NCBI GenBank assembly: GCA_963705105.1
Contig: CAVPIW010000006.1
Span: forward strand, 704,001-768,000
Reading direction: 5' to 3'
Length of the DNA: 64,000 nt
DNA from: an uncultured Nitrospiraceae bacterium
GTDB taxonomy: Bacteria > Nitrospirota > Thermodesulfovibrionia > Thermodesulfovibrionales > Dissulfurispiraceae
The position numbers were made by a program, and so were the translations under genes. The notes under the pieces are model-generated. The model did not search any database, was not told where the DNA came from, and saw only the letters and a list, made by a program, of their open reading frames with translations. This document shows positions 1-64,000 of the stretch, one piece after another; the stretch's first letter is position 1, and each line of letters begins with the position of its first letter.

Positions 1-610
1 GGAGCTCCGCATTCACGTTCACAGCACCGAACAGGCTCGCCGTCATCACCGCCATCGCGATGATCCCCGGGACGAAGAACTCGATAAACCGGTATTTCTT
101 TTTCAGCACCGATGTCTCTGCCGACTTGATGAACGGCGGTTTCCCCGACATTTTCTGGTTTATTCCGGCGAGCACCACGCTCAGGGCCTGCATCTTGGTG
201 GTCACCCCGAAGGAGCTGGGGTCGTGTATCTCCGTGAGGGTAACGGATGCATTGGGGTCGTTGAGCCCCATTCTGCGCATCAAGGACTCTTCACAGCCTT
301 TGGGTATAATGAGGACAAGGTCCCGCTTGTTGTCCTTGGCATACTGTGTGGCGTTGACGGCAGGGTCAACCTGGTTGATCTTGAATCTCCCGCTGCGCCC
401 GATAGCCTGAGCGAGCTGTGCGGACGACTTTGTCCGGTCGAGATCCTGCACGTCCAGATCGAAGATTCTGTTGTCCCTTTCCATAAAAATGGTGCCGAAC
501 ACGAGTATCAGGATCACCGGGAAGGCGATTCTGAAAAACACGGCCGTCTTCTCTCGGTAGAAGCTCTTCACGCTCACGACAAGATTTGCGCCGACAACGC
601 GCAGGTTCAT
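1..610 (-). CDS. ABC-2 type transporter permease (runs off window start)
   Basis: ATG at 610 overlaps the ATPase stop (ATGA). Reads MNLRVVGANLVVSVKSFYREKTAVFFRIAFPVILILVFGTIF, later YRFIEFFVPGIIAMAVMT, typical of ABC-2 permeases. Not in ORF track because truncated. Confidence 0.85.
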   Translation of the reverse strand, partial: MNLRVVGANLVVSVKSFYREKTAVFFRIAFPVILILVFGTIFMERDNRIFDLDVQDLDRTKSSAQLAQAIGRSGRFKINQVDPAVNATQYAKDNKRDLVLIIPKGCEESLMRRMGLNDPNASVTLTEIHDPSSFGVTTKMQALSVVLAGINQKMSGKPPFIKSAETSVLKKKYRFIEFFVPGIIAMAVMTASLFGAVNVNAEL

Positions 611-1560
611 TCCGCCACCCCTCCCCCGACGGGGTCCTCGTGGAGAGCTTCGCCGGTGAGCTTCAGGAAGACCTCTTCCAGGTTGGGCTTGCGAACGTCC
701 AGGCCGAGGAACGACGCCCCGCCCTCCGTGACGGCGTTCAGTATCTTCTGGACATCGTCCGTGTGATCCAACCGGACCTTGATGTTCCTCTGGTTGTCAT
801 GGACCGGCTCGAAGCCCATCTTCCGGAGGATGTCAAAGACTTTTTCATCGACGGACTTCAGCGTGAGGACAACGTAATTCGCGTTGCCTTCTATGAGCTC
901 AGCGGGAGAGTCCATCGCGATGATCTTCCCCTTCGCGATGATTGCAACCCTGTCCGCAAGAAGCTCCGCTTCCTCCATGTAGTGCGTTGTGAGAAATACC
1001 GTCTTCCCCTTCTTCGTCAGGCCCAGCAGGACTTTCCACACCTCGCGCCTCGCGCGGGGGTCGAGGCCTGTCGTCGGCTCGTCGAGGAACACGACTTCGG
1101 GGTCGTTCACAAGCGCAATCGCGATGCCGAGGCGCTGCTTCAAGCCCCCGGAGAGGTCCTTGAACTGCTCTTTTGTCTTTTCCTTGAGGTCCACGAGCTC
1201 TATCAGCCCATCGACATCGCAGTTCCTGCAGCCGAAAAGGCGCGAGTAGTACTGGATGGTCTCCCTGACCGTAATCCTGTCGAACGAGCTGAACCCCTGC
1301 GGCAGGACGCCGATGCGGGGGACAATGTCGTGCTTCCTTTTCGTGACGTCCATCCCAAGAAGGCTCACCTTTCCCGACGTGGGCCTGCGGATTGTCTCGA
1401 TGATCTCTACGGCAGTGGTCTTGCCGGCGCCGTTCGCACCCAGGAACGCGAACACTTCGCCTTTCCTGACAGTGAACGATATGTCGTTGACCGCCAGCAA
1501 CTCCCCGTAACGCTTCGTCAGTCTCTCGACTTCGATTACGTGTTCAGCTTCTTTCGTCAT
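607..1560 (-). CDS. ABC transporter ATP-binding protein (DrrA/NodI-like exporter)
   Basis: Walker A GANGAGKTT, signature LSGGLKQR, Walker B VVFLDEPT, H-loop TTHYMEEA, C-terminal NLEEVFL. Confidence 0.95.
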   Translation of the reverse strand: MTKEAEHVIEVERLTKRYGELLAVNDISFTVRKGEVFAFLGANGAGKTTAVEIIETIRRPTSGKVSLLGMDVTKRKHDIVPRIGVLPQGFSSFDRITVRETIQYYSRLFGCRNCDVDGLIELVDLKEKTKEQFKDLSGGLKQRLGIAIALVNDPEVVFLDEPTTGLDPRARREVWKVLLGLTKKGKTVFLTTHYMEEAELLADRVAIIAKGKIIAMDSPAELIEGNANYVVLTLKSVDEKVFDILRKMGFEPVHDNQRNIKVRLDHTDDVQKILNAVTEGGASFLGLDVRKPNLEEVFLKLTGEALHEDPVGGGVAE

Positions 1561-2366
1561 GAATCGATATTGCCTCTATGGGGGGCAACGATATTAAAAC
1601 ACCCCGCCCATCGCCTCATCGCTGTTGCCGATTCAAGAGGGCGATGGAAAGCCACATCTTCACCCTGGGGAAGCGAACGTACCCATAGGGACCGGCCGGC
1701 AGCTATGGGAAACCGCACCAGGGCCTTCCCTGATAAGCCGACCGGAAAGGTATATCCGCCGTCTTCCCCCACCGTCCCCTCTAACGATGGATAGACGGTG
1801 ATTTGCCGCGGATCCACGAGATGGAATGCACATCCCAGGGCCTTGACAACGGCTTCCTTGACAGACCAGAGCAGGGCCGATGCCTTTTCCAAATCTCCGC
1901 CCGCCAACCTCAAGGCATGCTGAAGCTCTTGTGGATGGAAGACCCGGTGAAAGGGGTATCCTCTCTGGAATTCATCGGGCCCTGCCACATCAATGCCGAT
2001 ATCAGACTCATCTCCACAGAGAGCAGCCCAGACTTTTCCTCCACCCTCGCTGAAGGAGATGGCCGGACCCCGATATTCTCCCAACAGGAGATGGGGCCTG
2101 CCGAGCAGGCCGCGGACCACCTGAATCGGGAAAGCAGTCCTGTTGGAGGATTGACAGCGTTTCCAAAGAGGACTTTCCATCGCCACAAGGTGATCCCACA
2201 GGGTGGAGACAAGGCGGTGCTTGTCCCCTGCCCCGTTCGTCCCACACCCTTTGAGGGTTTCGTCGGCACATGGCATGGATGCATAGAAGACGGGTCCTCT
2301 TCCATGAACGAAACTCATGGCATGAACGGTTATTCCTTGGCAATCCTTTGCCACATCCACTCCCAC
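1557..2366 (-). CDS. 4'-phosphopantetheinyl transferase (C-terminus probably frameshifted)
   Basis: IGIDV and WSVKEAVVKA motifs; directly downstream of the PKS; a shifted frame near 1665 gives a more natural end KMWLSIALLNRQQR*. Confidence 0.85.
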   Translation of the reverse strand: MGVDVAKDCQGITVHAMSFVHGRGPVFYASMPCADETLKGCGTNGAGDKHRLVSTLWDHLVAMESPLWKRCQSSNRTAFPIQVVRGLLGRPHLLLGEYRGPAISFSEGGGKVWAALCGDESDIGIDVAGPDEFQRGYPFHRVFHPQELQHALRLAGGDLEKASALLWSVKEAVVKALGCAFHLVDPRQITVYPSLEGTVGEDGGYTFPVGLSGKALVRFPIAAGRSLWVRSLPQGEDVAFHRPLESATAMRRWAGCFNIVAPHRGNIDS

Positions 2367-2386
2367 TCTTTTCGAACTATGCTTTA

Positions 2387-2771
2387 CCTTATCGTTGCAT
2401 TCGCCTTCTGGAAAGGCGGGGTGAAGATGCCACTGAAAAAGTCACTAAGTCATTAAGTTATTGAGTCATTGAGTCATTATCGGCAGTCGGAACAACGCAG
2501 GGAGCACTCGGGCGGGAAGGCTGAAGTGGTGAAAAGCCTTTCCGCTAAGATACCTCATTCTTCCCCAGACAAGCGATTGCCGTCGCTATCGATACCACAA
2601 GCCCGTCAGCCAACAGGCGCTGAACACCTTGAGATGTCTCATCATCGCATTGGAAAGGCTTTGAACCATATTTGCCTTCCCGGAGACCGCGTAGATATAA
2701 GAACTATTCCTTTCACTGACACTCACACTGTTTCAGATCGCTTCGCCCCGCCTTTTCATGCAACTGTGAGG
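2387..2771 (+). mobile_element. MITE copy (long cargo), between PKS and PPTase
   Basis: CCTTATCGTTGCA...GAAAGGCGGGG left end, CCCCGCCTTTTCATGCAACTG right end; near-identical inverted copy at 13878-14268; flanks TTTA/CTCA do not match. Confidence 0.8.
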
Positions 2772-2772
2772 C

Positions 2773-5700
2773 TCACTCCGAAACCCAGTGCATCCGCAAT
2801 ACCATAAATCTGCATGATGGTGCGGCCTTGATCGTCAATCCCTCTGGCGTCCCAGGCGAGGCCTTCGTCGTCCTGCGCCCGCATGCGGGCCTCCAGGGTT
2901 ATCTGTTCCCCTGCCCGGCATTTTCGCAAAAACCTCATCTCCCCGATCTCCATGGGAATCATCGATCGCCGCTCCGATGGGTCCATTGCGGCGATGTGGA
3001 AGCCGACCAACTGCAAAAGGGCCTCGAAAAGGTAGGGAGAGTATTGGTACCGGGCGTTCCGCAGATTTGCGAAATCACTTGTCTCCCGGTAGGTGGTTCG
3101 GCCCCGGACCACCCCCGGACCTGCACCGTCAAGGAACTCCATCACGCGATACCTGCCTTCGAGGCCGCTGCGGTCTTTGTACCATTTAAGCACTTTTTTA
3201 TGATCCATGGGCTTCGTCCGCAGTTCGTCCAGCCGGACAGGAAAATCCGGGAGCCCCTCCCCGAGATATCCTCCCCCGCCATCAAGGATCACTTGGCCCT
3301 TGCAGTGCGGGGTGAAGCGGTCCGTCAATCTCCCGGCGGGGGAGATCTCCTGTGTTGCGAGAGAGACCTCGCACAATACCTCCCGAAGGCCGTTGCCGGC
3401 CCGGCGGCAGGAGATCCTGGAAGGCCGTGGAACCCCGGGAGGACATTGGATCATGTCCATGAGCCGCACCTGGCGAACTCCTCGCACCTGCAGGTGGGGA
3501 TACAGGATCCGGGCGGCTTCCATGAATGTCTCCAGAACCATGGCGGCTGAGACCAGAGGATGCTTGACGAACTTGAAAGGCCTGTGATCCGCGATCCAAA
3601 GATCCTTCTCCAGGGAGAAGGATCTGAAGGCCTCCAGTTCTTCCCGGCGGATGTCCAGGCAAGAGATCCTTTCTATCATGGGGAAATCCTCGGGGCTGAA
3701 GGACACGGTGCCTCCATCCAGTTCTCCACTGCGTGACGGACGGATTGTATCATTGAGCAGTGCCGTCCTCACGGATGGCAGCTTCCTCATGAACATCACC
3801 CAATCGTCGTCGGCCGGGGCTACGAAGAGCTCCCGGCAGAAAAGCCCTGCAAGCTCATTCACATGGATGTACGCCACGCCCTTCCGCTTCATCAGCTCCC
3901 GGACCTCCGGATCCTCGGCCATGCCCGCCCCCTCGACAGGGGGAAGCATCAAAGCCTTGAACCGGATGGCGCCGTTTTTCCGGCGGAGGGTTCTGAGCAA
4001 CGCAGACATCATCCGGTTGGCTGCAGCGTAGTTGGCCTGGCCGGGATTCCCCTGGATCGCGGCCGCCGAGGAGAGGCCCACGAAAAACCTCAAACCGGCC
4101 TCCTTCGCAGCCGAGAATAGATTCCAGGCCCGAGGAATTTGACGTCCGTGACCATGGAGAAATCATCCGGGGTCATTTGGCTCAAGAGACCGTCCCTGAG
4201 GACTCCGGCGCCGTGAATGATCCCGTCGATCTTGCCATAACGGCTTGCCACCTCGCCCATGATCGCGCGGACCGCCTCGGGGTCGGTCACATCGCAGGTA
4301 TGGTACGTTGCCTCGATCCCTGAGGAGTGCAAATCCGCCAGGGTCCGGGCGATCTCCGATGCCCTGTAGTCGAGAGTGAACGCCTCAGAAGGCGAATGTT
4401 CAGGGTCGCGGCTTTACGGGATTGATGCCTGGATCGAGAGGGGTCCTCCCCAGAAAGACCAGGCGGGGCGTGAAAGGCACAAGGCTGCGGGCCAGGTGGG
4501 CGCTGATCCCGGTTGCGCCCCCGGACATGACGACAACGTCTCCAGGGCTCAGATTCAGACTTGACGGATCCCCGAAGACCGACGGGGCTACGTGCCCCTC
4601 CGAAGTGAAGACCCTTCCATCACGATGAATGATCTCCACCACGGTGCATCCTCTGTCCAGAGCACCGCGCAGCGCAACGCGAAGGTCGGTATCCCTGTCG
4701 ATTTCCAATGTGCGAAACTGGACCGATGGGTATTCCTGCGCTGCGCTCAGAAAAAGTCCGAGCATCCCTTCCGCCAGCAGCCGACCGAGAGTTTCGGTAT
4801 CCTCCCTGGAATGGATCAGCACCACGAATTTCTTGGCCGGTGATTGAAGAAATGCCTTCAGGAGGAGAAAGAGCCCCCTGAGAAGCCGCGAAACATCCGC
4901 CATGTTTCTTAACCTTCCCGACCCGCCTTGAGGGAGGGTGATGACCATCCCGGCAAGGGACGCCAGGCCCGCTATTCTATCTACAGCCCTGGAGGCCCCT
5001 TCATCGGTTCGAATGTCGTGGCCCTCTTCGCCCGGACCGAAGTTCCCTTGCATGAACAGCATCGGAAACGTGTCAACCCCGTAATCCAGTCGGAGGATGT
5101 CCCCTGCACTTCCGGCAATCCCGTCATCCCTGTCAGGTGAGAGAAGGAGGACTGACTCGCCTGGGCTCAATTCCATGGGAATAGAGGCCGCCAACTCTAC
5201 AGTGGCATGGTTGAATACGAGCCGCTTTAAACTCGCCTCATCCTCTGAGGGCTTCAGGATTTCATCCCGCACCGGGTCGGGGTCAGACAGCCTTGGTGGC
5301 CGGCTGCAGGCCGGGACCTCCCTGCCTGGCGATGATCTCGGAGATCCTCTGGGCGATGTCCTTCACGGTGCGGACACCTATAAAATCCTCCAATTCGATA
5401 GTGATCCCGAATTGGCGTTCCGCAGCATCCATGATGATGGGGAGACGACTGGATCGGATGGAGAGGTCCTTTCTGAGATCCATATCGGGTTGGATCTCGT
5501 CCCTGTTGAATCCTGTAGCATCCATGATGATTCGAATAAGCCTCTCCATAAGATCTTGGTGCTCAGACGCCTCACCGGGGGCAGGTGAGGCCTGTTGCAG
5601 AATGGCAGGGGTGGAATCGAGAGGCGGGGATGCCGGTTTTCCGGGAGAGACCTGCTTCTGGCTTTCGGGAGGCCCGGAACCCACAAGCATGGATTTGATA

Positions 5701-8700
5701 ACGGATGATAGATCGCCTTCCTGGAATGTTGGGTCAAGCTCTTGGCGGATGGCTTCCAGGATGTTGGGCTTAAGGAAGCGGCCGAAGGTCTCTATCATGA
5801 ATCGGTTGATTTCCCTTTGAATGATCCTCTCCACCGGGTTGGAGCCTGCAAGCCCAGGTTCCGACGGTCGTAACGCGGGTGCTGGGGCGATTCGGTGAGA
5901 TTCGGGAGTTTTTCTGAATGCAGAGAGGGAAACAAACCTCGGTTCTCCTTCAACCTTCAGATGACCTTGAACGAAGAGCTGAGCAAGAGCGGTCTTGCAG
6001 GTCAGGCCCTCTGCGGAAGGAAGGCACGTCTGGATACATGCCGATTCAGGAAGCGTGTCTGCGATGAGATTGCTTAATGTTTCGCCGGGGCCCACCTCCA
6101 CGAAGAGCCGGACTCCGTAGTCATTCCAAAGGGTCTGGACATTATTCATCCAATGGACGGTAGATTCCAGGTGGGCCATCAGGATTCGCCTGATCTCACC
6201 GGGATCTGATGGATACGGCGCCATGGTCGTGTTGGAGATGACGGGAATCTGCGGGGAATGAAATGGAATGGAGGCAATGTACGCCTCGAGCTCATCATGG
6301 ATGACCTTCATGATAGGAGAGTGGAAGGCCATGCTGACCCGCAAGAGGGTGGCCCGGTGTCCCATTTCCTTCAATCTTTTGCACAGATCCTTGACCGCCT
6401 CGGTGTTGCCGCTCAGGACGACCTGGTTCGGTGAATTGATATTGCCGATGTGGACATCCTCCCGTCCCTGGATCATCTCTTTCAGCAGATCCAGGGGGGA
6501 CGTCCACGGCCGCCATGACGCCGGGGTCCACGTGCATGCCAGCGGCCTTGTCCATGCAGAGGGCCCTCTTGTTCACGATTCGAAACCCGTCCTCCGGGGA
6601 ATAGACACCGGCCAGGCACAAGGCGGTCAGTTCGCCCAAACTATGGCCGGCCATGGCCACAGGGTGGATACCCAGGGTGGTGAGGTATCGAGCCATGGCG
6701 TGTTCCATGGCGAACATGGCAGGTTGCTGCCACCGGGTCTTCTGAAGGTTCTCCTCTCGATCGTGGAACAATAAGTGAAGGAGGTCGAAGTCCGCTGCAG
6801 CTGCAGCCCGATCCATCCACTCCTTGATGACGGGAAAGGACTCGTAGAGCTCCCGCCCCATTCCTCCATACTGTGACCCCTGTCCGGGAAATACAAAGGC
6901 GAGCGGCAGGGCCGGCAGATCCTCGCGGCTCATGAAAATTCCCTGCTGCGCCAGGGACCTCAACACCTTGGGTGAGACGATTCCGGCTTCGGCAAGGGAG
7001 GCCGACCTCTCGATGACCGTGAGCGCCTCCTCTTCGGATTGCGCCACAACGGCCATCCGGCAGTTACGGCCGTCCATCTCGGTCCGGAAGAAAGAGACGC
7101 CCTGGAGCGTGGGAGAGCCACCTCCCCTTCTCTCTATCGAGACCGGGTTCTCTGCCCGGTGAGACCAGGATCGTATCCACTTCATCCATGGCCTGCTCCA
7201 CCTGCACAACGTAGTTGGAACCTCCAAACCCGAAGGCGTTGACCTGAAGCCTTCTTGGCTCGGCCGTCCCTGCACTTCCAATCAAGCGGCTCCGGGGCGA
7301 TGAGGAGACCCGATCCTTCCAGGTCGATTTCCGGGTCTGGATGCATATAATTGAGGGTGGGAGGGAAAACCCCCGCCTTCATGGCCATGACTCCTCGAAT
7401 GAGGCTGTTAATGCCCGAGGCGCCCAGTGTGTGTCCGATCTGGGATTTGAATGAGGTGATCACGGTGCGCTTGGAGGAATTGAAGACGGCCTTCAGGGCA
7501 CGGACCTCCTCCACGTCTCCTTGCCGGGTGCTCGTGGCATGGCATTCCACCAGGTCCACTGCATCGGGCCCATAGGGTATCCCTCGGAAAGAGGCGCGGA
7601 TGGCCATCTCTTGGGTGACACTGGCGGACTCCACCATGCCCAGATGGTTGTTGCTCGCTCCCATGCCGGTGATGACGGCGTGGACACGCGCCCCTCTTGC
7701 GCGGGCCAGGCTTTCCCGCTCGATGACGATCATTCCCCCGCCTTCGCCGAGGACCATCCCGTCTCTTTCAGCATCGAAGGGGCGGGAGGTCTCGTGAGCG
7801 GGTCTTTCCTGTCCGGACAGCCCGTAAAGTGCGCCCAGGGCGGAGAATTCCAGAAAATGCAAGTGGGTGAGATTATCTTCGCCCCCTCCGACGATGGCGG
7901 CATCGATGATGCCGTTCCGGATCATCTGGATGGCGCTGTGAAGTGCGACCAGTGAGGTCGCGCAGGCTGCGGAGACAGAATAGCTGGGCCCCATGAACCC
8001 ATACCGGTTGCAGATGAAGCCGGCCGCTGCGCAGTTGAGTCTGCCCAGGAGTGTGGTGTCATCCGGGGCCATGCGTCCGGACTTCACCTCTCGTTCGATG
8101 GCGCTCTCCTGATCCGGCGTGAGGTGAACGGCCCTTTTGACAGCGCCAAGGATATCGTGAACGTACTCCCTGATGATCATATCGGTGAGGGTCCCCGCCG
8201 CCTCTCCCGAGTTCTGGGAGATGAGGACTCCGATTCGTTCGCGCGGGATGTCCGACTCCAGGATGCCGGATGCCCGGATGGCCCTGTCCGCCAGCCACAT
8301 GGTGATCCTTGTGGCCTCGGTCATGGTCCGGAAATCATGGGGAGGAATCCCGAGTTCATTGCGGGAGACATGAAAGTCCAGGAAGGCGCCCACCTTGCAG
8401 TAGGTCTTGTCCGGAACCTGCGGCCGGGGATCATAAAAAAGCGTCGTGATCCCACCGCGAAGGCGGAACCAATGTAATCCCGCTCTTCATGGCCAGGCTT
8501 GCAGCCCAGACTTCCTCCGGACTCTTCCCCAGGGCATTGAGTATGCTCATCCCGGTGATGGCAACCCTTTCACGATCGTCTCTGTGGGGGGCGACTCGCT
8601 TCAGTCCATGGCCGACCCCGGAGGATGGGGTTTCCGGGGTTTTCTCGATCGACCCCACAACGGGCTGATGCAGCAAAAGAGGGCCTTCGGCCAGCTCGCG

Positions 8701-10701
8701 GTGAAAGGACTGCAGCTTCCGGACCTCACGGATGAGGCCGGCGCAGGCCCCGCTCATGAATTGCCCGCGTTCCAGACAGGCCCGCTCATCCAGAGGCACC
8801 CCGCCTGGCCTGTCCATGCCTCGGGCCGCAGCGAAGAGGCTCCCCGCGGCCATCTCCTCCATTCTCGTCCGGAAGGAGGGCTCGTCCTGGTGGCCCGCTG
8901 CAAACTCCCTCTCCAGGGATAAAATAGCTTCCACTCTCGGGGTCCTCAAGGACCGCACCCGAAGTCCGGTGTCCTGGCCTGAAACGACTGTTCCCCCCGG
9001 AGGCGATTCCAGAATCATCCGCTGATAGAGCGCCGTCAAGGCGCCTGTTTCAACGATCTCCTGGGTGGCCAGATAGGCGGTGCCCATCTGGATGGCGTCC
9101 GCGCCGAGCATGGCGGCCATGAATGCGGTCTCCCGATTGAAGATTCCCCCTGCAAGGATCACGCGACAGTTTTGGAACAGGGATGGCTTGCGCCGTTTCA
9201 GATCCAACACCATTTGAGCAAGGGTGAGTGTGCTATGCTGCCCCACGTGGCCGCCGGCCTCATACCCCTCGCAGACCACGTACCGGACGCCCGCTTCAAG
9301 GGCGAGCCTCAACAGGGCCTCATCAGGAGCGATATACATGACCCCTATGCCGCATTCTATCAATTCTCTTAAGGGGGAGAGATCGCCGCCTGCGATCACG
9401 ACAAAACGGGGTCTCTGTTTCTTTATCCAGGCCAGATGCGTCTCCCTGAAAGGGTTCTCTGCCAAAGAGACGACATTCACCGCATAAGGGCGCCCTCCCA
9501 TGATCTCCGGCAGGCGTCCCAGCCTCCGGTCAAGGGCCTCCGCGTCCATCAGGCCAAGGGCGATGGTGGGCAATCCACCGGCATCGGCAACTCTTGAGGC
9601 AAACTCCGGGACATCTGTGATCCAGGACATGGCCCCCTGGATAAAGGGATATTTAGTTCCCATCTCTCTGGCTACAGGGCTGTCCAAAAAGCAATCCTTT
9701 TTCGCCTCAGCCAGGCGGCATAGGTTTCGAATCTCGCCCATGAAGGCTTTCACGGCCTCCTCGGTTCCGGCCCCAAAACGCTCAACGAACGACGCAGCAA
9801 AGGCAGCTTCCACGCCCAGAGGGATGACCTCGTCCTGACTGAAATGGCTCTCCAGAGGGTGGAGGGCCCTGGCATGCACCTGGCTTACGAAGGAGCGGCG
9901 GCTTTCGTCCGTGATCTCTGCTCCGCACAGCGAGTCCTCGAGCGTCTTGATCTCCTTGAACGCCAGCGAGTTTCCCTTGTTGAAAAGGCGACAGGGAACC
10001 TGCAGGTCCAGGCCGACCAGATCGGTAGAATCCAGGCGGAGCTTGGAGAGCCGCTGGCGTTGAACATCATCAATGGCAACCAGATCTGTCAGCCAATGGA
10101 CGCTCTCGAAAACGATCCCGGTGGCCCCGGTGGACAGGAATGCCGCTGCCGCCTCAGGGGTGGAGACGCCTCCCCAGATGAGGATATCGAGAGGCTTCGA
10201 GGGTGTGCGCAGCATTTCCTTGACCACCGAATAGAGAGCCATGGTCGTCTCACCGCTCACGAATCCGGAGGCCTCGCATCCTTTCAGGACGATGCGCCCG
10301 ATACCCGAGTTATCCTTCAAAATCGCTGCCAGGAGATCCATGTCACCGATGATCGGAAAGCAACGGTGGTTTTCCGACAATTCCCTCAATCTCTGAAGAA
10401 AGATGGAAGAATCTCCTTGAAAAAACTGGGGATGGCATTCTACCCAGATGTCATGGACCCCTGTTTCTTTCAGTAACTGCCCCAAAGATGGATCCATCAA
10501 GGCAGGGACAGAAATCTTGATATCCCTGACGTGGCCGGCAGGGTCGGCCTTTCGTAAGAAAGAACGCAACCCTTCCACCCCCATCATGGAAAAATCGAAG
10601 ATGGCTCTGCTCCCTGTTCGCTGAGCCATTTGAATCACCGATGGGATAATCTCCTCAGGCCGCCAGACGAAACCGATGATAGAAACCCGATGCTCAGCCA
10701 C
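2773..10701 (-). CDS. Iterative type I PKS/FAS, PfaA-like, with N-terminal tandem FMN enoyl-reductase (FabK/PfaD/nitronate monooxygenase-like) domains: ER-ER-KS-AT-ACP-KR-DH; split into several ORFs by frameshifts
   Basis: ER: QGAM, EGYEAGGH, LAGGI, QMGT. KS: DKTYCKVGAF, SAACATS, ECHATST, IGHTLGASG, NAFGFGGSN. AT: FPGQGSQY, GHSLGE, AFHS. ACP: DLRKDLSIRSS. KR: SGGATGI, HGAGVLRD, YAAAN. DH: IADHRP...HP, PYLFEALLQ. ORFs 8431-10701, 7182-8393, 7064-7285, 6295-7281, 5283-6476, 4400-5272, 4090-4332 and 2756-4093 join colinearly. Confidence 0.85.
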
Positions 10702-10792
10702 TATGTCAGACCTCTGCCTTTAAAGCCATACGCTCACCTTCTGCCTGATCCCGCCCTAAATCCCGGACCGTATTTGATAATCCGGGGGCAAA

Positions 10793-11936
10793 TCATAAAG
10801 ACTTTCTGAATATGCGATATTTCTTGTATCTTTTTGCGCCCGCTTCCTCTACCAAAGAGTTGATCGATTCGTTGTCCTCCAGGGTCCAGCCCAGCTCCAG
10901 ATAATGATATTTCTTTTTTCCCCTCACGACCTCATATATGTGGTGGAAGGCTAACATGGGGAGTCCCAGTTGCCGGAACTTCTCCTTGATCCCGAACATC
11001 AACAACCGCAATCCGTTGATCTCCCGCCGATACAGGAGGAACTTCAGCACACCCAGGAGACCGATCCGCCCGTTGAGACGCTTGAGCAATGGGTTAATGT
11101 CAGGAAAGATGACGCAGAACCGCTGCGGGTTCATCCTCATAATAGATGAAGAAAACCATGTCCGGATCCACGAATTCCATGACGTTCTTTTGAATGTCCC
11201 GCATCTCATTACCGCTCAGGGGGACGAACCCCCAGTTATCAGCCCAGGCGGCATTATATATCTCCCTGATCAGAGCAAACTCAGAGTCCGCATCCTTTGG
11301 ACGAGAGAGCCTGATGCGGATACCTTTTTTTTTGGCCATCCGTTCAGCAAGATGATCCATCCACTCGGGAAGCCGGTAATCGCCATCTATCAGGAAAGCG
11401 AGCAGGTCCTTCTCTTTGGTGTAGCCGCACGATTCGACCAGCCTTGGGTAGTACGGCGGGTTGTAAGCCATCATCAAGGCAGGCGGATAATCGAATCCCT
11501 CAATGAGCAAGCCCGCCTCGTAATTGCTGGACGGGTTGAGCGGACCTCTCATGAAGGTCATCCCTTTCCGGCGAACCCACGTCTCCACGGAAGAGAAGAG
11601 GGCTGCCGCTGCCTCCGGATCGTCAACACATTCGAAGAATCCCCAACTGCCCATCTTTTCGTTGTGGAACTGGTTATAATGGCGATCTATGATGCCCGTG
11701 ATCCTTCCGACCGTCTCCGAACCACGCCGGGCCAGAAAGAGGATGCGTTCGGAAAACTCCCAGAAAGGGTGTCTGCGGGGGTCCAGCATCCGGCGAACCT
11801 CTTTCTTAAGGGGGGGGACCCAGTTGGGGTACTCGGCATAGATCCTCCATGGCAGGTCAATGAAGTCCCTTAATTCCGATCCCCCTTCCACAGCAATAAT
11901 CTCTATGCCTGCCATAGTCGTTATTATCGTGAACAA
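10793..11936 (-). CDS. GNAT-fold acyltransferase, YghO-like (one frameshift near 11110)
   Basis: FIDLPWRIY..PNWVPPL, GRITGI, GFFEC, RGPLNPS, MAYNPPYY, YNAAWADNWGFVP, C-terminal ELGWTLEDN; ORFs 11100-11936 and 10793-11209 join. Confidence 0.8.
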
Positions 11937-11952
11937 AAAATATTTGTGTCAA

Positions 11953-12044
11953 CCTTATCGTTTCATAAGTCCGCGGGAAAGGCGGGGCGAAGATGCAGAA
12001 AAGTCTTGCTGCGGCGACACACGCCCTGCTGCATGCGAAGACGG
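11953..12044 (+). mobile_element. Short degenerate MITE copy
   Basis: CCTTATCGTTTCA...GAAAGGCGGGG left end plus cttgctgcggcgacac cargo; flanks TCAA/TCAT at the asmA stop. Confidence 0.6.
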
Positions 12045-13715
12045 TCATTTCGGAGGTTGCCGCACAGATCCGTTATAAAAAACCTCGCATTTGCCGCCTT
12101 GAATAAAGAGTTTTGCCTTCCTGTAAAGCTTAGAGAGCGGGCCTGCAAGGGCCTCCATCGCGCTGACCGCGCCGACCCGGGGACTGCCGAAGGGACCGCT
12201 GATGCTTTGTTTGAATTTTGCGCATCCCCTGTCATCGAGAAGCGCCACTATGACATTGTCATATCGTTCGCCGACGAGATCGAGCTTGCCTTTAAGGGCA
12301 ACACGATTATGGGGCGTCGCAAGGGCACAGTCCGTAGCGTCCGCCACACCGCCCTTGATCTTCCAGTGGGAGAGAAACTGTGTGATGGCGCCCTGACCTC
12401 CCCGGGTCTGCCCGTAAAAGTCCCCATAGCGGTACCCCTTGAGCACAGCGGTGCCGAGAGGGCCGGCGATGAAGAATGCGCCGAGGTCGATGAGATTGAA
12501 CTCCTGGCTCGTTTCATACGATGAGAGGACCTTGTCGAGGTCCATCGTATGCATGACGAGATTGTCGCCGCGGAGAGAAACAGTACCATCCATGCCGCTC
12601 ATCAGATTGCGTCTCCCTTTTTCTTTCATCGTCAGAGAAGCATAAAGATCACCCTTCCCGCCGACAACCTTTTTTATGCCGAAGGACTCCTGAAATCTTT
12701 CGAAGTCCAGCTTCGATACCTTCAGGTTGATTTTATACACGGCATCGACTTCCGATTTGTCTGCCGTGGCATCTCCCTCACCCCTTGAACCGAAGATATC
12801 CATGGTAAGGGGTGCAAGGTGGATTACTCCCCTCTCCGCTTTTATCTGACTCCTGACATTGTCGATCTTGAGGTCCCCTTTCCGTACCTCCCTGCAATCC
12901 ATGTTTCCGGTGAATGCGATATTCCCTATTATTTTTCCTGTAATAGCCACGACCGAGAGATCCCTGATAGCCAGTTTGATTTCTTTCAACTCGGTCTTTT
13001 CACCCGCCTTCCAGCCAAAGTGGACGACTGCACCGATGGCAAGAGGTTCGAGATTGTATATCCCGCTGACCGCCCTTACGGAAGACTTGAGATTCTCTAA
13101 CCTATAGTCCTTTCGCAGCACCTCCCTGCAGTCGAAGATGCCCGTGAACGAGGCGGTCTTTACGATGTTCCCCGCTACCGAGAGCTCCTTGACAGCCAGA
13201 TTGAAATCCTTAAACTCCGTCTTTTCCCCCGTCTTCCTGTCGAAAAAGACAAGCACCCCCTTGGACAGCCTGAAATCATTCAAACTGAAGGCTGCCTCCG
13301 GCTGCCCGTTCGCCGGTGTCCTTTCCGTGCTTTCAAAATTATATCTCCCCTCGGCATCTTTCACGATCGTGACGGCAGGTTTCACAAGCTCGCACCTTGT
13401 GACTTTGAGTTGCTTCTTCAGCAGGGGCATCAACTCCACCCCCACCTTGAGGTTTTCGAGGGAAACGATTTCGCCTCCCTTGCCGGCGACGTGGACGTCC
13501 TTAGCCGATATGCCGAAGGGAAAGGAGGAGAGCCCCATCTTCCCGTTGATCCTGACGTCCAGGCCGGTTGCAGCGGCGGCAGCGGCCTCGATGCGGGGCC
13601 TGTAGGAATCTACGTTGAAGGTGAGGGCGAAAACGACGACGACCAGACCGAGGACTGCGGCGCCGCCGCCAAGGACAAAAAAAACTTTTTTCTTCTTCGC
13701 ATTCATCAGAGGCAT
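12045..13715 (-). CDS. AsmA family protein
   Basis: N-terminal TM anchor, YRPRIEAAAAAATGLDVRING, beta-rich body with AsmA-like C-terminus. Confidence 0.8.
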   Translation of the reverse strand: MPLMNAKKKKVFFVLGGGAAVLGLVVVVFALTFNVDSYRPRIEAAAAAATGLDVRINGKMGLSSFPFGISAKDVHVAGKGGEIVSLENLKVGVELMPLLKKQLKVTRCELVKPAVTIVKDAEGRYNFESTERTPANGQPEAAFSLNDFRLSKGVLVFFDRKTGEKTEFKDFNLAVKELSVAGNIVKTASFTGIFDCREVLRKDYRLENLKSSVRAVSGIYNLEPLAIGAVVHFGWKAGEKTELKEIKLAIRDLSVVAITGKIIGNIAFTGNMDCREVRKGDLKIDNVRSQIKAERGVIHLAPLTMDIFGSRGEGDATADKSEVDAVYKINLKVSKLDFERFQESFGIKKVVGGKGDLYASLTMKEKGRRNLMSGMDGTVSLRGDNLVMHTMDLDKVLSSYETSQEFNLIDLGAFFIAGPLGTAVLKGYRYGDFYGQTRGGQGAITQFLSHWKIKGGVADATDCALATPHNRVALKGKLDLVGERYDNVIVALLDDRGCAKFKQSISGPFGSPRVGAVSAMEALAGPLSKLYRKAKLFIQGGKCEVFYNGSVRQPPK

Positions 13716-13877
13716 ACTATGCTGACTGCCGACAAAAAAGTCGGACCCTTTCCGGGCATCTCAGCCTCCGTTCAATGTATGAGCTTCTAATGTAAGGGTA
13801 TCACACGATGGCGTACACGTCAAATGACCGCGGTATCTTCGCGCTGCCTTTCCAGAGGTCTCTGACAATCAGATCTA

Positions 13878-14268
13878 CCTTGCAGTTGCATGAAAAGGCG
13901 GGGCGAAGCACTCTGAAACAGTGTGAGTGTGAGTGTCAGTGAAAGGAATAGTTCTTATATCTACGCGGTCTCCGGGAAGGCAAATATGGTTCAAAGCCTT
14001 TCCAATGCGATGATGAGACGTCTCAAGGTGTTCAGCGCCTGTTGGCTGACGGGCATGTGCTATCGATAGACACGGCAAAGGGTTGTCTGGGGATGAATAA
14101 GGTATCTTAGCGGAAAGGCTTTTCACCACATCAGCCTTCCCGCCCGAGTGCTCCCTGCGTTGTTCCGACTGCCGATAATGACTCAATGACTCAATAACTT
14201 AATGACTTAGTGACTTTTTCAGTGGCACCTTCACCCCGCCTTTCCGGATGGCGTATGCAACGATAGGG
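13878..14268 (-). mobile_element. MITE copy with 4-bp TSD TCTA
   Basis: TCTA at 13874-77 and 14269-72; ends CCTTGCAGTTGCA / TGCAACGATAGGG; inverted relative to the 2387-2771 copy. Confidence 0.85.
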
Positions 14269-14296
14269 TCTATGACAGCGAAAAGGGGTAAAAAAG

Positions 14297-14325
14297 TTGA
14301 CAGTCTGCATTTTCTTTCATATATT
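14297..14325 (+). promoter_or_regulatory. Sigma70-type promoter for the sigma54 activator gene
   Basis: TTGACA-17 bp-TATATT. Confidence 0.55.
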
Positions 14326-14369
14326 TAGCTATGAGGGAATGGGTCTTTCCGCAACCAGGCACGACTGAC

Positions 14370-15998
14370 ATGAAATATAAGGACAAGACAAAAGAGGAAC
14401 TTATGAGTGAACTGGCAGAACTCCGTCACCGCATCGAGGATTTGGAGGCGGAAGCAACCAAACGCAGGACTGCCGAGGAGGCGCTGAAGGTATCGGAAAT
14501 CCGTTATCGGCGGCTCTTTGAAACTGCGCAAGACGGGATTGTTCTTCTCGATGCAGACACGGGACAGATACTCGACGTTAACCCGTTTCTGATAAGGATG
14601 CTTGGGTACTCACATGAGGATTTTCTGGGAAAAAAACTCTGGGAAATCGGTCCTTTCAGGGACATTGCAGCATCCAGACTCCTGTTTTCGGAATTGCAGA
14701 CGAAGGGGTATGTACGGTACGAACATTTGCCGCTCGAAACAAGAGACGGTCGTCTCATGGATGTCGAATTCGTCAGTAATGTCTATCTTGTTGACCATAG
14801 CAAAATTATCCAGTGTAACATCCGCGACATCTCTTTGCGGAAACAGGCAGAGGATGCGCTCCGGAAGGCATATGATGAGATGGACCTGCGCGTGAAGGAA
14901 CGGACTGAAGATTTGGTCGAAGCAAACCGGCAGCTCTTGCGGGAAGTAGAGGAACGCAAGAAGGCAGAGGAGTCACTCCGGGAAACGCTCAATGAAATCA
15001 GTGAGTTAAAAAGCAAATTGCATGAGGAGAACCTGTACCTTCTGGAAGAAATCAATCTGTTGCACTCACACAAGGAGATAGTAGGCAACAGTGAAGAGAT
15101 CAGGGCCGTTTTGAGGCAGATAGAACAGGTGGCGCCGACGGAATCGACGGTTTTGATCCAGGGAGCAACCGGCACCGGAAAGGAATTGCTCGCCCATGCA
15201 ATCCATAACCTGAGCGCCCGCAAAGGCCGGCTCATGATTAAGGTCAACTGTGCCGCCCTGCCGCCGACCCTCATCGAAAGTGAACTGTTCGGTCGCGAGA
15301 AAGGCGCTTTTACCGGCGCGCTGTCGAGGCAAATAGGCCGTTTTGAGCTTGCAGATGCTTCAACAATTTTTCTGGATGAGGTCGACACCTTGCCTCTGGA
15401 AGTGCAGGCCAAGCTGCTTCGGGTGCTGGAGAGCGGTGAGTTTGAGCGCCTGGGCAGCCCCCGGACCGTGAAGGTCGACATCAGAATCATTTCGGCGACG
15501 AACCGCGATCTTGCCGGGCTGGTCAGCGAGGGCAAGTTCCGGGAAGACCTTTATTACCGCTTGAACGTTTTTCGGATTACCGTTCCGCCCCTTCGGGAGC
15601 GCCGGGAGGACATACTGCCGCTCATGTGGTCTTTTGTGCAGGAATTCAGCAAGAGGATGGGGAAGCGGATCGAATCAATACCGCAGCAGGACGTTGAAGC
15701 CCTGCAAGCCTATCCCTGGCCGGGCAACGTAAGGGAACTGAGGAATGTGATCGAGCGTGCGATGATTATAACCTCCGGACCGAAGCTTCACGTGGAAGTA
15801 CCGAAGATTGCGGAGTCAAAGACGGACAAATGCAGCACCCTCGAAGAGGCGGAGAAACGGCACATTATCGAGGCCATGAACACCGCCGGATGGCGGGTAA
15901 GCGGCAAGGACGGTGCGGCAGAGATTTTAGGTCTTAACGCGAAGACACTCGAATCGAAGATGCAAAGGCTGGGCATCCAAAGAAGCAAGCCCCGTTAG
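14370..15998 (+). CDS. PAS-domain sigma54-dependent enhancer-binding protein (NtrC/FhlA family)
   Basis: PAS (RYRRLFETAQDGIVLLD), coiled coil, AAA+ GATGTGKELLA, GAFTGA, FLDEV, WPGNVREL, Fis-type HTH; start 14370 or 14331. Confidence 0.95.
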   Translation: MKYKDKTKEELMSELAELRHRIEDLEAEATKRRTAEEALKVSEIRYRRLFETAQDGIVLLDADTGQILDVNPFLIRMLGYSHEDFLGKKLWEIGPFRDIAASRLLFSELQTKGYVRYEHLPLETRDGRLMDVEFVSNVYLVDHSKIIQCNIRDISLRKQAEDALRKAYDEMDLRVKERTEDLVEANRQLLREVEERKKAEESLRETLNEISELKSKLHEENLYLLEEINLLHSHKEIVGNSEEIRAVLRQIEQVAPTESTVLIQGATGTGKELLAHAIHNLSARKGRLMIKVNCAALPPTLIESELFGREKGAFTGALSRQIGRFELADASTIFLDEVDTLPLEVQAKLLRVLESGEFERLGSPRTVKVDIRIISATNRDLAGLVSEGKFREDLYYRLNVFRITVPPLRERREDILPLMWSFVQEFSKRMGKRIESIPQQDVEALQAYPWPGNVRELRNVIERAMIITSGPKLHVEVPKIAESKTDKCSTLEEAEKRHIIEAMNTAGWRVSGKDGAAEILGLNAKTLESKMQRLGIQRSKPR

Positions 15999-16033
15999 AG
16001 ACCAGCGGTCTCCCACGGGGTGAGAAGAATTTC

Positions 16034-16181
16034 CCGACATATCAGGAGACTCCTGATATATCAGAAACCGGCATCCGGTCACAACACCAATCTCTCATCG
16101 TCGTCTTCCCCTGACATCTCAATGTTTTCAACATTTCAGAGCATTCTGTCCCGGCAACACAGTCCTGGCATACATTCTGCT
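16034..16181 (+). promoter_or_regulatory. Tandem palindromic UAS plus sigma54 promoter, copy 1
   Basis: CCGACATATCAG-GAGACTC-CTGATATATCAG (16034-16064); TGGCATACATTCTGCT (GG-N10-GC) at 16166-16181. Confidence 0.8.
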
Positions 16182-16264
16182 TTTTTATTACCGTAACGGG
16201 TTCTCTTCTGATACGGTGAAGGCGTCAACCGGAGAGGTCCGATGTCGGAATCCGAGGAGGGCGG

Positions 16265-16615
16265 GTGGACGCGAAAATAAAGATACTTGTGATACTAAGG
16301 ATGATTGTCCGGCCCGATAGGCGGAGTGATTTTTTGGAAACGATGCGGGGGATGCTCGAACCCGTGCGGGTCGAAAGGGGCTGCCTGAGTTACCGTCTCT
16401 ATGAAGACGTGGAAGACGGAAATGCCTTCGTCCTGGTGGAGGAATGGGAGACACAGAAAGATCTTGAGCGCCACATCGGTACGGAGAATCAGCAGCGGCT
16501 GCTCACGCTCATGGATCTTCTGAGCGAGCAACCTGAATTGCGGTTCAACACTGTGTCGCACACGGCGGGTATGGAGCTCATAGGAGATGTCCTCAAGGCA
16601 TGTGGACCGGGATGA
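16265..16615 (+). CDS. Antibiotic biosynthesis monooxygenase (ABM/YgiN-like) domain protein
   Basis: VRVERGCLSYRLYED..FVLVEEWET..LERH pattern; GAGGAG RBS before GTG. Confidence 0.85.
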   Translation: MDAKIKILVILRMIVRPDRRSDFLETMRGMLEPVRVERGCLSYRLYEDVEDGNAFVLVEEWETQKDLERHIGTENQQRLLTLMDLLSEQPELRFNTVSHTAGMELIGDVLKACGPG

Positions 16616-16689
16616 GATGGGGAAGGACATGCTGCAGGGGTTGATGTACGCACGTGAGGCATGAGGTCGTAGAACAAAAGGAGGTTACT

Positions 16690-16839
16690 ATGCTCTGGAC
16701 GATCTTTGTGATACTTTTAGTGCTTTGGATGTTGGGGCTGGTGAGCGGTTACACGATCGGCGGATTCATTCATATCCTGCTGGTCATTGCTGTTATCGTG
16801 GTGCTGATCAGAATCATCCAGGGGCGAAGACCTGTGTAA
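16690..16839 (+). CDS. lmo0937-family small membrane protein, copy 1
   Basis: MLWTIFVILLVLWMLGLVSGYTIGGFIHILLVIA; AGGAGG RBS. Confidence 0.9.
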   Translation: MLWTIFVILLVLWMLGLVSGYTIGGFIHILLVIAVIVVLIRIIQGRRPV

Positions 16840-16901
16840 ATGATTTCCATGTATTAACCCTGCAATCATCTGATTGCGCAACGAAAGACAGGAGGAGAGA
16901 A

Positions 16902-17216
16902 ATGAAGAAGGTTATTTTGTTGTCAGTGTTAGCGGTTTTCGGATTGGCCTTGTTTTCGGGCTGCGCCTCTATGACGGGCAGAACGACAGGCGAGTATATC
17001 GATGACTCAAACATTACCACGGAAGCGAATGCGATAATCGTCAAGGACCCGGACGCCCAGTATATGAAGATCGATGTCTCCTCTACGGCCGGAAATGTCG
17101 TTCTCGCCGGTTTCATACATGACAAGAAGGCTGAGGAGCGTATCGTAGCACAGATCAGGCAGATCAAGGGCGTGAAATCCGTGAAGAGCAACTTGAAGGT
17201 GGAAGCGAAGAAGTAG
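16902..17216 (+). CDS. BON-domain (OsmY-like) lipoprotein, copy 1
   Basis: Lipobox FSGC, TTGEYIDDSNIT, VVLAGF, IKGVKSVKSNL; GGAGG RBS. Confidence 0.9.
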   Translation: MKKVILLSVLAVFGLALFSGCASMTGRTTGEYIDDSNITTEANAIIVKDPDAQYMKIDVSSTAGNVVLAGFIHDKKAEERIVAQIRQIKGVKSVKSNLKVEAKK

Positions 17217-17372
17217 GCGGACAAAAGGGGGGGCATTCCGTGAAAGCACTCCTCATGTATCCTGAATCCGCGGGGTGCCCCTTCAAGTGCTGGTTTTATA
17301 ACCTCATACTGCCCTGTGGAGAGGGGAAAGCATCCCTTCTCCTTCAACGCGCAGCCTGAAAGGAGAAATGCT

Positions 17373-17564
17373 ATGCCCCTGATTCAATTAGTGATTGTTT
17401 TGGTTGTCGTCGGGGTGGTCCTATGGGTGATTAACAGCTACATACCGATGCAATCTACCATAAAGAAAATTTTAAATGTGGTCGTGGTTATTGCAGTGAT
17501 TGTCTGGCTATTGAGCGTCTTCGGACTCATAGGAAACCTCTCAACAATCCGTATCGGGAAGTGA
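17373..17564 (+). CDS. Small two-TM membrane protein (Thivi_2564-like)
   Basis: MPLIQLVIVLVVVGVVLWVINSYIPMQSTIKKILNVVVVIAVIVWLL; AGGAG RBS. Confidence 0.8.
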   Translation: MPLIQLVIVLVVVGVVLWVINSYIPMQSTIKKILNVVVVIAVIVWLLSVFGLIGNLSTIRIGK

Positions 17565-17565
17565 A

Positions 17566-17776
17566 CCTTATCGTTGCAATACACTCCCGGGAAAGGCGGG
17601 GGTATGCGCCGAAAACCTTGATGCGGCGACACCTGTATCAAAACGAGAGATGAACTATATGCCAATGGTCGATGACACAAAGAGTGGAATCCTGAAACAC
17701 GAAGCTGACGAGGCGTATCGTCGCCTTCAGCAAGGCTTTGAGGCGCTTCCCCCCGCCTTTTCATGCAACAGAAAGG
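17566..17776 (+). mobile_element. MITE copy with 4-bp TSD TGAA
   Basis: TGAA at 17562-65 (includes the upstream stop codon) and 17777-80. Confidence 0.85.
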
Positions 17777-17828
17777 TGAAGAGTCCGACAATACGCTCGA
17801 TCGCACAAAACGCAACAAGGGGAAAATC

Positions 17829-19706
17829 ATGAACCTGCAACGACGATATCCGATCGGCGCCGAGTTGCAGCCGAACGGGGGCGTCCATTTTCGCGTCTGG
17901 GCGCCTCGACCGAAGAAATTGGAAGTGGTGCTGGAGGCTGGTCCCGGAGCGCCGGCGACGGTACGACTGAAACAGCAGGCGGACGGATACTTTGCGGGCC
18001 TGGTCCCGCAGGCCGCTGAGGGCACCCGATATCGCTTCCGGCTGGATGACGCCGGCTGTTTTCCTGACCCGGCGTCCCGGTATCAGCCGGACGGGCCCCT
18101 CGGAGCGTCTCAGGTGGTGGATCCTTCGGGTTTCGGCTGGAACGACAGCGGGTGGCAGGGCGCCGGCCTGGCGGGCCAGGTCATTTACGAAATGCACATC
18201 GGGACCTTCACGCAAGAAGGGACATGGTTGGCAGCTCAGCGGGAATTCGCAGAGTTGGCTGACTGCGGCATCACCCTGCTCGAAGTAATGCCTGTGGCTG
18301 ATTTTCCCGGCCGTTTCGGATGGGGCTACGACGGAGTCGGGCAGTTCGCTCCGGTCCGGCTGTATGGCGAGCCGGACGATTTCCGCCGTTTCGTGGATGA
18401 GGCTCATCGCGCCGGCCTGGGGGTGATACTCGACGTGGTATATAACCATTTCGGCCCGGACGGGAATTACATGAGCGAGTTTTCGCCCGACTATTTCACC
18501 GACAAGTACAAGGGTGAGTGGGGTGAGCCCGTCAACTTCGATGGCGGAAAGGCAGGTCCGGTGCGCGAATTCTTCCTCACAAACGCCGCTTACTGGATCG
18601 AGGAGTTCCACATCGACGGACTGAGGCTGGACGCCACACAGCATTTTTTCGACGCCTCGCCGGAAAACATCATGGCAGCCATCGGAAATTGCGTGCGGGA
18701 AGCGGCGCGAGGACGAAAGACGATCATCGTGGCGGAGAACGAGCCACAACTCACGAATCTGGTGCGTCCGACCGAGAGCGGCGGCTACGGGCTGGACGCT
18801 CTGTGGAACGACGACTTCCATCACAGCGCCATAGTCGCGATGACGGGGCGCAACGAAGCGTACTACGTCGACTACCTGGGCAAGCCGCAGGAGTTCATAT
18901 CGATGGTAAAGTACGGCTTTCTCTACCAGGGACAGCGATACATATGGAATAAGCAGCGCCGCGGCATACCCGGTCTCAGGCTGGCGCCGGCGAAATTCAT
19001 AACGTATATTCAGAATCACGACCAGATCGCCAATTCCGGCCGTGGCGAACGTGTGCAATTCATGACCAGCCCCGGGCGGCTGAGGGCGATGACCGCGCTC
19101 ATGCTGCTCGCGCCTGGAACCCCCATGCTCTTTCAAGGGCAGGAGTTCGCCTCGTCAAGCCCGTTCTATTATTTTGCGGACCACAAGCCTGATCTCGCCA
19201 GGCTGGTGGAGGAGGGGCGAGCGAAGTCTCTGGCGCGATTCCGTAGTCTGGCCACGGGCGAGATGCTGCCATACCTGGCCGACCCGGCGAATCCCTCTAC
19301 ATTCGAGCGGTGCAAGCTTGATTTCAGCGAGCGCGAACGCAACCGGCACATGTACGATTTGCATAAGGACCTGCTGCGTTTGCGCCGCGAAGATCCCGTC
19401 TTCAGCGCACAGAAGCCGGGCGGCGTCGATGGGGCCGTACTCGCCGACGAGTGCCTGATGCTGCGTTATTTCGGCGAGGCGGGTGACGACCGCCTGCTGC
19501 TGGTGAACTTCGGACGTGATCTGCATCTGGACCCCGCGCCGGAGCCGCTGCTCGCACCGCCGGACGGAATGATGTGGCAGACACTGTGGTCGAGCGAGGA
19601 TCCCCGGTACGGCGGCAGCGGTACACCCCCGCTCGATTCCGAAGACAACTGGCGCATACCGGGGCATGCCGCCGTAGCCGTGTATCCAACGGAGAGGGGC
19701 GAGTAA
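17829..19706 (+). CDS. treZ: Malto-oligosyltrehalose trehalohydrolase (GH13)
   Basis: FRVWAP, PDPASRYQPDG, YEMHIGTFT, WGYDGV, LDVVYNHFGPDGNY, DGLRLDAT, QNHDQIAN, PMLFQGQE. Confidence 0.95.
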   Translation: MNLQRRYPIGAELQPNGGVHFRVWAPRPKKLEVVLEAGPGAPATVRLKQQADGYFAGLVPQAAEGTRYRFRLDDAGCFPDPASRYQPDGPLGASQVVDPSGFGWNDSGWQGAGLAGQVIYEMHIGTFTQEGTWLAAQREFAELADCGITLLEVMPVADFPGRFGWGYDGVGQFAPVRLYGEPDDFRRFVDEAHRAGLGVILDVVYNHFGPDGNYMSEFSPDYFTDKYKGEWGEPVNFDGGKAGPVREFFLTNAAYWIEEFHIDGLRLDATQHFFDASPENIMAAIGNCVREAARGRKTIIVAENEPQLTNLVRPTESGGYGLDALWNDDFHHSAIVAMTGRNEAYYVDYLGKPQEFISMVKYGFLYQGQRYIWNKQRRGIPGLRLAPAKFITYIQNHDQIANSGRGERVQFMTSPGRLRAMTALMLLAPGTPMLFQGQEFASSSPFYYFADHKPDLARLVEEGRAKSLARFRSLATGEMLPYLADPANPSTFERCKLDFSERERNRHMYDLHKDLLRLRREDPVFSAQKPGGVDGAVLADECLMLRYFGEAGDDRLLLVNFGRDLHLDPAPEPLLAPPDGMMWQTLWSSEDPRYGGSGTPPLDSEDNWRIPGHAAVAVYPTERGE

Positions 19707-19742
19707 AGCCATGGCTGACCTGATTCGAGTACCGCACCATAA

Positions 19743-19788
19743 CCTAATTGTTGCACGGACCGTCCCGCCTCTTCATGCAACTGCAAGG
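19743..19788 (+). mobile_element. Minimal 46-bp MITE (ends only) with TSD ATAA
   Basis: CCTAATTGTTGCA...CCCGCCTCTTCATGCAACTGCAAGG flanked by ATAA at 19739-42 and 19789-92. Confidence 0.75.
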
Positions 19789-19812
19789 ATAATGCAAAAA
19801 GGAGTCTAACTG

Positions 19813-22266
19813 ATGAACCGATTTGTTTGTATCCATGGGCACTTTTATCAACCTCCCCGGGAAAGCCCCTGGCTGGAGGCCATTGAGATCCAGGATTCGG
19901 CATTCCCCTACCACGACTGGAACGAGAGGATCACCGGAGAATGCTATGCGGCCAACGCCGTGTCGAGGATCTGGGATACGGAAGGACGAATCGCCCAACT
20001 GGTGAACAATTATGCCAGTATAAGCTTCAACTTCGGTCCGACTGTCTTGCTCTGGATGCAGCATTACGCCACCGAAGCCTATGAGGCAATTTTAGAGGGC
20101 GACCGGCAGAGCCTGGAAAAATTCTCCGGTCATGGAAATGCCTTGGCCCAAGCCTACAATCACATGATCCTGCCGCTGGCCAGCAGCCGCGACAAGAACA
20201 CCCAGATTATCTGGGGAATAAAAGATTTTGAATATCGCTTTGGACGCAAGCCGGAAGGGTTGTGGCTCCCGGAGACGGCGGTAGACCTGGAAACCCTGGA
20301 CCTCATGGCACAACACGGCATTGGCTTTGCCATACTTGCCCCCAGGCAGGCAAGCCGGGTTCGGCCCATTGATGGTAAGGAATGGCAGGACGTGAGTGGT
20401 GGAAGAATCTATCCTGCCTTAGCCTACAGGGTGTCGCTGCCGTCGGGCCGCACCATGAGCCTGTTCTTTTACGACGGTCCCATTGCCCAGGCCCTGGCAT
20501 TTGAAGGATTGCTCGACAACGGCGAGGCATTCGCCAACCGGCTGCTGTCCGCCTTCGCCGACGACTCTCCTCGCCTGGTCCACATTGCCACGGATGGCGA
20601 AAGCTATGGGCATCATCATCGCAACGGCGACATGGCCCTGGCGCACGCCCTCCATTACATTGAGTCCAACGGACTGGCGCAGGTGACGAATTATGGCCGG
20701 TACCTGGAGGATCATCCACCGGCTTTCGAAGTGGAGATCTTTGAAAACAGCTCGTGGAGCTGCGAGCACGGCATCGAACGTTGGAGGTCCGATTGCGGGT
20801 GCAACAGCGGCGGCCACCCGGGTTGGAACCAGGGTTGGCGGGCCCCCCTGCGTGCGGCCCTGGACTGGCTCCGAGATGCGGTGAATCCGGCTTTTGAACA
20901 AGTGGCCGGACAGTTTCTGACCGATCCCTGGGCGGCCCGCGACGACTACATCGACATCATCGTGGATCGATCACCCGAGCGCATCAGTGCGTTTATGACC
21001 CGTCACGCAACCCGTCCCTTAAACTCCGGGGACGAGATCACGGTCCTGAAACTCATGGAACTCCAGCGCCACTTAATGCTCATATACACCAGTTGCGGTT
21101 GGTTTTTTGACGAGCTTTCCGGGCTTGAGACGGTTCAGAACATCAAATATGCCGGCAGAGTGCTGCAGTTGGCCGACCAGCTTTTCAGCGACTCCTTCGA
21201 ACCCGCCTTTCTCGAACACCTTGAACTGGCAAAGAGCAACATATCTGAATACCGTGACGGCCGCACCATATATGAGAAATTGGTCAGGCCTGCCATGCTC
21301 GACATGAAAGACGTGGGCGCCCACTATGCCTTAAGCTCACTCTTTCAGGACGCCGGCGAAGGCGGCTCGATCTATGCGTATTCCGCCACCCGGGAGGACT
21401 ACCGCAGTTTTCAGGTCGGAGTCTCAAGGCTGGTGATCGGGCGGGCCACGGTCACTTCAGAGGTTACGCGCGTATCCTCCAGCTTGTGCTTTGGCGTTCT
21501 GCATCTTGGTGATCACAGTATCGCCTGCGGCACCGGTGAATATCAGGGCGCGCAAAAATATGAAGCGCTGGCCGAAGAGATATCAGCGGCTTTCGCCGGG
21601 GCCGACTTCCCGAAGACCATACTTCTGCTGGGTAAATACTTCGGGACGTCTACGTACTCTCTGACCTCGTTGTTTGCCGATGAGCGGCGCAGAGTCCTGA
21701 GCATCATCATGGAGCCGACTCTGAGAGAGGCCGAAGCTGCCTATAGCTCGATTTATGAGCACCATGCTCCCTTGATCCGTTTTCTGACCGGGTCCGGCAT
21801 GCCACGGCCCCCGGTCCTGTCGGTCGCCGCGGACTTGTGCCTGAATGCCAAGCTTCGCGGGGTGGTTCAAGGGGACGGACTCGACCCCGAAGTCGTCAGA
21901 CCTCTTATGGAAGAAGCCCGTTTGGCCGGCGCAACTCTGAACGCGGCTGCTCTGGGCCTGTTACTGGCCGTCAACCTTGAACGTCTGGCCGAACAACTTT
22001 CCGAGCAGCCTGACGACCTGACTCGCCTGGAGAGGCTGAATAAGGCTGCACAACTGGTCCGGACCCTGCCGTTCGGGGTTAATCTCTGGAAAACTCAGAA
22101 TATCTGCTACAAGCTCCTTCACGCCCATTGTCACGATTTCAAGGAGAAGGCCGGCCAGGGCGATCAAAACGCGCAGGAATGGCTGCGCCAGTACACGGTC
22201 CTGGCAGAGAATTTTTTGCTGCGGGTGCCCACATGCCCTGAAAACGGCAAAGCTGCAAATGGATAG
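19813..22266 (+). CDS. GH57-family glycoside hydrolase with DUF3536-type C-terminus
   Basis: IHGHFYQPPRE, YNHMILPL, GLWLPETAVD, ATDGESYGHH, YTSCGWFFDE. Confidence 0.9.
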   Translation: MNRFVCIHGHFYQPPRESPWLEAIEIQDSAFPYHDWNERITGECYAANAVSRIWDTEGRIAQLVNNYASISFNFGPTVLLWMQHYATEAYEAILEGDRQSLEKFSGHGNALAQAYNHMILPLASSRDKNTQIIWGIKDFEYRFGRKPEGLWLPETAVDLETLDLMAQHGIGFAILAPRQASRVRPIDGKEWQDVSGGRIYPALAYRVSLPSGRTMSLFFYDGPIAQALAFEGLLDNGEAFANRLLSAFADDSPRLVHIATDGESYGHHHRNGDMALAHALHYIESNGLAQVTNYGRYLEDHPPAFEVEIFENSSWSCEHGIERWRSDCGCNSGGHPGWNQGWRAPLRAALDWLRDAVNPAFEQVAGQFLTDPWAARDDYIDIIVDRSPERISAFMTRHATRPLNSGDEITVLKLMELQRHLMLIYTSCGWFFDELSGLETVQNIKYAGRVLQLADQLFSDSFEPAFLEHLELAKSNISEYRDGRTIYEKLVRPAMLDMKDVGAHYALSSLFQDAGEGGSIYAYSATREDYRSFQVGVSRLVIGRATVTSEVTRVSSSLCFGVLHLGDHSIACGTGEYQGAQKYEALAEEISAAFAGADFPKTILLLGKYFGTSTYSLTSLFADERRRVLSIIMEPTLREAEAAYSSIYEHHAPLIRFLTGSGMPRPPVLSVAADLCLNAKLRGVVQGDGLDPEVVRPLMEEARLAGATLNAAALGLLLAVNLERLAEQLSEQPDDLTRLERLNKAAQLVRTLPFGVNLWKTQNICYKLLHAHCHDFKEKAGQGDQNAQEWLRQYTVLAENFLLRVPTCPENGKAANG

Positions 22267-22284
22267 AAGACGGGGAAGTCTCTC

Positions 22285-25137
22285 ATGAATATGCCGACTG
22301 CGACCTATCGGATTCAATTCAATCCTGCATTCGGCTTTCAGGCCGCGCAGCCGGTCATTTCCTATCTGGCGGACCTGGGTATATCCGACCTGTACGCTTC
22401 TCCTATATTCAAAGCCGTCAAGGGCAGCCTCCACGGCTATGATGTGGTTGACCCCAATCACCTGAATCCTGAGTTGGGAGGGCTCTCTGACCTGGAGAGT
22501 CTGGCAGCGGAGTTGAAAGCGTACAACCTGGGGTGGATTCAGGATATCGTTCCGAATCATATGGCGATGGATTCGGACAATCGGCTGCTGATGGATATTA
22601 TGGAGAATGGTCCCGGTTCCCGGTACTTTCAGTTTTTCGACGTGGACTGGGATTATCCGGCCGCCAGCCTCAACAAGAGGATTCTGGCGCCATTTCTCGG
22701 CTGGTTCTATGGGGCATGTCTCGAAGATGGAGAGATCGCCCTCCAGTACGGTCCTGACGGCTTCAAGGCGGCTTATCACAACCTCTCTTTCCCGTTACGA
22801 ATCGAAACGTATCTCAATCTTTTCCACAACTTGCCCCGGCTAAAAAAGAAACTTGCCGAGGACGATTTCGACTTTATCAAGCTTTTGGGCATCCTCTACG
22901 TCTTGAAGACGCTTTCTTCCATCAATGAGGCGGAGGAGCGCAATAACCAGATAGCATTCATCAAGCGCACCCTGTGGGAACTCTACAATAGCAATGGCGT
23001 AATAAAAACGTTTGTTGATGAAAACGTGCGGACCTTCAATGGTGAAAAGGGGAAGGCCGAGAGTTTCAACCTTCTTGACGACCTTCTTTCCCAACAAGTC
23101 TTCAGGCTTTCATTTTGGAAAGTGGCCGCGGAAGAAATTAATTATCGCCGCTTTTTTTGTGTGAATGGGCTGATTTCACTAAGGGTTGAAGACGAGCACG
23201 TCCTGAACGACACGCACGGCCTGATTTTCGATCTCATTGAAAAACGAGTCGTCACCGGTGTAAGGATTGATCATGTCGACGGGCTGTACGATCCGGCAAA
23301 CTATCTGCAAAGAGTGAGAGAAAAAGTGCCTGCAAACTATATAATTGTTGAAAAAATACTCAATCTTCAGGAAGATCTTCCACCTTCCTGGCCGGTCCAG
23401 GGAACCACCGGCTATGATTTTACAAATTATGTCAATGAGTTGTTTTGCCAAAAGGAAAATGAGCGGGCATTTAACAGAATATATGCCGGAATAACGGGCT
23501 TGAAGAATTCTTATGAAGATGTCGTACGTGACAACAAAAAAATGATAATTCAGGAAGATATGGCGAGCGATGTCCACAACCTCGCCCAACTCCTGAAGAA
23601 TATCTCCAGCCGGGACCGTCATGGAAGCGACATAACCCTGAATGCGCTGCAAAGGGCCTTGACCGAAGTTCTGGCAGTGTTTCCGGTATACCGGACCTAC
23701 ATCAGCCGGGTCGTGGTCTCGGACGACGACAGGAAGTACATTTTGGCGGCGGTGAACCGGGCCGGAGCCAATTTCCCCGCCTTATTACATGGATTTACGT
23801 TCGTACGAAGATTCCTTCTCCTGGACTTTCCCGATTATGTTTCTGAGGAAGAGAAGCGGGACTGGCTCCATTTTGCCATGAGGTTTCAACAACTTACCGG
23901 GCCGGTCATGGCGAAGGGAGTGGAAGATACCACACACTATGTGTACAACCGGCTCTTGTCACTCAATGAGGTGGGCGGACGGCCGGGGCACTTCGGCTGC
24001 TCGCTCGAAGAATTCCACACCTTCAACACGAAGAAAAGAGACTTGTGGCCGTATTCTTTAAACGCGACATCGACTCACGATACCAAAAGAGGCGAAGACG
24101 CCCGCGCCAGAATTAATGTATTGTCCGAGATGCCGGACGAGTGGCTGAAGAAACTCCGGACCTGGATCAAGATAAACCAGGGCGAGAAAAAGCGCCTCCG
24201 CGGCTCAGCCGTTCCGGATAGAAACGACGAGTATTTCTTATACCAGACGCTGATTGGCGCCTGGCCGTTTTCAGATGCCGGGTATCCCGAGTTCATTGAA
24301 AGAATTAAGAGTTATATCGTCAAGGCCGTCCGGGAGGCCAAAGTCCATACGGCGTGGTTGAAACCCGACACTGAGTATGAAAACGCTTACGTCTCATTCA
24401 CCGAAAAGATACTGACACGCTCACGATCCAACGCGTTTCTGAAAGATTTCATCCCCTTTTGCAGGAGAGTTTCTCACTACGGGATACTCAACTCCCTCTC
24501 GCAGACACTGATCAAGATTACCTCACCCGGTGTGCCTGACTTCTATCAGGGATCCGAACTATGGGACCTGAGCCTGGTGGATCCGGACAATCGCAGGCCG
24601 GTGGATTTTGAAAAAAGGCGGGCCATGCTGGCCGGCATCCGCGAACAGGAGGATACTGATATCGGCCGACTGGTCCGGGATCTCCTGTCCGCGAGAGAGG
24701 ATGGCAGGATTAAACTCTTTCTCATGTATCGGGCGCTCAAGGCAAAAAAAGCGGACCGGGAGATCTTCCGTTCCGGCGCTTATCTTCCCCTTGAGTCGGC
24801 GGGAAGATTCAGGAGCCATGTGATTGCCTTTGCCTGGAGGTATCAGCGGAAATGGGCCCTGGTCATTGCCCCGAGGTTTCCCAGCCACCTGATTCAAGAG
24901 GGAGATTTTCCTCTGGGAAAACACGTATGGCAGGACACAGAGGTGATAATGCCGAACGGGGCGCCTGCTGCCTGGCGAAATACCATCACCAGCGAGGTGC
25001 TTTCTGCGGGCAGGGCATTGCCTGTCGGGGATGCATTGTTCAGTTTCCCGGTGGCGCTGCTCATGGGCGAAGGAAAGGAAGAGTATGTACCTTGTGGTCA
25101 TAGAAAGGCGGGGCGAAGCGCCTCAAAGCCTTGCTGA
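22285..25137 (+). CDS. treY: Malto-oligosyltrehalose synthase (C-terminus extended by MITE)
   Basis: PTATYRIQF, SLHGYDVVD, DIVPNHM, INYRRFF, RIDHVDGLYDP, STHDTKRGED, PGVPDFYQGSE, SLVDPDNRRPVD. Confidence 0.95.
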   Translation: MNMPTATYRIQFNPAFGFQAAQPVISYLADLGISDLYASPIFKAVKGSLHGYDVVDPNHLNPELGGLSDLESLAAELKAYNLGWIQDIVPNHMAMDSDNRLLMDIMENGPGSRYFQFFDVDWDYPAASLNKRILAPFLGWFYGACLEDGEIALQYGPDGFKAAYHNLSFPLRIETYLNLFHNLPRLKKKLAEDDFDFIKLLGILYVLKTLSSINEAEERNNQIAFIKRTLWELYNSNGVIKTFVDENVRTFNGEKGKAESFNLLDDLLSQQVFRLSFWKVAAEEINYRRFFCVNGLISLRVEDEHVLNDTHGLIFDLIEKRVVTGVRIDHVDGLYDPANYLQRVREKVPANYIIVEKILNLQEDLPPSWPVQGTTGYDFTNYVNELFCQKENERAFNRIYAGITGLKNSYEDVVRDNKKMIIQEDMASDVHNLAQLLKNISSRDRHGSDITLNALQRALTEVLAVFPVYRTYISRVVVSDDDRKYILAAVNRAGANFPALLHGFTFVRRFLLLDFPDYVSEEEKRDWLHFAMRFQQLTGPVMAKGVEDTTHYVYNRLLSLNEVGGRPGHFGCSLEEFHTFNTKKRDLWPYSLNATSTHDTKRGEDARARINVLSEMPDEWLKKLRTWIKINQGEKKRLRGSAVPDRNDEYFLYQTLIGAWPFSDAGYPEFIERIKSYIVKAVREAKVHTAWLKPDTEYENAYVSFTEKILTRSRSNAFLKDFIPFCRRVSHYGILNSLSQTLIKITSPGVPDFYQGSELWDLSLVDPDNRRPVDFEKRRAMLAGIREQEDTDIGRLVRDLLSAREDGRIKLFLMYRALKAKKADREIFRSGAYLPLESAGRFRSHVIAFAWRYQRKWALVIAPRFPSHLIQEGDFPLGKHVWQDTEVIMPNGAPAAWRNTITSEVLSAGRALPVGDALFSFPVALLMGEGKEEYVPCGHRKAGRSASKPC

Positions 25138-25299
25138 AGGCGACGATACGCCTCGTCAGGTTTGTCTTTCAGGATCCACTCTTTGTGTGATCGATCATTG
25201 GCTTGAAAGGTTGTCTTCAGTGAAGGTTAAGGTGTCGCCGCATCAAGGTTTTCGGCGCATACACCCCGCCTTTCCGGAGACCCTATTGCAACGATAAAG
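25090..25299 (-). mobile_element. MITE copy with TSD TGTA, inserted just before the original treY stop
   Basis: TGTA at 25086-89 and 25300-03, followed by TAA at 25304-06. Confidence 0.85.
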
Positions 25300-25405
25300 T
25301 GTATAAACCACTTGAGCGGTACCGTCCCGGCGGTTTTTGACGGGTATGCCGGAACAATGCGTATCCGCCGGGCAGAGCATTTCTATGAAATTGTGGGGGG
25401 GTAAG

Positions 25406-26077
25406 ATGTCTGCAGAAGCCAAGCATGAACCATTTTTCGTCAAAGACTGTGCGCTGGTGACCATAGCGACCGGGAAGAAGGCCCAAAACCTGAAAGAACT
25501 GAGAGAGCATTTGCTGAACATCCATCTGGGGAGCATATACCATCATTTTTGGGGCGGGCTCCTGAGGCCCAGATTCGATGAGCCTGAATACAACAACGAT
25601 TTTGCCGAATGGGTTCATCGTGCCCTTCAAGACAATATCCTTGCGGAACGATTATCTGTTGTCAACCCCGATCCTTTAACAAATCTGGAATCCTTGCGCC
25701 AGGAGCTGCTCGAAGTCATCGAACAGAGGTTGGATGAGATCGAAACGGTTACCTGGGCCAAGCCCGACAGGCAGTTTCATTTTGTCCGCTCTCAAATGGT
25801 GGTTTTCGATACCCAAAGCAAAATTGAAGAGCCGGAGGAATTGGTGGAGGCTGTACCCAAAATGTCCGTGGGAAGCATATTTTATCATTTTATTGATGCG
25901 AGACGCCGCAGCCCTGAAATGATGGACGATTTCCGCACCTGGTTAAGGTCTTGCGGTGATGATGAGCTTTGCTCACACGTGGCTGCAGTGGATCCCTACT
26001 TTGAATCCCTCGTGGAATTGCGCAAGCAACTGGCGGACCTGTTCGCAAAATATTTTATTCGGGGAGTGACGGGATGA
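25406..26077 (+). CDS. DUF5752-like protein (partner of TreT-type glycosyltransferase)
   Basis: Two repeats of the SIYHH/SIFYH..NDF/DDF motif; overlaps the next gene (ATGA). Confidence 0.75.
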   Translation: MSAEAKHEPFFVKDCALVTIATGKKAQNLKELREHLLNIHLGSIYHHFWGGLLRPRFDEPEYNNDFAEWVHRALQDNILAERLSVVNPDPLTNLESLRQELLEVIEQRLDEIETVTWAKPDRQFHFVRSQMVVFDTQSKIEEPEELVEAVPKMSVGSIFYHFIDARRRSPEMMDDFRTWLRSCGDDELCSHVAAVDPYFESLVELRKQLADLFAKYFIRGVTG

Positions 26078-27327
26078 CATCTATTGAAGATTATGCAGCA
26101 GTGACCGGAGAAAACGTGATCGATCGCCTCCGTCAACTTGCCAGGCCATTAAGGGGCACGAAGGTAGTGCACGTCAACTCCACGTATGTAGGTGGCGGTG
26201 TCGCGGAAATTCTGAGCAAGCTGGTGCCTCTCCAGAAAGATCTGGGCCTCGATGTGCGGTGGGAAGTAATTCGGGGTGAAGAGGCGTTTTTCCAGGTCAC
26301 CAAGGGCTTCCACAACGCCCTGCAGGGCATACCCGTCCAGATGGGGGACGGGTTTTTCAAGGTCTACGAGGAAACGGGCGCGCAAAACTCGGAAGAGCTC
26401 CGTTCGATCCTTGAAGAAGCCGACATAGTTATCATACATGATCCGCAGCCGCTGCCCCTTTTGAGGTCATGCCCGAATCGAAAGGGCAAGTGGATCTGGC
26501 GGTGTCATATCGACCTGAGCCATCCCTATCGTCCGGTGTGGCAATACTTGCGCAACTATGTCATGGAATACGATGCGAGTATTTTTTCCCTGGCGGATTT
26601 TGCCCAACCCTTGCCACACATCCAGTATCTGATGCAGCCGAGTATCGATCCTCTCAGCGAAAAGAACATGGATCTGACCCCGGATGTGGTCCATGCCGCC
26701 AAACTTCAATTCGGCCTGGACCCCGATAGACTGATAATGCTCCAGGTCTCACGCTTTGACCGGTTCAAGGATCCCTTAGGCGTCATCAGATCATATCGAC
26801 TGGTCAAGTCTTTCGCTCCGTCACTGCAATTGGTCCTCGCAGGCGGTGAAGCCACCGATGACCCCGAAGGCGCCGCGGTTCTGGCAGAGGTTCGAAATGA
26901 GGCCGGCGGAGACAAAGATGTCCACGTGCTGCTTTTGCCTCCGGATGCCCATGTCACGATTAATGCCCTGCAGCGAGGCGCGGACCTGGTGGTGCAAAAG
27001 TCTCTCAAAGAAGGATTCGGCCTCACCGTGACTGAGGCCCTGTGGAAAGGAAAACCCGTGATCGGCGGCGATGCAGGAGGCATTCGGCTTCAGATTGTGA
27101 ACCATCACACGGGTTTCCTGGTTAAGACTCCGGAGGGAGCTGCTTTGCGCGCCAGATATCTCCTGCGTCACCCCGATAAAGCCCTGGAAATGGGTCATAC
27201 AGCAAAAGAATTGGTCCGGCAAAATTTTCTGCTGACCAGAAATTTACAGGAGTATTTGAGCATTTTCGTGGCACTTATATATGGAGACCAGGAGCGGATA
27301 GAACTGCAACTGAAATCCGCACCGTGA
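26074..27327 (+). CDS. treT: GT4 glycosyltransferase, trehalose synthase TreT-like
   Basis: HVNSTYVGGGVAEIL, HNALQG, IHDPQP, WRCHIDLS, QVSRFDRFKDPLGVI, EGFGLTVTEALWK. Confidence 0.85.
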   Translation: MTSIEDYAAVTGENVIDRLRQLARPLRGTKVVHVNSTYVGGGVAEILSKLVPLQKDLGLDVRWEVIRGEEAFFQVTKGFHNALQGIPVQMGDGFFKVYEETGAQNSEELRSILEEADIVIIHDPQPLPLLRSCPNRKGKWIWRCHIDLSHPYRPVWQYLRNYVMEYDASIFSLADFAQPLPHIQYLMQPSIDPLSEKNMDLTPDVVHAAKLQFGLDPDRLIMLQVSRFDRFKDPLGVIRSYRLVKSFAPSLQLVLAGGEATDDPEGAAVLAEVRNEAGGDKDVHVLLLPPDAHVTINALQRGADLVVQKSLKEGFGLTVTEALWKGKPVIGGDAGGIRLQIVNHHTGFLVKTPEGAALRARYLLRHPDKALEMGHTAKELVRQNFLLTRNLQEYLSIFVALIYGDQERIELQLKSAP

Positions 27328-27338
27328 CGGAGGACGTG

Positions 27339-27405
27339 CATCAATCCACAGACGCTTGAATCGGGGATGCAAAGACCGGGCATCCAAAGAAATAAGCCCC
27401 GTTAG
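27339..27405 (+). pseudogene. Remnant of the 3' end of the sigma54 activator gene
   Basis: acgcttgaatcggggatgcaaagaccgggcatccaaagaaataagccccgttag matches ~15945-15998; the downstream gagacc..ggtctc hairpin is also copied. Confidence 0.8.
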
Positions 27406-27470
27406 AGACCGACGGTCTCCAACGGGGCGCTGGTCTCGGCGTTTTCTCTTACGGGTCCAAAAAAGAATTC

Positions 27471-27617
27471 CTGACATGTCAGGAGACTCCTGACATATCA
27501 GAATCCGGCGCCTTTCACAGCATCATTCCCCCATCGCAGCTTTCGCTGAAGTTTCCAATGATTCCAAAGTCTTAGAGAACCCTTTCTTTCAACGCAGCTC
27601 TTAGCACGGTTTATGCT
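27471..27617 (+). promoter_or_regulatory. Tandem palindromic UAS plus sigma54-like promoter, copy 2 (-24 GG reads AG)
   Basis: CTGACATGTCAG-GAGACTC-CTGACATATCAG (27471-27501); TAGCACGGTTTATGCT at 27602-27617. Confidence 0.7.
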
Positions 27618-27662
27618 CTTAAACAGTATGTGGCAAACGTTCAAAGAGAAAGGAGACACGTC

Positions 27663-27743
27663 ATGGACACCATACTTATAGTCATTATTTTGATTTTGAT
27701 CTTCGGCGGCGGCGGGTTCTACTGGACGAGACGGGGCCGTTAG
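27663..27743 (+). CDS. 26-aa membrane peptide (DUF3309-like), copy 1
   Basis: MDTILIVIILILIFGGGGFYWTRRGR; AAGGAG RBS; paralog at 33500. Confidence 0.75.
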   Translation: MDTILIVIILILIFGGGGFYWTRRGR

Positions 27744-27816
27744 GCGCCCAGACGAAGTTAATGCGGCTGACGCGCCAGGGCCGTCAGTCAGATCGAGATC
27801 CTAAAGGAGGAATACG

Positions 27817-27996
27817 ATGAAATCCAGCATGAAAGACAAAGTGGAAGGCACGCTTCACGAAGCAAAGGGAAAGATCAAGGAAATGGCCGGGGACCTGACC
27901 GATAATCCAAAGTTGGAAGCCGAAGGCGCCGCAGAAAAGATAGCCGGCAAAGTTCAGAAAAAGATGGGCCAGGTCAAGAAGGTGCTGGGGAAGTAG
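27817..27996 (+). CDS. csbD: CsbD-family general stress protein, copy 1
   Basis: MKSSMKDKVEGTLHEAKGKIKEMAGDLTDNPKLEAEGAAEKIAGKVQKKMGQVKKVLGK; AAGGAGG RBS. Confidence 0.9.
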   Translation: MKSSMKDKVEGTLHEAKGKIKEMAGDLTDNPKLEAEGAAEKIAGKVQKKMGQVKKVLGK

Positions 27997-28201
27997 CGGC
28001 GAGGGACGACGTGAAATAAGGGCCCAACCGCATAAAATGGGGACAGACCGATTCCCCGAGAAACGGACATCTGCATGGGTCCTGCCGGTTATGAAACGCA
28101 GGCAACAACGTCCCGAAGTGCAGGCAGTACAGACGGCTGTTCAAAAATGCAGTTTGCAACATTTGTCGGTAATGCGGCCTACAGCCGCCAAGGAGGCAAG
28201 G

Positions 28202-28417
28202 ATGTCAATTTTAAAGAATATTATTTTTTGTTTCTTCATCTGCGTGATTATCGTTTCTTTTACCGCCTGTACAAAAGAAGGGCCTGCCGAGCGTGCAGGA
28301 AAGAAAGTAGACGAGACTGTAGACAAAACCGGGGACAAGATAAAAGAGTCGACTGAGAAAGTAGGTGACAAAATTGAGAAAACTGGAGAAAAAGTGAAGG
28401 AATCCACTAAGAAATGA
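28202..28417 (+). CDS. Small hydrophilic stress lipoprotein
   Basis: Lipobox FTAC then KEGPAERAGKKVDE and K/E-rich repeats; AAGGAGG RBS. Confidence 0.8.
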   Translation: MSILKNIIFCFFICVIIVSFTACTKEGPAERAGKKVDETVDKTGDKIKESTEKVGDKIEKTGEKVKESTKK

Positions 28418-28463
28418 CAGGGCACAGGGATGGATTGAGAATTATGCGATGCCCTGGGATTTA

Positions 28464-28727
28464 CACTCCCGGGAAAGGCGGGGCTGGGGTGAATGCGCCG
28501 AAAACCTTGCTGCGGCGACACCTTAACCTTCACTGAAGACAACCTTTCAAGCCAATGATCGATCACACAAAGAGTGGAGTCCTGTAGGGGCCGTTCCCCG
28601 AACGGCCCGACATCGATGAAGCTATTTCAGGCCGACGGCTGAAGAAGGTGAACTTTTTGCTGACACTTACACTGACACTGACACTGTTTTCAGAGTGCTT
28701 CGCCCCGCCTTTCATGCAACTGAAAGG
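28464..28727 (+). mobile_element. MITE copy (left end truncated) carrying a GTAG-REP hairpin
   Basis: Near-identical to 40720-40993 in opposite orientation; right end TGCAACTGAAAGG. Confidence 0.8.
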
Positions 28728-28880
28728 TAGACTATGGCTTGCTTTTATCATGCTTGAAAAATACAAGAAGCAATGAAAAGAAGGAGAGTGGGTTTAAAGT
28801 GCTTCCCACCAAAATAGCGTCGGCAATAAGATCGAGATGAAACCACGCATACTGGAGATATTTTTTAGGGGAGGTATGGA

Positions 28881-29117
28881 ATGAAAAGGAAGCAGGGTAT
28901 ACATGATGATATTACAAGGGTCGCGTACGAACTTTATGAAAAAAGAGGCAGGGCTCACGGGCATGAGTTAGAGGATTGGTTAGAGGCAGAAAAGATAGTG
29001 ATGGAAAACCGTGAGAGACATGCAAGGGAAACCAAGCAGGAAGTTGATGTTGTCGCGAAACCAAAGGTCGGGTTTCGGCGGACTGTTAAGAGAGAAGGGT
29101 TTTATAAGAAAAGTTGA
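28881..29117 (+). CDS. DUF2934-like small protein
   Basis: ITRVAYELYEKRGRAHGHELEDWLEAE motif; GGAGG RBS. Confidence 0.85.
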   Translation: MKRKQGIHDDITRVAYELYEKRGRAHGHELEDWLEAEKIVMENRERHARETKQEVDVVAKPKVGFRRTVKREGFYKKS

Positions 29118-29364
29118 GAGACGCCAGTTAGACGGTCAACCAACAGCAATACGAGTTCCTTTGGACCCTCACCGGCAACATGGTGGTACGGTTTGAACCT
29201 TTTCTCATCGGGCTCCACATGTTCCTAAGATTCAGGGAACACGGATAGACCAACCCTTACTTAGCACATAACAGCTTGCCCATATCCCTGCCGTACCGCC
29301 TTATACTTACCCGTACGAAGGTTCAACCAATGATCAAGATCCTCGCGTTCGAAGGGGGGTAATA

Positions 29365-30050
29365 GATAGATCTCGTGCGCCGGGTGCGGCGTCCTGCTGG
29401 TGCTGGGTTTCTGGTAGATCGCCGCGAGCCCCATCGTCTGCATCAGTCGCCGTACCCGCTTCCTATTCGCCCGGTAGCCCTGCCGCCGAAGGTGCCAGAC
29501 CATCTGCCGGCTCCGTAATACGGTGTCTCCAGAAACTGCTCGTCTATCAGCCGCATCAGTTCCAGGTTCAAAGGACTCTCACCCAGAGCCTCGTAGTACA
29601 GTGAGGACCGGCTGGCCTGCAGCAACGTGCACTTGCCGAGTAATGCTGAGCCCTGGGTGGTCCCGCTCCACCATCTCCTTCCTCCGGTTGGGCTCATCGA
29701 CCGAAGGCGCGTACCAAAAAATCCCGTTCCACCGTCAACTGCCCGATCTTGGCATGCAGTTGCTTGACCTGAACCTCATGCGCCGCTTCGTCCTGGGATG
29801 CCTTCCCCTTGAACACATCCGCAAGTCCCTCGACCGCCTGCTTTTTCCAGTCGCTCACCTGATTGGGATGAATACTGAACCGTGCGGCTATCTCAGCTAT
29901 GGTCGATCCTCCTTCAGCGCCTCACGAGCCACCTTCGCCGTGAACTCCGCCGCATACCGATTCCTCTTCGTCTTGCTCATTTCGATGGTCCCTCCTCGGT
30001 GTTCGTGTTCTACACCTTATACGACTGTCCGAATTCTGGGGTCCACCTCT
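29365..30050 (-). mobile_element. Truncated, frameshifted IS3-family element (OrfA plus start of OrfB; no DDE domain)
   Basis: OrfA MSKTKRNRYAAEFTAKVA..., OrfB SRSSLYY, LELMRLIDEQFLETPYYG, NRKRVRRLMQTMGLAAIYQKP, HPAHEIY then break; terminal AGAGGTGGACCCCAGAATTCGGACA. Confidence 0.85.
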
Positions 30051-30229
30051 GTAAGGACGAGGTACGTAACTGCAAATCCCTTTATTCCTATGCCGTGAGA
30101 GGCTTCTCCTTCTTTCGTTATCTCTCTTTTTGTTTTTGCTTTTTTCATTCAGCGAAGTTGGCTGTGCTCAGGAATGACGCCTGATTACAGTTATTACCTT
30201 TCAGGATTTCAATTCCATCATAAAACATA

Positions 30230-30254
30230 GAGGGCGGGGATACCCCCCCGCCCT
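30230..30254 (-). terminator. Hairpin downstream of the ice-binding protein gene
   Basis: AGGGCGGGG-atacc-CCCCGCCCT-type GC stem. Confidence 0.5.
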
Positions 30255-30317
30255 ACAGGAAAACCTAAGGCACGGCCAGCTTCACTTAAGGATGAAACTA
30301 ATCCGGAGCTTCAGTAA

Positions 30318-31544
30318 TTAAACTCTCCTTCTGCTAAGAAAATAAACAGACCCAAGCCCTGCAAGCCCCATGAAGATTATCATCCCCCATTCGGTCATGG
30401 TGGGGACTGCGGTGGCAGTTGCCGTGCTGACGCTCAAGATTGCGCCGGCCGAGGCCGTATTGTTGCCTATGTTAGTTTGCAAGGCGTTGGCTGGCAGCGT
30501 GTTGGTGTAGCTGCCCGGGGTCGCCGCGGTCACGTGCACTGTTATTGTACAGACGCCGGGAATGCCGCTAGCTGCGGCCGGGATTGTGCCCGCCGTCAGC
30601 ATCACCGTGTTTGCGCCCGAATTTGCTGTCAGCGTGCTGCCTATACAGGTAGTGGAGGCACCGGACGGCGTCGCAATCACCATTCCACTGGGCAAGTTGT
30701 CGGTAAAGGATGTGATAGTGGCAGCACCGGCGTTGGCGTTGCTCAACGAAATTGTCAGAGTCGAGACACCGCCCACAACCATGGTGGCTGGGCCGAAGAC
30801 CTTGCTGACTCCCACCCCGCTGGGAGTCACACCAGAGCACGCGCTCGCGTTGATAGTGTTGTCATCCAGCGTCACCGCACCAGTTTGCGCTAAGGCTCGA
30901 CCGTTTAATCTTGCGCCGGTGTTCAAGGCGATTGACGTGCTCGCGAGAATATTTCCGATGAACGAAGTGTTTGTACCGAGAGTCCCGGACGAAACGAGCC
31001 TCCACCACACGTTACACGAGTCGCCACCGGTAACAGATGAACCAGCCGATGTCGTGAGCGTTGACGCAGACTTGAAAATCCAGACCCCCGACCCACTGAG
31101 GGTTAGATTTCCGGTCAGTAAGAAGGCGTTGGCGCAGTAAACACCCGGCCCGAGAGGAGAGACTGTGGTCAGGTCCTGCACGCCCGCGTAGGTGGTAGTG
31201 CATGGCTGGTCGAGAAAACCAAATGCAGCGGTGTTATCAGCCTGAGCCGCAGCCGCAACTGCATCACCTGCGTGTATCGTTCCGGGGGGAACCACGATCC
31301 CCGGAGGAAAGCCAGTGACTGCACTACCCGGACTGACACCCAGATCTCCTGTGGCTACGGTCGGACCGGTATTGGTCACCGTCGAGCCACCCAGGACAGC
31401 GAAGGGTGCCGCGTTACCCAGTGTTGGCGAGGTCGCGGCCAGTGCTGTGTCGGTTTGTGCCAATGAAAGACACGCGGCGAATCCCACGCTTGCCAAGAGG
31501 GTCAACCGCACCATTCGTTTAAGGATATTTCTTGTGCGGGGCAT
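30318..31544 (-). CDS. Secreted DUF3494 ice-binding-family protein with Ig-like (DUF11-like) domain and IPTL-CTERM-type anchor
   Basis: Signal peptide; FAVLGGSTVTNTGPT..GDLGVSPGSAVTGFPPG, PGVYC, WIFK, FIGNILASTSI, GRALAQTGAVTLDDN; C-terminal AVPTMTEWGMIIF..RRRV. Confidence 0.9.
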   Translation of the reverse strand: MPRTRNILKRMVRLTLLASVGFAACLSLAQTDTALAATSPTLGNAAPFAVLGGSTVTNTGPTVATGDLGVSPGSAVTGFPPGIVVPPGTIHAGDAVAAAAQADNTAAFGFLDQPCTTTYAGVQDLTTVSPLGPGVYCANAFLLTGNLTLSGSGVWIFKSASTLTTSAGSSVTGGDSCNVWWRLVSSGTLGTNTSFIGNILASTSIALNTGARLNGRALAQTGAVTLDDNTINASACSGVTPSGVGVSKVFGPATMVVGGVSTLTISLSNANAGAATITSFTDNLPSGMVIATPSGASTTCIGSTLTANSGANTVMLTAGTIPAAASGIPGVCTITVHVTAATPGSYTNTLPANALQTNIGNNTASAGAILSVSTATATAVPTMTEWGMIIFMGLAGLGSVYFLSRRRV

Positions 31545-31725
31545 TTCAGTATCCCTCTCTCTTGCCTTGCCCATTCTTGAACCATCACACATAGGATGCC
31601 CTCCTTCTGACCCTATTTCTTAGCATGCTAGTATAAAGTGATTTCGTATGTCAAGGACACAATGCTACTTTGTCAACGCAATGCTACTGAGTGGTCTCAG
31701 ATGCACAGGCCGGCACGTTTGCTGC

Positions 31726-32178
31726 CTAAGAGAGAGTCGGCGTGATCAACATCAGGTCATCCAAGCCCTTTGCTCTGGATGATGTCGGAGGCATATCCCC
31801 CTCATGAAGATCTCTTCCATCTCCTTGTCTAATCCCCCTTATTGTCCTCATAGGCCTTGCAATCGTGCTCCTTGTCATGAAGGGACGCTTCCGGGGGGGC
31901 GCATGGGGGTCGACTTCTTCCTTTTTGCGATCGCTTGACATTTTTACGGCAATGGCCGCAGCCTGCTCGGCCGGCATGCCTTCCGTGCGGCGCTCGTACT
32001 CCTGTTCGCCTCGGTCGTCCTTCTTTCGCAGCTCCGCATCCTCGCTGAGTTCTGTCTCGCCTGGCAGCTGCATGCGCAACTCCTCTATGAGCATCAGTAT
32101 CGCCGCCGCGACCGGGAGTGCAAGGAGCGCCCCCACGATTCCCAGCAGCGTTGCGCCCACGACGAGTGAAGAAAGCAC
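31726..32178 (-). pseudogene. C-terminal fragment of an AI-2E-type permease
   Basis: Begins abruptly at LVVGATLLGIVGALLALPVAA (last TM of the family); no N-terminal part upstream. Confidence 0.6.
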
Positions 32179-32287
32179 GACAGATGACGGAAGCGCACTA
32201 CTTCCGCTCGGTTGGGACCATCTTTCGGCGCCGGCTCGTCGGATTTATGGGGCGGCATCATCATTTATTCGATGCGTCTTTCCGTGA

Positions 32288-32971
32288 TTACGCGCCGGAA
32301 GACTTAATTGACAAGAGCACTGCAAAGAACTGCAAGACGCTCCCGGCGAGCACAAACACATGCCAGATAGCATGGTGATAAGGCAGTCCTTCCCACAGAT
32401 AGAAGATGATACCTGTGGTGTAGGTAACTCCACCTGCCACGAGGAGTACCAGGGCGTTCGCCGGGATAGAGGCTGCCAATGGCTTGATCGCAAAAACCGC
32501 TGCCCATCCCATCGTCAGGTAAAGGATGAGTCTCAAGGAGGAGAGACGTCTCAGAGGGGTGAGTTGAAGCACGATACCGAACATTGCAAGACCCCAGACA
32601 AAACCGAATAGAGACCAGCCCCAGACCCCTTGCAGACTGACAAGGGTGAAGGGCGTATAGGACCCGGCGATGAGAAGATAGATTGACGAATGATCCAGTA
32701 CCCTGAGAACGCTCTTGGCCTGCTGGTTTTGAATGCTGTGATAGAGGGTGGATGAGATATAGAGAAGTATGAGCGTAGCGCCATAGATGCCACAGCTCAC
32801 GACATGACGAACACTTCCGAAGACGGCTGCATGCTCAATGAGCATTCCCAGCCCCACGAAGGCCAAGATCACCCCGATCCCATGTATGATGCTGTGGGCG
32901 ATTTCTTCTGCCCTACTGTAATTCATGGTATCCTGATCCGCCGTGACAAAATTGTATACGTACCATATCAT
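32288..32971 (-). CDS. Hemolysin III / PAQR family membrane protein
   Basis: EEIAHSIIHGIG, SSTLYHS, LDHSSIYLLIAGSYTPF, HAIWHVFV; true start may be 32926. Confidence 0.9.
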   Translation of the reverse strand: MIWYVYNFVTADQDTMNYSRAEEIAHSIIHGIGVILAFVGLGMLIEHAAVFGSVRHVVSCGIYGATLILLYISSTLYHSIQNQQAKSVLRVLDHSSIYLLIAGSYTPFTLVSLQGVWGWSLFGFVWGLAMFGIVLQLTPLRRLSSLRLILYLTMGWAAVFAIKPLAASIPANALVLLVAGGVTYTTGIIFYLWEGLPYHHAIWHVFVLAGSVLQFFAVLLSIKSSGA

Positions 32972-33079
32972 TCTGCGTGCGCTGTGTCAATTGAGAGAAC
33001 AGTTGTTGCTCAGACTTCTCGATGAGGCTTTGGAAAAAAATCAGGAATACGAAAGCAGAAACGAACTCGTTTCAGGGTT

Positions 33080-33311
33080 GCCGCACAGGGGGCGGCTTAT
33101 GATTAAAGTCGACTGTGCCGCCCTGCCCCCCCCGGTCCGTGAAGGTCGACGTCAGACTCATTTCGGTGACGAACCGCGATCTTGTCAGGGTGGTCAGGGA
33201 GGGCGGGTGAGCGGTAAGGACGGAGCAGCAGAGATGTCAGGCATCAATCCAAAGACACTTGAGTCGAGGATGCAAAGACTGGGCATCCAAAGAAGCAAGA
33301 AGAATACCTGA
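33080..33311 (+). pseudogene. Internally deleted copy of the sigma54 activator gene
   Basis: Three fused pieces matching 14370-15998: GRLMIKVDCAALPP; gtgaaggtcgac..aaccgcgatctt (VKVD..NRDL); RVSGKDGAAE..KTLESRMQRLGIQRSK. Confidence 0.85.
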
Positions 33312-33454
33312 TATATCAGGAGACTCCTGATATATCAGAAGTCGACACCTTTCACCGTATCATTCCCCCATCGTTGCACTCGCTGAAGTTTCCAATGATT
33401 CCAAAGTCTTAGAGAACCCTTTCTTTCAACGCAGGCCGTGGCACAGCTTATGCT
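33308..33454 (+). promoter_or_regulatory. Tandem palindromic UAS plus sigma54 promoter, copy 3
   Basis: CTGATATATCAG-GAGACTC-CTGATATATCAG (33308-33338); TGGCACAGCTTATGCT at 33439-33454. Confidence 0.85.
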
Positions 33455-33499
33455 CCTTAACAATATATAGCTAACGTTCAGAGACAAAGGAGAAGAGTT

Positions 33500-33586
33500 A
33501 TGAGCATGGAAATGATACTTATCATCATCCTTCTGATTTTGGTCTTCGGCGGCGGCGGGTTCTACTGGACGAGACGGGGCCGTTAG
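33500..33586 (+). CDS. 28-aa membrane peptide (DUF3309-like), copy 2
   Basis: MSMEMILIIILLILVFGGGGFYWTRRGR; AAGGAG RBS. Confidence 0.75.
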   Translation: MSMEMILIIILLILVFGGGGFYWTRRGR

Positions 33587-33659
33587 GCGCCCAGACGAAG
33601 TTAATGCGGCTGACGCGCCAGGGTCGTCAGTCAGATCGAGATCCTAAAGGAGGAATACG

Positions 33660-33839
33660 ATGAAATCCAGCATGAAAGACAAAGTGGAAGGCACGCTTCA
33701 CGAAGCAAAGGGAAAGATCAAGGAAATGGCCGGGGACCTGACCGATAATCCAAAGTTGGAAGCTGAAGGCGCCGCAGAAAAGATAGCCGGCAAAGTTCAG
33801 AAAAAGATGGGCCAGGTCAAGAAGGTGCTGGGGAAGTAG
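33660..33839 (+). CDS. csbD: CsbD-family protein, copy 2
   Basis: Nearly identical to 27817-27996. Confidence 0.9.
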   Translation: MKSSMKDKVEGTLHEAKGKIKEMAGDLTDNPKLEAEGAAEKIAGKVQKKMGQVKKVLGK

Positions 33840-33982
33840 GAAAGAAGTTTCTCCTGCGCCGGCGCCCCTTGGGGAATGGACAGGTTTTTAGCGGCAGGTT
33901 ATATACGGCGGTCCTGCCGTTTCGCCGATGTACGACCCGTACGCACGTAAGGCATGAGGTCATAGAACAACAGGAGGTTGCT

Positions 33983-34132
33983 ATGCTCTGGACGATCTTT
34001 GTGATACTTTTGGTACTTTGGATGTTGGGGCTGGTGAGCGGTTACACGATCGGCGGATTCATTCATGTCCTGCTGGTCATTGCTGTTATCGTGGTGCTGA
34101 TCAACATTGTTCAGGGACGAAGACCTGTGTAA
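33983..34132 (+). CDS. lmo0937-family membrane protein, copy 2
   Basis: Nearly identical to 16690-16839. Confidence 0.9.
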   Translation: MLWTIFVILLVLWMLGLVSGYTIGGFIHVLLVIAVIVVLINIVQGRRPV

Positions 34133-34198
34133 ATAACTTCGAGGCGTTTCGCACCGCCTTTTCATACAACTGGTTGGAAAGTGGAGAAAGGAGGAGAA

Positions 34199-34762
34199 AT
34201 GAAGAAGGTTATTTTGTTGTCAGTGTTAGTGATTTTCGGATTGGCCTTGTTCTCGGGCTGCGCGTCTGTGCAAACATGGCCGGATTATGAACGGAGTGCA
34301 GAGAACAAGATGGTTGTCATCCAGGAGAAGATTGGGGAGGGGCTGAAAACCGGTGCTCTTTCCCCCGATCAGTCCCAGATGTTTCTGACGACGCTGAAGG
34401 GTATTCGAACGGACTATGCGGAACTGAGAGACAAAGGGGTCTACCGGAACGAGTGGGAAAGCCTTCATGGCAGACTTGATGCGCTTGGGGAAGAGATCAA
34501 CAGGGCGCTGGCCCGGACGACAAGAATTGAAGAACCGAGAAGCGGGGACAGGATTGTCGCACTCCAGAGGAGAATCGATGATGGAAGAATCAGCGGACGT
34601 CTGCCTCAGACGGAGGGCCGGGAAATTCAATCCAGACTTGACTCCATTCGGCGCGATTATTTACGGATGACGGAAGGAGGCAGATACACCACGAACGAGG
34701 AGAGAGCAGACATTTCCCGCAGGCTCGATTCATTGGAAATAGATCTAAATCGGTTCCGGTAG
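34199..34762 (+). CDS. Helical lipoprotein of unknown function
   Basis: Lipobox FSGC; two internal repeats (QEKIGEGLKTGALS / QRRIDDGRISGRLP ... RLD.L). Confidence 0.75.
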   Translation: MKKVILLSVLVIFGLALFSGCASVQTWPDYERSAENKMVVIQEKIGEGLKTGALSPDQSQMFLTTLKGIRTDYAELRDKGVYRNEWESLHGRLDALGEEINRALARTTRIEEPRSGDRIVALQRRIDDGRISGRLPQTEGREIQSRLDSIRRDYLRMTEGGRYTTNEERADISRRLDSLEIDLNRFR

Positions 34763-34860
34763 AATTTTTATTCGCGAAAACGGCCGGCTATGGTTTTGCC
34801 GCAGATCATGAATAAACCATGCAATCATCTGATTGCATGACGAAAGACAGGAGGAGAGAA

Positions 34861-35175
34861 ATGAAGAAGGTTATTTTGTTGTCAGTGTTAGCGGTTTTCG
34901 GATTGGCCTTGTTTTCGGGCTGCGCCTCTATGACGGGCAGAACGACAGGCGAGTATATCGATGACTCAAACATTACCTCGGAAGCGAATGCGATAATCGT
35001 CAAGGACCCGGACGCCCAGTATATGAAGATCGATGTCTCCTCTACGACCGGAAATGTCGTTCTCGCCGGTTTCATACATGACAAGAAGGCTGAGGAGCGT
35101 ATCGTAGCACAGATCAGGCAGATCAAGGGCGTGAAATCCGTGAAGAGCAACTTGAAGGTGGAAGCAAAGAAGTAG
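34861..35175 (+). CDS. BON-domain lipoprotein, copy 2
   Basis: Two amino-acid differences from 16902-17216. Confidence 0.9.
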   Translation: MKKVILLSVLAVFGLALFSGCASMTGRTTGEYIDDSNITSEANAIIVKDPDAQYMKIDVSSTTGNVVLAGFIHDKKAEERIVAQIRQIKGVKSVKSNLKVEAKK

Positions 35176-35275
35176 GCGGACAAGGGGGGGGCATTCCGTG
35201 AAAGCACTCCTCATGCATCCTGAATCCGCGGGGTGCCCCTTCTATTGCAGTGAGACAACGGAAAGAGGGAGCAAA

Positions 35276-35497
35276 ATGAAAACATACACGTTGATAGGCA
35301 TCATCCTTATCGTGATCGGAATCGTCACGTTCGTGTATCAGGGCATCACCTACACGACCAGGGAGAAGGTCGTCGATATCGGTCCCATCCGGATGACTGC
35401 CGAGAAGACGAAAACGGTTCCGCTGTCGCCGGTCCTGGGTGGCATTGCGCTCGTGGGCGGCATTGTCTTGCTGGTCATCGGAAACAAAAAGGGCTGA
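35276..35497 (+). CDS. Small two-TM membrane protein (DUF3185-like)
   Basis: IGIILIVIGIVTFVYQGITYTTREKVVDIGPI..PLSPVLGGIALVGG. Confidence 0.75.
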   Translation: MKTYTLIGIILIVIGIVTFVYQGITYTTREKVVDIGPIRMTAEKTKTVPLSPVLGGIALVGGIVLLVIGNKKG

Positions 35498-35534
35498 TGA
35501 GAGGAAACGTTTCAACTGCAAGGAGGTCGCTGTA

Positions 35535-35822
35535 ATGGACAAACGAAAGGCATACGAAGAAAAGCTTGATGCACAGCTGAAGGAATGGAACGCGCAGATC
35601 GATCTGCTCAAGGCCAGGGCGGACAAGGCCAGGGCCGAGGCGAAAATCGAATACTACAAAACCATCGAAGCCCTGCAGAGCAAGCAGAATGAGGCCGTGA
35701 CAAAGCTGCAGGAACTGAAGACCGCCGGCGATGAGGCATGGGAAGACCTCGTAACAGGGGCGGACAAGGCCTGGGATGAAGTCAAGGCAGCCTTCCACAA
35801 TGCGGCCTCAAAGTTCAAATAA
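35535..35822 (+). CDS. Coiled-coil stress protein (sll1863-like)
   Basis: MDKRKAYEEKLDAQLKEWNAQIDLLKARA..AGDEAWEDL..G.DKAW; AGGAGG RBS. Confidence 0.8.
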   Translation: MDKRKAYEEKLDAQLKEWNAQIDLLKARADKARAEAKIEYYKTIEALQSKQNEAVTKLQELKTAGDEAWEDLVTGADKAWDEVKAAFHNAASKFK

Positions 35823-35947
35823 GCAAAACCGATTTTGCGGTTTTCAAACAAGACTGCAGGATGTCTCAGGGAGGGAAGGTGAGAACACGTCGTTCTCGCT
35901 TCGGAACAGGGTGAACCGGTCAGCCTCCGACGTGAAGATATTCGTCT

Positions 35948-37012
35948 ATGACTGTTAAGGGTGATTCCGGCCGGGGAATCCGCCTCCTTGTCATCGCGGC
36001 GGCGCTCGTGATCATCGTCTGGGGCATCAATCAGTCACAGTCGGTTCTGGCGTTGCTCCTCATCTCCCTTTTTCTCGCTGTCATCGGAACGCCGCAGGTA
36101 CGCTGGCTCGAACGGAATCGTATTCCTTCCGCTGTCGCAGTGTTGATCGTCATCGCAGGAATGATCGCTATTCTGCTGATGGTCGGCGTGCTGGCGGGCA
36201 CTTCCATGAGGCAGCTTTCCGATGCCTTGCCTCTCTATCAGACCCGGTTGCAGCAGGAAGTCCTGGCGCTCAAGCCGCTGTTGGCGAGCATCGGGATCGC
36301 AGTCGATGAGAAGGTTCTCCTTGAGCATGCCGATGCGGAGGCGGTGAGCAGCCGGGTTGTCGGTTTGTTCGCAGGGTTGGGTTCGGTGTTGTCCAACACC
36401 GTGCTGATTCTGCTCACGGTTTCCTTCATTCTGCTCGAGGCTTCGACCTTTCCCATCAAGCTCCGCGCCGCTCTCGGTGATCCCCGGGCGGCCTTTCCCC
36501 GGTTCGCCAGGTTCGTCAACGATATCAAACGCTATATGCTGATTCAGACGGCGATCAGTCTGACAGCAGGAGTACTCATAGGAATATGGCTGTCTATCCT
36601 TGGCGTGGATCTTGCCATTTTCTTCGGCCTGCTGACCTTCCTGCTCAACTATGTACCCAATGTGGGTTCCGTTATTGCCCTCATTCCCATGATCATCCTG
36701 ACGTTCATTCAATTCGGGATGGCACGCACCGCGCTTGCCGCCGCGGGTTATGTCGTCGTCGTCTTCTTTCTCGGAAACGTGGTTCAGCCGCGGCTTATGG
36801 GGCAGAAGCTCGGACTCTCTACGTTGGTTGTTTTTCTATCCTTGATTTTCTGGGGAAGCATGCTCGGCCTGATCGGCATGGTTCTGTGTGTGCCTATTAC
36901 TATGGCCCTGAAGTTTGCACTCGAGAGCAGTGAAGAGACACGATGGATTGCAGCTTTGCTCGGGCGGGAGCCTTCCGCTGAAAGCGCGCCTCGGGTATCG
37001 GAAAAGGGATAA
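35948..37012 (+). CDS. AI-2E family transporter
   Basis: Multi-TM; LLNYVPNVGS, GNVVQPRLMG..LGLS, SLIFWG.MLG..GMVLCVP. Confidence 0.9.
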   Translation: MTVKGDSGRGIRLLVIAAALVIIVWGINQSQSVLALLLISLFLAVIGTPQVRWLERNRIPSAVAVLIVIAGMIAILLMVGVLAGTSMRQLSDALPLYQTRLQQEVLALKPLLASIGIAVDEKVLLEHADAEAVSSRVVGLFAGLGSVLSNTVLILLTVSFILLEASTFPIKLRAALGDPRAAFPRFARFVNDIKRYMLIQTAISLTAGVLIGIWLSILGVDLAIFFGLLTFLLNYVPNVGSVIALIPMIILTFIQFGMARTALAAAGYVVVVFFLGNVVQPRLMGQKLGLSTLVVFLSLIFWGSMLGLIGMVLCVPITMALKFALESSEETRWIAALLGREPSAESAPRVSEKG

Positions 37013-37180
37013 TTCCGGGAGATCCGGGCTTGCCGCTTATTTTCCCCCTGCGATCCTCTGTTGATTCGCTGCTGAGGAAAGGGTGGAGTGAAGCTCCCCG
37101 TCCCAGAGGACGGACATGCTGAACACGGTTCGACAGATACGTGTCAGTGATTATTGACAGAGGAATGAGGTGAGCAGCAT

Positions 37181-38665
37181 ATGCAGACCGATGATAGGCA
37201 ACACCGCTCCATCTTACGGGCAATTGCGCACAGGGCGATGCTTCAGAGGGGATTACTCCCTGACTTTTCAAGTGAAGCACTCGCTGAACTCGGGAGGATT
37301 CAGTCGCCTGCATCGACAAACGGTGAGCAGTTTCGTGATCTTAGGGGCCTTCTGTGGGCGTCTATCGATAACGATGATTCCCGCGACCTGGACCAGCTTA
37401 CCGTTGCGGAGGCAATGCCGGGAGACAAGGTAAAGATACTTGTTGCAGTGGCTGATGTGGACGCTCTTGTTAAGAAAGGATCGGCAATTGATGAGCACGC
37501 CCGCCATAATACCACCTCCGTTTATACCGCCGGCAGTATATTTCCGATGCTTCCCGAAAAGCTTTCCACGGACCTCACATCCCTGAATTTCGATGAGGAC
37601 CGACTGGCAATTGTCGTTGAAATGGTGATCGGCGCGAACGGGTCTTTAGAGGACTCCGCTATCTACAGGGCTCGTGTCCGCAATCATGCGAAGCTCGATT
37701 ACAACAGCGTCGCCTCATGGCTTGAAGGGCCCGGAATTCTGCCCGAGGCTGTTGCGGCGGTCAAAGGACTTGATGAGAATCTTCGCTTGCAGGACAGGGC
37801 AGCGCAAAGCATGAAGAACCTCCGGCATGTGAACGGTGCCCTAAGCTTTGAAACGGTTCAGGCGAGGCCGGTATTTGACGGTGATGAAATCCGTGATCTC
37901 GAAGTCGAAAGAAAGAACCGGGCAAAAGAGATTATCGAGGATTTCATGATAGGGGCGAACGGCGTGACTGCCCGGTATCTCTCCTCAAGAAATTTCCCGT
38001 CCATCCGTCGTGTCGTCCGCACTCCGAAAAGGTGGGAACGGATTGTCGAGCTTGCTGATGAACATGGATTCAAGCTCCCTAATACGCCGGAATCAAGAGC
38101 CCTGGAGGAGTTCCTGACCAAGGCGAAAAGAGCTGATCCGGCCGGATTCCCCGATCTCTCCCTCGCCGTTATCAAACTTATGGGGGCCGGTGAATATGTT
38201 GCAGAACTTCCGGGAGATACCGACCCGGACCACTTTGGTCTTGCGGTCAGGGACTATACCCATTCCACGGCCCCTAATCGCCGGTACCCCGATCTTGTCA
38301 CACAACGCCTGTTGAAGGCGGCGATAGGAGGAAGTCCTTTGCCGTATAGCAATGATGGGCTTGAGGCCCTGGCGAAACACTGCACGGAAGAAGAAGACGC
38401 CGCTAACAAAGTGGAACGGCAGGTCGGCAAATCCGCTGCGGCAATCCTGCTGGAACACAGAATCGGGGAGCAGTTCGATGCCATCGTTACCGGAGCAGCG
38501 GAAAAAGGCACCTGGGCCCGGCTTCTCACGATCCCTGTCGAAGGGAGAGTGGTCCATGGTTTCGAGGGCCTTGATGTCGGCAAAAGGATTCGCGTGCAGC
38601 TGGTATCTGTAGACGTGGAGCAGGGATTCATCGATTTCAGTAAGGTCGGACCGGCAAGACATTGA
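37181..38665 (+). CDS. RNB-domain (RNase II/R family) exoribonuclease
   Basis: SIDNDDSRDLDQ, IEDFMI, HFGLA..YTHSTAPNRRYPDL, C-terminal S1-like domain. Confidence 0.9.
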   Translation: MQTDDRQHRSILRAIAHRAMLQRGLLPDFSSEALAELGRIQSPASTNGEQFRDLRGLLWASIDNDDSRDLDQLTVAEAMPGDKVKILVAVADVDALVKKGSAIDEHARHNTTSVYTAGSIFPMLPEKLSTDLTSLNFDEDRLAIVVEMVIGANGSLEDSAIYRARVRNHAKLDYNSVASWLEGPGILPEAVAAVKGLDENLRLQDRAAQSMKNLRHVNGALSFETVQARPVFDGDEIRDLEVERKNRAKEIIEDFMIGANGVTARYLSSRNFPSIRRVVRTPKRWERIVELADEHGFKLPNTPESRALEEFLTKAKRADPAGFPDLSLAVIKLMGAGEYVAELPGDTDPDHFGLAVRDYTHSTAPNRRYPDLVTQRLLKAAIGGSPLPYSNDGLEALAKHCTEEEDAANKVERQVGKSAAAILLEHRIGEQFDAIVTGAAEKGTWARLLTIPVEGRVVHGFEGLDVGKRIRVQLVSVDVEQGFIDFSKVGPARH

Positions 38666-38721
38666 TGAAAGGGAAACAGTTGCAGAGTGCTCACTCTAAA
38701 AATTAAAAGCAGGTATGAAGC

Positions 38722-40602
38722 ATGGCTGAAGATAAGAAAGACAAGATAGGCGGTATCCCTGGTATCTACTGGAGGTACATTGCAGCTCTCTTTATCGCGT
38801 CAGTGGTCATATTCGTATGGAACAGCAGTTTCAACGTTGGCGCTACTCCACATTACACAATAAATTATAGTCAGTTCATGGAGCAATTAAGCGCAGGCAA
38901 TATAAAGTCCGTTTCAATAAAGAAGCTGCTTGTAAGCGGGGAATTAGTGAAAGAGATGAGCGTGCAGTTCCAGGGAGAAAAGAAACCCTCACAGGTGAGA
39001 TACTTTCAAACCGTCCTGCCTGTTTTTCAGGATGAAGGACTCCTGCCCCAACTGAGAGAAAAGAAAGTGGCCATCACCATCGAGTCGGCTGAAGAGGGAT
39101 ATCTTTGGCAGATTCTGATCGGGGTCCTGCCATGGGTGCTGATCATCGGTTTCTGGGTCCTGATGACGAAGAGGAATCAGCAGTTACAGGGTGGCCCGGG
39201 AGGGCTCTTTACGTTCGGAGCAAGCAAGGCGAAGCTGTATGATACGAAGAAACCGAGTGTGACCTTTAAAGACGTTGCGGGGATGGACAATGTAAAGATG
39301 GAACTGAGGGAAACAATAGAGTTCCTGAAAGACCCCTCCAGATTCGCAAAGATCGGCGCCAAAGTTCCCAAGGGGGTGCTTCTGGTCGGACCTCCGGGAA
39401 CAGGCAAGACCCTCCTTGCGCGTGCAACAGCGGGGGAGGCTGCGGTCCCTTTCTACAGTATCAGCGCTTCCGAATTCATCGAAATGTTTGTGGGAGTCGG
39501 CGCCTCGCGCGTCAGGGATATGTTCAAAAAGGCGAAGGCTTCTCAGCCGAGCATTATTTTTATAGACGAGATCGATGCAGTAGGCCGTGCGCGCGGCACA
39601 GGGCTTGGAGGCGGACATGATGAAAGGGAACAGACCCTGAACCAGCTCTTAAGTGAAATGGACGGCTTTGATCCCCATGAAGAAGTGATCGTCCTGGCTG
39701 CTACCAACAGGCCGGACGTGCTCGATCCCGCCCTCTTGAGGCCGGGAAGATTTGACAGGCATGTTGTTATCGACAGGCCGGGCTGGAAAGAACGGAAGGC
39801 AATCCTTGAAATCCATGCGAGGGGCAAGGTGCTGGCGGACAATGTCAATTTCGAGACTCTGGCGAGGGGGACCCCTGGCATGACCGGCGCCGACCTTGAG
39901 AATTTTACCAACGAAGCCGCACTGGTTGCCTTGAGAAAGAATAAAGACGACATAGATATGCATGACTTCGAGGAGGCCAAGGACAGTATCCTACTGGGAG
40001 CAATAAGAGAAGAGACCATAACCGATATGGAAAAGCGGATTACGGCGTACCATGAGGCTGGACATACCCTTGCAGCATGGGAACTGCCCGGAGCCGATCC
40101 GATATACAAGGTCAGCATTATCCCGCGTGGCATGGCGATGGGTGTGACCCAGCTCCTTCCCGAGGAAGACCGGCATTATTATCCGCGCACCTATCTGATG
40201 AACAGATTGAGTATAGCCCTTGCCGGGAGGGTTGCAGAAAAGATCGTTTTTAATGACAGCAGCAGCGGCGCGCAAAACGACCTGAAAGAAGCAACTGCAT
40301 TGGCCGAGAAAATGGTGGCACAATGGGGAATGAGCGACAGGGTCGGCCCGATCAATCTCGGACGCGGGGAAGAACATCCGTTCCTGGGCAGGGAGCTGTC
40401 TCTCCCGAAGCGCTACAGCGAGGAGATGGCCTGGCTCATGGACCAGGAGATCCGGCAAATGATCATCGATGCGGAATCAAGGGCGACTGAAATATTATCC
40501 GGGAAGCGACATGCCCTTGATGCCCTTGCAGAAGCCCTGATCAGAGAGGAGATGCTTGAACGAACCGATGTGGAGCGCATAATACAGGGTTCGAAAGTAT
40601 AG
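38722..40602 (+). CDS. ftsH: ATP-dependent zinc metalloprotease FtsH
   Basis: Two TMs, GPPGTGKTLLA, IIFIDEID, ATNRPDVLDPALLRPGRFDR, HEAGH. Confidence 0.97.
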   Translation: MAEDKKDKIGGIPGIYWRYIAALFIASVVIFVWNSSFNVGATPHYTINYSQFMEQLSAGNIKSVSIKKLLVSGELVKEMSVQFQGEKKPSQVRYFQTVLPVFQDEGLLPQLREKKVAITIESAEEGYLWQILIGVLPWVLIIGFWVLMTKRNQQLQGGPGGLFTFGASKAKLYDTKKPSVTFKDVAGMDNVKMELRETIEFLKDPSRFAKIGAKVPKGVLLVGPPGTGKTLLARATAGEAAVPFYSISASEFIEMFVGVGASRVRDMFKKAKASQPSIIFIDEIDAVGRARGTGLGGGHDEREQTLNQLLSEMDGFDPHEEVIVLAATNRPDVLDPALLRPGRFDRHVVIDRPGWKERKAILEIHARGKVLADNVNFETLARGTPGMTGADLENFTNEAALVALRKNKDDIDMHDFEEAKDSILLGAIREETITDMEKRITAYHEAGHTLAAWELPGADPIYKVSIIPRGMAMGVTQLLPEEDRHYYPRTYLMNRLSIALAGRVAEKIVFNDSSSGAQNDLKEATALAEKMVAQWGMSDRVGPINLGRGEEHPFLGRELSLPKRYSEEMAWLMDQEIRQMIIDAESRATEILSGKRHALDALAEALIREEMLERTDVERIIQGSKV

Positions 40603-40719
40603 ACAATTCATCACATATCGGCAGACGGTGACAATGTGAACAACTTATACGACAGATCACCGACGCAAAAGATGAGAAACAGTAACGCGGTTTCCAAGAG
40701 CTCTTATGAAGGTAGTATA

Positions 40720-40993
40720 CCTTTCAGTTGTATGAAAGACGGGGCGAAGCACTCTGAAAACAGTGTCAGTGTCAGTGTGAGTGTCAGCAAAAAGTTCACC
40801 TTCTTCAGCCGTCGGCCTGAAATAGCTTCATCGATGTCGGGCCGTTCGGGGAACGGCCCCTACAGGACTCCACTCTTTTTGTGATCGATCATTGGCTTGA
40901 AAGGTTGTCTTCAGTGAAGGTTAAGGTGTCGCCGCAGCAAGGTTTTCGGAGCATACACCCCGCCTTTCCCGGGAGTGTATTGCAACGATAAGG
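40720..40993 (-). mobile_element. MITE copy with TSD TATA, carrying a GTAG-REP hairpin
   Basis: TATA at 40716-19 and 40994-97. Confidence 0.85.
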
Positions 40994-41044
40994 TATACTG
41001 AAATAGCTGAGTGGATCTGATGTCTGAAGCTAAAGGAGATCTCT

Positions 41045-41449
41045 ATGAAAGCGACAGTGGGATTGTGGATTGACCATAGGAAGGCTATTATCGTGGCTGT
41101 TACGGACAAAGGGGAAGAGACGGCGCTGATAATATCGAAGGTTGAAAAACAGCTTCGCCGCTCCGGTGACTCGCCTCTGAAGGGGTCCTATGAATCATCA
41201 CAGGTACCGGCAAGTGATAGACGCCAGAAAGCGTTTACGGGACATCTCAACATTTACTACGATGCGGTCATTGCGAGCATTCGTGATGCAGCATCTATAC
41301 TGATATTCGGTCCTGGTGACGCAAAGGGAGAACTCAAGAAACGTCTCAAAAGAAACAATCTCGGCGAACGAATCGTAGGCATTGAAACAGTCGACAAGAT
41401 GACGGATCGTCAGATTGCGCAGAAAGTTCGGAAGTATTTTCAGAAATAG
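41045..41449 (+). CDS. Hypothetical protein, eRF1/baeRF-like translation-associated fold
   Basis: VGLWIDHRKAII..ILIFGPGDAKGEL..ETVDKMTDRQI pattern; AAGGAG RBS. Confidence 0.65.
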   Translation: MKATVGLWIDHRKAIIVAVTDKGEETALIISKVEKQLRRSGDSPLKGSYESSQVPASDRRQKAFTGHLNIYYDAVIASIRDAASILIFGPGDAKGELKKRLKRNNLGERIVGIETVDKMTDRQIAQKVRKYFQK

Positions 41450-41512
41450 CGGGCCGGCGCAGTGATCCCGGCCGACGCTTGTGTGAAAAACTGAAATGAG
41501 AAGGGACATGAC

Positions 41513-42997
41513 ATGAAAGCGCTCCTCATTTACCCTGAATTCCCGGATACCTTCTGGAGTTTCAGGTATGCTCTGAAATTCATTCACAGAAAGGCGAGCA
41601 GTCCGCCCCTCGGATTGCTGACCATTGCTGCGATGCTTCCTGAGGAGTGGGAAAAAAAACTGGTCGACATGAATGTGAAAAGCCTGCATGACGATGACCT
41701 GAGATGGGCTGACCTCGTCTTTGTAAGCGCCATGTCCGTCCAGAAAGAATCGGCGAAAGGAGTGATAGCGAGATGCAAGGCAGGGGGCGTGAGGATTGTC
41801 GCCGGCGGTCCTCTTTTCACGACCGAATATGAGGCCTTCGGGGATGTCGACCACCTGGTACTGAACGAGGCCGAAATCACCTTGCCCCGTTTCCTGGAGG
41901 ATTTCCGGAATGGAGCTGCCGGCCCTTTCTATACCACTGATCAGTGGGCGGATATAGGTCAGACGCCCATTCCGCTCTGGGGGCTTATTGATATGAAGCA
42001 CTATGCCTCAATCAATATCCAGTATTCCCGGGGGTGCCCCTTCAACTGCGAGTTTTGTGACATTACCCTGCTCTGCGGTCGCAGGCCCCGCACAAAAGAT
42101 AAGGACCAGATCATCAGGGAGCTTGAGAGTGTGTACGCGTCGGGGTTCAGGGGACAGGTTTTCTTTGTTGACGACAATTTTATCGGGAACAAGAAAAAGC
42201 TGAAAGAGGAGATCCTCCCTGCCGTCATCGAATGGATGGAGAGGAAACGGCATCCCTTCACCTTCAACACGCAGGTATCCATAGAACTGGCGGATCATAA
42301 AGACCTTATGGAGATGATGGTCAGGGCAGGATTCGATGTCGTCTTCGTCGGCATCGAGACCCCCCATGAGCAGAGCCTGGCGGAATGCAGCAAATTCCAG
42401 AACAAGAACCGCGATCTCCTCGCCAGTGTCAGGAAGATCCAGAAGTCGGGCATCGAGGTGCAGGGAGGATTCATTATCGGTTTCGACAACGACCCCCCTA
42501 CGATTTTCGACGACCAGATCAGGTTCATCCAGGCGAGCGGCGTCGTCACGGCCATGGTCGGCATTCTCATCGCCCTTCCGCGCACGCAGCTCTACGAGAG
42601 GCTCAAAAAGGAGCGGCGGCTGCTGAAAGAGACCTCGGGGAACAACACGGATTTCTCGACGAATTTCATCCCCCGGATGGACTATGACAAGCTGATCAGC
42701 GGCTACAAGAAGGTCCTCAGCACCCTGTATTCGCCAAGGCAGTACTATGAAAGGGTCAGGACATTCCTGAGAGAGTACGTCCCCCCGCAGAAAAAGTTGT
42801 TTCATTTCCGTTTCAACTACATCGCCGCATTCATCAGGTCCATCATTCTTCTGGGGATCATCGGAAAAGAGAGGTTCCATTATTGGAGGCTTCTGCTCTG
42901 GACCATGTTTACCCGCCCCCGCCTCGTTCCGCAGGCCGTTACCCTCTCGATCTACGGTTTCCATTTCCGGAAGGTTTTTGAGAAACGCCTTGGTTGA
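41513..42997 (+). CDS. B12-binding radical SAM protein (DUF4070-type C-terminus)
   Basis: PPLGLLT B12 domain; SRGCPFNCEFC; FFVDDNFIG; VFVGIETP; GGFIIGFD. Confidence 0.92.
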   Translation: MKALLIYPEFPDTFWSFRYALKFIHRKASSPPLGLLTIAAMLPEEWEKKLVDMNVKSLHDDDLRWADLVFVSAMSVQKESAKGVIARCKAGGVRIVAGGPLFTTEYEAFGDVDHLVLNEAEITLPRFLEDFRNGAAGPFYTTDQWADIGQTPIPLWGLIDMKHYASINIQYSRGCPFNCEFCDITLLCGRRPRTKDKDQIIRELESVYASGFRGQVFFVDDNFIGNKKKLKEEILPAVIEWMERKRHPFTFNTQVSIELADHKDLMEMMVRAGFDVVFVGIETPHEQSLAECSKFQNKNRDLLASVRKIQKSGIEVQGGFIIGFDNDPPTIFDDQIRFIQASGVVTAMVGILIALPRTQLYERLKKERRLLKETSGNNTDFSTNFIPRMDYDKLISGYKKVLSTLYSPRQYYERVRTFLREYVPPQKKLFHFRFNYIAAFIRSIILLGIIGKERFHYWRLLLWTMFTRPRLVPQAVTLSIYGFHFRKVFEKRLG

Positions 42998-43044
42998 AGG
43001 TGAAAGGGAAGAACTAAAAGGCAACCTGAGGTGAAGAGGGGAAA

Positions 43045-44979
43045 ATGTCAGACCATGCAAGGATTCAATACGATGTCAGCACACTGACAGAGCATGACAT
43101 TTATTTGTTTAAAGAGGGGAATCATTTCAGGCTCTATGAAAAGTTCGGCTCTCATCTGATGACAGTGAATGGTCAAAAAGGCGTCCACTTTGCAGTCTGG
43201 GCGCCAAATGCCGCAGAGGTATCTGTTACCGGCGATTTTAACGAGTGGAACAAGGGCTCTCACCCCTTGAAGGTCAGGACGGATGATACAGGAATTTGGG
43301 AGGGCTTTATTTCTGGAATCGGCAAAGATGTCCTCTACAAGTATCATATTGTCTCGCGGTATAAAGGCTATCAGGCCGATAAAGGAGACCCCTTTGCTTT
43401 TCTCTGGCAGGGTGCTCCGAAGACAGCCTCTGTTGTGTCGGATTTGGATTACGAATGGCAGGATGCGGATTGGATGAAAAGCCGCCGAAAAAACAATTCT
43501 TTGTCTTCGCCTGTCTCAGTGTATGAAATGCACCCGGGGTCATGGAGAAGAGTGCCCGAAGAAGACAACCGGCCACTGAGCTATCTGGAAATGGCAGAAT
43601 ATCTCCCCGGATATGTCAAAGAAATGGGGTTTACGCATGTTGAGTTTACGCCGATCATGGAGCACCCGTTTTACGGCTCATGGGGGTATCAGACTACAGG
43701 GTATTTTGCTCCTACGAGCCGGTACGGAAAACCTCAGGACTTTATGTTTCTTATCGACTGTCTTCATCGGAATGGCCTCGGGGTAATCCTTGATTGGGTC
43801 CCTTCAAATTTTCCTGACGACCTTCACGGCCTGGTCTTTTTTGACGGGACCCATCTGTATGAACATGCGGACCCTATGAAAGGTTTTCATCCTGACTGGA
43901 ATAGTTATATATTCAACTACAGCCGTAATGAGGTGAGGGGCTTTCTTGGAAGTAGCGCTATATTCTGGATCGAGAAATATCATGCAGATGGGTTAAGGAT
44001 TGACGCAGTGGCGTCGATGTTATATCTCGACTATGGCAGAGAGGAAGGGAAATGGATCCCGAACTCATATGGGGGAAAAGAGAATATTGAAGCGATTTTG
44101 TTCCTGAGAAAACTGAATGAAGAGGTTTATAGGAAGTTTCCCGAGGTCCAGACCATTGCAGAGGAATCGACAGCCTGGCCGATGGTGTCACGACCGACTT
44201 ATACGGGAGGTCTCGGCTTCGGCATGAAGTGGAACATGGGCTGGATGCACGATATCCTGGATTATTTCTCTAATGATCCGGTTTTCAGAAAGTATCGCCA
44301 TAATCAGCTTATCTTCAGCATGATATATGCCTTTTCTGAAAACTTTATGCTTTCTCTTTCTCATGACGAAGTGGTATATGGAAAGGGGTCTCTGCTGAAC
44401 AAGATGCCGGGAGAGGACTGGCAAAAATTTGCCAACCTGCGACTTTTGCTGGGATATATGTTTGCGCATCCAGGGAAAAAACTTTTATTTATGGGAGGCG
44501 AGTTCGGTCAGCGGAGGGAATGGACCCATGAAGACAGCCTGGACTGGCATCTCCTTCAATTTCCATGGCACCAGGGGGTTCAAAACTGGGTAAAACATCT
44601 GCACATTCTCTACAAAGGGGAACCTGCTTTGCACGAGATTGACTTTGAACCTGAAGGTTTTGAGTGGGTGGACTGCACAGACTGGGAAAAAAGTATTATC
44701 AGCTTTCTCAGAAAAGGAAAGACCCCGGATGACTTCATACTGGTCGTCTGCAATTTTACTCCGGTTCTACGATACGACTACAGAGTTGGAGTCCCGGCAG
44801 GAGGATACTGGAAAGAGGTGCTAAACAGCGATGCCGGTCAATACGGGGGGAGCGACCACGGCAATCTCGGAGGTGTCGACGCAACGTCAGTGCCGTATCA
44901 TGGAAGAAGTTATTCTCTTCCCTTAATTGTGCCGCCGCTCGGTATTATTTTTTTCAAGAACGAGGGGCATAGAGCTTGA
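43045..44979 (+). CDS. glgB: 1,4-alpha-glucan branching enzyme
   Basis: FAVWAPNA, YEMHPGSW, EHPFYGSWGYQ, DGLRIDAVASMLY, IAEESTAWP, LSHDEVVYGK. Confidence 0.96.
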   Translation: MSDHARIQYDVSTLTEHDIYLFKEGNHFRLYEKFGSHLMTVNGQKGVHFAVWAPNAAEVSVTGDFNEWNKGSHPLKVRTDDTGIWEGFISGIGKDVLYKYHIVSRYKGYQADKGDPFAFLWQGAPKTASVVSDLDYEWQDADWMKSRRKNNSLSSPVSVYEMHPGSWRRVPEEDNRPLSYLEMAEYLPGYVKEMGFTHVEFTPIMEHPFYGSWGYQTTGYFAPTSRYGKPQDFMFLIDCLHRNGLGVILDWVPSNFPDDLHGLVFFDGTHLYEHADPMKGFHPDWNSYIFNYSRNEVRGFLGSSAIFWIEKYHADGLRIDAVASMLYLDYGREEGKWIPNSYGGKENIEAILFLRKLNEEVYRKFPEVQTIAEESTAWPMVSRPTYTGGLGFGMKWNMGWMHDILDYFSNDPVFRKYRHNQLIFSMIYAFSENFMLSLSHDEVVYGKGSLLNKMPGEDWQKFANLRLLLGYMFAHPGKKLLFMGGEFGQRREWTHEDSLDWHLLQFPWHQGVQNWVKHLHILYKGEPALHEIDFEPEGFEWVDCTDWEKSIISFLRKGKTPDDFILVVCNFTPVLRYDYRVGVPAGGYWKEVLNSDAGQYGGSDHGNLGGVDATSVPYHGRSYSLPLIVPPLGIIFFKNEGHRA

Positions 44980-45016
44980 AAATCGGCATACAATGTTGCG
45001 GGATTAGCAAATAGGA

Positions 45017-47587
45017 TTGCATGGACACGATAAAGGACAGATTCCCACGAGGCGAATAACAACTTTGGATGATCATCCCCCTTTTTGGAGCATCCCTGCC
45101 TCTGAACTTCTTCAGCAGTTGCAGACGACCTCACGGGGATTGACGAGCGAAGAGGCCCGCAGGCGCGTCACGCAGTACGGGGCCAATCTCCTCAAGCCCA
45201 AGAAAAGAGCGGATGCGCTCTCTCTCCTCATTTCTCAATTCAAGAGCCCGATCATCCTGATCCTGATCTTTGCCTCAGTGCTGTCCTATTTCCTGCACAA
45301 CCCCGTGGATGCCGTCATCATCTCCGCGATTGTCCTCGTCAGCGGTCTCCTCGGCTTCTGGCAGGAAAGGGGGGCGACGAATGCAATTGAAAGGTTGCTG
45401 TCGATCGTGCAGATCAAGGCTGAGGTCATGCGCGATGGCGCCCTGAAAGATATTCCCGTTGAGGAGATCGTGCCCGGAGATATCGTCTCCTTCAACGCCG
45501 GGGATGTCATTCCGGGAGACTGTCTGATCCTCGAATCCAGAGTTCTCTTTGTGGATGAGGCATCTCTGACAGGCGAGACCTACCCTCAAGATAAAATATC
45601 CGGTCTACTGCCGCGGCAAACTCCGCTGGCAAAAAGGACCAACACTCTTTTTATGGGGACGCACGTCGTCAGCGGCACTGCGAGCGCAGTGGTCGTACTC
45701 ACAGGAAGGGAGACCGAATTCGGCAAGGTTTCCGAACGGCTCGTGCTCAGACCTCCGGAGACGGAATTTGAGCGCGGTGTGAGGCAGTTCGGCTACCTGC
45801 TCATGGAAGTCACACTGCTGCTGGTCATTGCCATTTTTGGCTTCAACGTATACCTGGCCCGTCCTGTCCTGGACTCGTTTCTTTTTGCGTTGGCACTCGC
45901 CGTCGGATTGACCCCGCAGCTTCTGCCGGCCATTATCATGGTCAATCTTGCCCATGGAGCAAAAGGCATGGCGCTCAAAAAGGTAATCGTGAAACGCCTC
46001 GCCTCTATCGAGAACTTCGGCAGTATGAACGTCCTGTGCTCTGATAAAACAGGCACTCTGACCGAAGGTGTGGTGCGCGTCCGCTCCGCTCTTGACCTCG
46101 AGGGCAATGAAAGCGAAAAAGTATTGCTCTATGCCTATCTCAATTCTTTTTACGAAACAGGGTTTGCAAACCCTATTGATGAAGCAATACGCGCCTATGG
46201 GAAGTTCGATGTCTCGGCCTGGCAAAAGCTTGATGAGGAGCCGTACGATTTTGTTCGCAAACGCCTGAGCATCCTGGTCTCTCACGGCGATACGCATCGT
46301 ATGATTACGAAAGGAGCGTTGAAGAATGTACTCGCCGCCTGCTCAACGGCGGAAACTTCGGGTGGGACCGTCGTGGATATGTCCGAAATACAGGACAAGG
46401 TTCAATCCCATTTTGAGGAATTCAGCAGCCAGGGCTTTCGCACAATGGGGATTGCATACCGGGATGTCGGTTCTGCCCCGCATATCACAAAAGACCACGA
46501 AGCCGGCATGACGTTTTTGGGATTCCTTGTCCTGTTCGATCCGGTCAAATCAAGCATCGCCGGGACTATCGCAGATCTCCGTCACCTTGGCGTTTCACTG
46601 AAAATCATTACCGGGGATAATCGCCTGGTCGCTGCCCATGTGGGACAACAGGTCGGGTTATCGGACCCGGGGATCCTCACCGGCCCGGACCTCCGGATGA
46701 TGAGCGATGGAGCGCTGCAGAAAAAAGTAAACGAAGTGCATGTTTTCGCAGAGGTAGAACCCAACCAGAAAGAGCGCATCATTCTTGCCTTGAAAAAGGC
46801 AAAAAACGTTGTCGGTTATATGGGAGACGGCATAAACGACGCATCGGCACTCCATACGGCCGATATAGGCATATCAGTGGATAGCGCCGTTGATGTTGCC
46901 AAGGATGCGGCAGACATTGTGCTCCTCGAAAAAGACCTTGGGGTCCTTGTGCAGGGAGTGCGGGAAGGGAGGACGACTTTTGCCAACACCCTCAAGTATG
47001 TATTCATGGCAACAAGCGCCAATTTCGGCAATATGTTCAGCATGGCAGGGGCGTCTCTTTTCCTCCCCTTTCTTCCTCTCCTGCCCAAGCAGATCCTGCT
47101 TACCAATTTGCTGACGGATTTTCCGGAAATGGCCATTGCCACAGACAATGTGGACAAGGAGTTGGTCGAAAGTCCCCGTCGGTGGAACATGAGATTTATA
47201 CGGAGGTTTATGATGACCTTCGGTCTTTTGAGTTCCATCTTCGACTATCTCACCTTCGGCGTCTTACTATTGATTCTCCATGCCTCTCCGGAGGAATTCA
47301 GAACCGGCTGGTTTGTGGAGTCCGTCATCTCTGCATCGCTGGTTGTGCTCGTTGTCCGCACAAGGGGCCCCTTTTTCAAAAGCAGGCCGGGGAAATATCT
47401 GTTCACGGCGACACTGCTGATCGTTGGCGTTACGCTGATCCTGCCCTTCCTTCCGATTGGAGGAAGGCTCTTTGGATTTACCCCGTTACCAATCTCTTTT
47501 CTCGTCCTCATGGGAGTCATTGTCGCGTCCTACATCGCTGCAGCCGAAGCGACAAAAAGGGTGTTTTACAACAAAGTCAATTTCTGA
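45017..47587 (+). CDS. mgtA: Magnesium-translocating P-type ATPase
   Basis: LTGE, AVGLTPQLLP, CSDKTGTLT, KGAL, TGDN, GDGINDA, SANFGNMFS; start uncertain (TTG 45017 or ~45065). Confidence 0.92.
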   Translation: MHGHDKGQIPTRRITTLDDHPPFWSIPASELLQQLQTTSRGLTSEEARRRVTQYGANLLKPKKRADALSLLISQFKSPIILILIFASVLSYFLHNPVDAVIISAIVLVSGLLGFWQERGATNAIERLLSIVQIKAEVMRDGALKDIPVEEIVPGDIVSFNAGDVIPGDCLILESRVLFVDEASLTGETYPQDKISGLLPRQTPLAKRTNTLFMGTHVVSGTASAVVVLTGRETEFGKVSERLVLRPPETEFERGVRQFGYLLMEVTLLLVIAIFGFNVYLARPVLDSFLFALALAVGLTPQLLPAIIMVNLAHGAKGMALKKVIVKRLASIENFGSMNVLCSDKTGTLTEGVVRVRSALDLEGNESEKVLLYAYLNSFYETGFANPIDEAIRAYGKFDVSAWQKLDEEPYDFVRKRLSILVSHGDTHRMITKGALKNVLAACSTAETSGGTVVDMSEIQDKVQSHFEEFSSQGFRTMGIAYRDVGSAPHITKDHEAGMTFLGFLVLFDPVKSSIAGTIADLRHLGVSLKIITGDNRLVAAHVGQQVGLSDPGILTGPDLRMMSDGALQKKVNEVHVFAEVEPNQKERIILALKKAKNVVGYMGDGINDASALHTADIGISVDSAVDVAKDAADIVLLEKDLGVLVQGVREGRTTFANTLKYVFMATSANFGNMFSMAGASLFLPFLPLLPKQILLTNLLTDFPEMAIATDNVDKELVESPRRWNMRFIRRFMMTFGLLSSIFDYLTFGVLLLILHASPEEFRTGWFVESVISASLVVLVVRTRGPFFKSRPGKYLFTATLLIVGVTLILPFLPIGGRLFGFTPLPISFLVLMGVIVASYIAAAEATKRVFYNKVNF

Positions 47588-47632
47588 GAATGAGGGAAGC
47601 CGGATTGCTCTCCTTTCCCTCCGCGGCGCAAA

Positions 47633-47890
47633 CCTAACAGTTGTATATGCCATCAGGAAAGGCGGGGTGAAGGCGCCGAATAGCCTCGGTGCTAAGACAC
47701 CTGACCAATCGCCGGACCACCGTTTAAGGGCAATGCAGAACAAACACGAATGGAATCGTGTAGGGGCCGTTCCCCGAACGGCCTGGCATCGATGAAGCGG
47801 TCTGCTCGAGGAGCAGACCCTACATTAATCATTGTCGCAACCTGCAGGGCTTTGAGGCGCTTCGCCCCGCCTTTCTATGCAACTGAAAGG
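47633..47890 (+). mobile_element. MITE copy carrying a convergent pair of GTAG-REP hairpins
   Basis: Family ends present; REPs at 47760-47783 and 47799-47823; flanks CAAA/TTTA do not match. Confidence 0.7.
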
Positions 47891-47891
47891 T

Positions 47892-48956
47892 TTATCGTCC
47901 CGGCTGAGGCGTCTTTGCGCGAATCGACCGGATGGCCCGTGCTGCCCGTTCCGCCGTGACGGCATCAGCCGATTCAGAGGCCTTGATGAGGTAGGGTAAA
48001 GCCTGCGGTCCGAACGACACGAGCAGCCGCTCCGCTTCGTTTGCAAGAAGGGTGTCCTTGTCCGAGAGCATCCGTATCAGCACCGGGATGTCGGCGCCGG
48101 TCAGCTCCTGCCGGGCAACGGCGCGCAGCTCCTGTTCCGCCTCTGCCTTCGCCTTCTGTCGGGACGCCTGTTTCCTGATGATGTCTGCAATCTCGCGGTA
48201 GCGGCCGTCCCCGTGGGAGTCACCAAAGGCAGGCGCCGCCTTTTTCTCCGCCTGCTGCAGGGATTCCTTCGCCGGTCCCGGGGCCCTTGCCCTGGCCGGC
48301 GCTGCAGGCTCCGTCCGTCCCACGGCGTTGTCAGCGGAGCGACCTGCGACGGGTGGAGGCGCCGCCTTGGCAGCGAGCTGCTCATATTTCATATCCTGCA
48401 GAGGTTTCTGCGGTGCGTCGCCCTCATCCTTGGGTCGCTGGCTTTCGTCGCTGCGCTGAGCGGTGGGAGGCGCCTCTGGCGCCGCAGGTGGTTCGGCTTT
48501 CCGCGATTCGGCCGGCGGCTGCCTGACTTCTCGCCGTGACACAGGGGGTTCCTGCTTCATGGCCTGTTCGACCCTTTCCGTCAGGGCCGGAGGCTGTGCC
48601 TGCCGTTGGAGCGTCGTGTCCGTGCTATACAACTGAAGGGCCAGCAGCACCATCGCCGCAGCAGCCATCGCTTCCAGGGGAACCTTTATATGGAGCGGGT
48701 GGAGCAGCCTCTGCCAAAGGTTCTTCTTCGTCCCCGCCTCTGCCCGGATGGATGTCATGATCCTGTCCCTGAGCCACGGCGGAGGGATCTCTTCCGGCAT
48801 GGCCCTCAGGTGCTCCACGGCGGCCGTGAACTCCCGGAAGGCGGCGCTGCATTCGGGGCACCGGGATAGATGCCCTTCGACCTCGTCGCGCTCGTTGCCC
48901 GTCAGTTCGCCGTCGACGAAAAGAGAGAGTCTCGTCAGCACATCCTCACATTTCAC
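47892..48956 (-). CDS. Zinc-finger (ZAS, zf-HC2) anti-sigma factor with C-terminal HEAT-like repeat
   Basis: KCEDV..LSLFVDGEL..VEGHLSRCPEC, TM, low-complexity linker; GTG start overlaps the sigma stop. Confidence 0.85.
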   Translation of the reverse strand: MKCEDVLTRLSLFVDGELTGNERDEVEGHLSRCPECSAAFREFTAAVEHLRAMPEEIPPPWLRDRIMTSIRAEAGTKKNLWQRLLHPLHIKVPLEAMAAAAMVLLALQLYSTDTTLQRQAQPPALTERVEQAMKQEPPVSRREVRQPPAESRKAEPPAAPEAPPTAQRSDESQRPKDEGDAPQKPLQDMKYEQLAAKAAPPPVAGRSADNAVGRTEPAAPARARAPGPAKESLQQAEKKAAPAFGDSHGDGRYREIADIIRKQASRQKAKAEAEQELRAVARQELTGADIPVLIRMLSDKDTLLANEAERLLVSFGPQALPYLIKASESADAVTAERAARAIRSIRAKTPQPGR

Positions 48957-49561
48957 AGCGCCCCTCCCAGAAGCCTTTTCAGGCACTCCCTCACCATGTC
49001 CCTCCCCCTGGACACCCGGGACTTCACCGTTCCCATGGACACCCCCATGATGCGGGACATCTCGTCATAAGAAAAACCGTTGACATCGCGGAGCACAACG
49101 GCCTCCCTGAAGTTTTCGGGAAGCCCGCCAAGGCATCGTTCCACACCCATCCGCACCTCCTTCCGCTCGAGTCTCTCGGCGGGGGAAGGGTCGCCCGAGG
49201 CGATGTCGATCATGACGGCCCCGTCTTCCCTTTCCACGACACCGCCGATCGGCAACGAGTCGCGCGTTCCCGAAGAGACGATTCTTCGCATGCGGCTTCT
49301 CGTGCAGTTGAGCACGATGCTGCAGAGCCATGTGGAGAACTGCGCCTTCCCTTTGAACGTGCCCAGCGAACGGTACGCCGAGATGAAAGCGTCCTGCACG
49401 GCCTCGCAGGCCTCCTCGCGGTCCCCGAGCATCCTGTACGAGATAGTCAGCATCTTTCCCTGGTACTTTTCGACGAGGATACCGAAGGCGTCGATGTCCC
49501 CGCCAAGGACGGCACTGATCACAGCCATGTCATCGTCGGTGGACTGTTCAGAGGTCTCCAT
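48953..49561 (-). CDS. ECF RNA polymerase sigma-70 factor
   Basis: AFGILVEKY, EAVQDAFI, FSTWL, REAVVLRD..GFSYDE, GTVKSRVSRGR. Confidence 0.95.
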   Translation of the reverse strand: METSEQSTDDDMAVISAVLGGDIDAFGILVEKYQGKMLTISYRMLGDREEACEAVQDAFISAYRSLGTFKGKAQFSTWLCSIVLNCTRSRMRRIVSSGTRDSLPIGGVVEREDGAVMIDIASGDPSPAERLERKEVRMGVERCLGGLPENFREAVVLRDVNGFSYDEMSRIMGVSMGTVKSRVSRGRDMVRECLKRLLGGAL

Positions 49562-49617
49562 ACTTTAGATACTTTAATCGATTGTTTTGTTCCAGGCAAC
49601 ACATGGGCGGACGGACC

Positions 49618-49705
49618 CCTTTGCAGCTGCATAAAAAGGCAGGGCAACGTGCTCTGAAAAATAGTGTCAGTGACAGTGAAAGGAATAGTTCTTATATCTA
49701 CGCTG
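49618..49705 (-). mobile_element. Partial MITE copy (one end plus cargo)
   Basis: CCTTTGCAGCTGCATAAAAAGGCAGGG followed by gtgaaaggaatagttcttatatctacgc, shared with the 13878 copy. Confidence 0.65.
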
Positions 49706-49783
49706 CCTGCGGGAAGGCTCATGAAGCGACGGACTCGACTTTTTCGCTCAATTGCGGTAGCCTGATAAGAGGAGGTCACAGCC

Positions 49784-49984
49784 ATGAAACATGCGCACAC
49801 ATATGAGCCGGTGTCTCACCACGGCGTCACAGCCGAGCTGATGGACCTGGGCATCAGGGCCGCCGAGATGAGGAAATGCGGGACCTGTCAAAAGGTGATG
49901 CCCTTCGTGCAGACGAAAAAGGGAGAATGGTTTCCGCTCTTTGACGACATCGAGACCGATGAAAAGGACATCCTCATGGCGTAA
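49784..49984 (+). CDS. Small hypothetical protein with CxxC
   Basis: GAGGAGG RBS; RKCGTC. Confidence 0.6.
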   Translation: MKHAHTYEPVSHHGVTAELMDLGIRAAEMRKCGTCQKVMPFVQTKKGEWFPLFDDIETDEKDILMA

Positions 49985-50104
49985 AGAAAGTGTTGGTGTG
50001 AGTGTCAGTGCGAGTGAAGGAATATCTTGAGAAGAGTGTCCGTGTAAGTGATTGTAAGGATAATTTCGAAGTTAGCCGTGAAGACCTCAAGAAAGCTCTC
50101 ATGT

Positions 50105-50340
50105 GTCATTCCCGCTTGCCGGGAATCTTTCTCAAGAAGGATCCCGGACGAGCCGGGATGACAATATCGGAACCAAGCGGGTATCCAGACTAAAAGAAGA
50201 CGGCCTCGTAAAAAGTCCTGCAAATGGGCTTATCCGTCATTCCCGTGCAGACGGGAATCCAGTCCTTTCAGGTTGTTATTTGTACTCTGGATACCCGCTC
50301 CCCGCTTACTATCCGCAGGGACAAGTTTCGCGGGTATGAC
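50105..50340. repeat. GTCATTCCCG...CGGGAATC palindromic repeat pairs
   Basis: gtcattcccgcttgccgggaatc / atcccggacgagccgggatgac and gtcattcccgtgcagacgggaatccag / cgcgggtatgac. Confidence 0.7.
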
Positions 50341-50450
50341 GACTTTTTTCGAGGCCGTCAAGGATATTTTTAGAGTTCACTGTGACGACCTTTTAAACAG
50401 GCCCACACACACACCTCAGCCCGATCGGCAACCGCCCCCCCCAATAAGCT

Positions 50451-50671
50451 GCGTGATATCTCGCAGTTCAGCGTGATATCCCTCATGACGACACTCCTGT
50501 GGTAACTGCCTGAAATATTAATCATAAAAACACTTGCCCCTCCGCAGCCGATCGGACGTGTCCGGCAATCAATACAAAAAGGGTCTCACGGACAGACAGG
50601 ACGAAAGAAATATATTTTGCCTGTATATCAGTAAGTTTTGTTCATCCTGCCGACATGGTATCGGTCTTGCT
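50451..50671 (+). promoter_or_regulatory. Candidate UAS (GCGTGATATC x2) and sigma54 promoter for the cytochrome gene
   Basis: GCGTGATATC at 50451 and 50471; TGGTATCGGTCTTGCT (GG-N10-GC) at 50656-50671. Confidence 0.6.
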
Positions 50672-50818
50672 TGCAAAGGACAGGAAAGCTGTAACACAAA
50701 CCAGATAGCGGGTCCACAATGCGGTGTGCCAAAAAGGAGGTGACAGGATTTACGGCGGTGGGACCGGGATCGGATGATCATAGCAGACATTAATAACAAT
50801 TAGGAGGAGAAGAGGCTT

Positions 50819-53788
50819 ATGAAAAAAGTTTCATTCTGTATGATCGTCGTTGCGGCGATAGCCCTCGTGATCGCACTCGCGAACACAGGCCCGCTCGTAA
50901 CGACGGTGGACGCCTTTGACACATGGAGCACCGCCAGGACTTCCGGCAACTGTGCCGACTGCCACGGGAATTACCAAGCCACGAACTATGTTCCGCAGGC
51001 CGCAGCCAGACAAGGTGTCGTGTGGCCGACAGGCCTGCATAACTCACACCGTAATGCGTCACCGAATAACTTCCTTAACGGCAACTGCAACGCCTGCCAC
51101 TCAGGGACCGCCAGGTTCCCCGTGCCGTTGAACGTATCGGCAGCAGCAGCACCGTTCAACCAGGGCTGCAACGGCTGCCACAGCGGCCCCGGCACCCGCA
51201 ACCATCATGAGCGGCTCGTGGGCGTGGGCACATGTTCAAGCTGCCACGGTGCTGAGCCTATCGGCAACGAGAAGACTCCGCTCCCGGCTGTGTACACGGC
51301 TGCGATCGGGACGACCAGCGGGACGACCAGGATCAACAACCCCTGCAACGACGGCGCTGCCGGTCGTGTGTTCGAGGGTGGCTTCTTTGATGTTTCGACT
51401 GTCGGCCTGGACAACGACGGCGACGGCCTTTACGACCAGGCCGACCCTGACTGCCAGGCAGCGCCCCCGCCGCCCGCCCCGTGCGCCAACTTCACATCGG
51501 CGGCCTGCACGGTTCCCGGAGCTCAGGGCGCCTGTGCGGCAAGCCGGACCGTGTGTAACGCGACCACCGGAGCAGTAACGTGCCCACAGACTGTTCAGCC
51601 CATTGCAGAGACCTGTAACAGCGTGGATGATAACTGCGACGGCACCGTCGATAACATCACGATTGCAAATTGTACGATTCCCGGCCTGTCAGGCCCCTGC
51701 GCCGCCGGCCGGACTGCATGCGTAGCCGGAGCGAACGTCTGCCAGCAGGCAGTTCAGCCTGTAGCGGAAACCTGTAACAACGTGGATGACAACTGCGACG
51801 GCACCGTCGATAACATCACCGCCGCAGCCTGCACCACCGGCCGACCGGGCATCTGCGCCGCCGGAACAACGGCGTGCGCCGCTGGAGCACCCGTCTGCAA
51901 TCAGACGACCCCTCAGGGAACAGAGGGACCGTTCCCTACGCGCTGTGCAGACAATCTGGACAACGACTGTGACGGGCTTACCGACGCGGCAGATCCGCAG
52001 TGTGCGGTCGCTGCCGAAGCGAACTGCTTTGACGGCATCGACAACAACCAGGACGGCCGCATCGACTGCGCCGACCCGACCTGTGCCAACGCGACCGGCC
52101 CTGCCACCACCTGTGGTGTCGGCGCCTGTGCGGCAACTGGTAACAGGGTGTGCCGTAATGGTGTAGAGGCCAATACGTGTATTGCCGGCGCACCGACTGC
52201 AGAAGTCTGCGACGGCCGCGACAACGACTGTAACGGCACAGTGGACAACGGCATCGCCGCGACAGCCATCACCTGCGGAACCGGCGCATGTCAGAGGACC
52301 GGCCAAAGAGTGTGCCAGGCCGGGGCGCTTGTTAACCAGTGCACCCCCGGAACGCCCACCGCCGAAACCTGCAACAACATCGACGACGACTGTAACGGCG
52401 TCATCGACAACATCGCAGCAGTGGTGACCAACTGCGGCGTAGGCGCATGCGCGACCACCGGCCAGCAGGTCTGCCAGAACGGCGCAACCGTTAACACCTG
52501 TACGCCTCTGGCGGCGGGAGTTGAAGGTCCCTTCGGTACTGCTTCCTGCGGAGACGGCCGCGACAACGACTGTGACGGCACGACCGATGCAGCAGATCAG
52601 GGCTGTGTACAGCAGTGTGTCCCGACCACTGAAATCTGTGACGGCGTCGACAACGACTGCGACGGCCAGATTGATGAGGGCATCGCGCCGGTTACCATCA
52701 ACTGCGGCGTCGGCGCCTGCGCGACCTCCGGCCAGAGAGTCTGCGTGAACGGCAGGCTTGCCGACCAGTGCACGCCCCTTCCCGCAGGAGTTGAAGGTCC
52801 CTTCGGCACTGCTACTTGTGCAGACGGTATCGACAACGACTGCGACGGCATCGTTGACGCAGCCGATCAGAACTGTGTGCTGGTCTGTGTCCCGACACCT
52901 GAAATCTGTGACGGTAAGGACAACGACTGCAACGGCGTCATCGACGACAACATTGCTGCGACTCCGACCACCTGCGGCGTCGGTGCTTGTGCGAACAACG
53001 GACAGAGGGTCTGCCAGAACGGGCAGCTCGTCGACACCTGCCAGCCTCGGCCCGCGGGTGCTGAGCAGTTCGGAGTCGGTACCGCCTGCTCCGACAACAT
53101 CGACAACGACTGCGACACCCTCGTGGACGCAGCGGATCCGGGCTGCTTTACCCCAGCCCCGGCGGTTGAGCAGGCATGCTTTGACGGCGTCGACAACGAC
53201 CTTGATGGCCGGGTCGACTGCGCTGATCCCGACTGCGCTACTGCAGTTGACGCAGCATGCAACACCGGTCTTGCCGGCCCCTGTGCGGCAGGCCAGACGA
53301 AATGCGTGAACGGCGCTGCCGCATGCGTGCAGAACGTGCTCCCGATTGCTGAGATCTGCACCGACGGTATCGACAACAACTGCGACGGTCTGACCGACAA
53401 CTGTCAGGTGCAGCCGCCGCCGGTAGTGCTGACAGACGTCGACTTCGAGGGCTTCAACGTTGCGGGCAGGGTCAATATCTGCCCTGCGCCGAGAACGCCC
53501 GTTTTCAGGCCCTCCGTCACTGTGGAGAACGAGGGCAGCACTCAGGCGTGTGTCAACGTGACCGTTGTGGGTGTCCAGAACGGCGTTGAAGTCTACCGCC
53601 AGGTCAGGAATGTCTGCCTGAACCACGACCAGGAGACCAGGGTCAGCTTCCCGGAGCCGAGTGTGCGGGGGATCAAGGCCGGCACCATCACGTGGACCGC
53701 GTCCATTGCCGACGACAATACGGACAGGGATCTGCGCACGGCGGCAACCAGGGTCTTGTGCTACTCTTCCAGCTCGAGTAGAGACTAA
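50819..53788 (+). CDS. Secreted tetraheme c-type cytochrome with ~14 Cys/Asp-rich (MopE-related metal-binding) repeats and C-terminal Ig-like domain
   Basis: Signal peptide; CADCH, CNACH, CNGCH, CSSCH; repeated E.C.G.DN(D/N)C(D/N)G..D units; AGGAGG RBS. Confidence 0.9.
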   Translation: MKKVSFCMIVVAAIALVIALANTGPLVTTVDAFDTWSTARTSGNCADCHGNYQATNYVPQAAARQGVVWPTGLHNSHRNASPNNFLNGNCNACHSGTARFPVPLNVSAAAAPFNQGCNGCHSGPGTRNHHERLVGVGTCSSCHGAEPIGNEKTPLPAVYTAAIGTTSGTTRINNPCNDGAAGRVFEGGFFDVSTVGLDNDGDGLYDQADPDCQAAPPPPAPCANFTSAACTVPGAQGACAASRTVCNATTGAVTCPQTVQPIAETCNSVDDNCDGTVDNITIANCTIPGLSGPCAAGRTACVAGANVCQQAVQPVAETCNNVDDNCDGTVDNITAAACTTGRPGICAAGTTACAAGAPVCNQTTPQGTEGPFPTRCADNLDNDCDGLTDAADPQCAVAAEANCFDGIDNNQDGRIDCADPTCANATGPATTCGVGACAATGNRVCRNGVEANTCIAGAPTAEVCDGRDNDCNGTVDNGIAATAITCGTGACQRTGQRVCQAGALVNQCTPGTPTAETCNNIDDDCNGVIDNIAAVVTNCGVGACATTGQQVCQNGATVNTCTPLAAGVEGPFGTASCGDGRDNDCDGTTDAADQGCVQQCVPTTEICDGVDNDCDGQIDEGIAPVTINCGVGACATSGQRVCVNGRLADQCTPLPAGVEGPFGTATCADGIDNDCDGIVDAADQNCVLVCVPTPEICDGKDNDCNGVIDDNIAATPTTCGVGACANNGQRVCQNGQLVDTCQPRPAGAEQFGVGTACSDNIDNDCDTLVDAADPGCFTPAPAVEQACFDGVDNDLDGRVDCADPDCATAVDAACNTGLAGPCAAGQTKCVNGAAACVQNVLPIAEICTDGIDNNCDGLTDNCQVQPPPVVLTDVDFEGFNVAGRVNICPAPRTPVFRPSVTVENEGSTQACVNVTVVGVQNGVEVYRQVRNVCLNHDQETRVSFPEPSVRGIKAGTITWTASIADDNTDRDLRTAATRVLCYSSSSSRD

Positions 53789-53799
53789 CAGACAACGAA

Positions 53800-53878
53800 A
53801 GAGGCGCGGGTGACCGCGCCTCTCTTCACCTGTTAACAACAGATGAGGTGGAGGGGAGCATCCCTCCACCTTTTTTAT
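53800..53878 (+). terminator. Two hairpins, second with T-tract
   Basis: AGAGGCGCGG..CCGCGCCTCT and AGGTGGAGGG..CCCTCCACCT-TTTTT. Confidence 0.7.
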
Positions 53879-54043
53879 GCGAAGCAGGGGCACGCAGCAG
53901 ACAAAAAGGGCCGGGGTTCCCGGCATTACACGTTCGTCCTCGATGGTCGCAACAGGTTTGCATTCATTTGCCTTTTCGTTGCGTCGGAAGTCACAATAAT
54001 TTCTCTGCGACAAGCAGAGCATCTGATTACCAGGAGGTGCATA

Positions 54044-54895
54044 GTGCGACACGCACGCGTTTCTTTCTTGGCCGGACTGATTGTCACGGCACTGATGCTT
54101 CTCGCGCTCCCCTTCCCGTCGCAGGCGGCGATGGAGTGGAGCAGCCTGAAGCAGTTGGGCCTCGACAAGGAGCCTCTCGACGTCGCCACGTCGGAAGACG
54201 GGAGGTACGTATTCATCCTGGTGAGCGGTGAGGTACTCGCCTATTCGGTCCCCGACTATAAGCTGACGGACAGGATCCCCGTGGGGGCAAACTTCGACAG
54301 GCTCACTCCCGGAAAGAACAACACCCTTGTCCTGACGAGCAAGTCGAAGAAGGAGCTCCGGATCATACAACTCACGGCGAGGCATACCTTCGACCTGTCC
54401 GGTCTCGCCGTCAAGGGACCGGCAAAGGCGCCGGTGACGATCGCGGTCTTCAGCGACTATCAGTGACCATACTGTGCGAGCCTTGAGCCGCTCCTCCAGC
54501 AGGTGCTGGAGAAATTTCCCAAAGAAGTGAAAATCGTCGAGAAGAATTTCCCCCTGCAGATGCACAAATTCGCCCGTCAGGCCGCCACTGCGTCCCTCGC
54601 GGCCCACAGGCAGGGCAAGTTCCAGGAGTTTCACAAAAAGCTCTTCGAGTCCATGGCAAGCCTGAGCGATGCGAAGGTGCAGGAAATCGCCAAGCAACTG
54701 AACCTGGACATGGACAAGTTCAACAAGGACCTGACAGACCCGGCCATACAGACCATCATCAACCGCGATCTCCAGGAAGGGACTGCAGCAGGCGTACGCG
54801 GAACGCCGACGATCTTTGTGAACGGCCTGCTCCTCACCAGCCGGGGCATCGAGGGATTCGAGCAGGCGATCAAACAGGAGCTGAAAAAGAAGTAA
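54044..54895 (+). CDS. DsbA/thioredoxin-fold selenoprotein (U-P-Y-C active site), exported
   Basis: KGPAKAPVTIAVFSDYQ-TGA(54464-66)-PYC continues in frame to KNFPL, GVRGTPTIFVNG; GGAGG RBS before GTG. Confidence 0.88.
54494..54511 (+). promoter_or_regulatory. Candidate SECIS hairpin
   Basis: CTCCAGC-AGGT-GCTGGAG; loop 34 nt after the UGA with G at loop position 2. Confidence 0.55.
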
Positions 54896-55262
54896 CGCTT
54901 TGTGGGGTCAGACTTGCAAATTGCTTTGTCGTGTGCTGATGTCTGAAATGCTTGATCCGTCACAATCGCATTTTTCATAGATTATGGGCCTGAAGGGTTT
55001 TACCCATGATTGACGAGCTCGTTATGCTGATTGAAGAAATCGGGAAGGCTCCATATCGACCGCGCCATTGACGTGCACCGGATTGTGCCGGTATCTGCCA
55101 CATTGTCCTCAGCGATGCTGACGCAGCGCGAGAGGTCATTTCCTCCCGCTCCTGCCTGCTCAGCATCGCCATACCCCCTCCTCAGTTCCCCACAGTGATT
55201 GCCGAAGCCGAAAAGGGCGAAGTGTTTCCGGCAGGCGCAACATTAAGAGAGAAGAGAGCCGA

Positions 55263-55305
55263 TTGACAAAACTTTTTTTTGGGTTTATTATGTGCATATG
55301 CACAT
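55263..55305 (+). promoter_or_regulatory. Sigma70 promoter overlapped by a perfect 16-bp palindromic operator
   Basis: TTGACA-17-TATTAT; ATGTGCATATGCACAT at 55290-55305. Confidence 0.75.
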
Positions 55306-55322
55306 TTCAAGGAGGAATTGCC

Positions 55323-55733
55323 ATGAAGCTCTGTTTTCCCGTTGAGACCCACGAGGGGCTCAACAGCGCCGTTTACGGCCACTTCGGCTCAGCCCCCCTC
55401 TTCATCGTCTTCGACACCGTGTCGCAAGACATCACGACGATCAATAACCGCGATCTCCATCATGCCCACGGCGCCTGCAATCCCGTGAAGGCTCTGAACG
55501 GACAGCAGGTCGATGCGGTCATCGTGGGCGGCATCGGCGGAGGCGCGCTGATGGGACTGAACCGGTCCGGCATCAGGGTACTGCAGGCGGCCGGCCGCAC
55601 CATCAGGGACAACGTCAGTCTCTTTCACAGGAACAAGCTCGCCGAATTCACACCCTCGCACACCTGCAGCGGCCATTCTCATGACGGAGCCTGCTCACAC
55701 GGGTCTCCCGTGAAGTTCGGCCGTCAGTCCTGA
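55323..55733 (+). CDS. NifB/NifX-family (FeMo-cofactor-binding-like) protein with His/Cys tail
   Basis: VYGHFGSAPLF, HHAHGACNP, DAVIVGGIGGGA; AAGGAGG RBS. Confidence 0.88.
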   Translation: MKLCFPVETHEGLNSAVYGHFGSAPLFIVFDTVSQDITTINNRDLHHAHGACNPVKALNGQQVDAVIVGGIGGGALMGLNRSGIRVLQAAGRTIRDNVSLFHRNKLAEFTPSHTCSGHSHDGACSHGSPVKFGRQS

Positions 55734-55755
55734 CATCCGGAAGAACGTTTCACAC

Positions 55756-56967
55756 ATGGAGGATATTTCCTTTCAGTCGGCATTTGAGAGTGTACTCTCT
55801 ACGATATCCCCCCTTGCCGCGGAAGAAATTCCGATCGGGCACTCCCTGGGGCGCGTTATAGCGGATGACCTTTTCTCCCTTGTCGCGGCGCCCTCCGCCG
55901 ACGTTTCACTAAAAGACGGGTACGCCGTCAGGTCCTCCGATATCGCCGGGGCTGATGATAGTAACCCGGTTTCGCTACGCGTGACGGGGACGATCGCGGC
56001 AGGGTCGGATGCTTCCTGTACGGTCACCGAGGGAACGGCGATCAGGGTGTTGTCGGGCGCCCCGATCCCCCCGGGCGCCGATGCCGTTCTCGCCCGAGAG
56101 TTCGTCAGGGAAAGCGGAGAGTTTCTCAAAACCCGGACCGGCATCACGAAAGGCCAGAACATCCTGTTCAGAGGCACGGACATCAGGGAAGGCGAAAAGA
56201 TCCTTCTGAAAGGCACGAGGCTCGGACCTCTCCAGGTCGGACTCGTGGCGGCGTCAGGCCATGCGTCGGTAATCGTTCACGGAAATCCGCGCGTGTCCGT
56301 CATAGCAACAGGCAGCGAGGTTCTTGCTCCCGGTCAGCGAATGAAATCAGGAAAGGTATACGCGAGCAACCTCCTCTCCCTCGCTGCCTGGTGCTCTTCC
56401 TACGGCATGCATGTCACGACGTCCGTCATCGAGGACGACGAAGAGTCGATCGCCGCGGCTATAAGGGCATCCCGTAAAACCTCCGACTGCATCATCACGA
56501 GCGGAGGCGCCTGGAAAGGCGAACGTGATCTCGTCGTGAGAGTGCTCGATACAATCGGATGGCGCAAGGTCTTCCATCGTGTGAAGATGGGGCCGGGCAA
56601 GGCCGTCGGCTTCGGACTGCTTGGCGGGAAGCCCGTCTTCTGTCTTCCCGGCGGGCCGCCGTCCAACCAGATGGCATTTCTCCAGCTCGCCCTGCCCGGC
56701 TTGCTCGCCCTTTCCGGTCAAGGGAAGACAGCCCTTCCGGAGTCCACAGCGATTCTCGGAGAGACGGTGCAGGGGCAGCGGGACTGGACCCAGTTTATCT
56801 GGGGCGTCCTGGAGCAGGGGCAGCACGATCCGGTCTTCCGGCCCATCCTGTCTCCGAGCCGGCTGCAGTCCATGGCGAAGGCCGGGGCGATCCTGTGCAT
56901 ACCGGAGGGGATGTCCTGCATCGAGACGGGGCAGCGTGTGACGATTCAGCTCCTGAAAGTCTGCTGA
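55756..56967 (+). CDS. moeA: Molybdopterin molybdotransferase MoeA
   Basis: SLKDGYAV, GAPIPPGADAV, ATGSEV, IITSGG, KMGPGK, LPGGP (several motifs diverged). Confidence 0.88.
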   Translation: MEDISFQSAFESVLSTISPLAAEEIPIGHSLGRVIADDLFSLVAAPSADVSLKDGYAVRSSDIAGADDSNPVSLRVTGTIAAGSDASCTVTEGTAIRVLSGAPIPPGADAVLAREFVRESGEFLKTRTGITKGQNILFRGTDIREGEKILLKGTRLGPLQVGLVAASGHASVIVHGNPRVSVIATGSEVLAPGQRMKSGKVYASNLLSLAAWCSSYGMHVTTSVIEDDEESIAAAIRASRKTSDCIITSGGAWKGERDLVVRVLDTIGWRKVFHRVKMGPGKAVGFGLLGGKPVFCLPGGPPSNQMAFLQLALPGLLALSGQGKTALPESTAILGETVQGQRDWTQFIWGVLEQGQHDPVFRPILSPSRLQSMAKAGAILCIPEGMSCIETGQRVTIQLLKVC

Positions 56968-56981
56968 TGGATGAGGATTAT

Positions 56982-57574
56982 CCCTGTGGTTGCATGAAAA
57001 GGCGGGGCGAAGCGCTCTGAAAAACAGTGTCAGTGTCAGTGTGAGTGTCAGCAAAATGTTCACCTTTTTCAGCCGCCGGCCTGAAATGCTCTCCACGGGA
57101 CGGCAGCGGTTTCGCAGCACCGATGCTTTTCGGCGCATTCACCCCGCTTTTCGGTCGGGAATATGAAGAAATATGTCATCTCAAGGTGTTCAGCGCTTGG
57201 TGCCTGACGGGCTTCTGGTATTAATAGACCTTATCGTTGCAATACACTTCCGGGAAAGGCGGGGCGTATGCGCCGAAAACCTTGCTGCGGCGACACCATA
57301 ACTCTCACAGAAGACAACCTTTCTAACCAATGGTCGACCACACAAAGAGTGGAATCCTGAAAGACAAACCAGACGAGGCGTATCGTCGCCTTCAGCAAGG
57401 CTTTGAGGCGTTTCGCCACGCCTTTCTATGCAAGGTAGACACGGCAAAGGGTTGTCTGGGGATGAATGAGGTATCTTAGCGGAAAGGCTTTTCACCACAT
57501 CAGCCTTCCCGCCTTAGTGACTTTCAGTGGCATCTTCACCCCGCCTTTCCCGGGAGTGTGTCGCAACGATAAGG
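56982..57574 (-). mobile_element. MITE copy with TSD TTAT containing a nested MITE
   Basis: TTAT at 56978-81 and 57575-78. Confidence 0.85.
57229..57435 (+). mobile_element. Nested MITE copy with TSD TAGA
   Basis: TAGA at 57225-28 and 57436-39; the same site is unoccupied (single TAGA, 14067-70) in the 13878 copy. Confidence 0.9.
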
Positions 57575-57681
57575 TTATGGTACACTTATGCATCCGGTGA
57601 ACCAGGCATCATCGGCGTACCGGGAGATGATAGACCGGTGATGCGGCATAACGGCGCGGGAAAACAACAGAGGGACGTCTA

Positions 57682-58725
57682 ATGGACCTGCAGAAAATCT
57701 ACACCATGATCCTGAACAAACTTCCCCTCGGCTTTTCCGTCGTCGATCAGGACGGGATCATCGTTGACTTCAACAGCGCCGCCGAGCAGATAACGGGATA
57801 CTCGCGGGATGAAGTCCTCGGCAGGTCGCATCTGGATATCCTCCACGGCACATCGGACGCACATGACTGTCCACTGTACTCTCGTGCACTGACCCAACAG
57901 GAACAAACAATCGCCGCAGATTCTGTCATCAGAAAAAAGAGCGGCGAACTGATTACGATCACTGTCAGCGCCTTCCCCCTCTTTGACGAGGAGAACCGGT
58001 TCATCGGCGGATTCGAGCTTTTCAGGGATATCAGCGAACGGAGAAGGCTGGAGCGTGAACGGGGGCACATCCTCTCCATGTTCGCCCATGACATGAAGAA
58101 TCCGGTCATGACGGCCATGGGCTTCACGTCACGGATCCTCACGGGCAAGTCGGGGCCTCTGACGGACCTGCAGAAGGACGGGCTCGGTCTCGTCATAGAG
58201 GAACTCGAGACGCTGCAGGAGCTCGTCATGGATTTCCTAGAATTTTCCCGCTTCGAGTCGAAAGGCAAAGATCTTGCAATAACCTGCATCAACATCGAAC
58301 AGATCATCATGAAGCACCTCGAAAGGGTCCGGCCGGCTGCTGCTGAGAAGAACATAACCGTTCACTTTACCCCGTCTGAATCGGGCAATCGCGAGGTGCA
58401 GGCGGACGAGCACCTGATCGAACGTGTCATCGTCAATCTGCTCGACAACGCGGTGAAATACACGAATCCGGGAGGTTCCATCACCGTGACGGTTTCGGCC
58501 GGCGAGTCCGAAATACTTGTCCGCATCCGTGATACGGGCGTCGGCATTCCCGAAAAACACATGCCCTATATCTTCGATGCCTTTTACCGCGCCCACCGTG
58601 ACGCAAGGGGCTCCGGGCTCGGCCTGTCCATCGCCAAAATGATCATATCGGCCCACGGCGGAAGGATCTGGGCCGACAGCGTCGTCGGGGAAGGAAGCAC
58701 CTTTTCCTTTTCCCTGCCGAAATAG
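57682..58725 (+). CDS. PAS-domain sensor histidine kinase
   Basis: PAS (FNSAAEQITGY), H-box AHDMKNP, NLLDNAVKY, DTGVGI, GSGLGL. Confidence 0.95.
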   Translation: MDLQKIYTMILNKLPLGFSVVDQDGIIVDFNSAAEQITGYSRDEVLGRSHLDILHGTSDAHDCPLYSRALTQQEQTIAADSVIRKKSGELITITVSAFPLFDEENRFIGGFELFRDISERRRLERERGHILSMFAHDMKNPVMTAMGFTSRILTGKSGPLTDLQKDGLGLVIEELETLQELVMDFLEFSRFESKGKDLAITCINIEQIIMKHLERVRPAAAEKNITVHFTPSESGNREVQADEHLIERVIVNLLDNAVKYTNPGGSITVTVSAGESEILVRIRDTGVGIPEKHMPYIFDAFYRAHRDARGSGLGLSIAKMIISAHGGRIWADSVVGEGSTFSFSLPK

Positions 58726-58741
58726 GCGGAACACAAAAATC

Positions 58742-58964
58742 TTGCATGAAAAGGCGGGGCAAAGTGCTCTGAAAAATAGTGTCAGTGACAGTGTGAGTGT
58801 CAGTTCATTAATGTCGGGCCGTTCGGGGAACGGCCCCTACACGATTCGATTCCATTCTTTGTGGCATCGACCGTCTGTCTGAAATGGTCTGTATGGGAAG
58901 GCAAAGGTTTCACAGCACCAGGGCTTTGAGGCATTTTGTCCCGCCTTTTCATGCAACGGGAAGG
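58742..58964. mobile_element. MITE-derived composite (two right-type ends) with GTAG-REP
   Basis: TTGCATGAAAAGGCGGGG...CCCGCCTTTTCATGCAAC; REP at 58817-58840. Confidence 0.7.
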
Positions 58965-58979
58965 TAAATCCTGCGCATA

Positions 58980-59762
58980 GTGGACAACAATCTGAAAGTC
59001 GCGACATTCAACGTCAATTCCGTCAGGGCACGGCTCGCCATCATCCTCGACTGGCTGCGGAAAGAGTCTCCTGACGTCCTCTGTCTGCAGGAAACGAAGG
59101 TGCCGGACACTGATTTTCCCCTCGCTGCTTTTGAGGAGGCCGGCTATCATACGGCGTTCCGCGGAGAAAAGGGATACAACGGCGTCGCCATCTTGAGCCG
59201 AACCGCGATGGACGACGTCCGCATAGGTTTCGATGACCTGGAATCGGGCGGGTCGAGACTCATCACGGCCACATGCGGGGGGATCGTCATCATGAATACC
59301 TATGTCCCGCAGGGCTTCCATCCGCTGTCCGAACAGTTCCGCGAAAAGCTGGACTGGCTCCAACGCCTTTACGATTATCTCCGGGGCCGGTTCCGTCCCG
59401 ATGACCCGCTCCTGTGGGCCGGCGACTTCAATATAGCCCCATCGTCGGAGGATGTTTACGACCCGAACCACCTCTACGGCCAGGTCGGGTATCATCCCGA
59501 TGAGCATGCCGTCCTCGATATCCTGCGGCGATGGGGATTGACAGACCTGTTCCGCCTGCACCATCCTGAGGCCGGTCAATTCACATTCTGGGACTATCGC
59601 ATGAAAAAGGCTCTCGATAAAAACATGGGGTGGAGGATCGATCACATCTGGGCGACGCGCCCCCTTGCCCTGCGGTGCACGGCCGCATGGATCGATGTCT
59701 CGCCGAGACGGCTGGAGAGGCCCTCCGATCACACTCCCGTCGTGGCGGAATTCAGCAACTAG
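58980..59762 (+). CDS. xth: Exodeoxyribonuclease III
   Basis: ATFNVNS, LCLQETK, YNGVAILS, GDFNIA, FTFWDYR, GWRIDH, SDHTPV. Confidence 0.96.
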   Translation: MDNNLKVATFNVNSVRARLAIILDWLRKESPDVLCLQETKVPDTDFPLAAFEEAGYHTAFRGEKGYNGVAILSRTAMDDVRIGFDDLESGGSRLITATCGGIVIMNTYVPQGFHPLSEQFREKLDWLQRLYDYLRGRFRPDDPLLWAGDFNIAPSSEDVYDPNHLYGQVGYHPDEHAVLDILRRWGLTDLFRLHHPEAGQFTFWDYRMKKALDKNMGWRIDHIWATRPLALRCTAAWIDVSPRRLERPSDHTPVVAEFSN

Positions 59763-59767
59763 GAACC

Positions 59768-60067
59768 ATGTCACCGCGATACAAGAAACCGAGGCGTTGC
59801 CAGTGTCCCTTCAGGGACATGAAGGGCCGGATCTTCAAGCCCTCCGCCATTCCCATGAGCCAACTGGAACATGTCACCCTCTTTCGTGATGAACTCGAGG
59901 CGATGAGACTCTGCGATACCGAAGACATGACGCAGGAGGAAGCGGGTCGGCAGATGGGCATCTCGCGGGGAACGGTGCAACGTCTCCTGTCAAGCGGGAG
60001 AAGCAAGCTCGTCGATGCGATCATCGGGACGAAGGCCCTGATCCTGGAGGATGAGGAAACGTCGTGA
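59768..60067 (+). CDS. DUF134 (UPF0251) putative DNA-binding protein
   Basis: MSPRYKKPRRC, FKP..IP, DELEAMRLCD, TQEEAG.QMGISRGTVQRLL..GR.K. Confidence 0.9.
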   Translation: MSPRYKKPRRCQCPFRDMKGRIFKPSAIPMSQLEHVTLFRDELEAMRLCDTEDMTQEEAGRQMGISRGTVQRLLSSGRSKLVDAIIGTKALILEDEETS

Positions 60068-60132
60068 AACAGTGTCAGTGCCAGTGAAAGGCATTCATTG
60101 TTGTTCACTTCCCTTGCCCGCTGCTGACTTCA

Positions 60133-60330
60133 CCTTATCGTTGCAATACACTCCCAGGAAAGGCGGGGTGTATGCGCCGAAAACCTTGCTGCGGCGACAC
60201 CGTAACCCTCACAGAAGACAACCTTTCAAGCCAATGGTCGATCACACAAAGAGTGGAATCCTGAAAGACAAACCTGACGAGGCGTATCGTCGCCTTCAGC
60301 AAGGCTTTGAGACGCTTCGCCACACCTTTG
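60133..60330 (+). mobile_element. MITE copy (right end degenerate)
   Basis: Left end and cargo near-identical to 57229-57435 and 25090-25299. Confidence 0.8.
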
Positions 60331-60610
60331 CAGTCTCACTCTAATTCGCAAAGCACGCAAAGAAAAAACAGAAGCCCTCATCCCCGCCTTTCCCGGCGAA
60401 CCTGGCGTCTTTGCGCGATAATTCGCTTGCGTTGCCTGCGTTTTCTGCCCGTCAAGACTGCTGACTGCCGAACGGCGGCTAAGTATTTTTTACAAACGAT
60501 TGACAGGTATGCATTTTTTCATTGACGAAACCACCCTAATTCTATAATAATTACAATGCGCGAACGCATGGCGAAAACGCGCTCCGTCAACTTCAGCCCA
60601 GGAGGCAGGT

Positions 60611-60967
60611 ATGGCAGTGAAGAAAGATGTCGAAAAGACGGTCAAGAAAGCCGTCAAGACGGTGAAGGCCGCCGAGAAGAAAATCGTTAAGAAGGCCGCA
60701 TCGTCGGCAAAGGCCATCGAGAAGAAGGTGACCAAAGGCGCCGAAGGTCTGGCTAAGGATGTCAAGAAGGGCGTCGCCAAGACTGCAAAACAAGTGGAGA
60801 AGAAGCTGACGAAGGGCGCCGCAAGTCTTGCGAAAGACGTCAAGAAAGGTGTCGCCAAGACCGCCAAAACCGTCGAAAAGAAAGTGGCCAAAACAGCCAA
60901 GACGGTCGAGAAAAAAGTTACCAAGCAGACGAAGGCCGCTGTCAAGGCCGTCAAGAAGTTGACGTAA
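60611..60967 (+). CDS. Lys/Ala/Val-rich basic repeat protein (histone H1-like or amphipathic helix)
   Basis: GGAGG RBS; duplicated AKDVKKGVAKTAK and VAKTAKTVEKK units. Confidence 0.75.
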   Translation: MAVKKDVEKTVKKAVKTVKAAEKKIVKKAASSAKAIEKKVTKGAEGLAKDVKKGVAKTAKQVEKKLTKGAASLAKDVKKGVAKTAKTVEKKVAKTAKTVEKKVTKQTKAAVKAVKKLT

Positions 60968-60992
60968 TCCACAGAAAAATTACCTTTCAGTG

Positions 60993-61038
60993 AAGGGGAG
61001 AAATGCGGCGACATGCCGGTTTCTCCCCTCCTTTGTTT
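60993..61038 (+). terminator. Rho-independent terminator
   Basis: GGGGAGAAA...TTTCTCCCC stem followed by TCCTTTGTTT. Confidence 0.55.
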
Positions 61039-61254
61039 GAAGCCATCCTTACTGCAGCCCCTCTCGCCATTGCGGTCCGTAACACCTCCAACTTCCTTGT
61101 TGTAATTTTTGTATTGAAGTATATACTTTGAGTATGGTATATAGGATTGCTTGACAGAGTCGCAGAGAGAACCGTCAGTCGATGTTCTTCATCGCGGTTT
61201 GAGGAATAAACACACCTTCTTTGAGGGTATGAAATAATAGGAAAAGGAGGGATT

Positions 61255-62559
61255 ATGAGGTACGGAAAGCTTCTGCTGATCCTTCTCTGCTGCATTGCGC
61301 TGCCGCTGACGGCATTCGCAGCGCAGCACGAAAAGGGGAAAGCAAAAACAATCGATGAGCTTGTGAAGATGTACGATTCCAGCTCCTGCAAAGACTGCCA
61401 TGCCGAGATCTACGAGCAGTGGGACAAGTCTCTTCATGCGCGGTCCATCTTCGGACCGAAAGAGGTGGGAAGAACGGCGGCCACCTTTAAGACGACCATC
61501 GAGAACGGCCTGAAAGACTGGCCCCACTCCGGCGTCAAGAAACCTGAGGATGTGGGGATCAGACATCTCGAACTCTGTTCCAAATGCCATCTTCCGCAAC
61601 TTTTAAACGCTGAGGAGAGCGTGGCAAAGGAGATCGTCAAGAACATTTACGCCTTCGCCGATCAGGGGGACGAGAAGGCGGCGGCGACGCTCCAGTCCCT
61701 GAACATCAACTGCGTCATCTGCCACAACACGTACGCCATCACCCACAAGTGGACGGACGGCCCTGCTGAAAAAGGTGTCGTGTACGGGAGCAAGGACGGG
61801 GATCATCCCGCCCCCGGCTTCCCCAAGATGAAGACGAGCAAGATCATGAAGGAGTCGATCCTCTGCGGCCAGTGCCACGGCATGGGACCGAACTTCGATC
61901 TTGCGAACCCCACGCAGTGCGCCACGCTCTATGGTTCGTACATGTTCGCCTATGTCCCGGAAGGCGGGAGCGCGACCTGCCAGGAGTGCCACTTCCACAA
62001 ATCGAAGCTCGGCCACAACCTCCAGAGCTACCGCTCACCCGAAATGGCAAAGATGGCCCTCGATATCCACGTCGATGCACAGGCCTACCAGTGGCGTGAC
62101 GTTGTGACGACGACGCCGGCGGCCAACATCATCGTCGAGATTCACAACAAGGCGGGCCATGCCATTCCCGACGGCTGACCGACGCCGAACCGAGTGGTCC
62201 TGTATGTGACCGCAAAAACGAAAGACGGAAAAGAGTTCTTCAAGACCGAAAAGATCTACATGCCCATCCCGCAGCAGTTCGGGCGGGGTGACAGAATGGG
62301 CCGTGGGCCCTATGAGAAGAGCGGCATGACCCGCGACACGAGCCTCCCGCCCCTGAGGACGACGAGGGAGCAGATCTACATCCCCGTCTACAAGGAAGAG
62401 ACGAAAGACGGCAAGATGACGAGGACGATCATTGCCAATGACTTCGATGTGGACGTCGAAGTCTGGTACCTGCCCTACGGGAAGAAGAACGACCCGGGCA
62501 ATGCACAGATGTGGTTCAAAGAGACCAAGAATCTGAGCATCGCCAAGGGCGGCAAATAA
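61255..62559 (+). CDS. Pentaheme c-type selenocytochrome, ExtKL-like, paralog 1
   Basis: Signal peptide; CKDCH, CSKCH, CVICH, CGQCH, CQECH; KAGHAIPDG-TGA(62176-78)-PTPNRVVL continues in frame to TAA 62559. Confidence 0.88.
62194..62213 (+). promoter_or_regulatory. Candidate SECIS hairpin
   Basis: GTGGTC-CTGTATGT-GACCGC starting 15 nt after the UGA. Confidence 0.6.
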
Positions 62560-62672
62560 CGTAGCAGCAGCAGTCGCCCCGAGGTTGAGCAACCGCCTCA
62601 GTGTACTGTGATGCCCCACGAACCGGGAGAGCACCGCGATGCTCTCCCGGTCCTCAAAACCCCGTAACTGAA

Positions 62673-62880
62673 CCTTATCGTTGCAACAGGACATCCGGAA
62701 AGGCGGGGCGAAGATGCCGAAAAGCCTTGGTGCTGCGAAACCTATGCCTTCCCACACGGATAATTTCAGGCTGATGGTTGATGACACAGAGGGTGGAATC
62801 TCAATGTCCAATTTCAAACGATCATGCTCGCTATCAGCAAGGCCTTGAGGCACTTTGTCCCGCCTTTTCATGCAACGACA
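62673..62880 (+). mobile_element. Diverged MITE copy between the two selenocytochrome genes
   Basis: CCTTATCGTTGCA..GAAAGGCGGGG...CCCGCCTTTTCATGCAAC. Confidence 0.75.
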
Positions 62881-62938
62881 GTGTAACACCTGCCCGCTGT
62901 CTTACAGCGACGGCGGGACACGACAAAAAGGGGATCCC

Positions 62939-64000
62939 ATGAGAAAGCTCTGTCTTTCCCTCTGCCTCATTCTGCTAATCATCCCTTGCGCCCTGAAAGC
63001 GGCTCCACAGATGGAGATGAAGCCGGCCGAAACCATCGACGAGCTGACGGCGAGGTTCAGCGACAGTCAGTGCAGAACCTGCCACGCCGCCATCTATGAT
63101 GAGTGGAAGGAATCGCTCCATTCCCAGGCCCTGATCCACTCTCTCGGCGGCATCAGGAATTTCATCGCCATCGGCATTCCCCAGGAGTGGCGCAGGGATG
63201 TCACGAAGTCGGACCTGATGAAGTGCTTCCACTGCCATGCGCCGCAGCTCTATGAAGCATCGGAGGCACTAGTCAAGAAGGTCGGGGACATGGTCGTCGG
63301 CGCCGTCGACGAGAAAGACCCTGTGAAGAAAGAAGGGTTCAGGAAAGAACTTGCACGACTGAACGTCAACTGTGTCGTCTGTCACAACACCGTCGTGCAC
63401 AGGCCGTCCATGGGGTGGTACGGCCCGCCTGAAAAAGGAGTAATTTACGGCACCAGGGGTGCGCAGGCGCCCCACAAGACCGCCCTCTCAGCAACCATGA
63501 AATCGTCCCTCTTCTGCGGACAGTGCCACGGCACCTACAACCCTCCCGACAGCGACACCGTTTTCTGCAACACCCTCCACGAGAGTTACCTCAACGCCTA
63601 TCTCCCGAACGGAGGCCAGAAGGTCTGCCAGGACTGCCACATGCGGGAAAAGAAAAGGGGACACCGGTTCCCGGGAGCCTATGAAGCGGACATCCTTCGT
63701 GACGGCCTCGACTTCGAGGCTGAAGTGACACGGTATAACCACATTGTGGGGAAGGAATGGAAGCCGCGGATCGTTGCAACGGTGAATATCTACAACAAGT
63801 CGGGGCACCGCACGCCCGACGGTTGAGCGTGGACATCGAAAGTGGTCCTGGACGTGACCGCGAAAAACCAGGGAGGAGAGAACATCTTCTCGGCACAGAG
63901 AGATTACATCCAGTACGGTCAGGATATCGACGGCGACCTCAGGTACGGCGCATGGCAGATCAAGAAGTTCTCGGATTTCACCCTGCAGCCCCTGCAGGTG
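62939..64000 (+). CDS. Pentaheme c-type selenocytochrome, ExtKL-like, paralog 2 (runs off window end)
   Basis: Signal peptide; CRTCH, CFHCH, CVVCH, CGQCH, CQDCH; KSGHRTPDG-TGA(63824-26)-AWTSKVVLDVTAK, open to 64000. Confidence 0.86.
63842..63861 (+). promoter_or_regulatory. Candidate SECIS hairpin
   Basis: GTGGTC-CTGGACGT-GACCGC starting 15 nt after the UGA, same stem as paralog 1. Confidence 0.6.

Follow-up and report, generated by a model that had tools for sequence, protein, structure and literature searches.

A predicted sigma-54 enhancer cassette, duplicated from the 3' end of its activator gene, in front of small stress-type genes of a Nitrospirota bacterium

The gene of a sigma-54 activator in this bacterium ends in a short predicted regulatory cassette, which is present in seven copies in the 4.2-Mb genome. 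Three copies lie in the window, the 64,000-nt stretch of DNA that was analysed and to whose positions all coordinates refer (Table 1). Directly established are the anatomy of the cassette (activator 3' tail, tandem palindrome, IHF-like site and promoter, in this order), its presence in seven copies that descend from the 3' end of the activator gene, their conservation and the gene content behind them. We propose that the activator likely binds the tandem palindrome just 3' of its own gene, that IHF likely bends the DNA between palindrome and promoter, and that the bound activator would open the sigma-54 promoter that lies 100 nt further on. Seven gene clusters stand behind duplicates of the gene-end cassette, and small genes of envelope and stress type would in this way come under one activator. 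We give this explanation as a whole a probability of about 0.7; DNA binding, looping and transcription from the cassette boxes are its predicted steps, read from sequence.

Table 1. Activator gene, cassette elements and neighbouring genes in the window
Feature	Position	Strand	Remarks
Sigma-70-type promoter-like site	14297..14325	+	TTGACA-17-TATATT, 11/12 matches, upstream of activator
FhlA-clade sigma-54 activator	14370..15998	+	coiled coil, PAS, coiled coil, AAA+, Fis-type HTH
Palindrome copy 1, predicted enhancer	16034..16064	.	two 12-bp palindromes, 19-bp period, 1 mismatch
IHF-like site(s)	16117..16138	+	2 mismatches each to consensus; position conserved across cassettes
Sigma-54 -24/-12 box, intact	16166..16180	+	TGGCAY-N6-TGC, 101 nt after copy 1
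ABM-family protein	16265..16615	+	activator's most widely conserved partner gene
lmo0937-family membrane protein	16690..16839	+	family match
BON-domain lipoprotein	16902..17216	+	domain match
Thivi_2564-family membrane protein	17373..17564	+	family match
MITE-like element, ~215 nt	17561..17776	.	recent insertion between copy-1 small genes and treZ
TreZ	17829..19706	+	above cut-off; membership of copy-1 transcript presumed
GH57/DUF3536 glycoside hydrolase	19813..22266	+	family match
TreY	22285..25137	+	above TIGR02401 cut-off
DUF5752 protein	25406..26077	+	family match
TreT-like trehalose synthase	26074..27327	+	below NCBIfam equivalog cut-off
Dead remnant of activator 3' end and downstream hairpin	27340..27427	+	86% DNA identity to intact gene
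Palindrome copy 2	27471..27501	.	31-bp motif
Sigma-54 box, degenerate	27602..27616	+	copy 2: TAGCAC, -24 GG changed to AG
26-aa hydrophobic peptide	27663..27743	+	34 members among cassettes
CsbD	27817..27996	+	family match
Small hydrophilic lipoprotein-like protein	28202..28417	+	behind copy 2
DUF2934 protein	28881..29117	+	family match
122-codon frame	32943..33311	+	three internally deleted pieces of activator copy
Palindrome copy 3	33308..33338	.	31-bp motif
IHF-like site	33399..33411	+	2 mismatches to consensus
Sigma-54 -24/-12 box, intact	33439..33453	+	TGGCAY-N6-TGC, 100 nt after copy 3
28-aa hydrophobic peptide	33500..33586	+	behind copy 3
CsbD	33660..33839	+	protein identical to 27817-27996
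lmo0937/DUF5670 membrane protein	33983..34132	+	family match
Lipoprotein-like protein, without family	34199..34762	+	behind copy 3
BON-domain lipoprotein	34861..35175	+	domain match
DUF3185-like membrane protein	35276..35497	+	below Pfam cut-off
sll1863-family stress protein	35535..35822	+	family match
AI-2E transporter and RNB-domain gene	35948..38665	+	possible continuation of copy-3 unit

The activator and the cassette at its gene end

The activator is the sole intact close copy in the genome, which also encodes rpoN and an IHF-like subunit. Its identification as a PAS-AAA+-HTH protein in the preliminary description was borne out: the AAA+ domain carries Walker A/B, GAFTGA and an arginine finger, a C-terminal HTH is present, and the N-termini of orthologues back the start codon at 14370. 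The sigma-70-type site upstream of the gene is weak, since the region holds 12 such sites in total against a shuffle mean of 9.7.

Lineages swap the input of the activator (PAS, receiver, Kai-type PAS or none): the PAS of the window activator is present in 52 of 120 close homologues, a receiver in 28, other PAS types in 20 and no sensor domain in 20. The signal is thus not fixed by this PAS, and wiring through a cytoplasmic PAS sensor, first taken as the defining feature, is not supported as such. An atlas search with the PAS region returned generic PAS clusters only and gave no ligand clue. The Kai clock was considered as an obligate input and rejected for the order: kaiC-kaiB-kaiB lies about 290 kb from the activator, feeding a kinase and not directly upstream, and kaiB is found in 5 of 33 motif genomes versus 30 of the 301 genomes of the order overall. 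A predicted complex of two ABM chains and the coiled coil, AAA+ and HTH parts of the activator, aimed at ABM as a PspA-like feedback partner, scored 0.00, which tells neither way.

The tandem palindromes reported at 16034, 27471 and 33308 are all there, the first with one mismatch. The genome-wide scan that had been called for returned seven copies and none of intermediate quality, against a chance expectation of about 1e-7 pairs. A GG-N10-GC box stands in the range of about 80-150 nt downstream of the paired sites in six of the seven. A sigma-54 box about 100 nt after each palindrome, as first described, is true of copies 1 and 3 and not of copy 2, whose box has lost the invariant -24 GG and is likely weak or silent. 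Among the 257 sigma-54-like boxes of the genome, a paired site accompanies just five, all of them cassette copies that fit the pattern. Beyond this genome, the box is found in 97 of 104 motif-bearing loci (those among the matches listed in both collection scans), at 98-103 nt in 96, and on the other side in 3 of 104. An HMM built on the spacer only gave 37 matches, of which 36 have the motif at two mismatches or fewer and one has an 8-nt spacer; GG/GC is intact in 35 of the 36 evaluable boxes. An IHF-like site at a fixed position occurs in 68 of 146 spacers versus 16.6 in shuffles.

The motif is conserved beside the orthologues of the activator, the point on which the preliminary description had staked its proposal. 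It is present in 25 of the 27 genomes that have a close orthologue and in 8 of the 274 that have none, these being related genomes of one order (301 in all) and not independent samples, and a reversed-pattern control across the same 301 gave no matches. One of the eight genomes without an intact close orthologue has a fragment at a contig end; their assemblies run to 100-290 contigs. In close-orthologue loci, chosen by protein, the motif directly follows the activator gene in 21 of 26 and overlaps its TGA stop in 15. In four of the 26 it does not directly follow the stop, and these four are among the 13 of 30 loci excluded from the conservation alignment; over the 17 loci used, column conservation is 0.94 in the motif, 0.88 in the promoter, 0.77 in the spacer and 0.61 downstream. 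Outside Nitrospirota, the range rests on single loci among the matches listed. The tandem palindrome is likely the activator's own enhancer, and its conservation supports the earlier view of it as the likely cognate site at sigma-54 promoters of stress-type small genes.

Across the sequences compared, the FhlA-clade motif changes with the HTH sequence. The quarter-site is CTGA in 91 of 100 cases with an NxKT-type HTH, CCGA in 23 of 28 with KxTT, CCAA in 15 of 20 with TTLEA and ACGA in 7 of 8 with PNTL, four classes in which just 39 of 68 rows have a scoring site. This covariation mostly follows clades, so that few independent changes stand behind it. If true, an HTH-to-DNA code (CTGA, CCGA, CCAA, ACGA) would be readable across the activator family, and the regulons of uncharacterised "formate hydrogenlyase activators" would be predictable from the DNA after the stop codon. 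The HTH/site pairs would also offer a direct specificity-swap handle on a large, mostly mis-annotated activator clade.

Genes behind the cassettes and extent of the regulon

All four csbD and all three BON genes of the genome lie within 2.2 kb behind a cassette. The motif is present in 19 of 26 csbD-bearing genomes versus 33 of 301 genomes overall, and it lies within 1.5 kb of csbD in just 14 of 28 csbD loci from other genomes. The marker genes csbD, BON/osmY, yflT and lmo0937 are grouped, by prediction, under common control. Most gene labels given at first stand (CsbD, BON, lmo0937, sll1863, TreZ, GH57, TreY and TreT-like); the DUF3309-like label of the 26-28-aa peptide fell, with no Pfam match for a relative's copy and no NCBIfam match for window copy 3. 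The AI-2E transporter and RNB-domain genes also follow other cassettes.

Neither the palindrome nor a sigma-54 box lies upstream of ku, of the two ferritin genes or of the genome's three osmC genes, which points to an envelope and small-protein stress module and not to a whole general-stress regulon. The tre genes adjoin a cassette in few other loci, and many genes downstream of cassettes have no known stress role. A general stress or desiccation response, as originally put forward, is accordingly overstated. The gene families behind the cassettes suggest that these genes may be induced under stress or in stationary phase. Contigs of relatives assembled from RNA libraries (shares 0.05-0.16), which carry no start-site, strand or level information, span the small genes and hardly extend upstream of the copy-3 promoter.

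The same facts can be read otherwise: the enhancer-promoter pair may be as proposed, and the regulon an envelope or lifestyle module of lipoproteins, OmpA and surface proteins set by a local sensor signal, with stress-type genes merely sharing its flexible islands. The genes most often found behind cassettes include those of OmpA-family and unassigned lipoproteins, sensor domains are freely swapped, oxidative and DNA-repair stress genes stay outside, and activators of this kind in more distant relatives stand before ABM and unrelated exported proteins. We still hold this to be unlikely, because each csbD and BON gene of the genome sits behind a cassette, cassettes are repeatedly followed by YflT, DUF3309, sll1863-type, PRC, Usp and CHRD genes, and genomes of the order that have csbD tend to have the motif as well.

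Duplication of the cassette and other accounts of the palindrome

The recurring geometry at three sites is real; missed at first was that the palindrome copies are duplicates of one cassette and not independently evolved sites. Eroded pieces of the activator precede copies 2 and 3, so the recurrence reflects duplication, and the 122-codon frame takes its stop codon from palindrome copy 3, at the first TGA. Among the 147 cassettes, 48 stand at the end of an intact activator and 61 have an eroded tail of 10-269 nt; shuffles gave none. Spacer identity among the genome's cassettes averages 70% (53-95%), and five of the seven copies share their first gene. New targets were probably gained through duplication of the activator region, with the duplicated coding sequence eroding while enhancer and promoter stayed. 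The cassette set clearly documents how a regulon has grown in nature through duplication, with dead gene tails marking the source. The MITE-like element was rejected as a vehicle, as no such element lies within 700 nt upstream of any of the seven copies; a plasmid search gave no match.

It is highly improbable that the 31-mer acts in RNA, as a hairpin that closes the activator message (a terminator or stabiliser) and whose extra copies are passengers of segmental duplication. The 31-mer does fold into a hairpin (z about -3 to -5), its changes 5C and 27G occur together on the two sides of the dyad in 13 of 17 cases, and a terminator-like call falls on its minus strand. The sense strand, however, has no U-tract (at most one T among the following 8 nt in 134 of 152), the motif has stayed whole also where the gene before it has not, its distance to the sigma-54 box is fixed, and in other clades the halves, which follow the HTH type, frequently form direct repeats and would mispair. 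Rfam had no match in the window.

A role of the 12-7-12 site as the core of a site-specific recombination that mobilises the cassette is hardly credible: the geometry resembles that of tyrosine-recombinase cores, the promoter block is inverted and duplicated around the palindrome in a few loci (L074, L102) and two orthologue loci (L019, L033) break within the first arm, but homology does not stop at the site and continues into the activator tail, with scattered breakpoints 10-269 nt upstream, which largely refutes it, the spacer is nearly symmetric with a variable centre, no integrase is among the neighbours scanned, and the expected exchange inside an asymmetric conserved spacer is absent.

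Comparison with known systems

The proposed enhancer-promoter arrangement has the parts of described enhancer-dependent sigma-54 systems, with an AAA+/GAFTGA/HTH activator, paired upstream sites and IHF-assisted looping (PMC7175178). In sigma-54 regulons including that of Desulfovibrio vulgaris, most promoters lie within 100 nt of the site (PMC4641369). Like the NtrC, PspF and D. vulgaris regulons, the cassette has an adjacent bEBP, paired upstream sites and a sigma-54 promoter; unlike them, its enhancer often overlaps the activator stop codon, every genomic site is a duplicate of one cassette, and its predicted targets are of the csbD/BON/lmo0937 type. One table row in PMC4641369 gives D. vulgaris DVU3305 the label "general stress response", but this protein is a response regulator of two operons. 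FhlA/HyfR is the activator's best NCBIfam match (394 bits), with a similar coiled-coil linker and long HTH; the score lies below the FhlA cut-off (NF011958, 830 bits), the sensor is PAS and not GAF, and no hydrogenase or formate-hydrogenlyase targets stand behind the cassettes. The FhlA site is described as a 14-bp TGWC-N6-GWCA palindrome, as against the 12-bp tandem pair here (PMC7658346).

The genes osmY-like BON, yflT and treYZ are linked to general stress regulons. In Sphingopyxis, csbD is a direct EcfG target (PMC7083833), and lmo0937 drops upon sigma-B inhibition, in a source that calls it PrfA-regulated and only newly sigma-B-linked (PMC3225968). The cassette set thus shares marker genes (csbD, lmo0937) with SigB, RpoS and EcfG regulons, and differs in its predicted use of sigma-54 and an activator in place of an alternative sigma-70; ku and osmC, both in the EcfG list, and the ferritins are outside it. 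The sigma factors of the genome include four RpoD-like and several ECF, and none of the eight sigma-70 hits scanned, out of nine, is above the RpoS or SigB cut-offs. Tentatively, and at somewhat less than even odds, the system may be a sigma-54-based replacement for the SigB/RpoS/EcfG response, with a plug-in sensor, a regulon growing by gene-end copying and an HTH-to-DNA code. Already under the explanation proposed at the outset, one activator would run a gene set that is elsewhere placed under dedicated stress sigma factors. For the stress-protection genes of soil and sediment anaerobes that have no RpoS, SigB or typed EcfG, this provides a concrete predicted regulator, site and promoter, testable in E. 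coli.

No description of such a cassette system was found in the main texts of the literature covered, which is largely open-access. The putative mobile promoters of PMC3575422, marked by 80% identity or more across 50 nt in front of genes that are not paralogous, are likewise homologous promoter blocks reused before different genes. In contrast to these (PMC3575422), the cassette can be traced to its source, the end of the gene of its own regulator; it comprises a full enhancer-IHF-promoter unit and has spread recurrently across many genomes of one order.

Palindrome copies as duplicates of one cassette

The tandem palindromes claimed for window positions 16034, 27471 and 33308 (copies 1, 2 and 3) were all found there, and a scan of the whole genome (4.2 Mb, 19 contigs) returned seven copies, four on the contig of the window and three on a second contig, C12. 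About 1e-7 such pairs are expected by chance, and copies of intermediate quality, between 1 and 5 mismatches, are absent from the entire genome. The inner spacer bases prolong the symmetry of each arm, which makes two palindromes of about 16 bp with a variable 3-nt centre the better reading of the site. The recurring sigma-54 geometry of the preliminary description stood for copies 1 and 3, where an intact box follows after 101 and 100 nt, respectively, but not for copy 2, where the box reads TAGCAC instead of the expected TGGCAC.

Judged from their sequences, the palindrome copies are one cassette duplicated. DNA homologous to the activator gene precedes five of the six other copies, and the sixth retains about 20 nt of the tail. 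Ahead of three copies the coding sequence lies in two or three separate pieces, the pattern that duplication with later internal deletions would leave. Upstream DNA was compared for 147 of 153 cassettes, being all loci with enough of it, de-duplicated on exact identity only; it ends in an intact activator in 48, carries a tail remnant of 10-269 nt in 61, and has none at threshold in 38, a threshold reached by no shuffled control. A GC-rich hairpin between activator stop and motif is common to copies 1 and 2 only, which shows that copy 2 derived from the present intact gene. Among 257 sigma-54-like boxes in the genome, the paired site occurs at only five, all cassette copies, with no independent site elsewhere. 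Finding the geometry several times in the window thus does not count as independent evidence, and the test of function had to come from relatives.

The motif as a predicted enhancer

The conservation beside orthologues proposed as a check was observed: at 26 close-orthologue loci, picked by protein, the motif lies directly 3' of the gene in 21, is degenerate in one and is absent there in four. The TGA stop of the activator is itself the first TGA of the motif in 15 of the 26. Among 301 genomes of the order, 27 have a close orthologue, and the motif is present in 25 of these (1-7 copies each); of the 274 other genomes it is present in 8. The reversed pattern gave zero matches. Those eight exceptions are fragmented assemblies, and no intact orthologue turned up in them. 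Most titled motif-bearing records, among the matches listed, are Thermodesulfovibrionales or other Nitrospirota.

A sigma-54 box accompanies 97 of 104 motif-bearing loci, 96 at 98-103 nt, against three on the opposite side, two of which belong to bidirectional cassettes. In such cassettes (loci L074, L102/L215 and L189) a single palindrome has sigma-54-like boxes about 100 nt off on either side; L074 also has its spacer block duplicated in inverted orientation. Column conservation was 0.94 for the motif, 0.88 for the promoter, 0.77 for the spacer and 0.61 downstream, in 17 of 30 protein-picked loci (13 were excluded as own, distant, offset, short or motif-less). A spacer-only HMM, built from cassettes that bear the motif, picked up 37 copies across this genome and 20 other loci. 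Of these, 36 carry the motif at <=2 mismatches and one has an extra spacer base, so the motif outlasts decay of the gene tail. An IHF-like site, called against the IHF consensus, recurs at one position in 68 of 146 spacers versus 16.6 in shuffles; rpoN and a gene for an IHF-like subunit are both present in the genome. The motif is very probably the enhancer of the activator, serving the sigma-54 promoter.

A tandem site follows the stop codon of more distant FhlA-clade activators as well. Across the clade the quarter-sites read CTGA with N-x-K-T helices (91/100; 25 of 33 rows scored), CCGA with K-x-T-T (23/28; 7 of 21), CCAA with TTLEA (15/20; 5 of 10) and ACGA with PNTL (7/8; 2 of 4). These labels largely track clades, CTGA belonging to one Nitrospirota clade and appearing once on a long Bacteroidota branch. 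The covariation supports putative cognate binding, though few of the changes are independent events.

Sensor and predicted stress-type targets

The activator has the PAS, AAA+ and HTH domains ascribed to it, with every catalytic motif kept; its best NCBIfam match is FhlA, under cut-off. Only one intact close copy exists in the genome, the next paralogue being 54% identical. Wiring through a cytoplasmic PAS sensor, as first proposed, was not supported as the key trait, and PAS is not the defining feature of the system. N-termini differ among orthologues whose AAA+ domains are 85-93% identical, and 120 close homologues comprise 52 with this PAS, 28 with a receiver, 20 with no sensor (some possibly partial sequences) and 20 with other PAS types, three of them Kai-type. 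The kai genes of this genome lie 290 kb from the activator; kaiB sits next to the orthologue at one of 20 loci, and five of the 33 genomes with the motif have it. Genes resembling kai in sequence precede the activator in two loci of another Nitrospirota family. ABM genes partner these activators across several site types, and a feedback role is possible.

Behind the 153 cassettes, loose clustering gave as the largest groups BON (66), ABM (46) and OmpA-family genes (35), then a membrane peptide of ~27 aa (34), CsbD (32), the lmo0937 family (27) and a small lipoprotein (27); AI-2E, DUF3309, CHRD, sll1863-type, Usp, PRC and YflT are rarer. Many followers are unassigned or unrelated, which counts against a full general-stress regulon. 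The general-stress regulon first proposed was upheld in part: all four csbD and all three BON genes of this genome lie <=2.2 kb downstream of a cassette, but both the palindrome and the sigma-54 box are missing upstream of its ku, two ferritin and three osmC genes. Across the order, the motif occurs in 19 of 26 csbD-bearing genomes and <=1.5 kb upstream of 14 of 28 csbD loci (14 of 20 where the genome bears the motif). For the targets, a role in stress or stationary phase is rather likely. Among eight of nine sigma-70 matches scanned in the genome, none was RpoS or SigB above cut-off; the alternatives left are four RpoD-like factors and the ECFs. The four (L326-L329) are long, 464-558 aa, and one alone exceeds the RpoD C-terminal cut-off.

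The trehalose (tre) cluster shares the orientation of copy 1 and is set apart by a MITE-like insertion ahead of treZ; an RNA-library contig of a near-identical strain is free of this insertion. Since treY or treT occurs in just three of the other loci searched, its membership of the copy-1 unit stands at about even odds. Inverted ends of ~14 nt mark the MITE-like element, with target repeats of 3 nt; as these are often TGA/TAA/TTA, the element lands on stop codons. The genome holds 179 near-full copies and 444 matches.

Each part of the system has precedent: enhancer-dependent sigma-54 promoters (PMC7175178, PMC4641369), general-stress marker genes (PMC7083833, PMC3225968) and promoter reuse (PMC3575422). 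In a Geobacter RpoN study, RpoN elements were missing from stress genes (PMC2725144). Literature searches found no published description of the combination of sigma-54 enhancer cassette, stress genes and promoter reuse. As a whole, activator-run cassettes controlling stress-type genes are the best explanation, with a probability of roughly 0.72.

Neighbouring features

Locations of features (window coordinates unless a contig or locus is named)
Feature	Location	Strand	Remarks
GC-rich hairpin, ~33 nt	15993-16025; 27396-27428		
MITE-like element, ~215 nt	17561-17776		also about ten other intergenic places; found genome-wide
Polyketide/fatty-acid-synthase-like sequence	2759-10701	-	broken into several short frames
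Ice-binding-like (DUF3494) protein	30318-31592	-	DUF7933, IPTL-CTERM tail
ftsH, B12-binding radical SAM protein, glycogen-branching-type enzyme, P-type ATPase	38722-47584	+	same strand after copy 3
Exported protein, 989 aa	50819-53785	+	many Cys/Asp repeats (Pfam MopE-type motif), 270-nt tandem units
kaiC-kaiB-kaiB locus (L324)	G000:C6:1004000-1013400		then 1714-aa multi-PAS kinase and receiver-type sigma-54 activator
Second FhlA-clade activator (G000:C5)	L004:4035-7711		own downstream ABM gene

The short frames of the polyketide/fatty-acid-synthase-like sequence suggest frameshifts or assembly errors. The second activator has no recognisable tandem site, and a small module of two genes, which look toxin-antitoxin-like in sequence, separates it from its ABM gene. 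At loci L400, L401 and L402, two or three FhlA-clade activators stand in tandem, with ABM genes in between and exported proteins downstream; in two of the three loci, kaiC-kaiB-like genes lie ahead of the array. A gene similar to that of the ice-binding-like protein sits behind a cassette at locus L101, and RNB, radical SAM and ATPase genes similar to those after copy 3 are found near the C12 cassettes.
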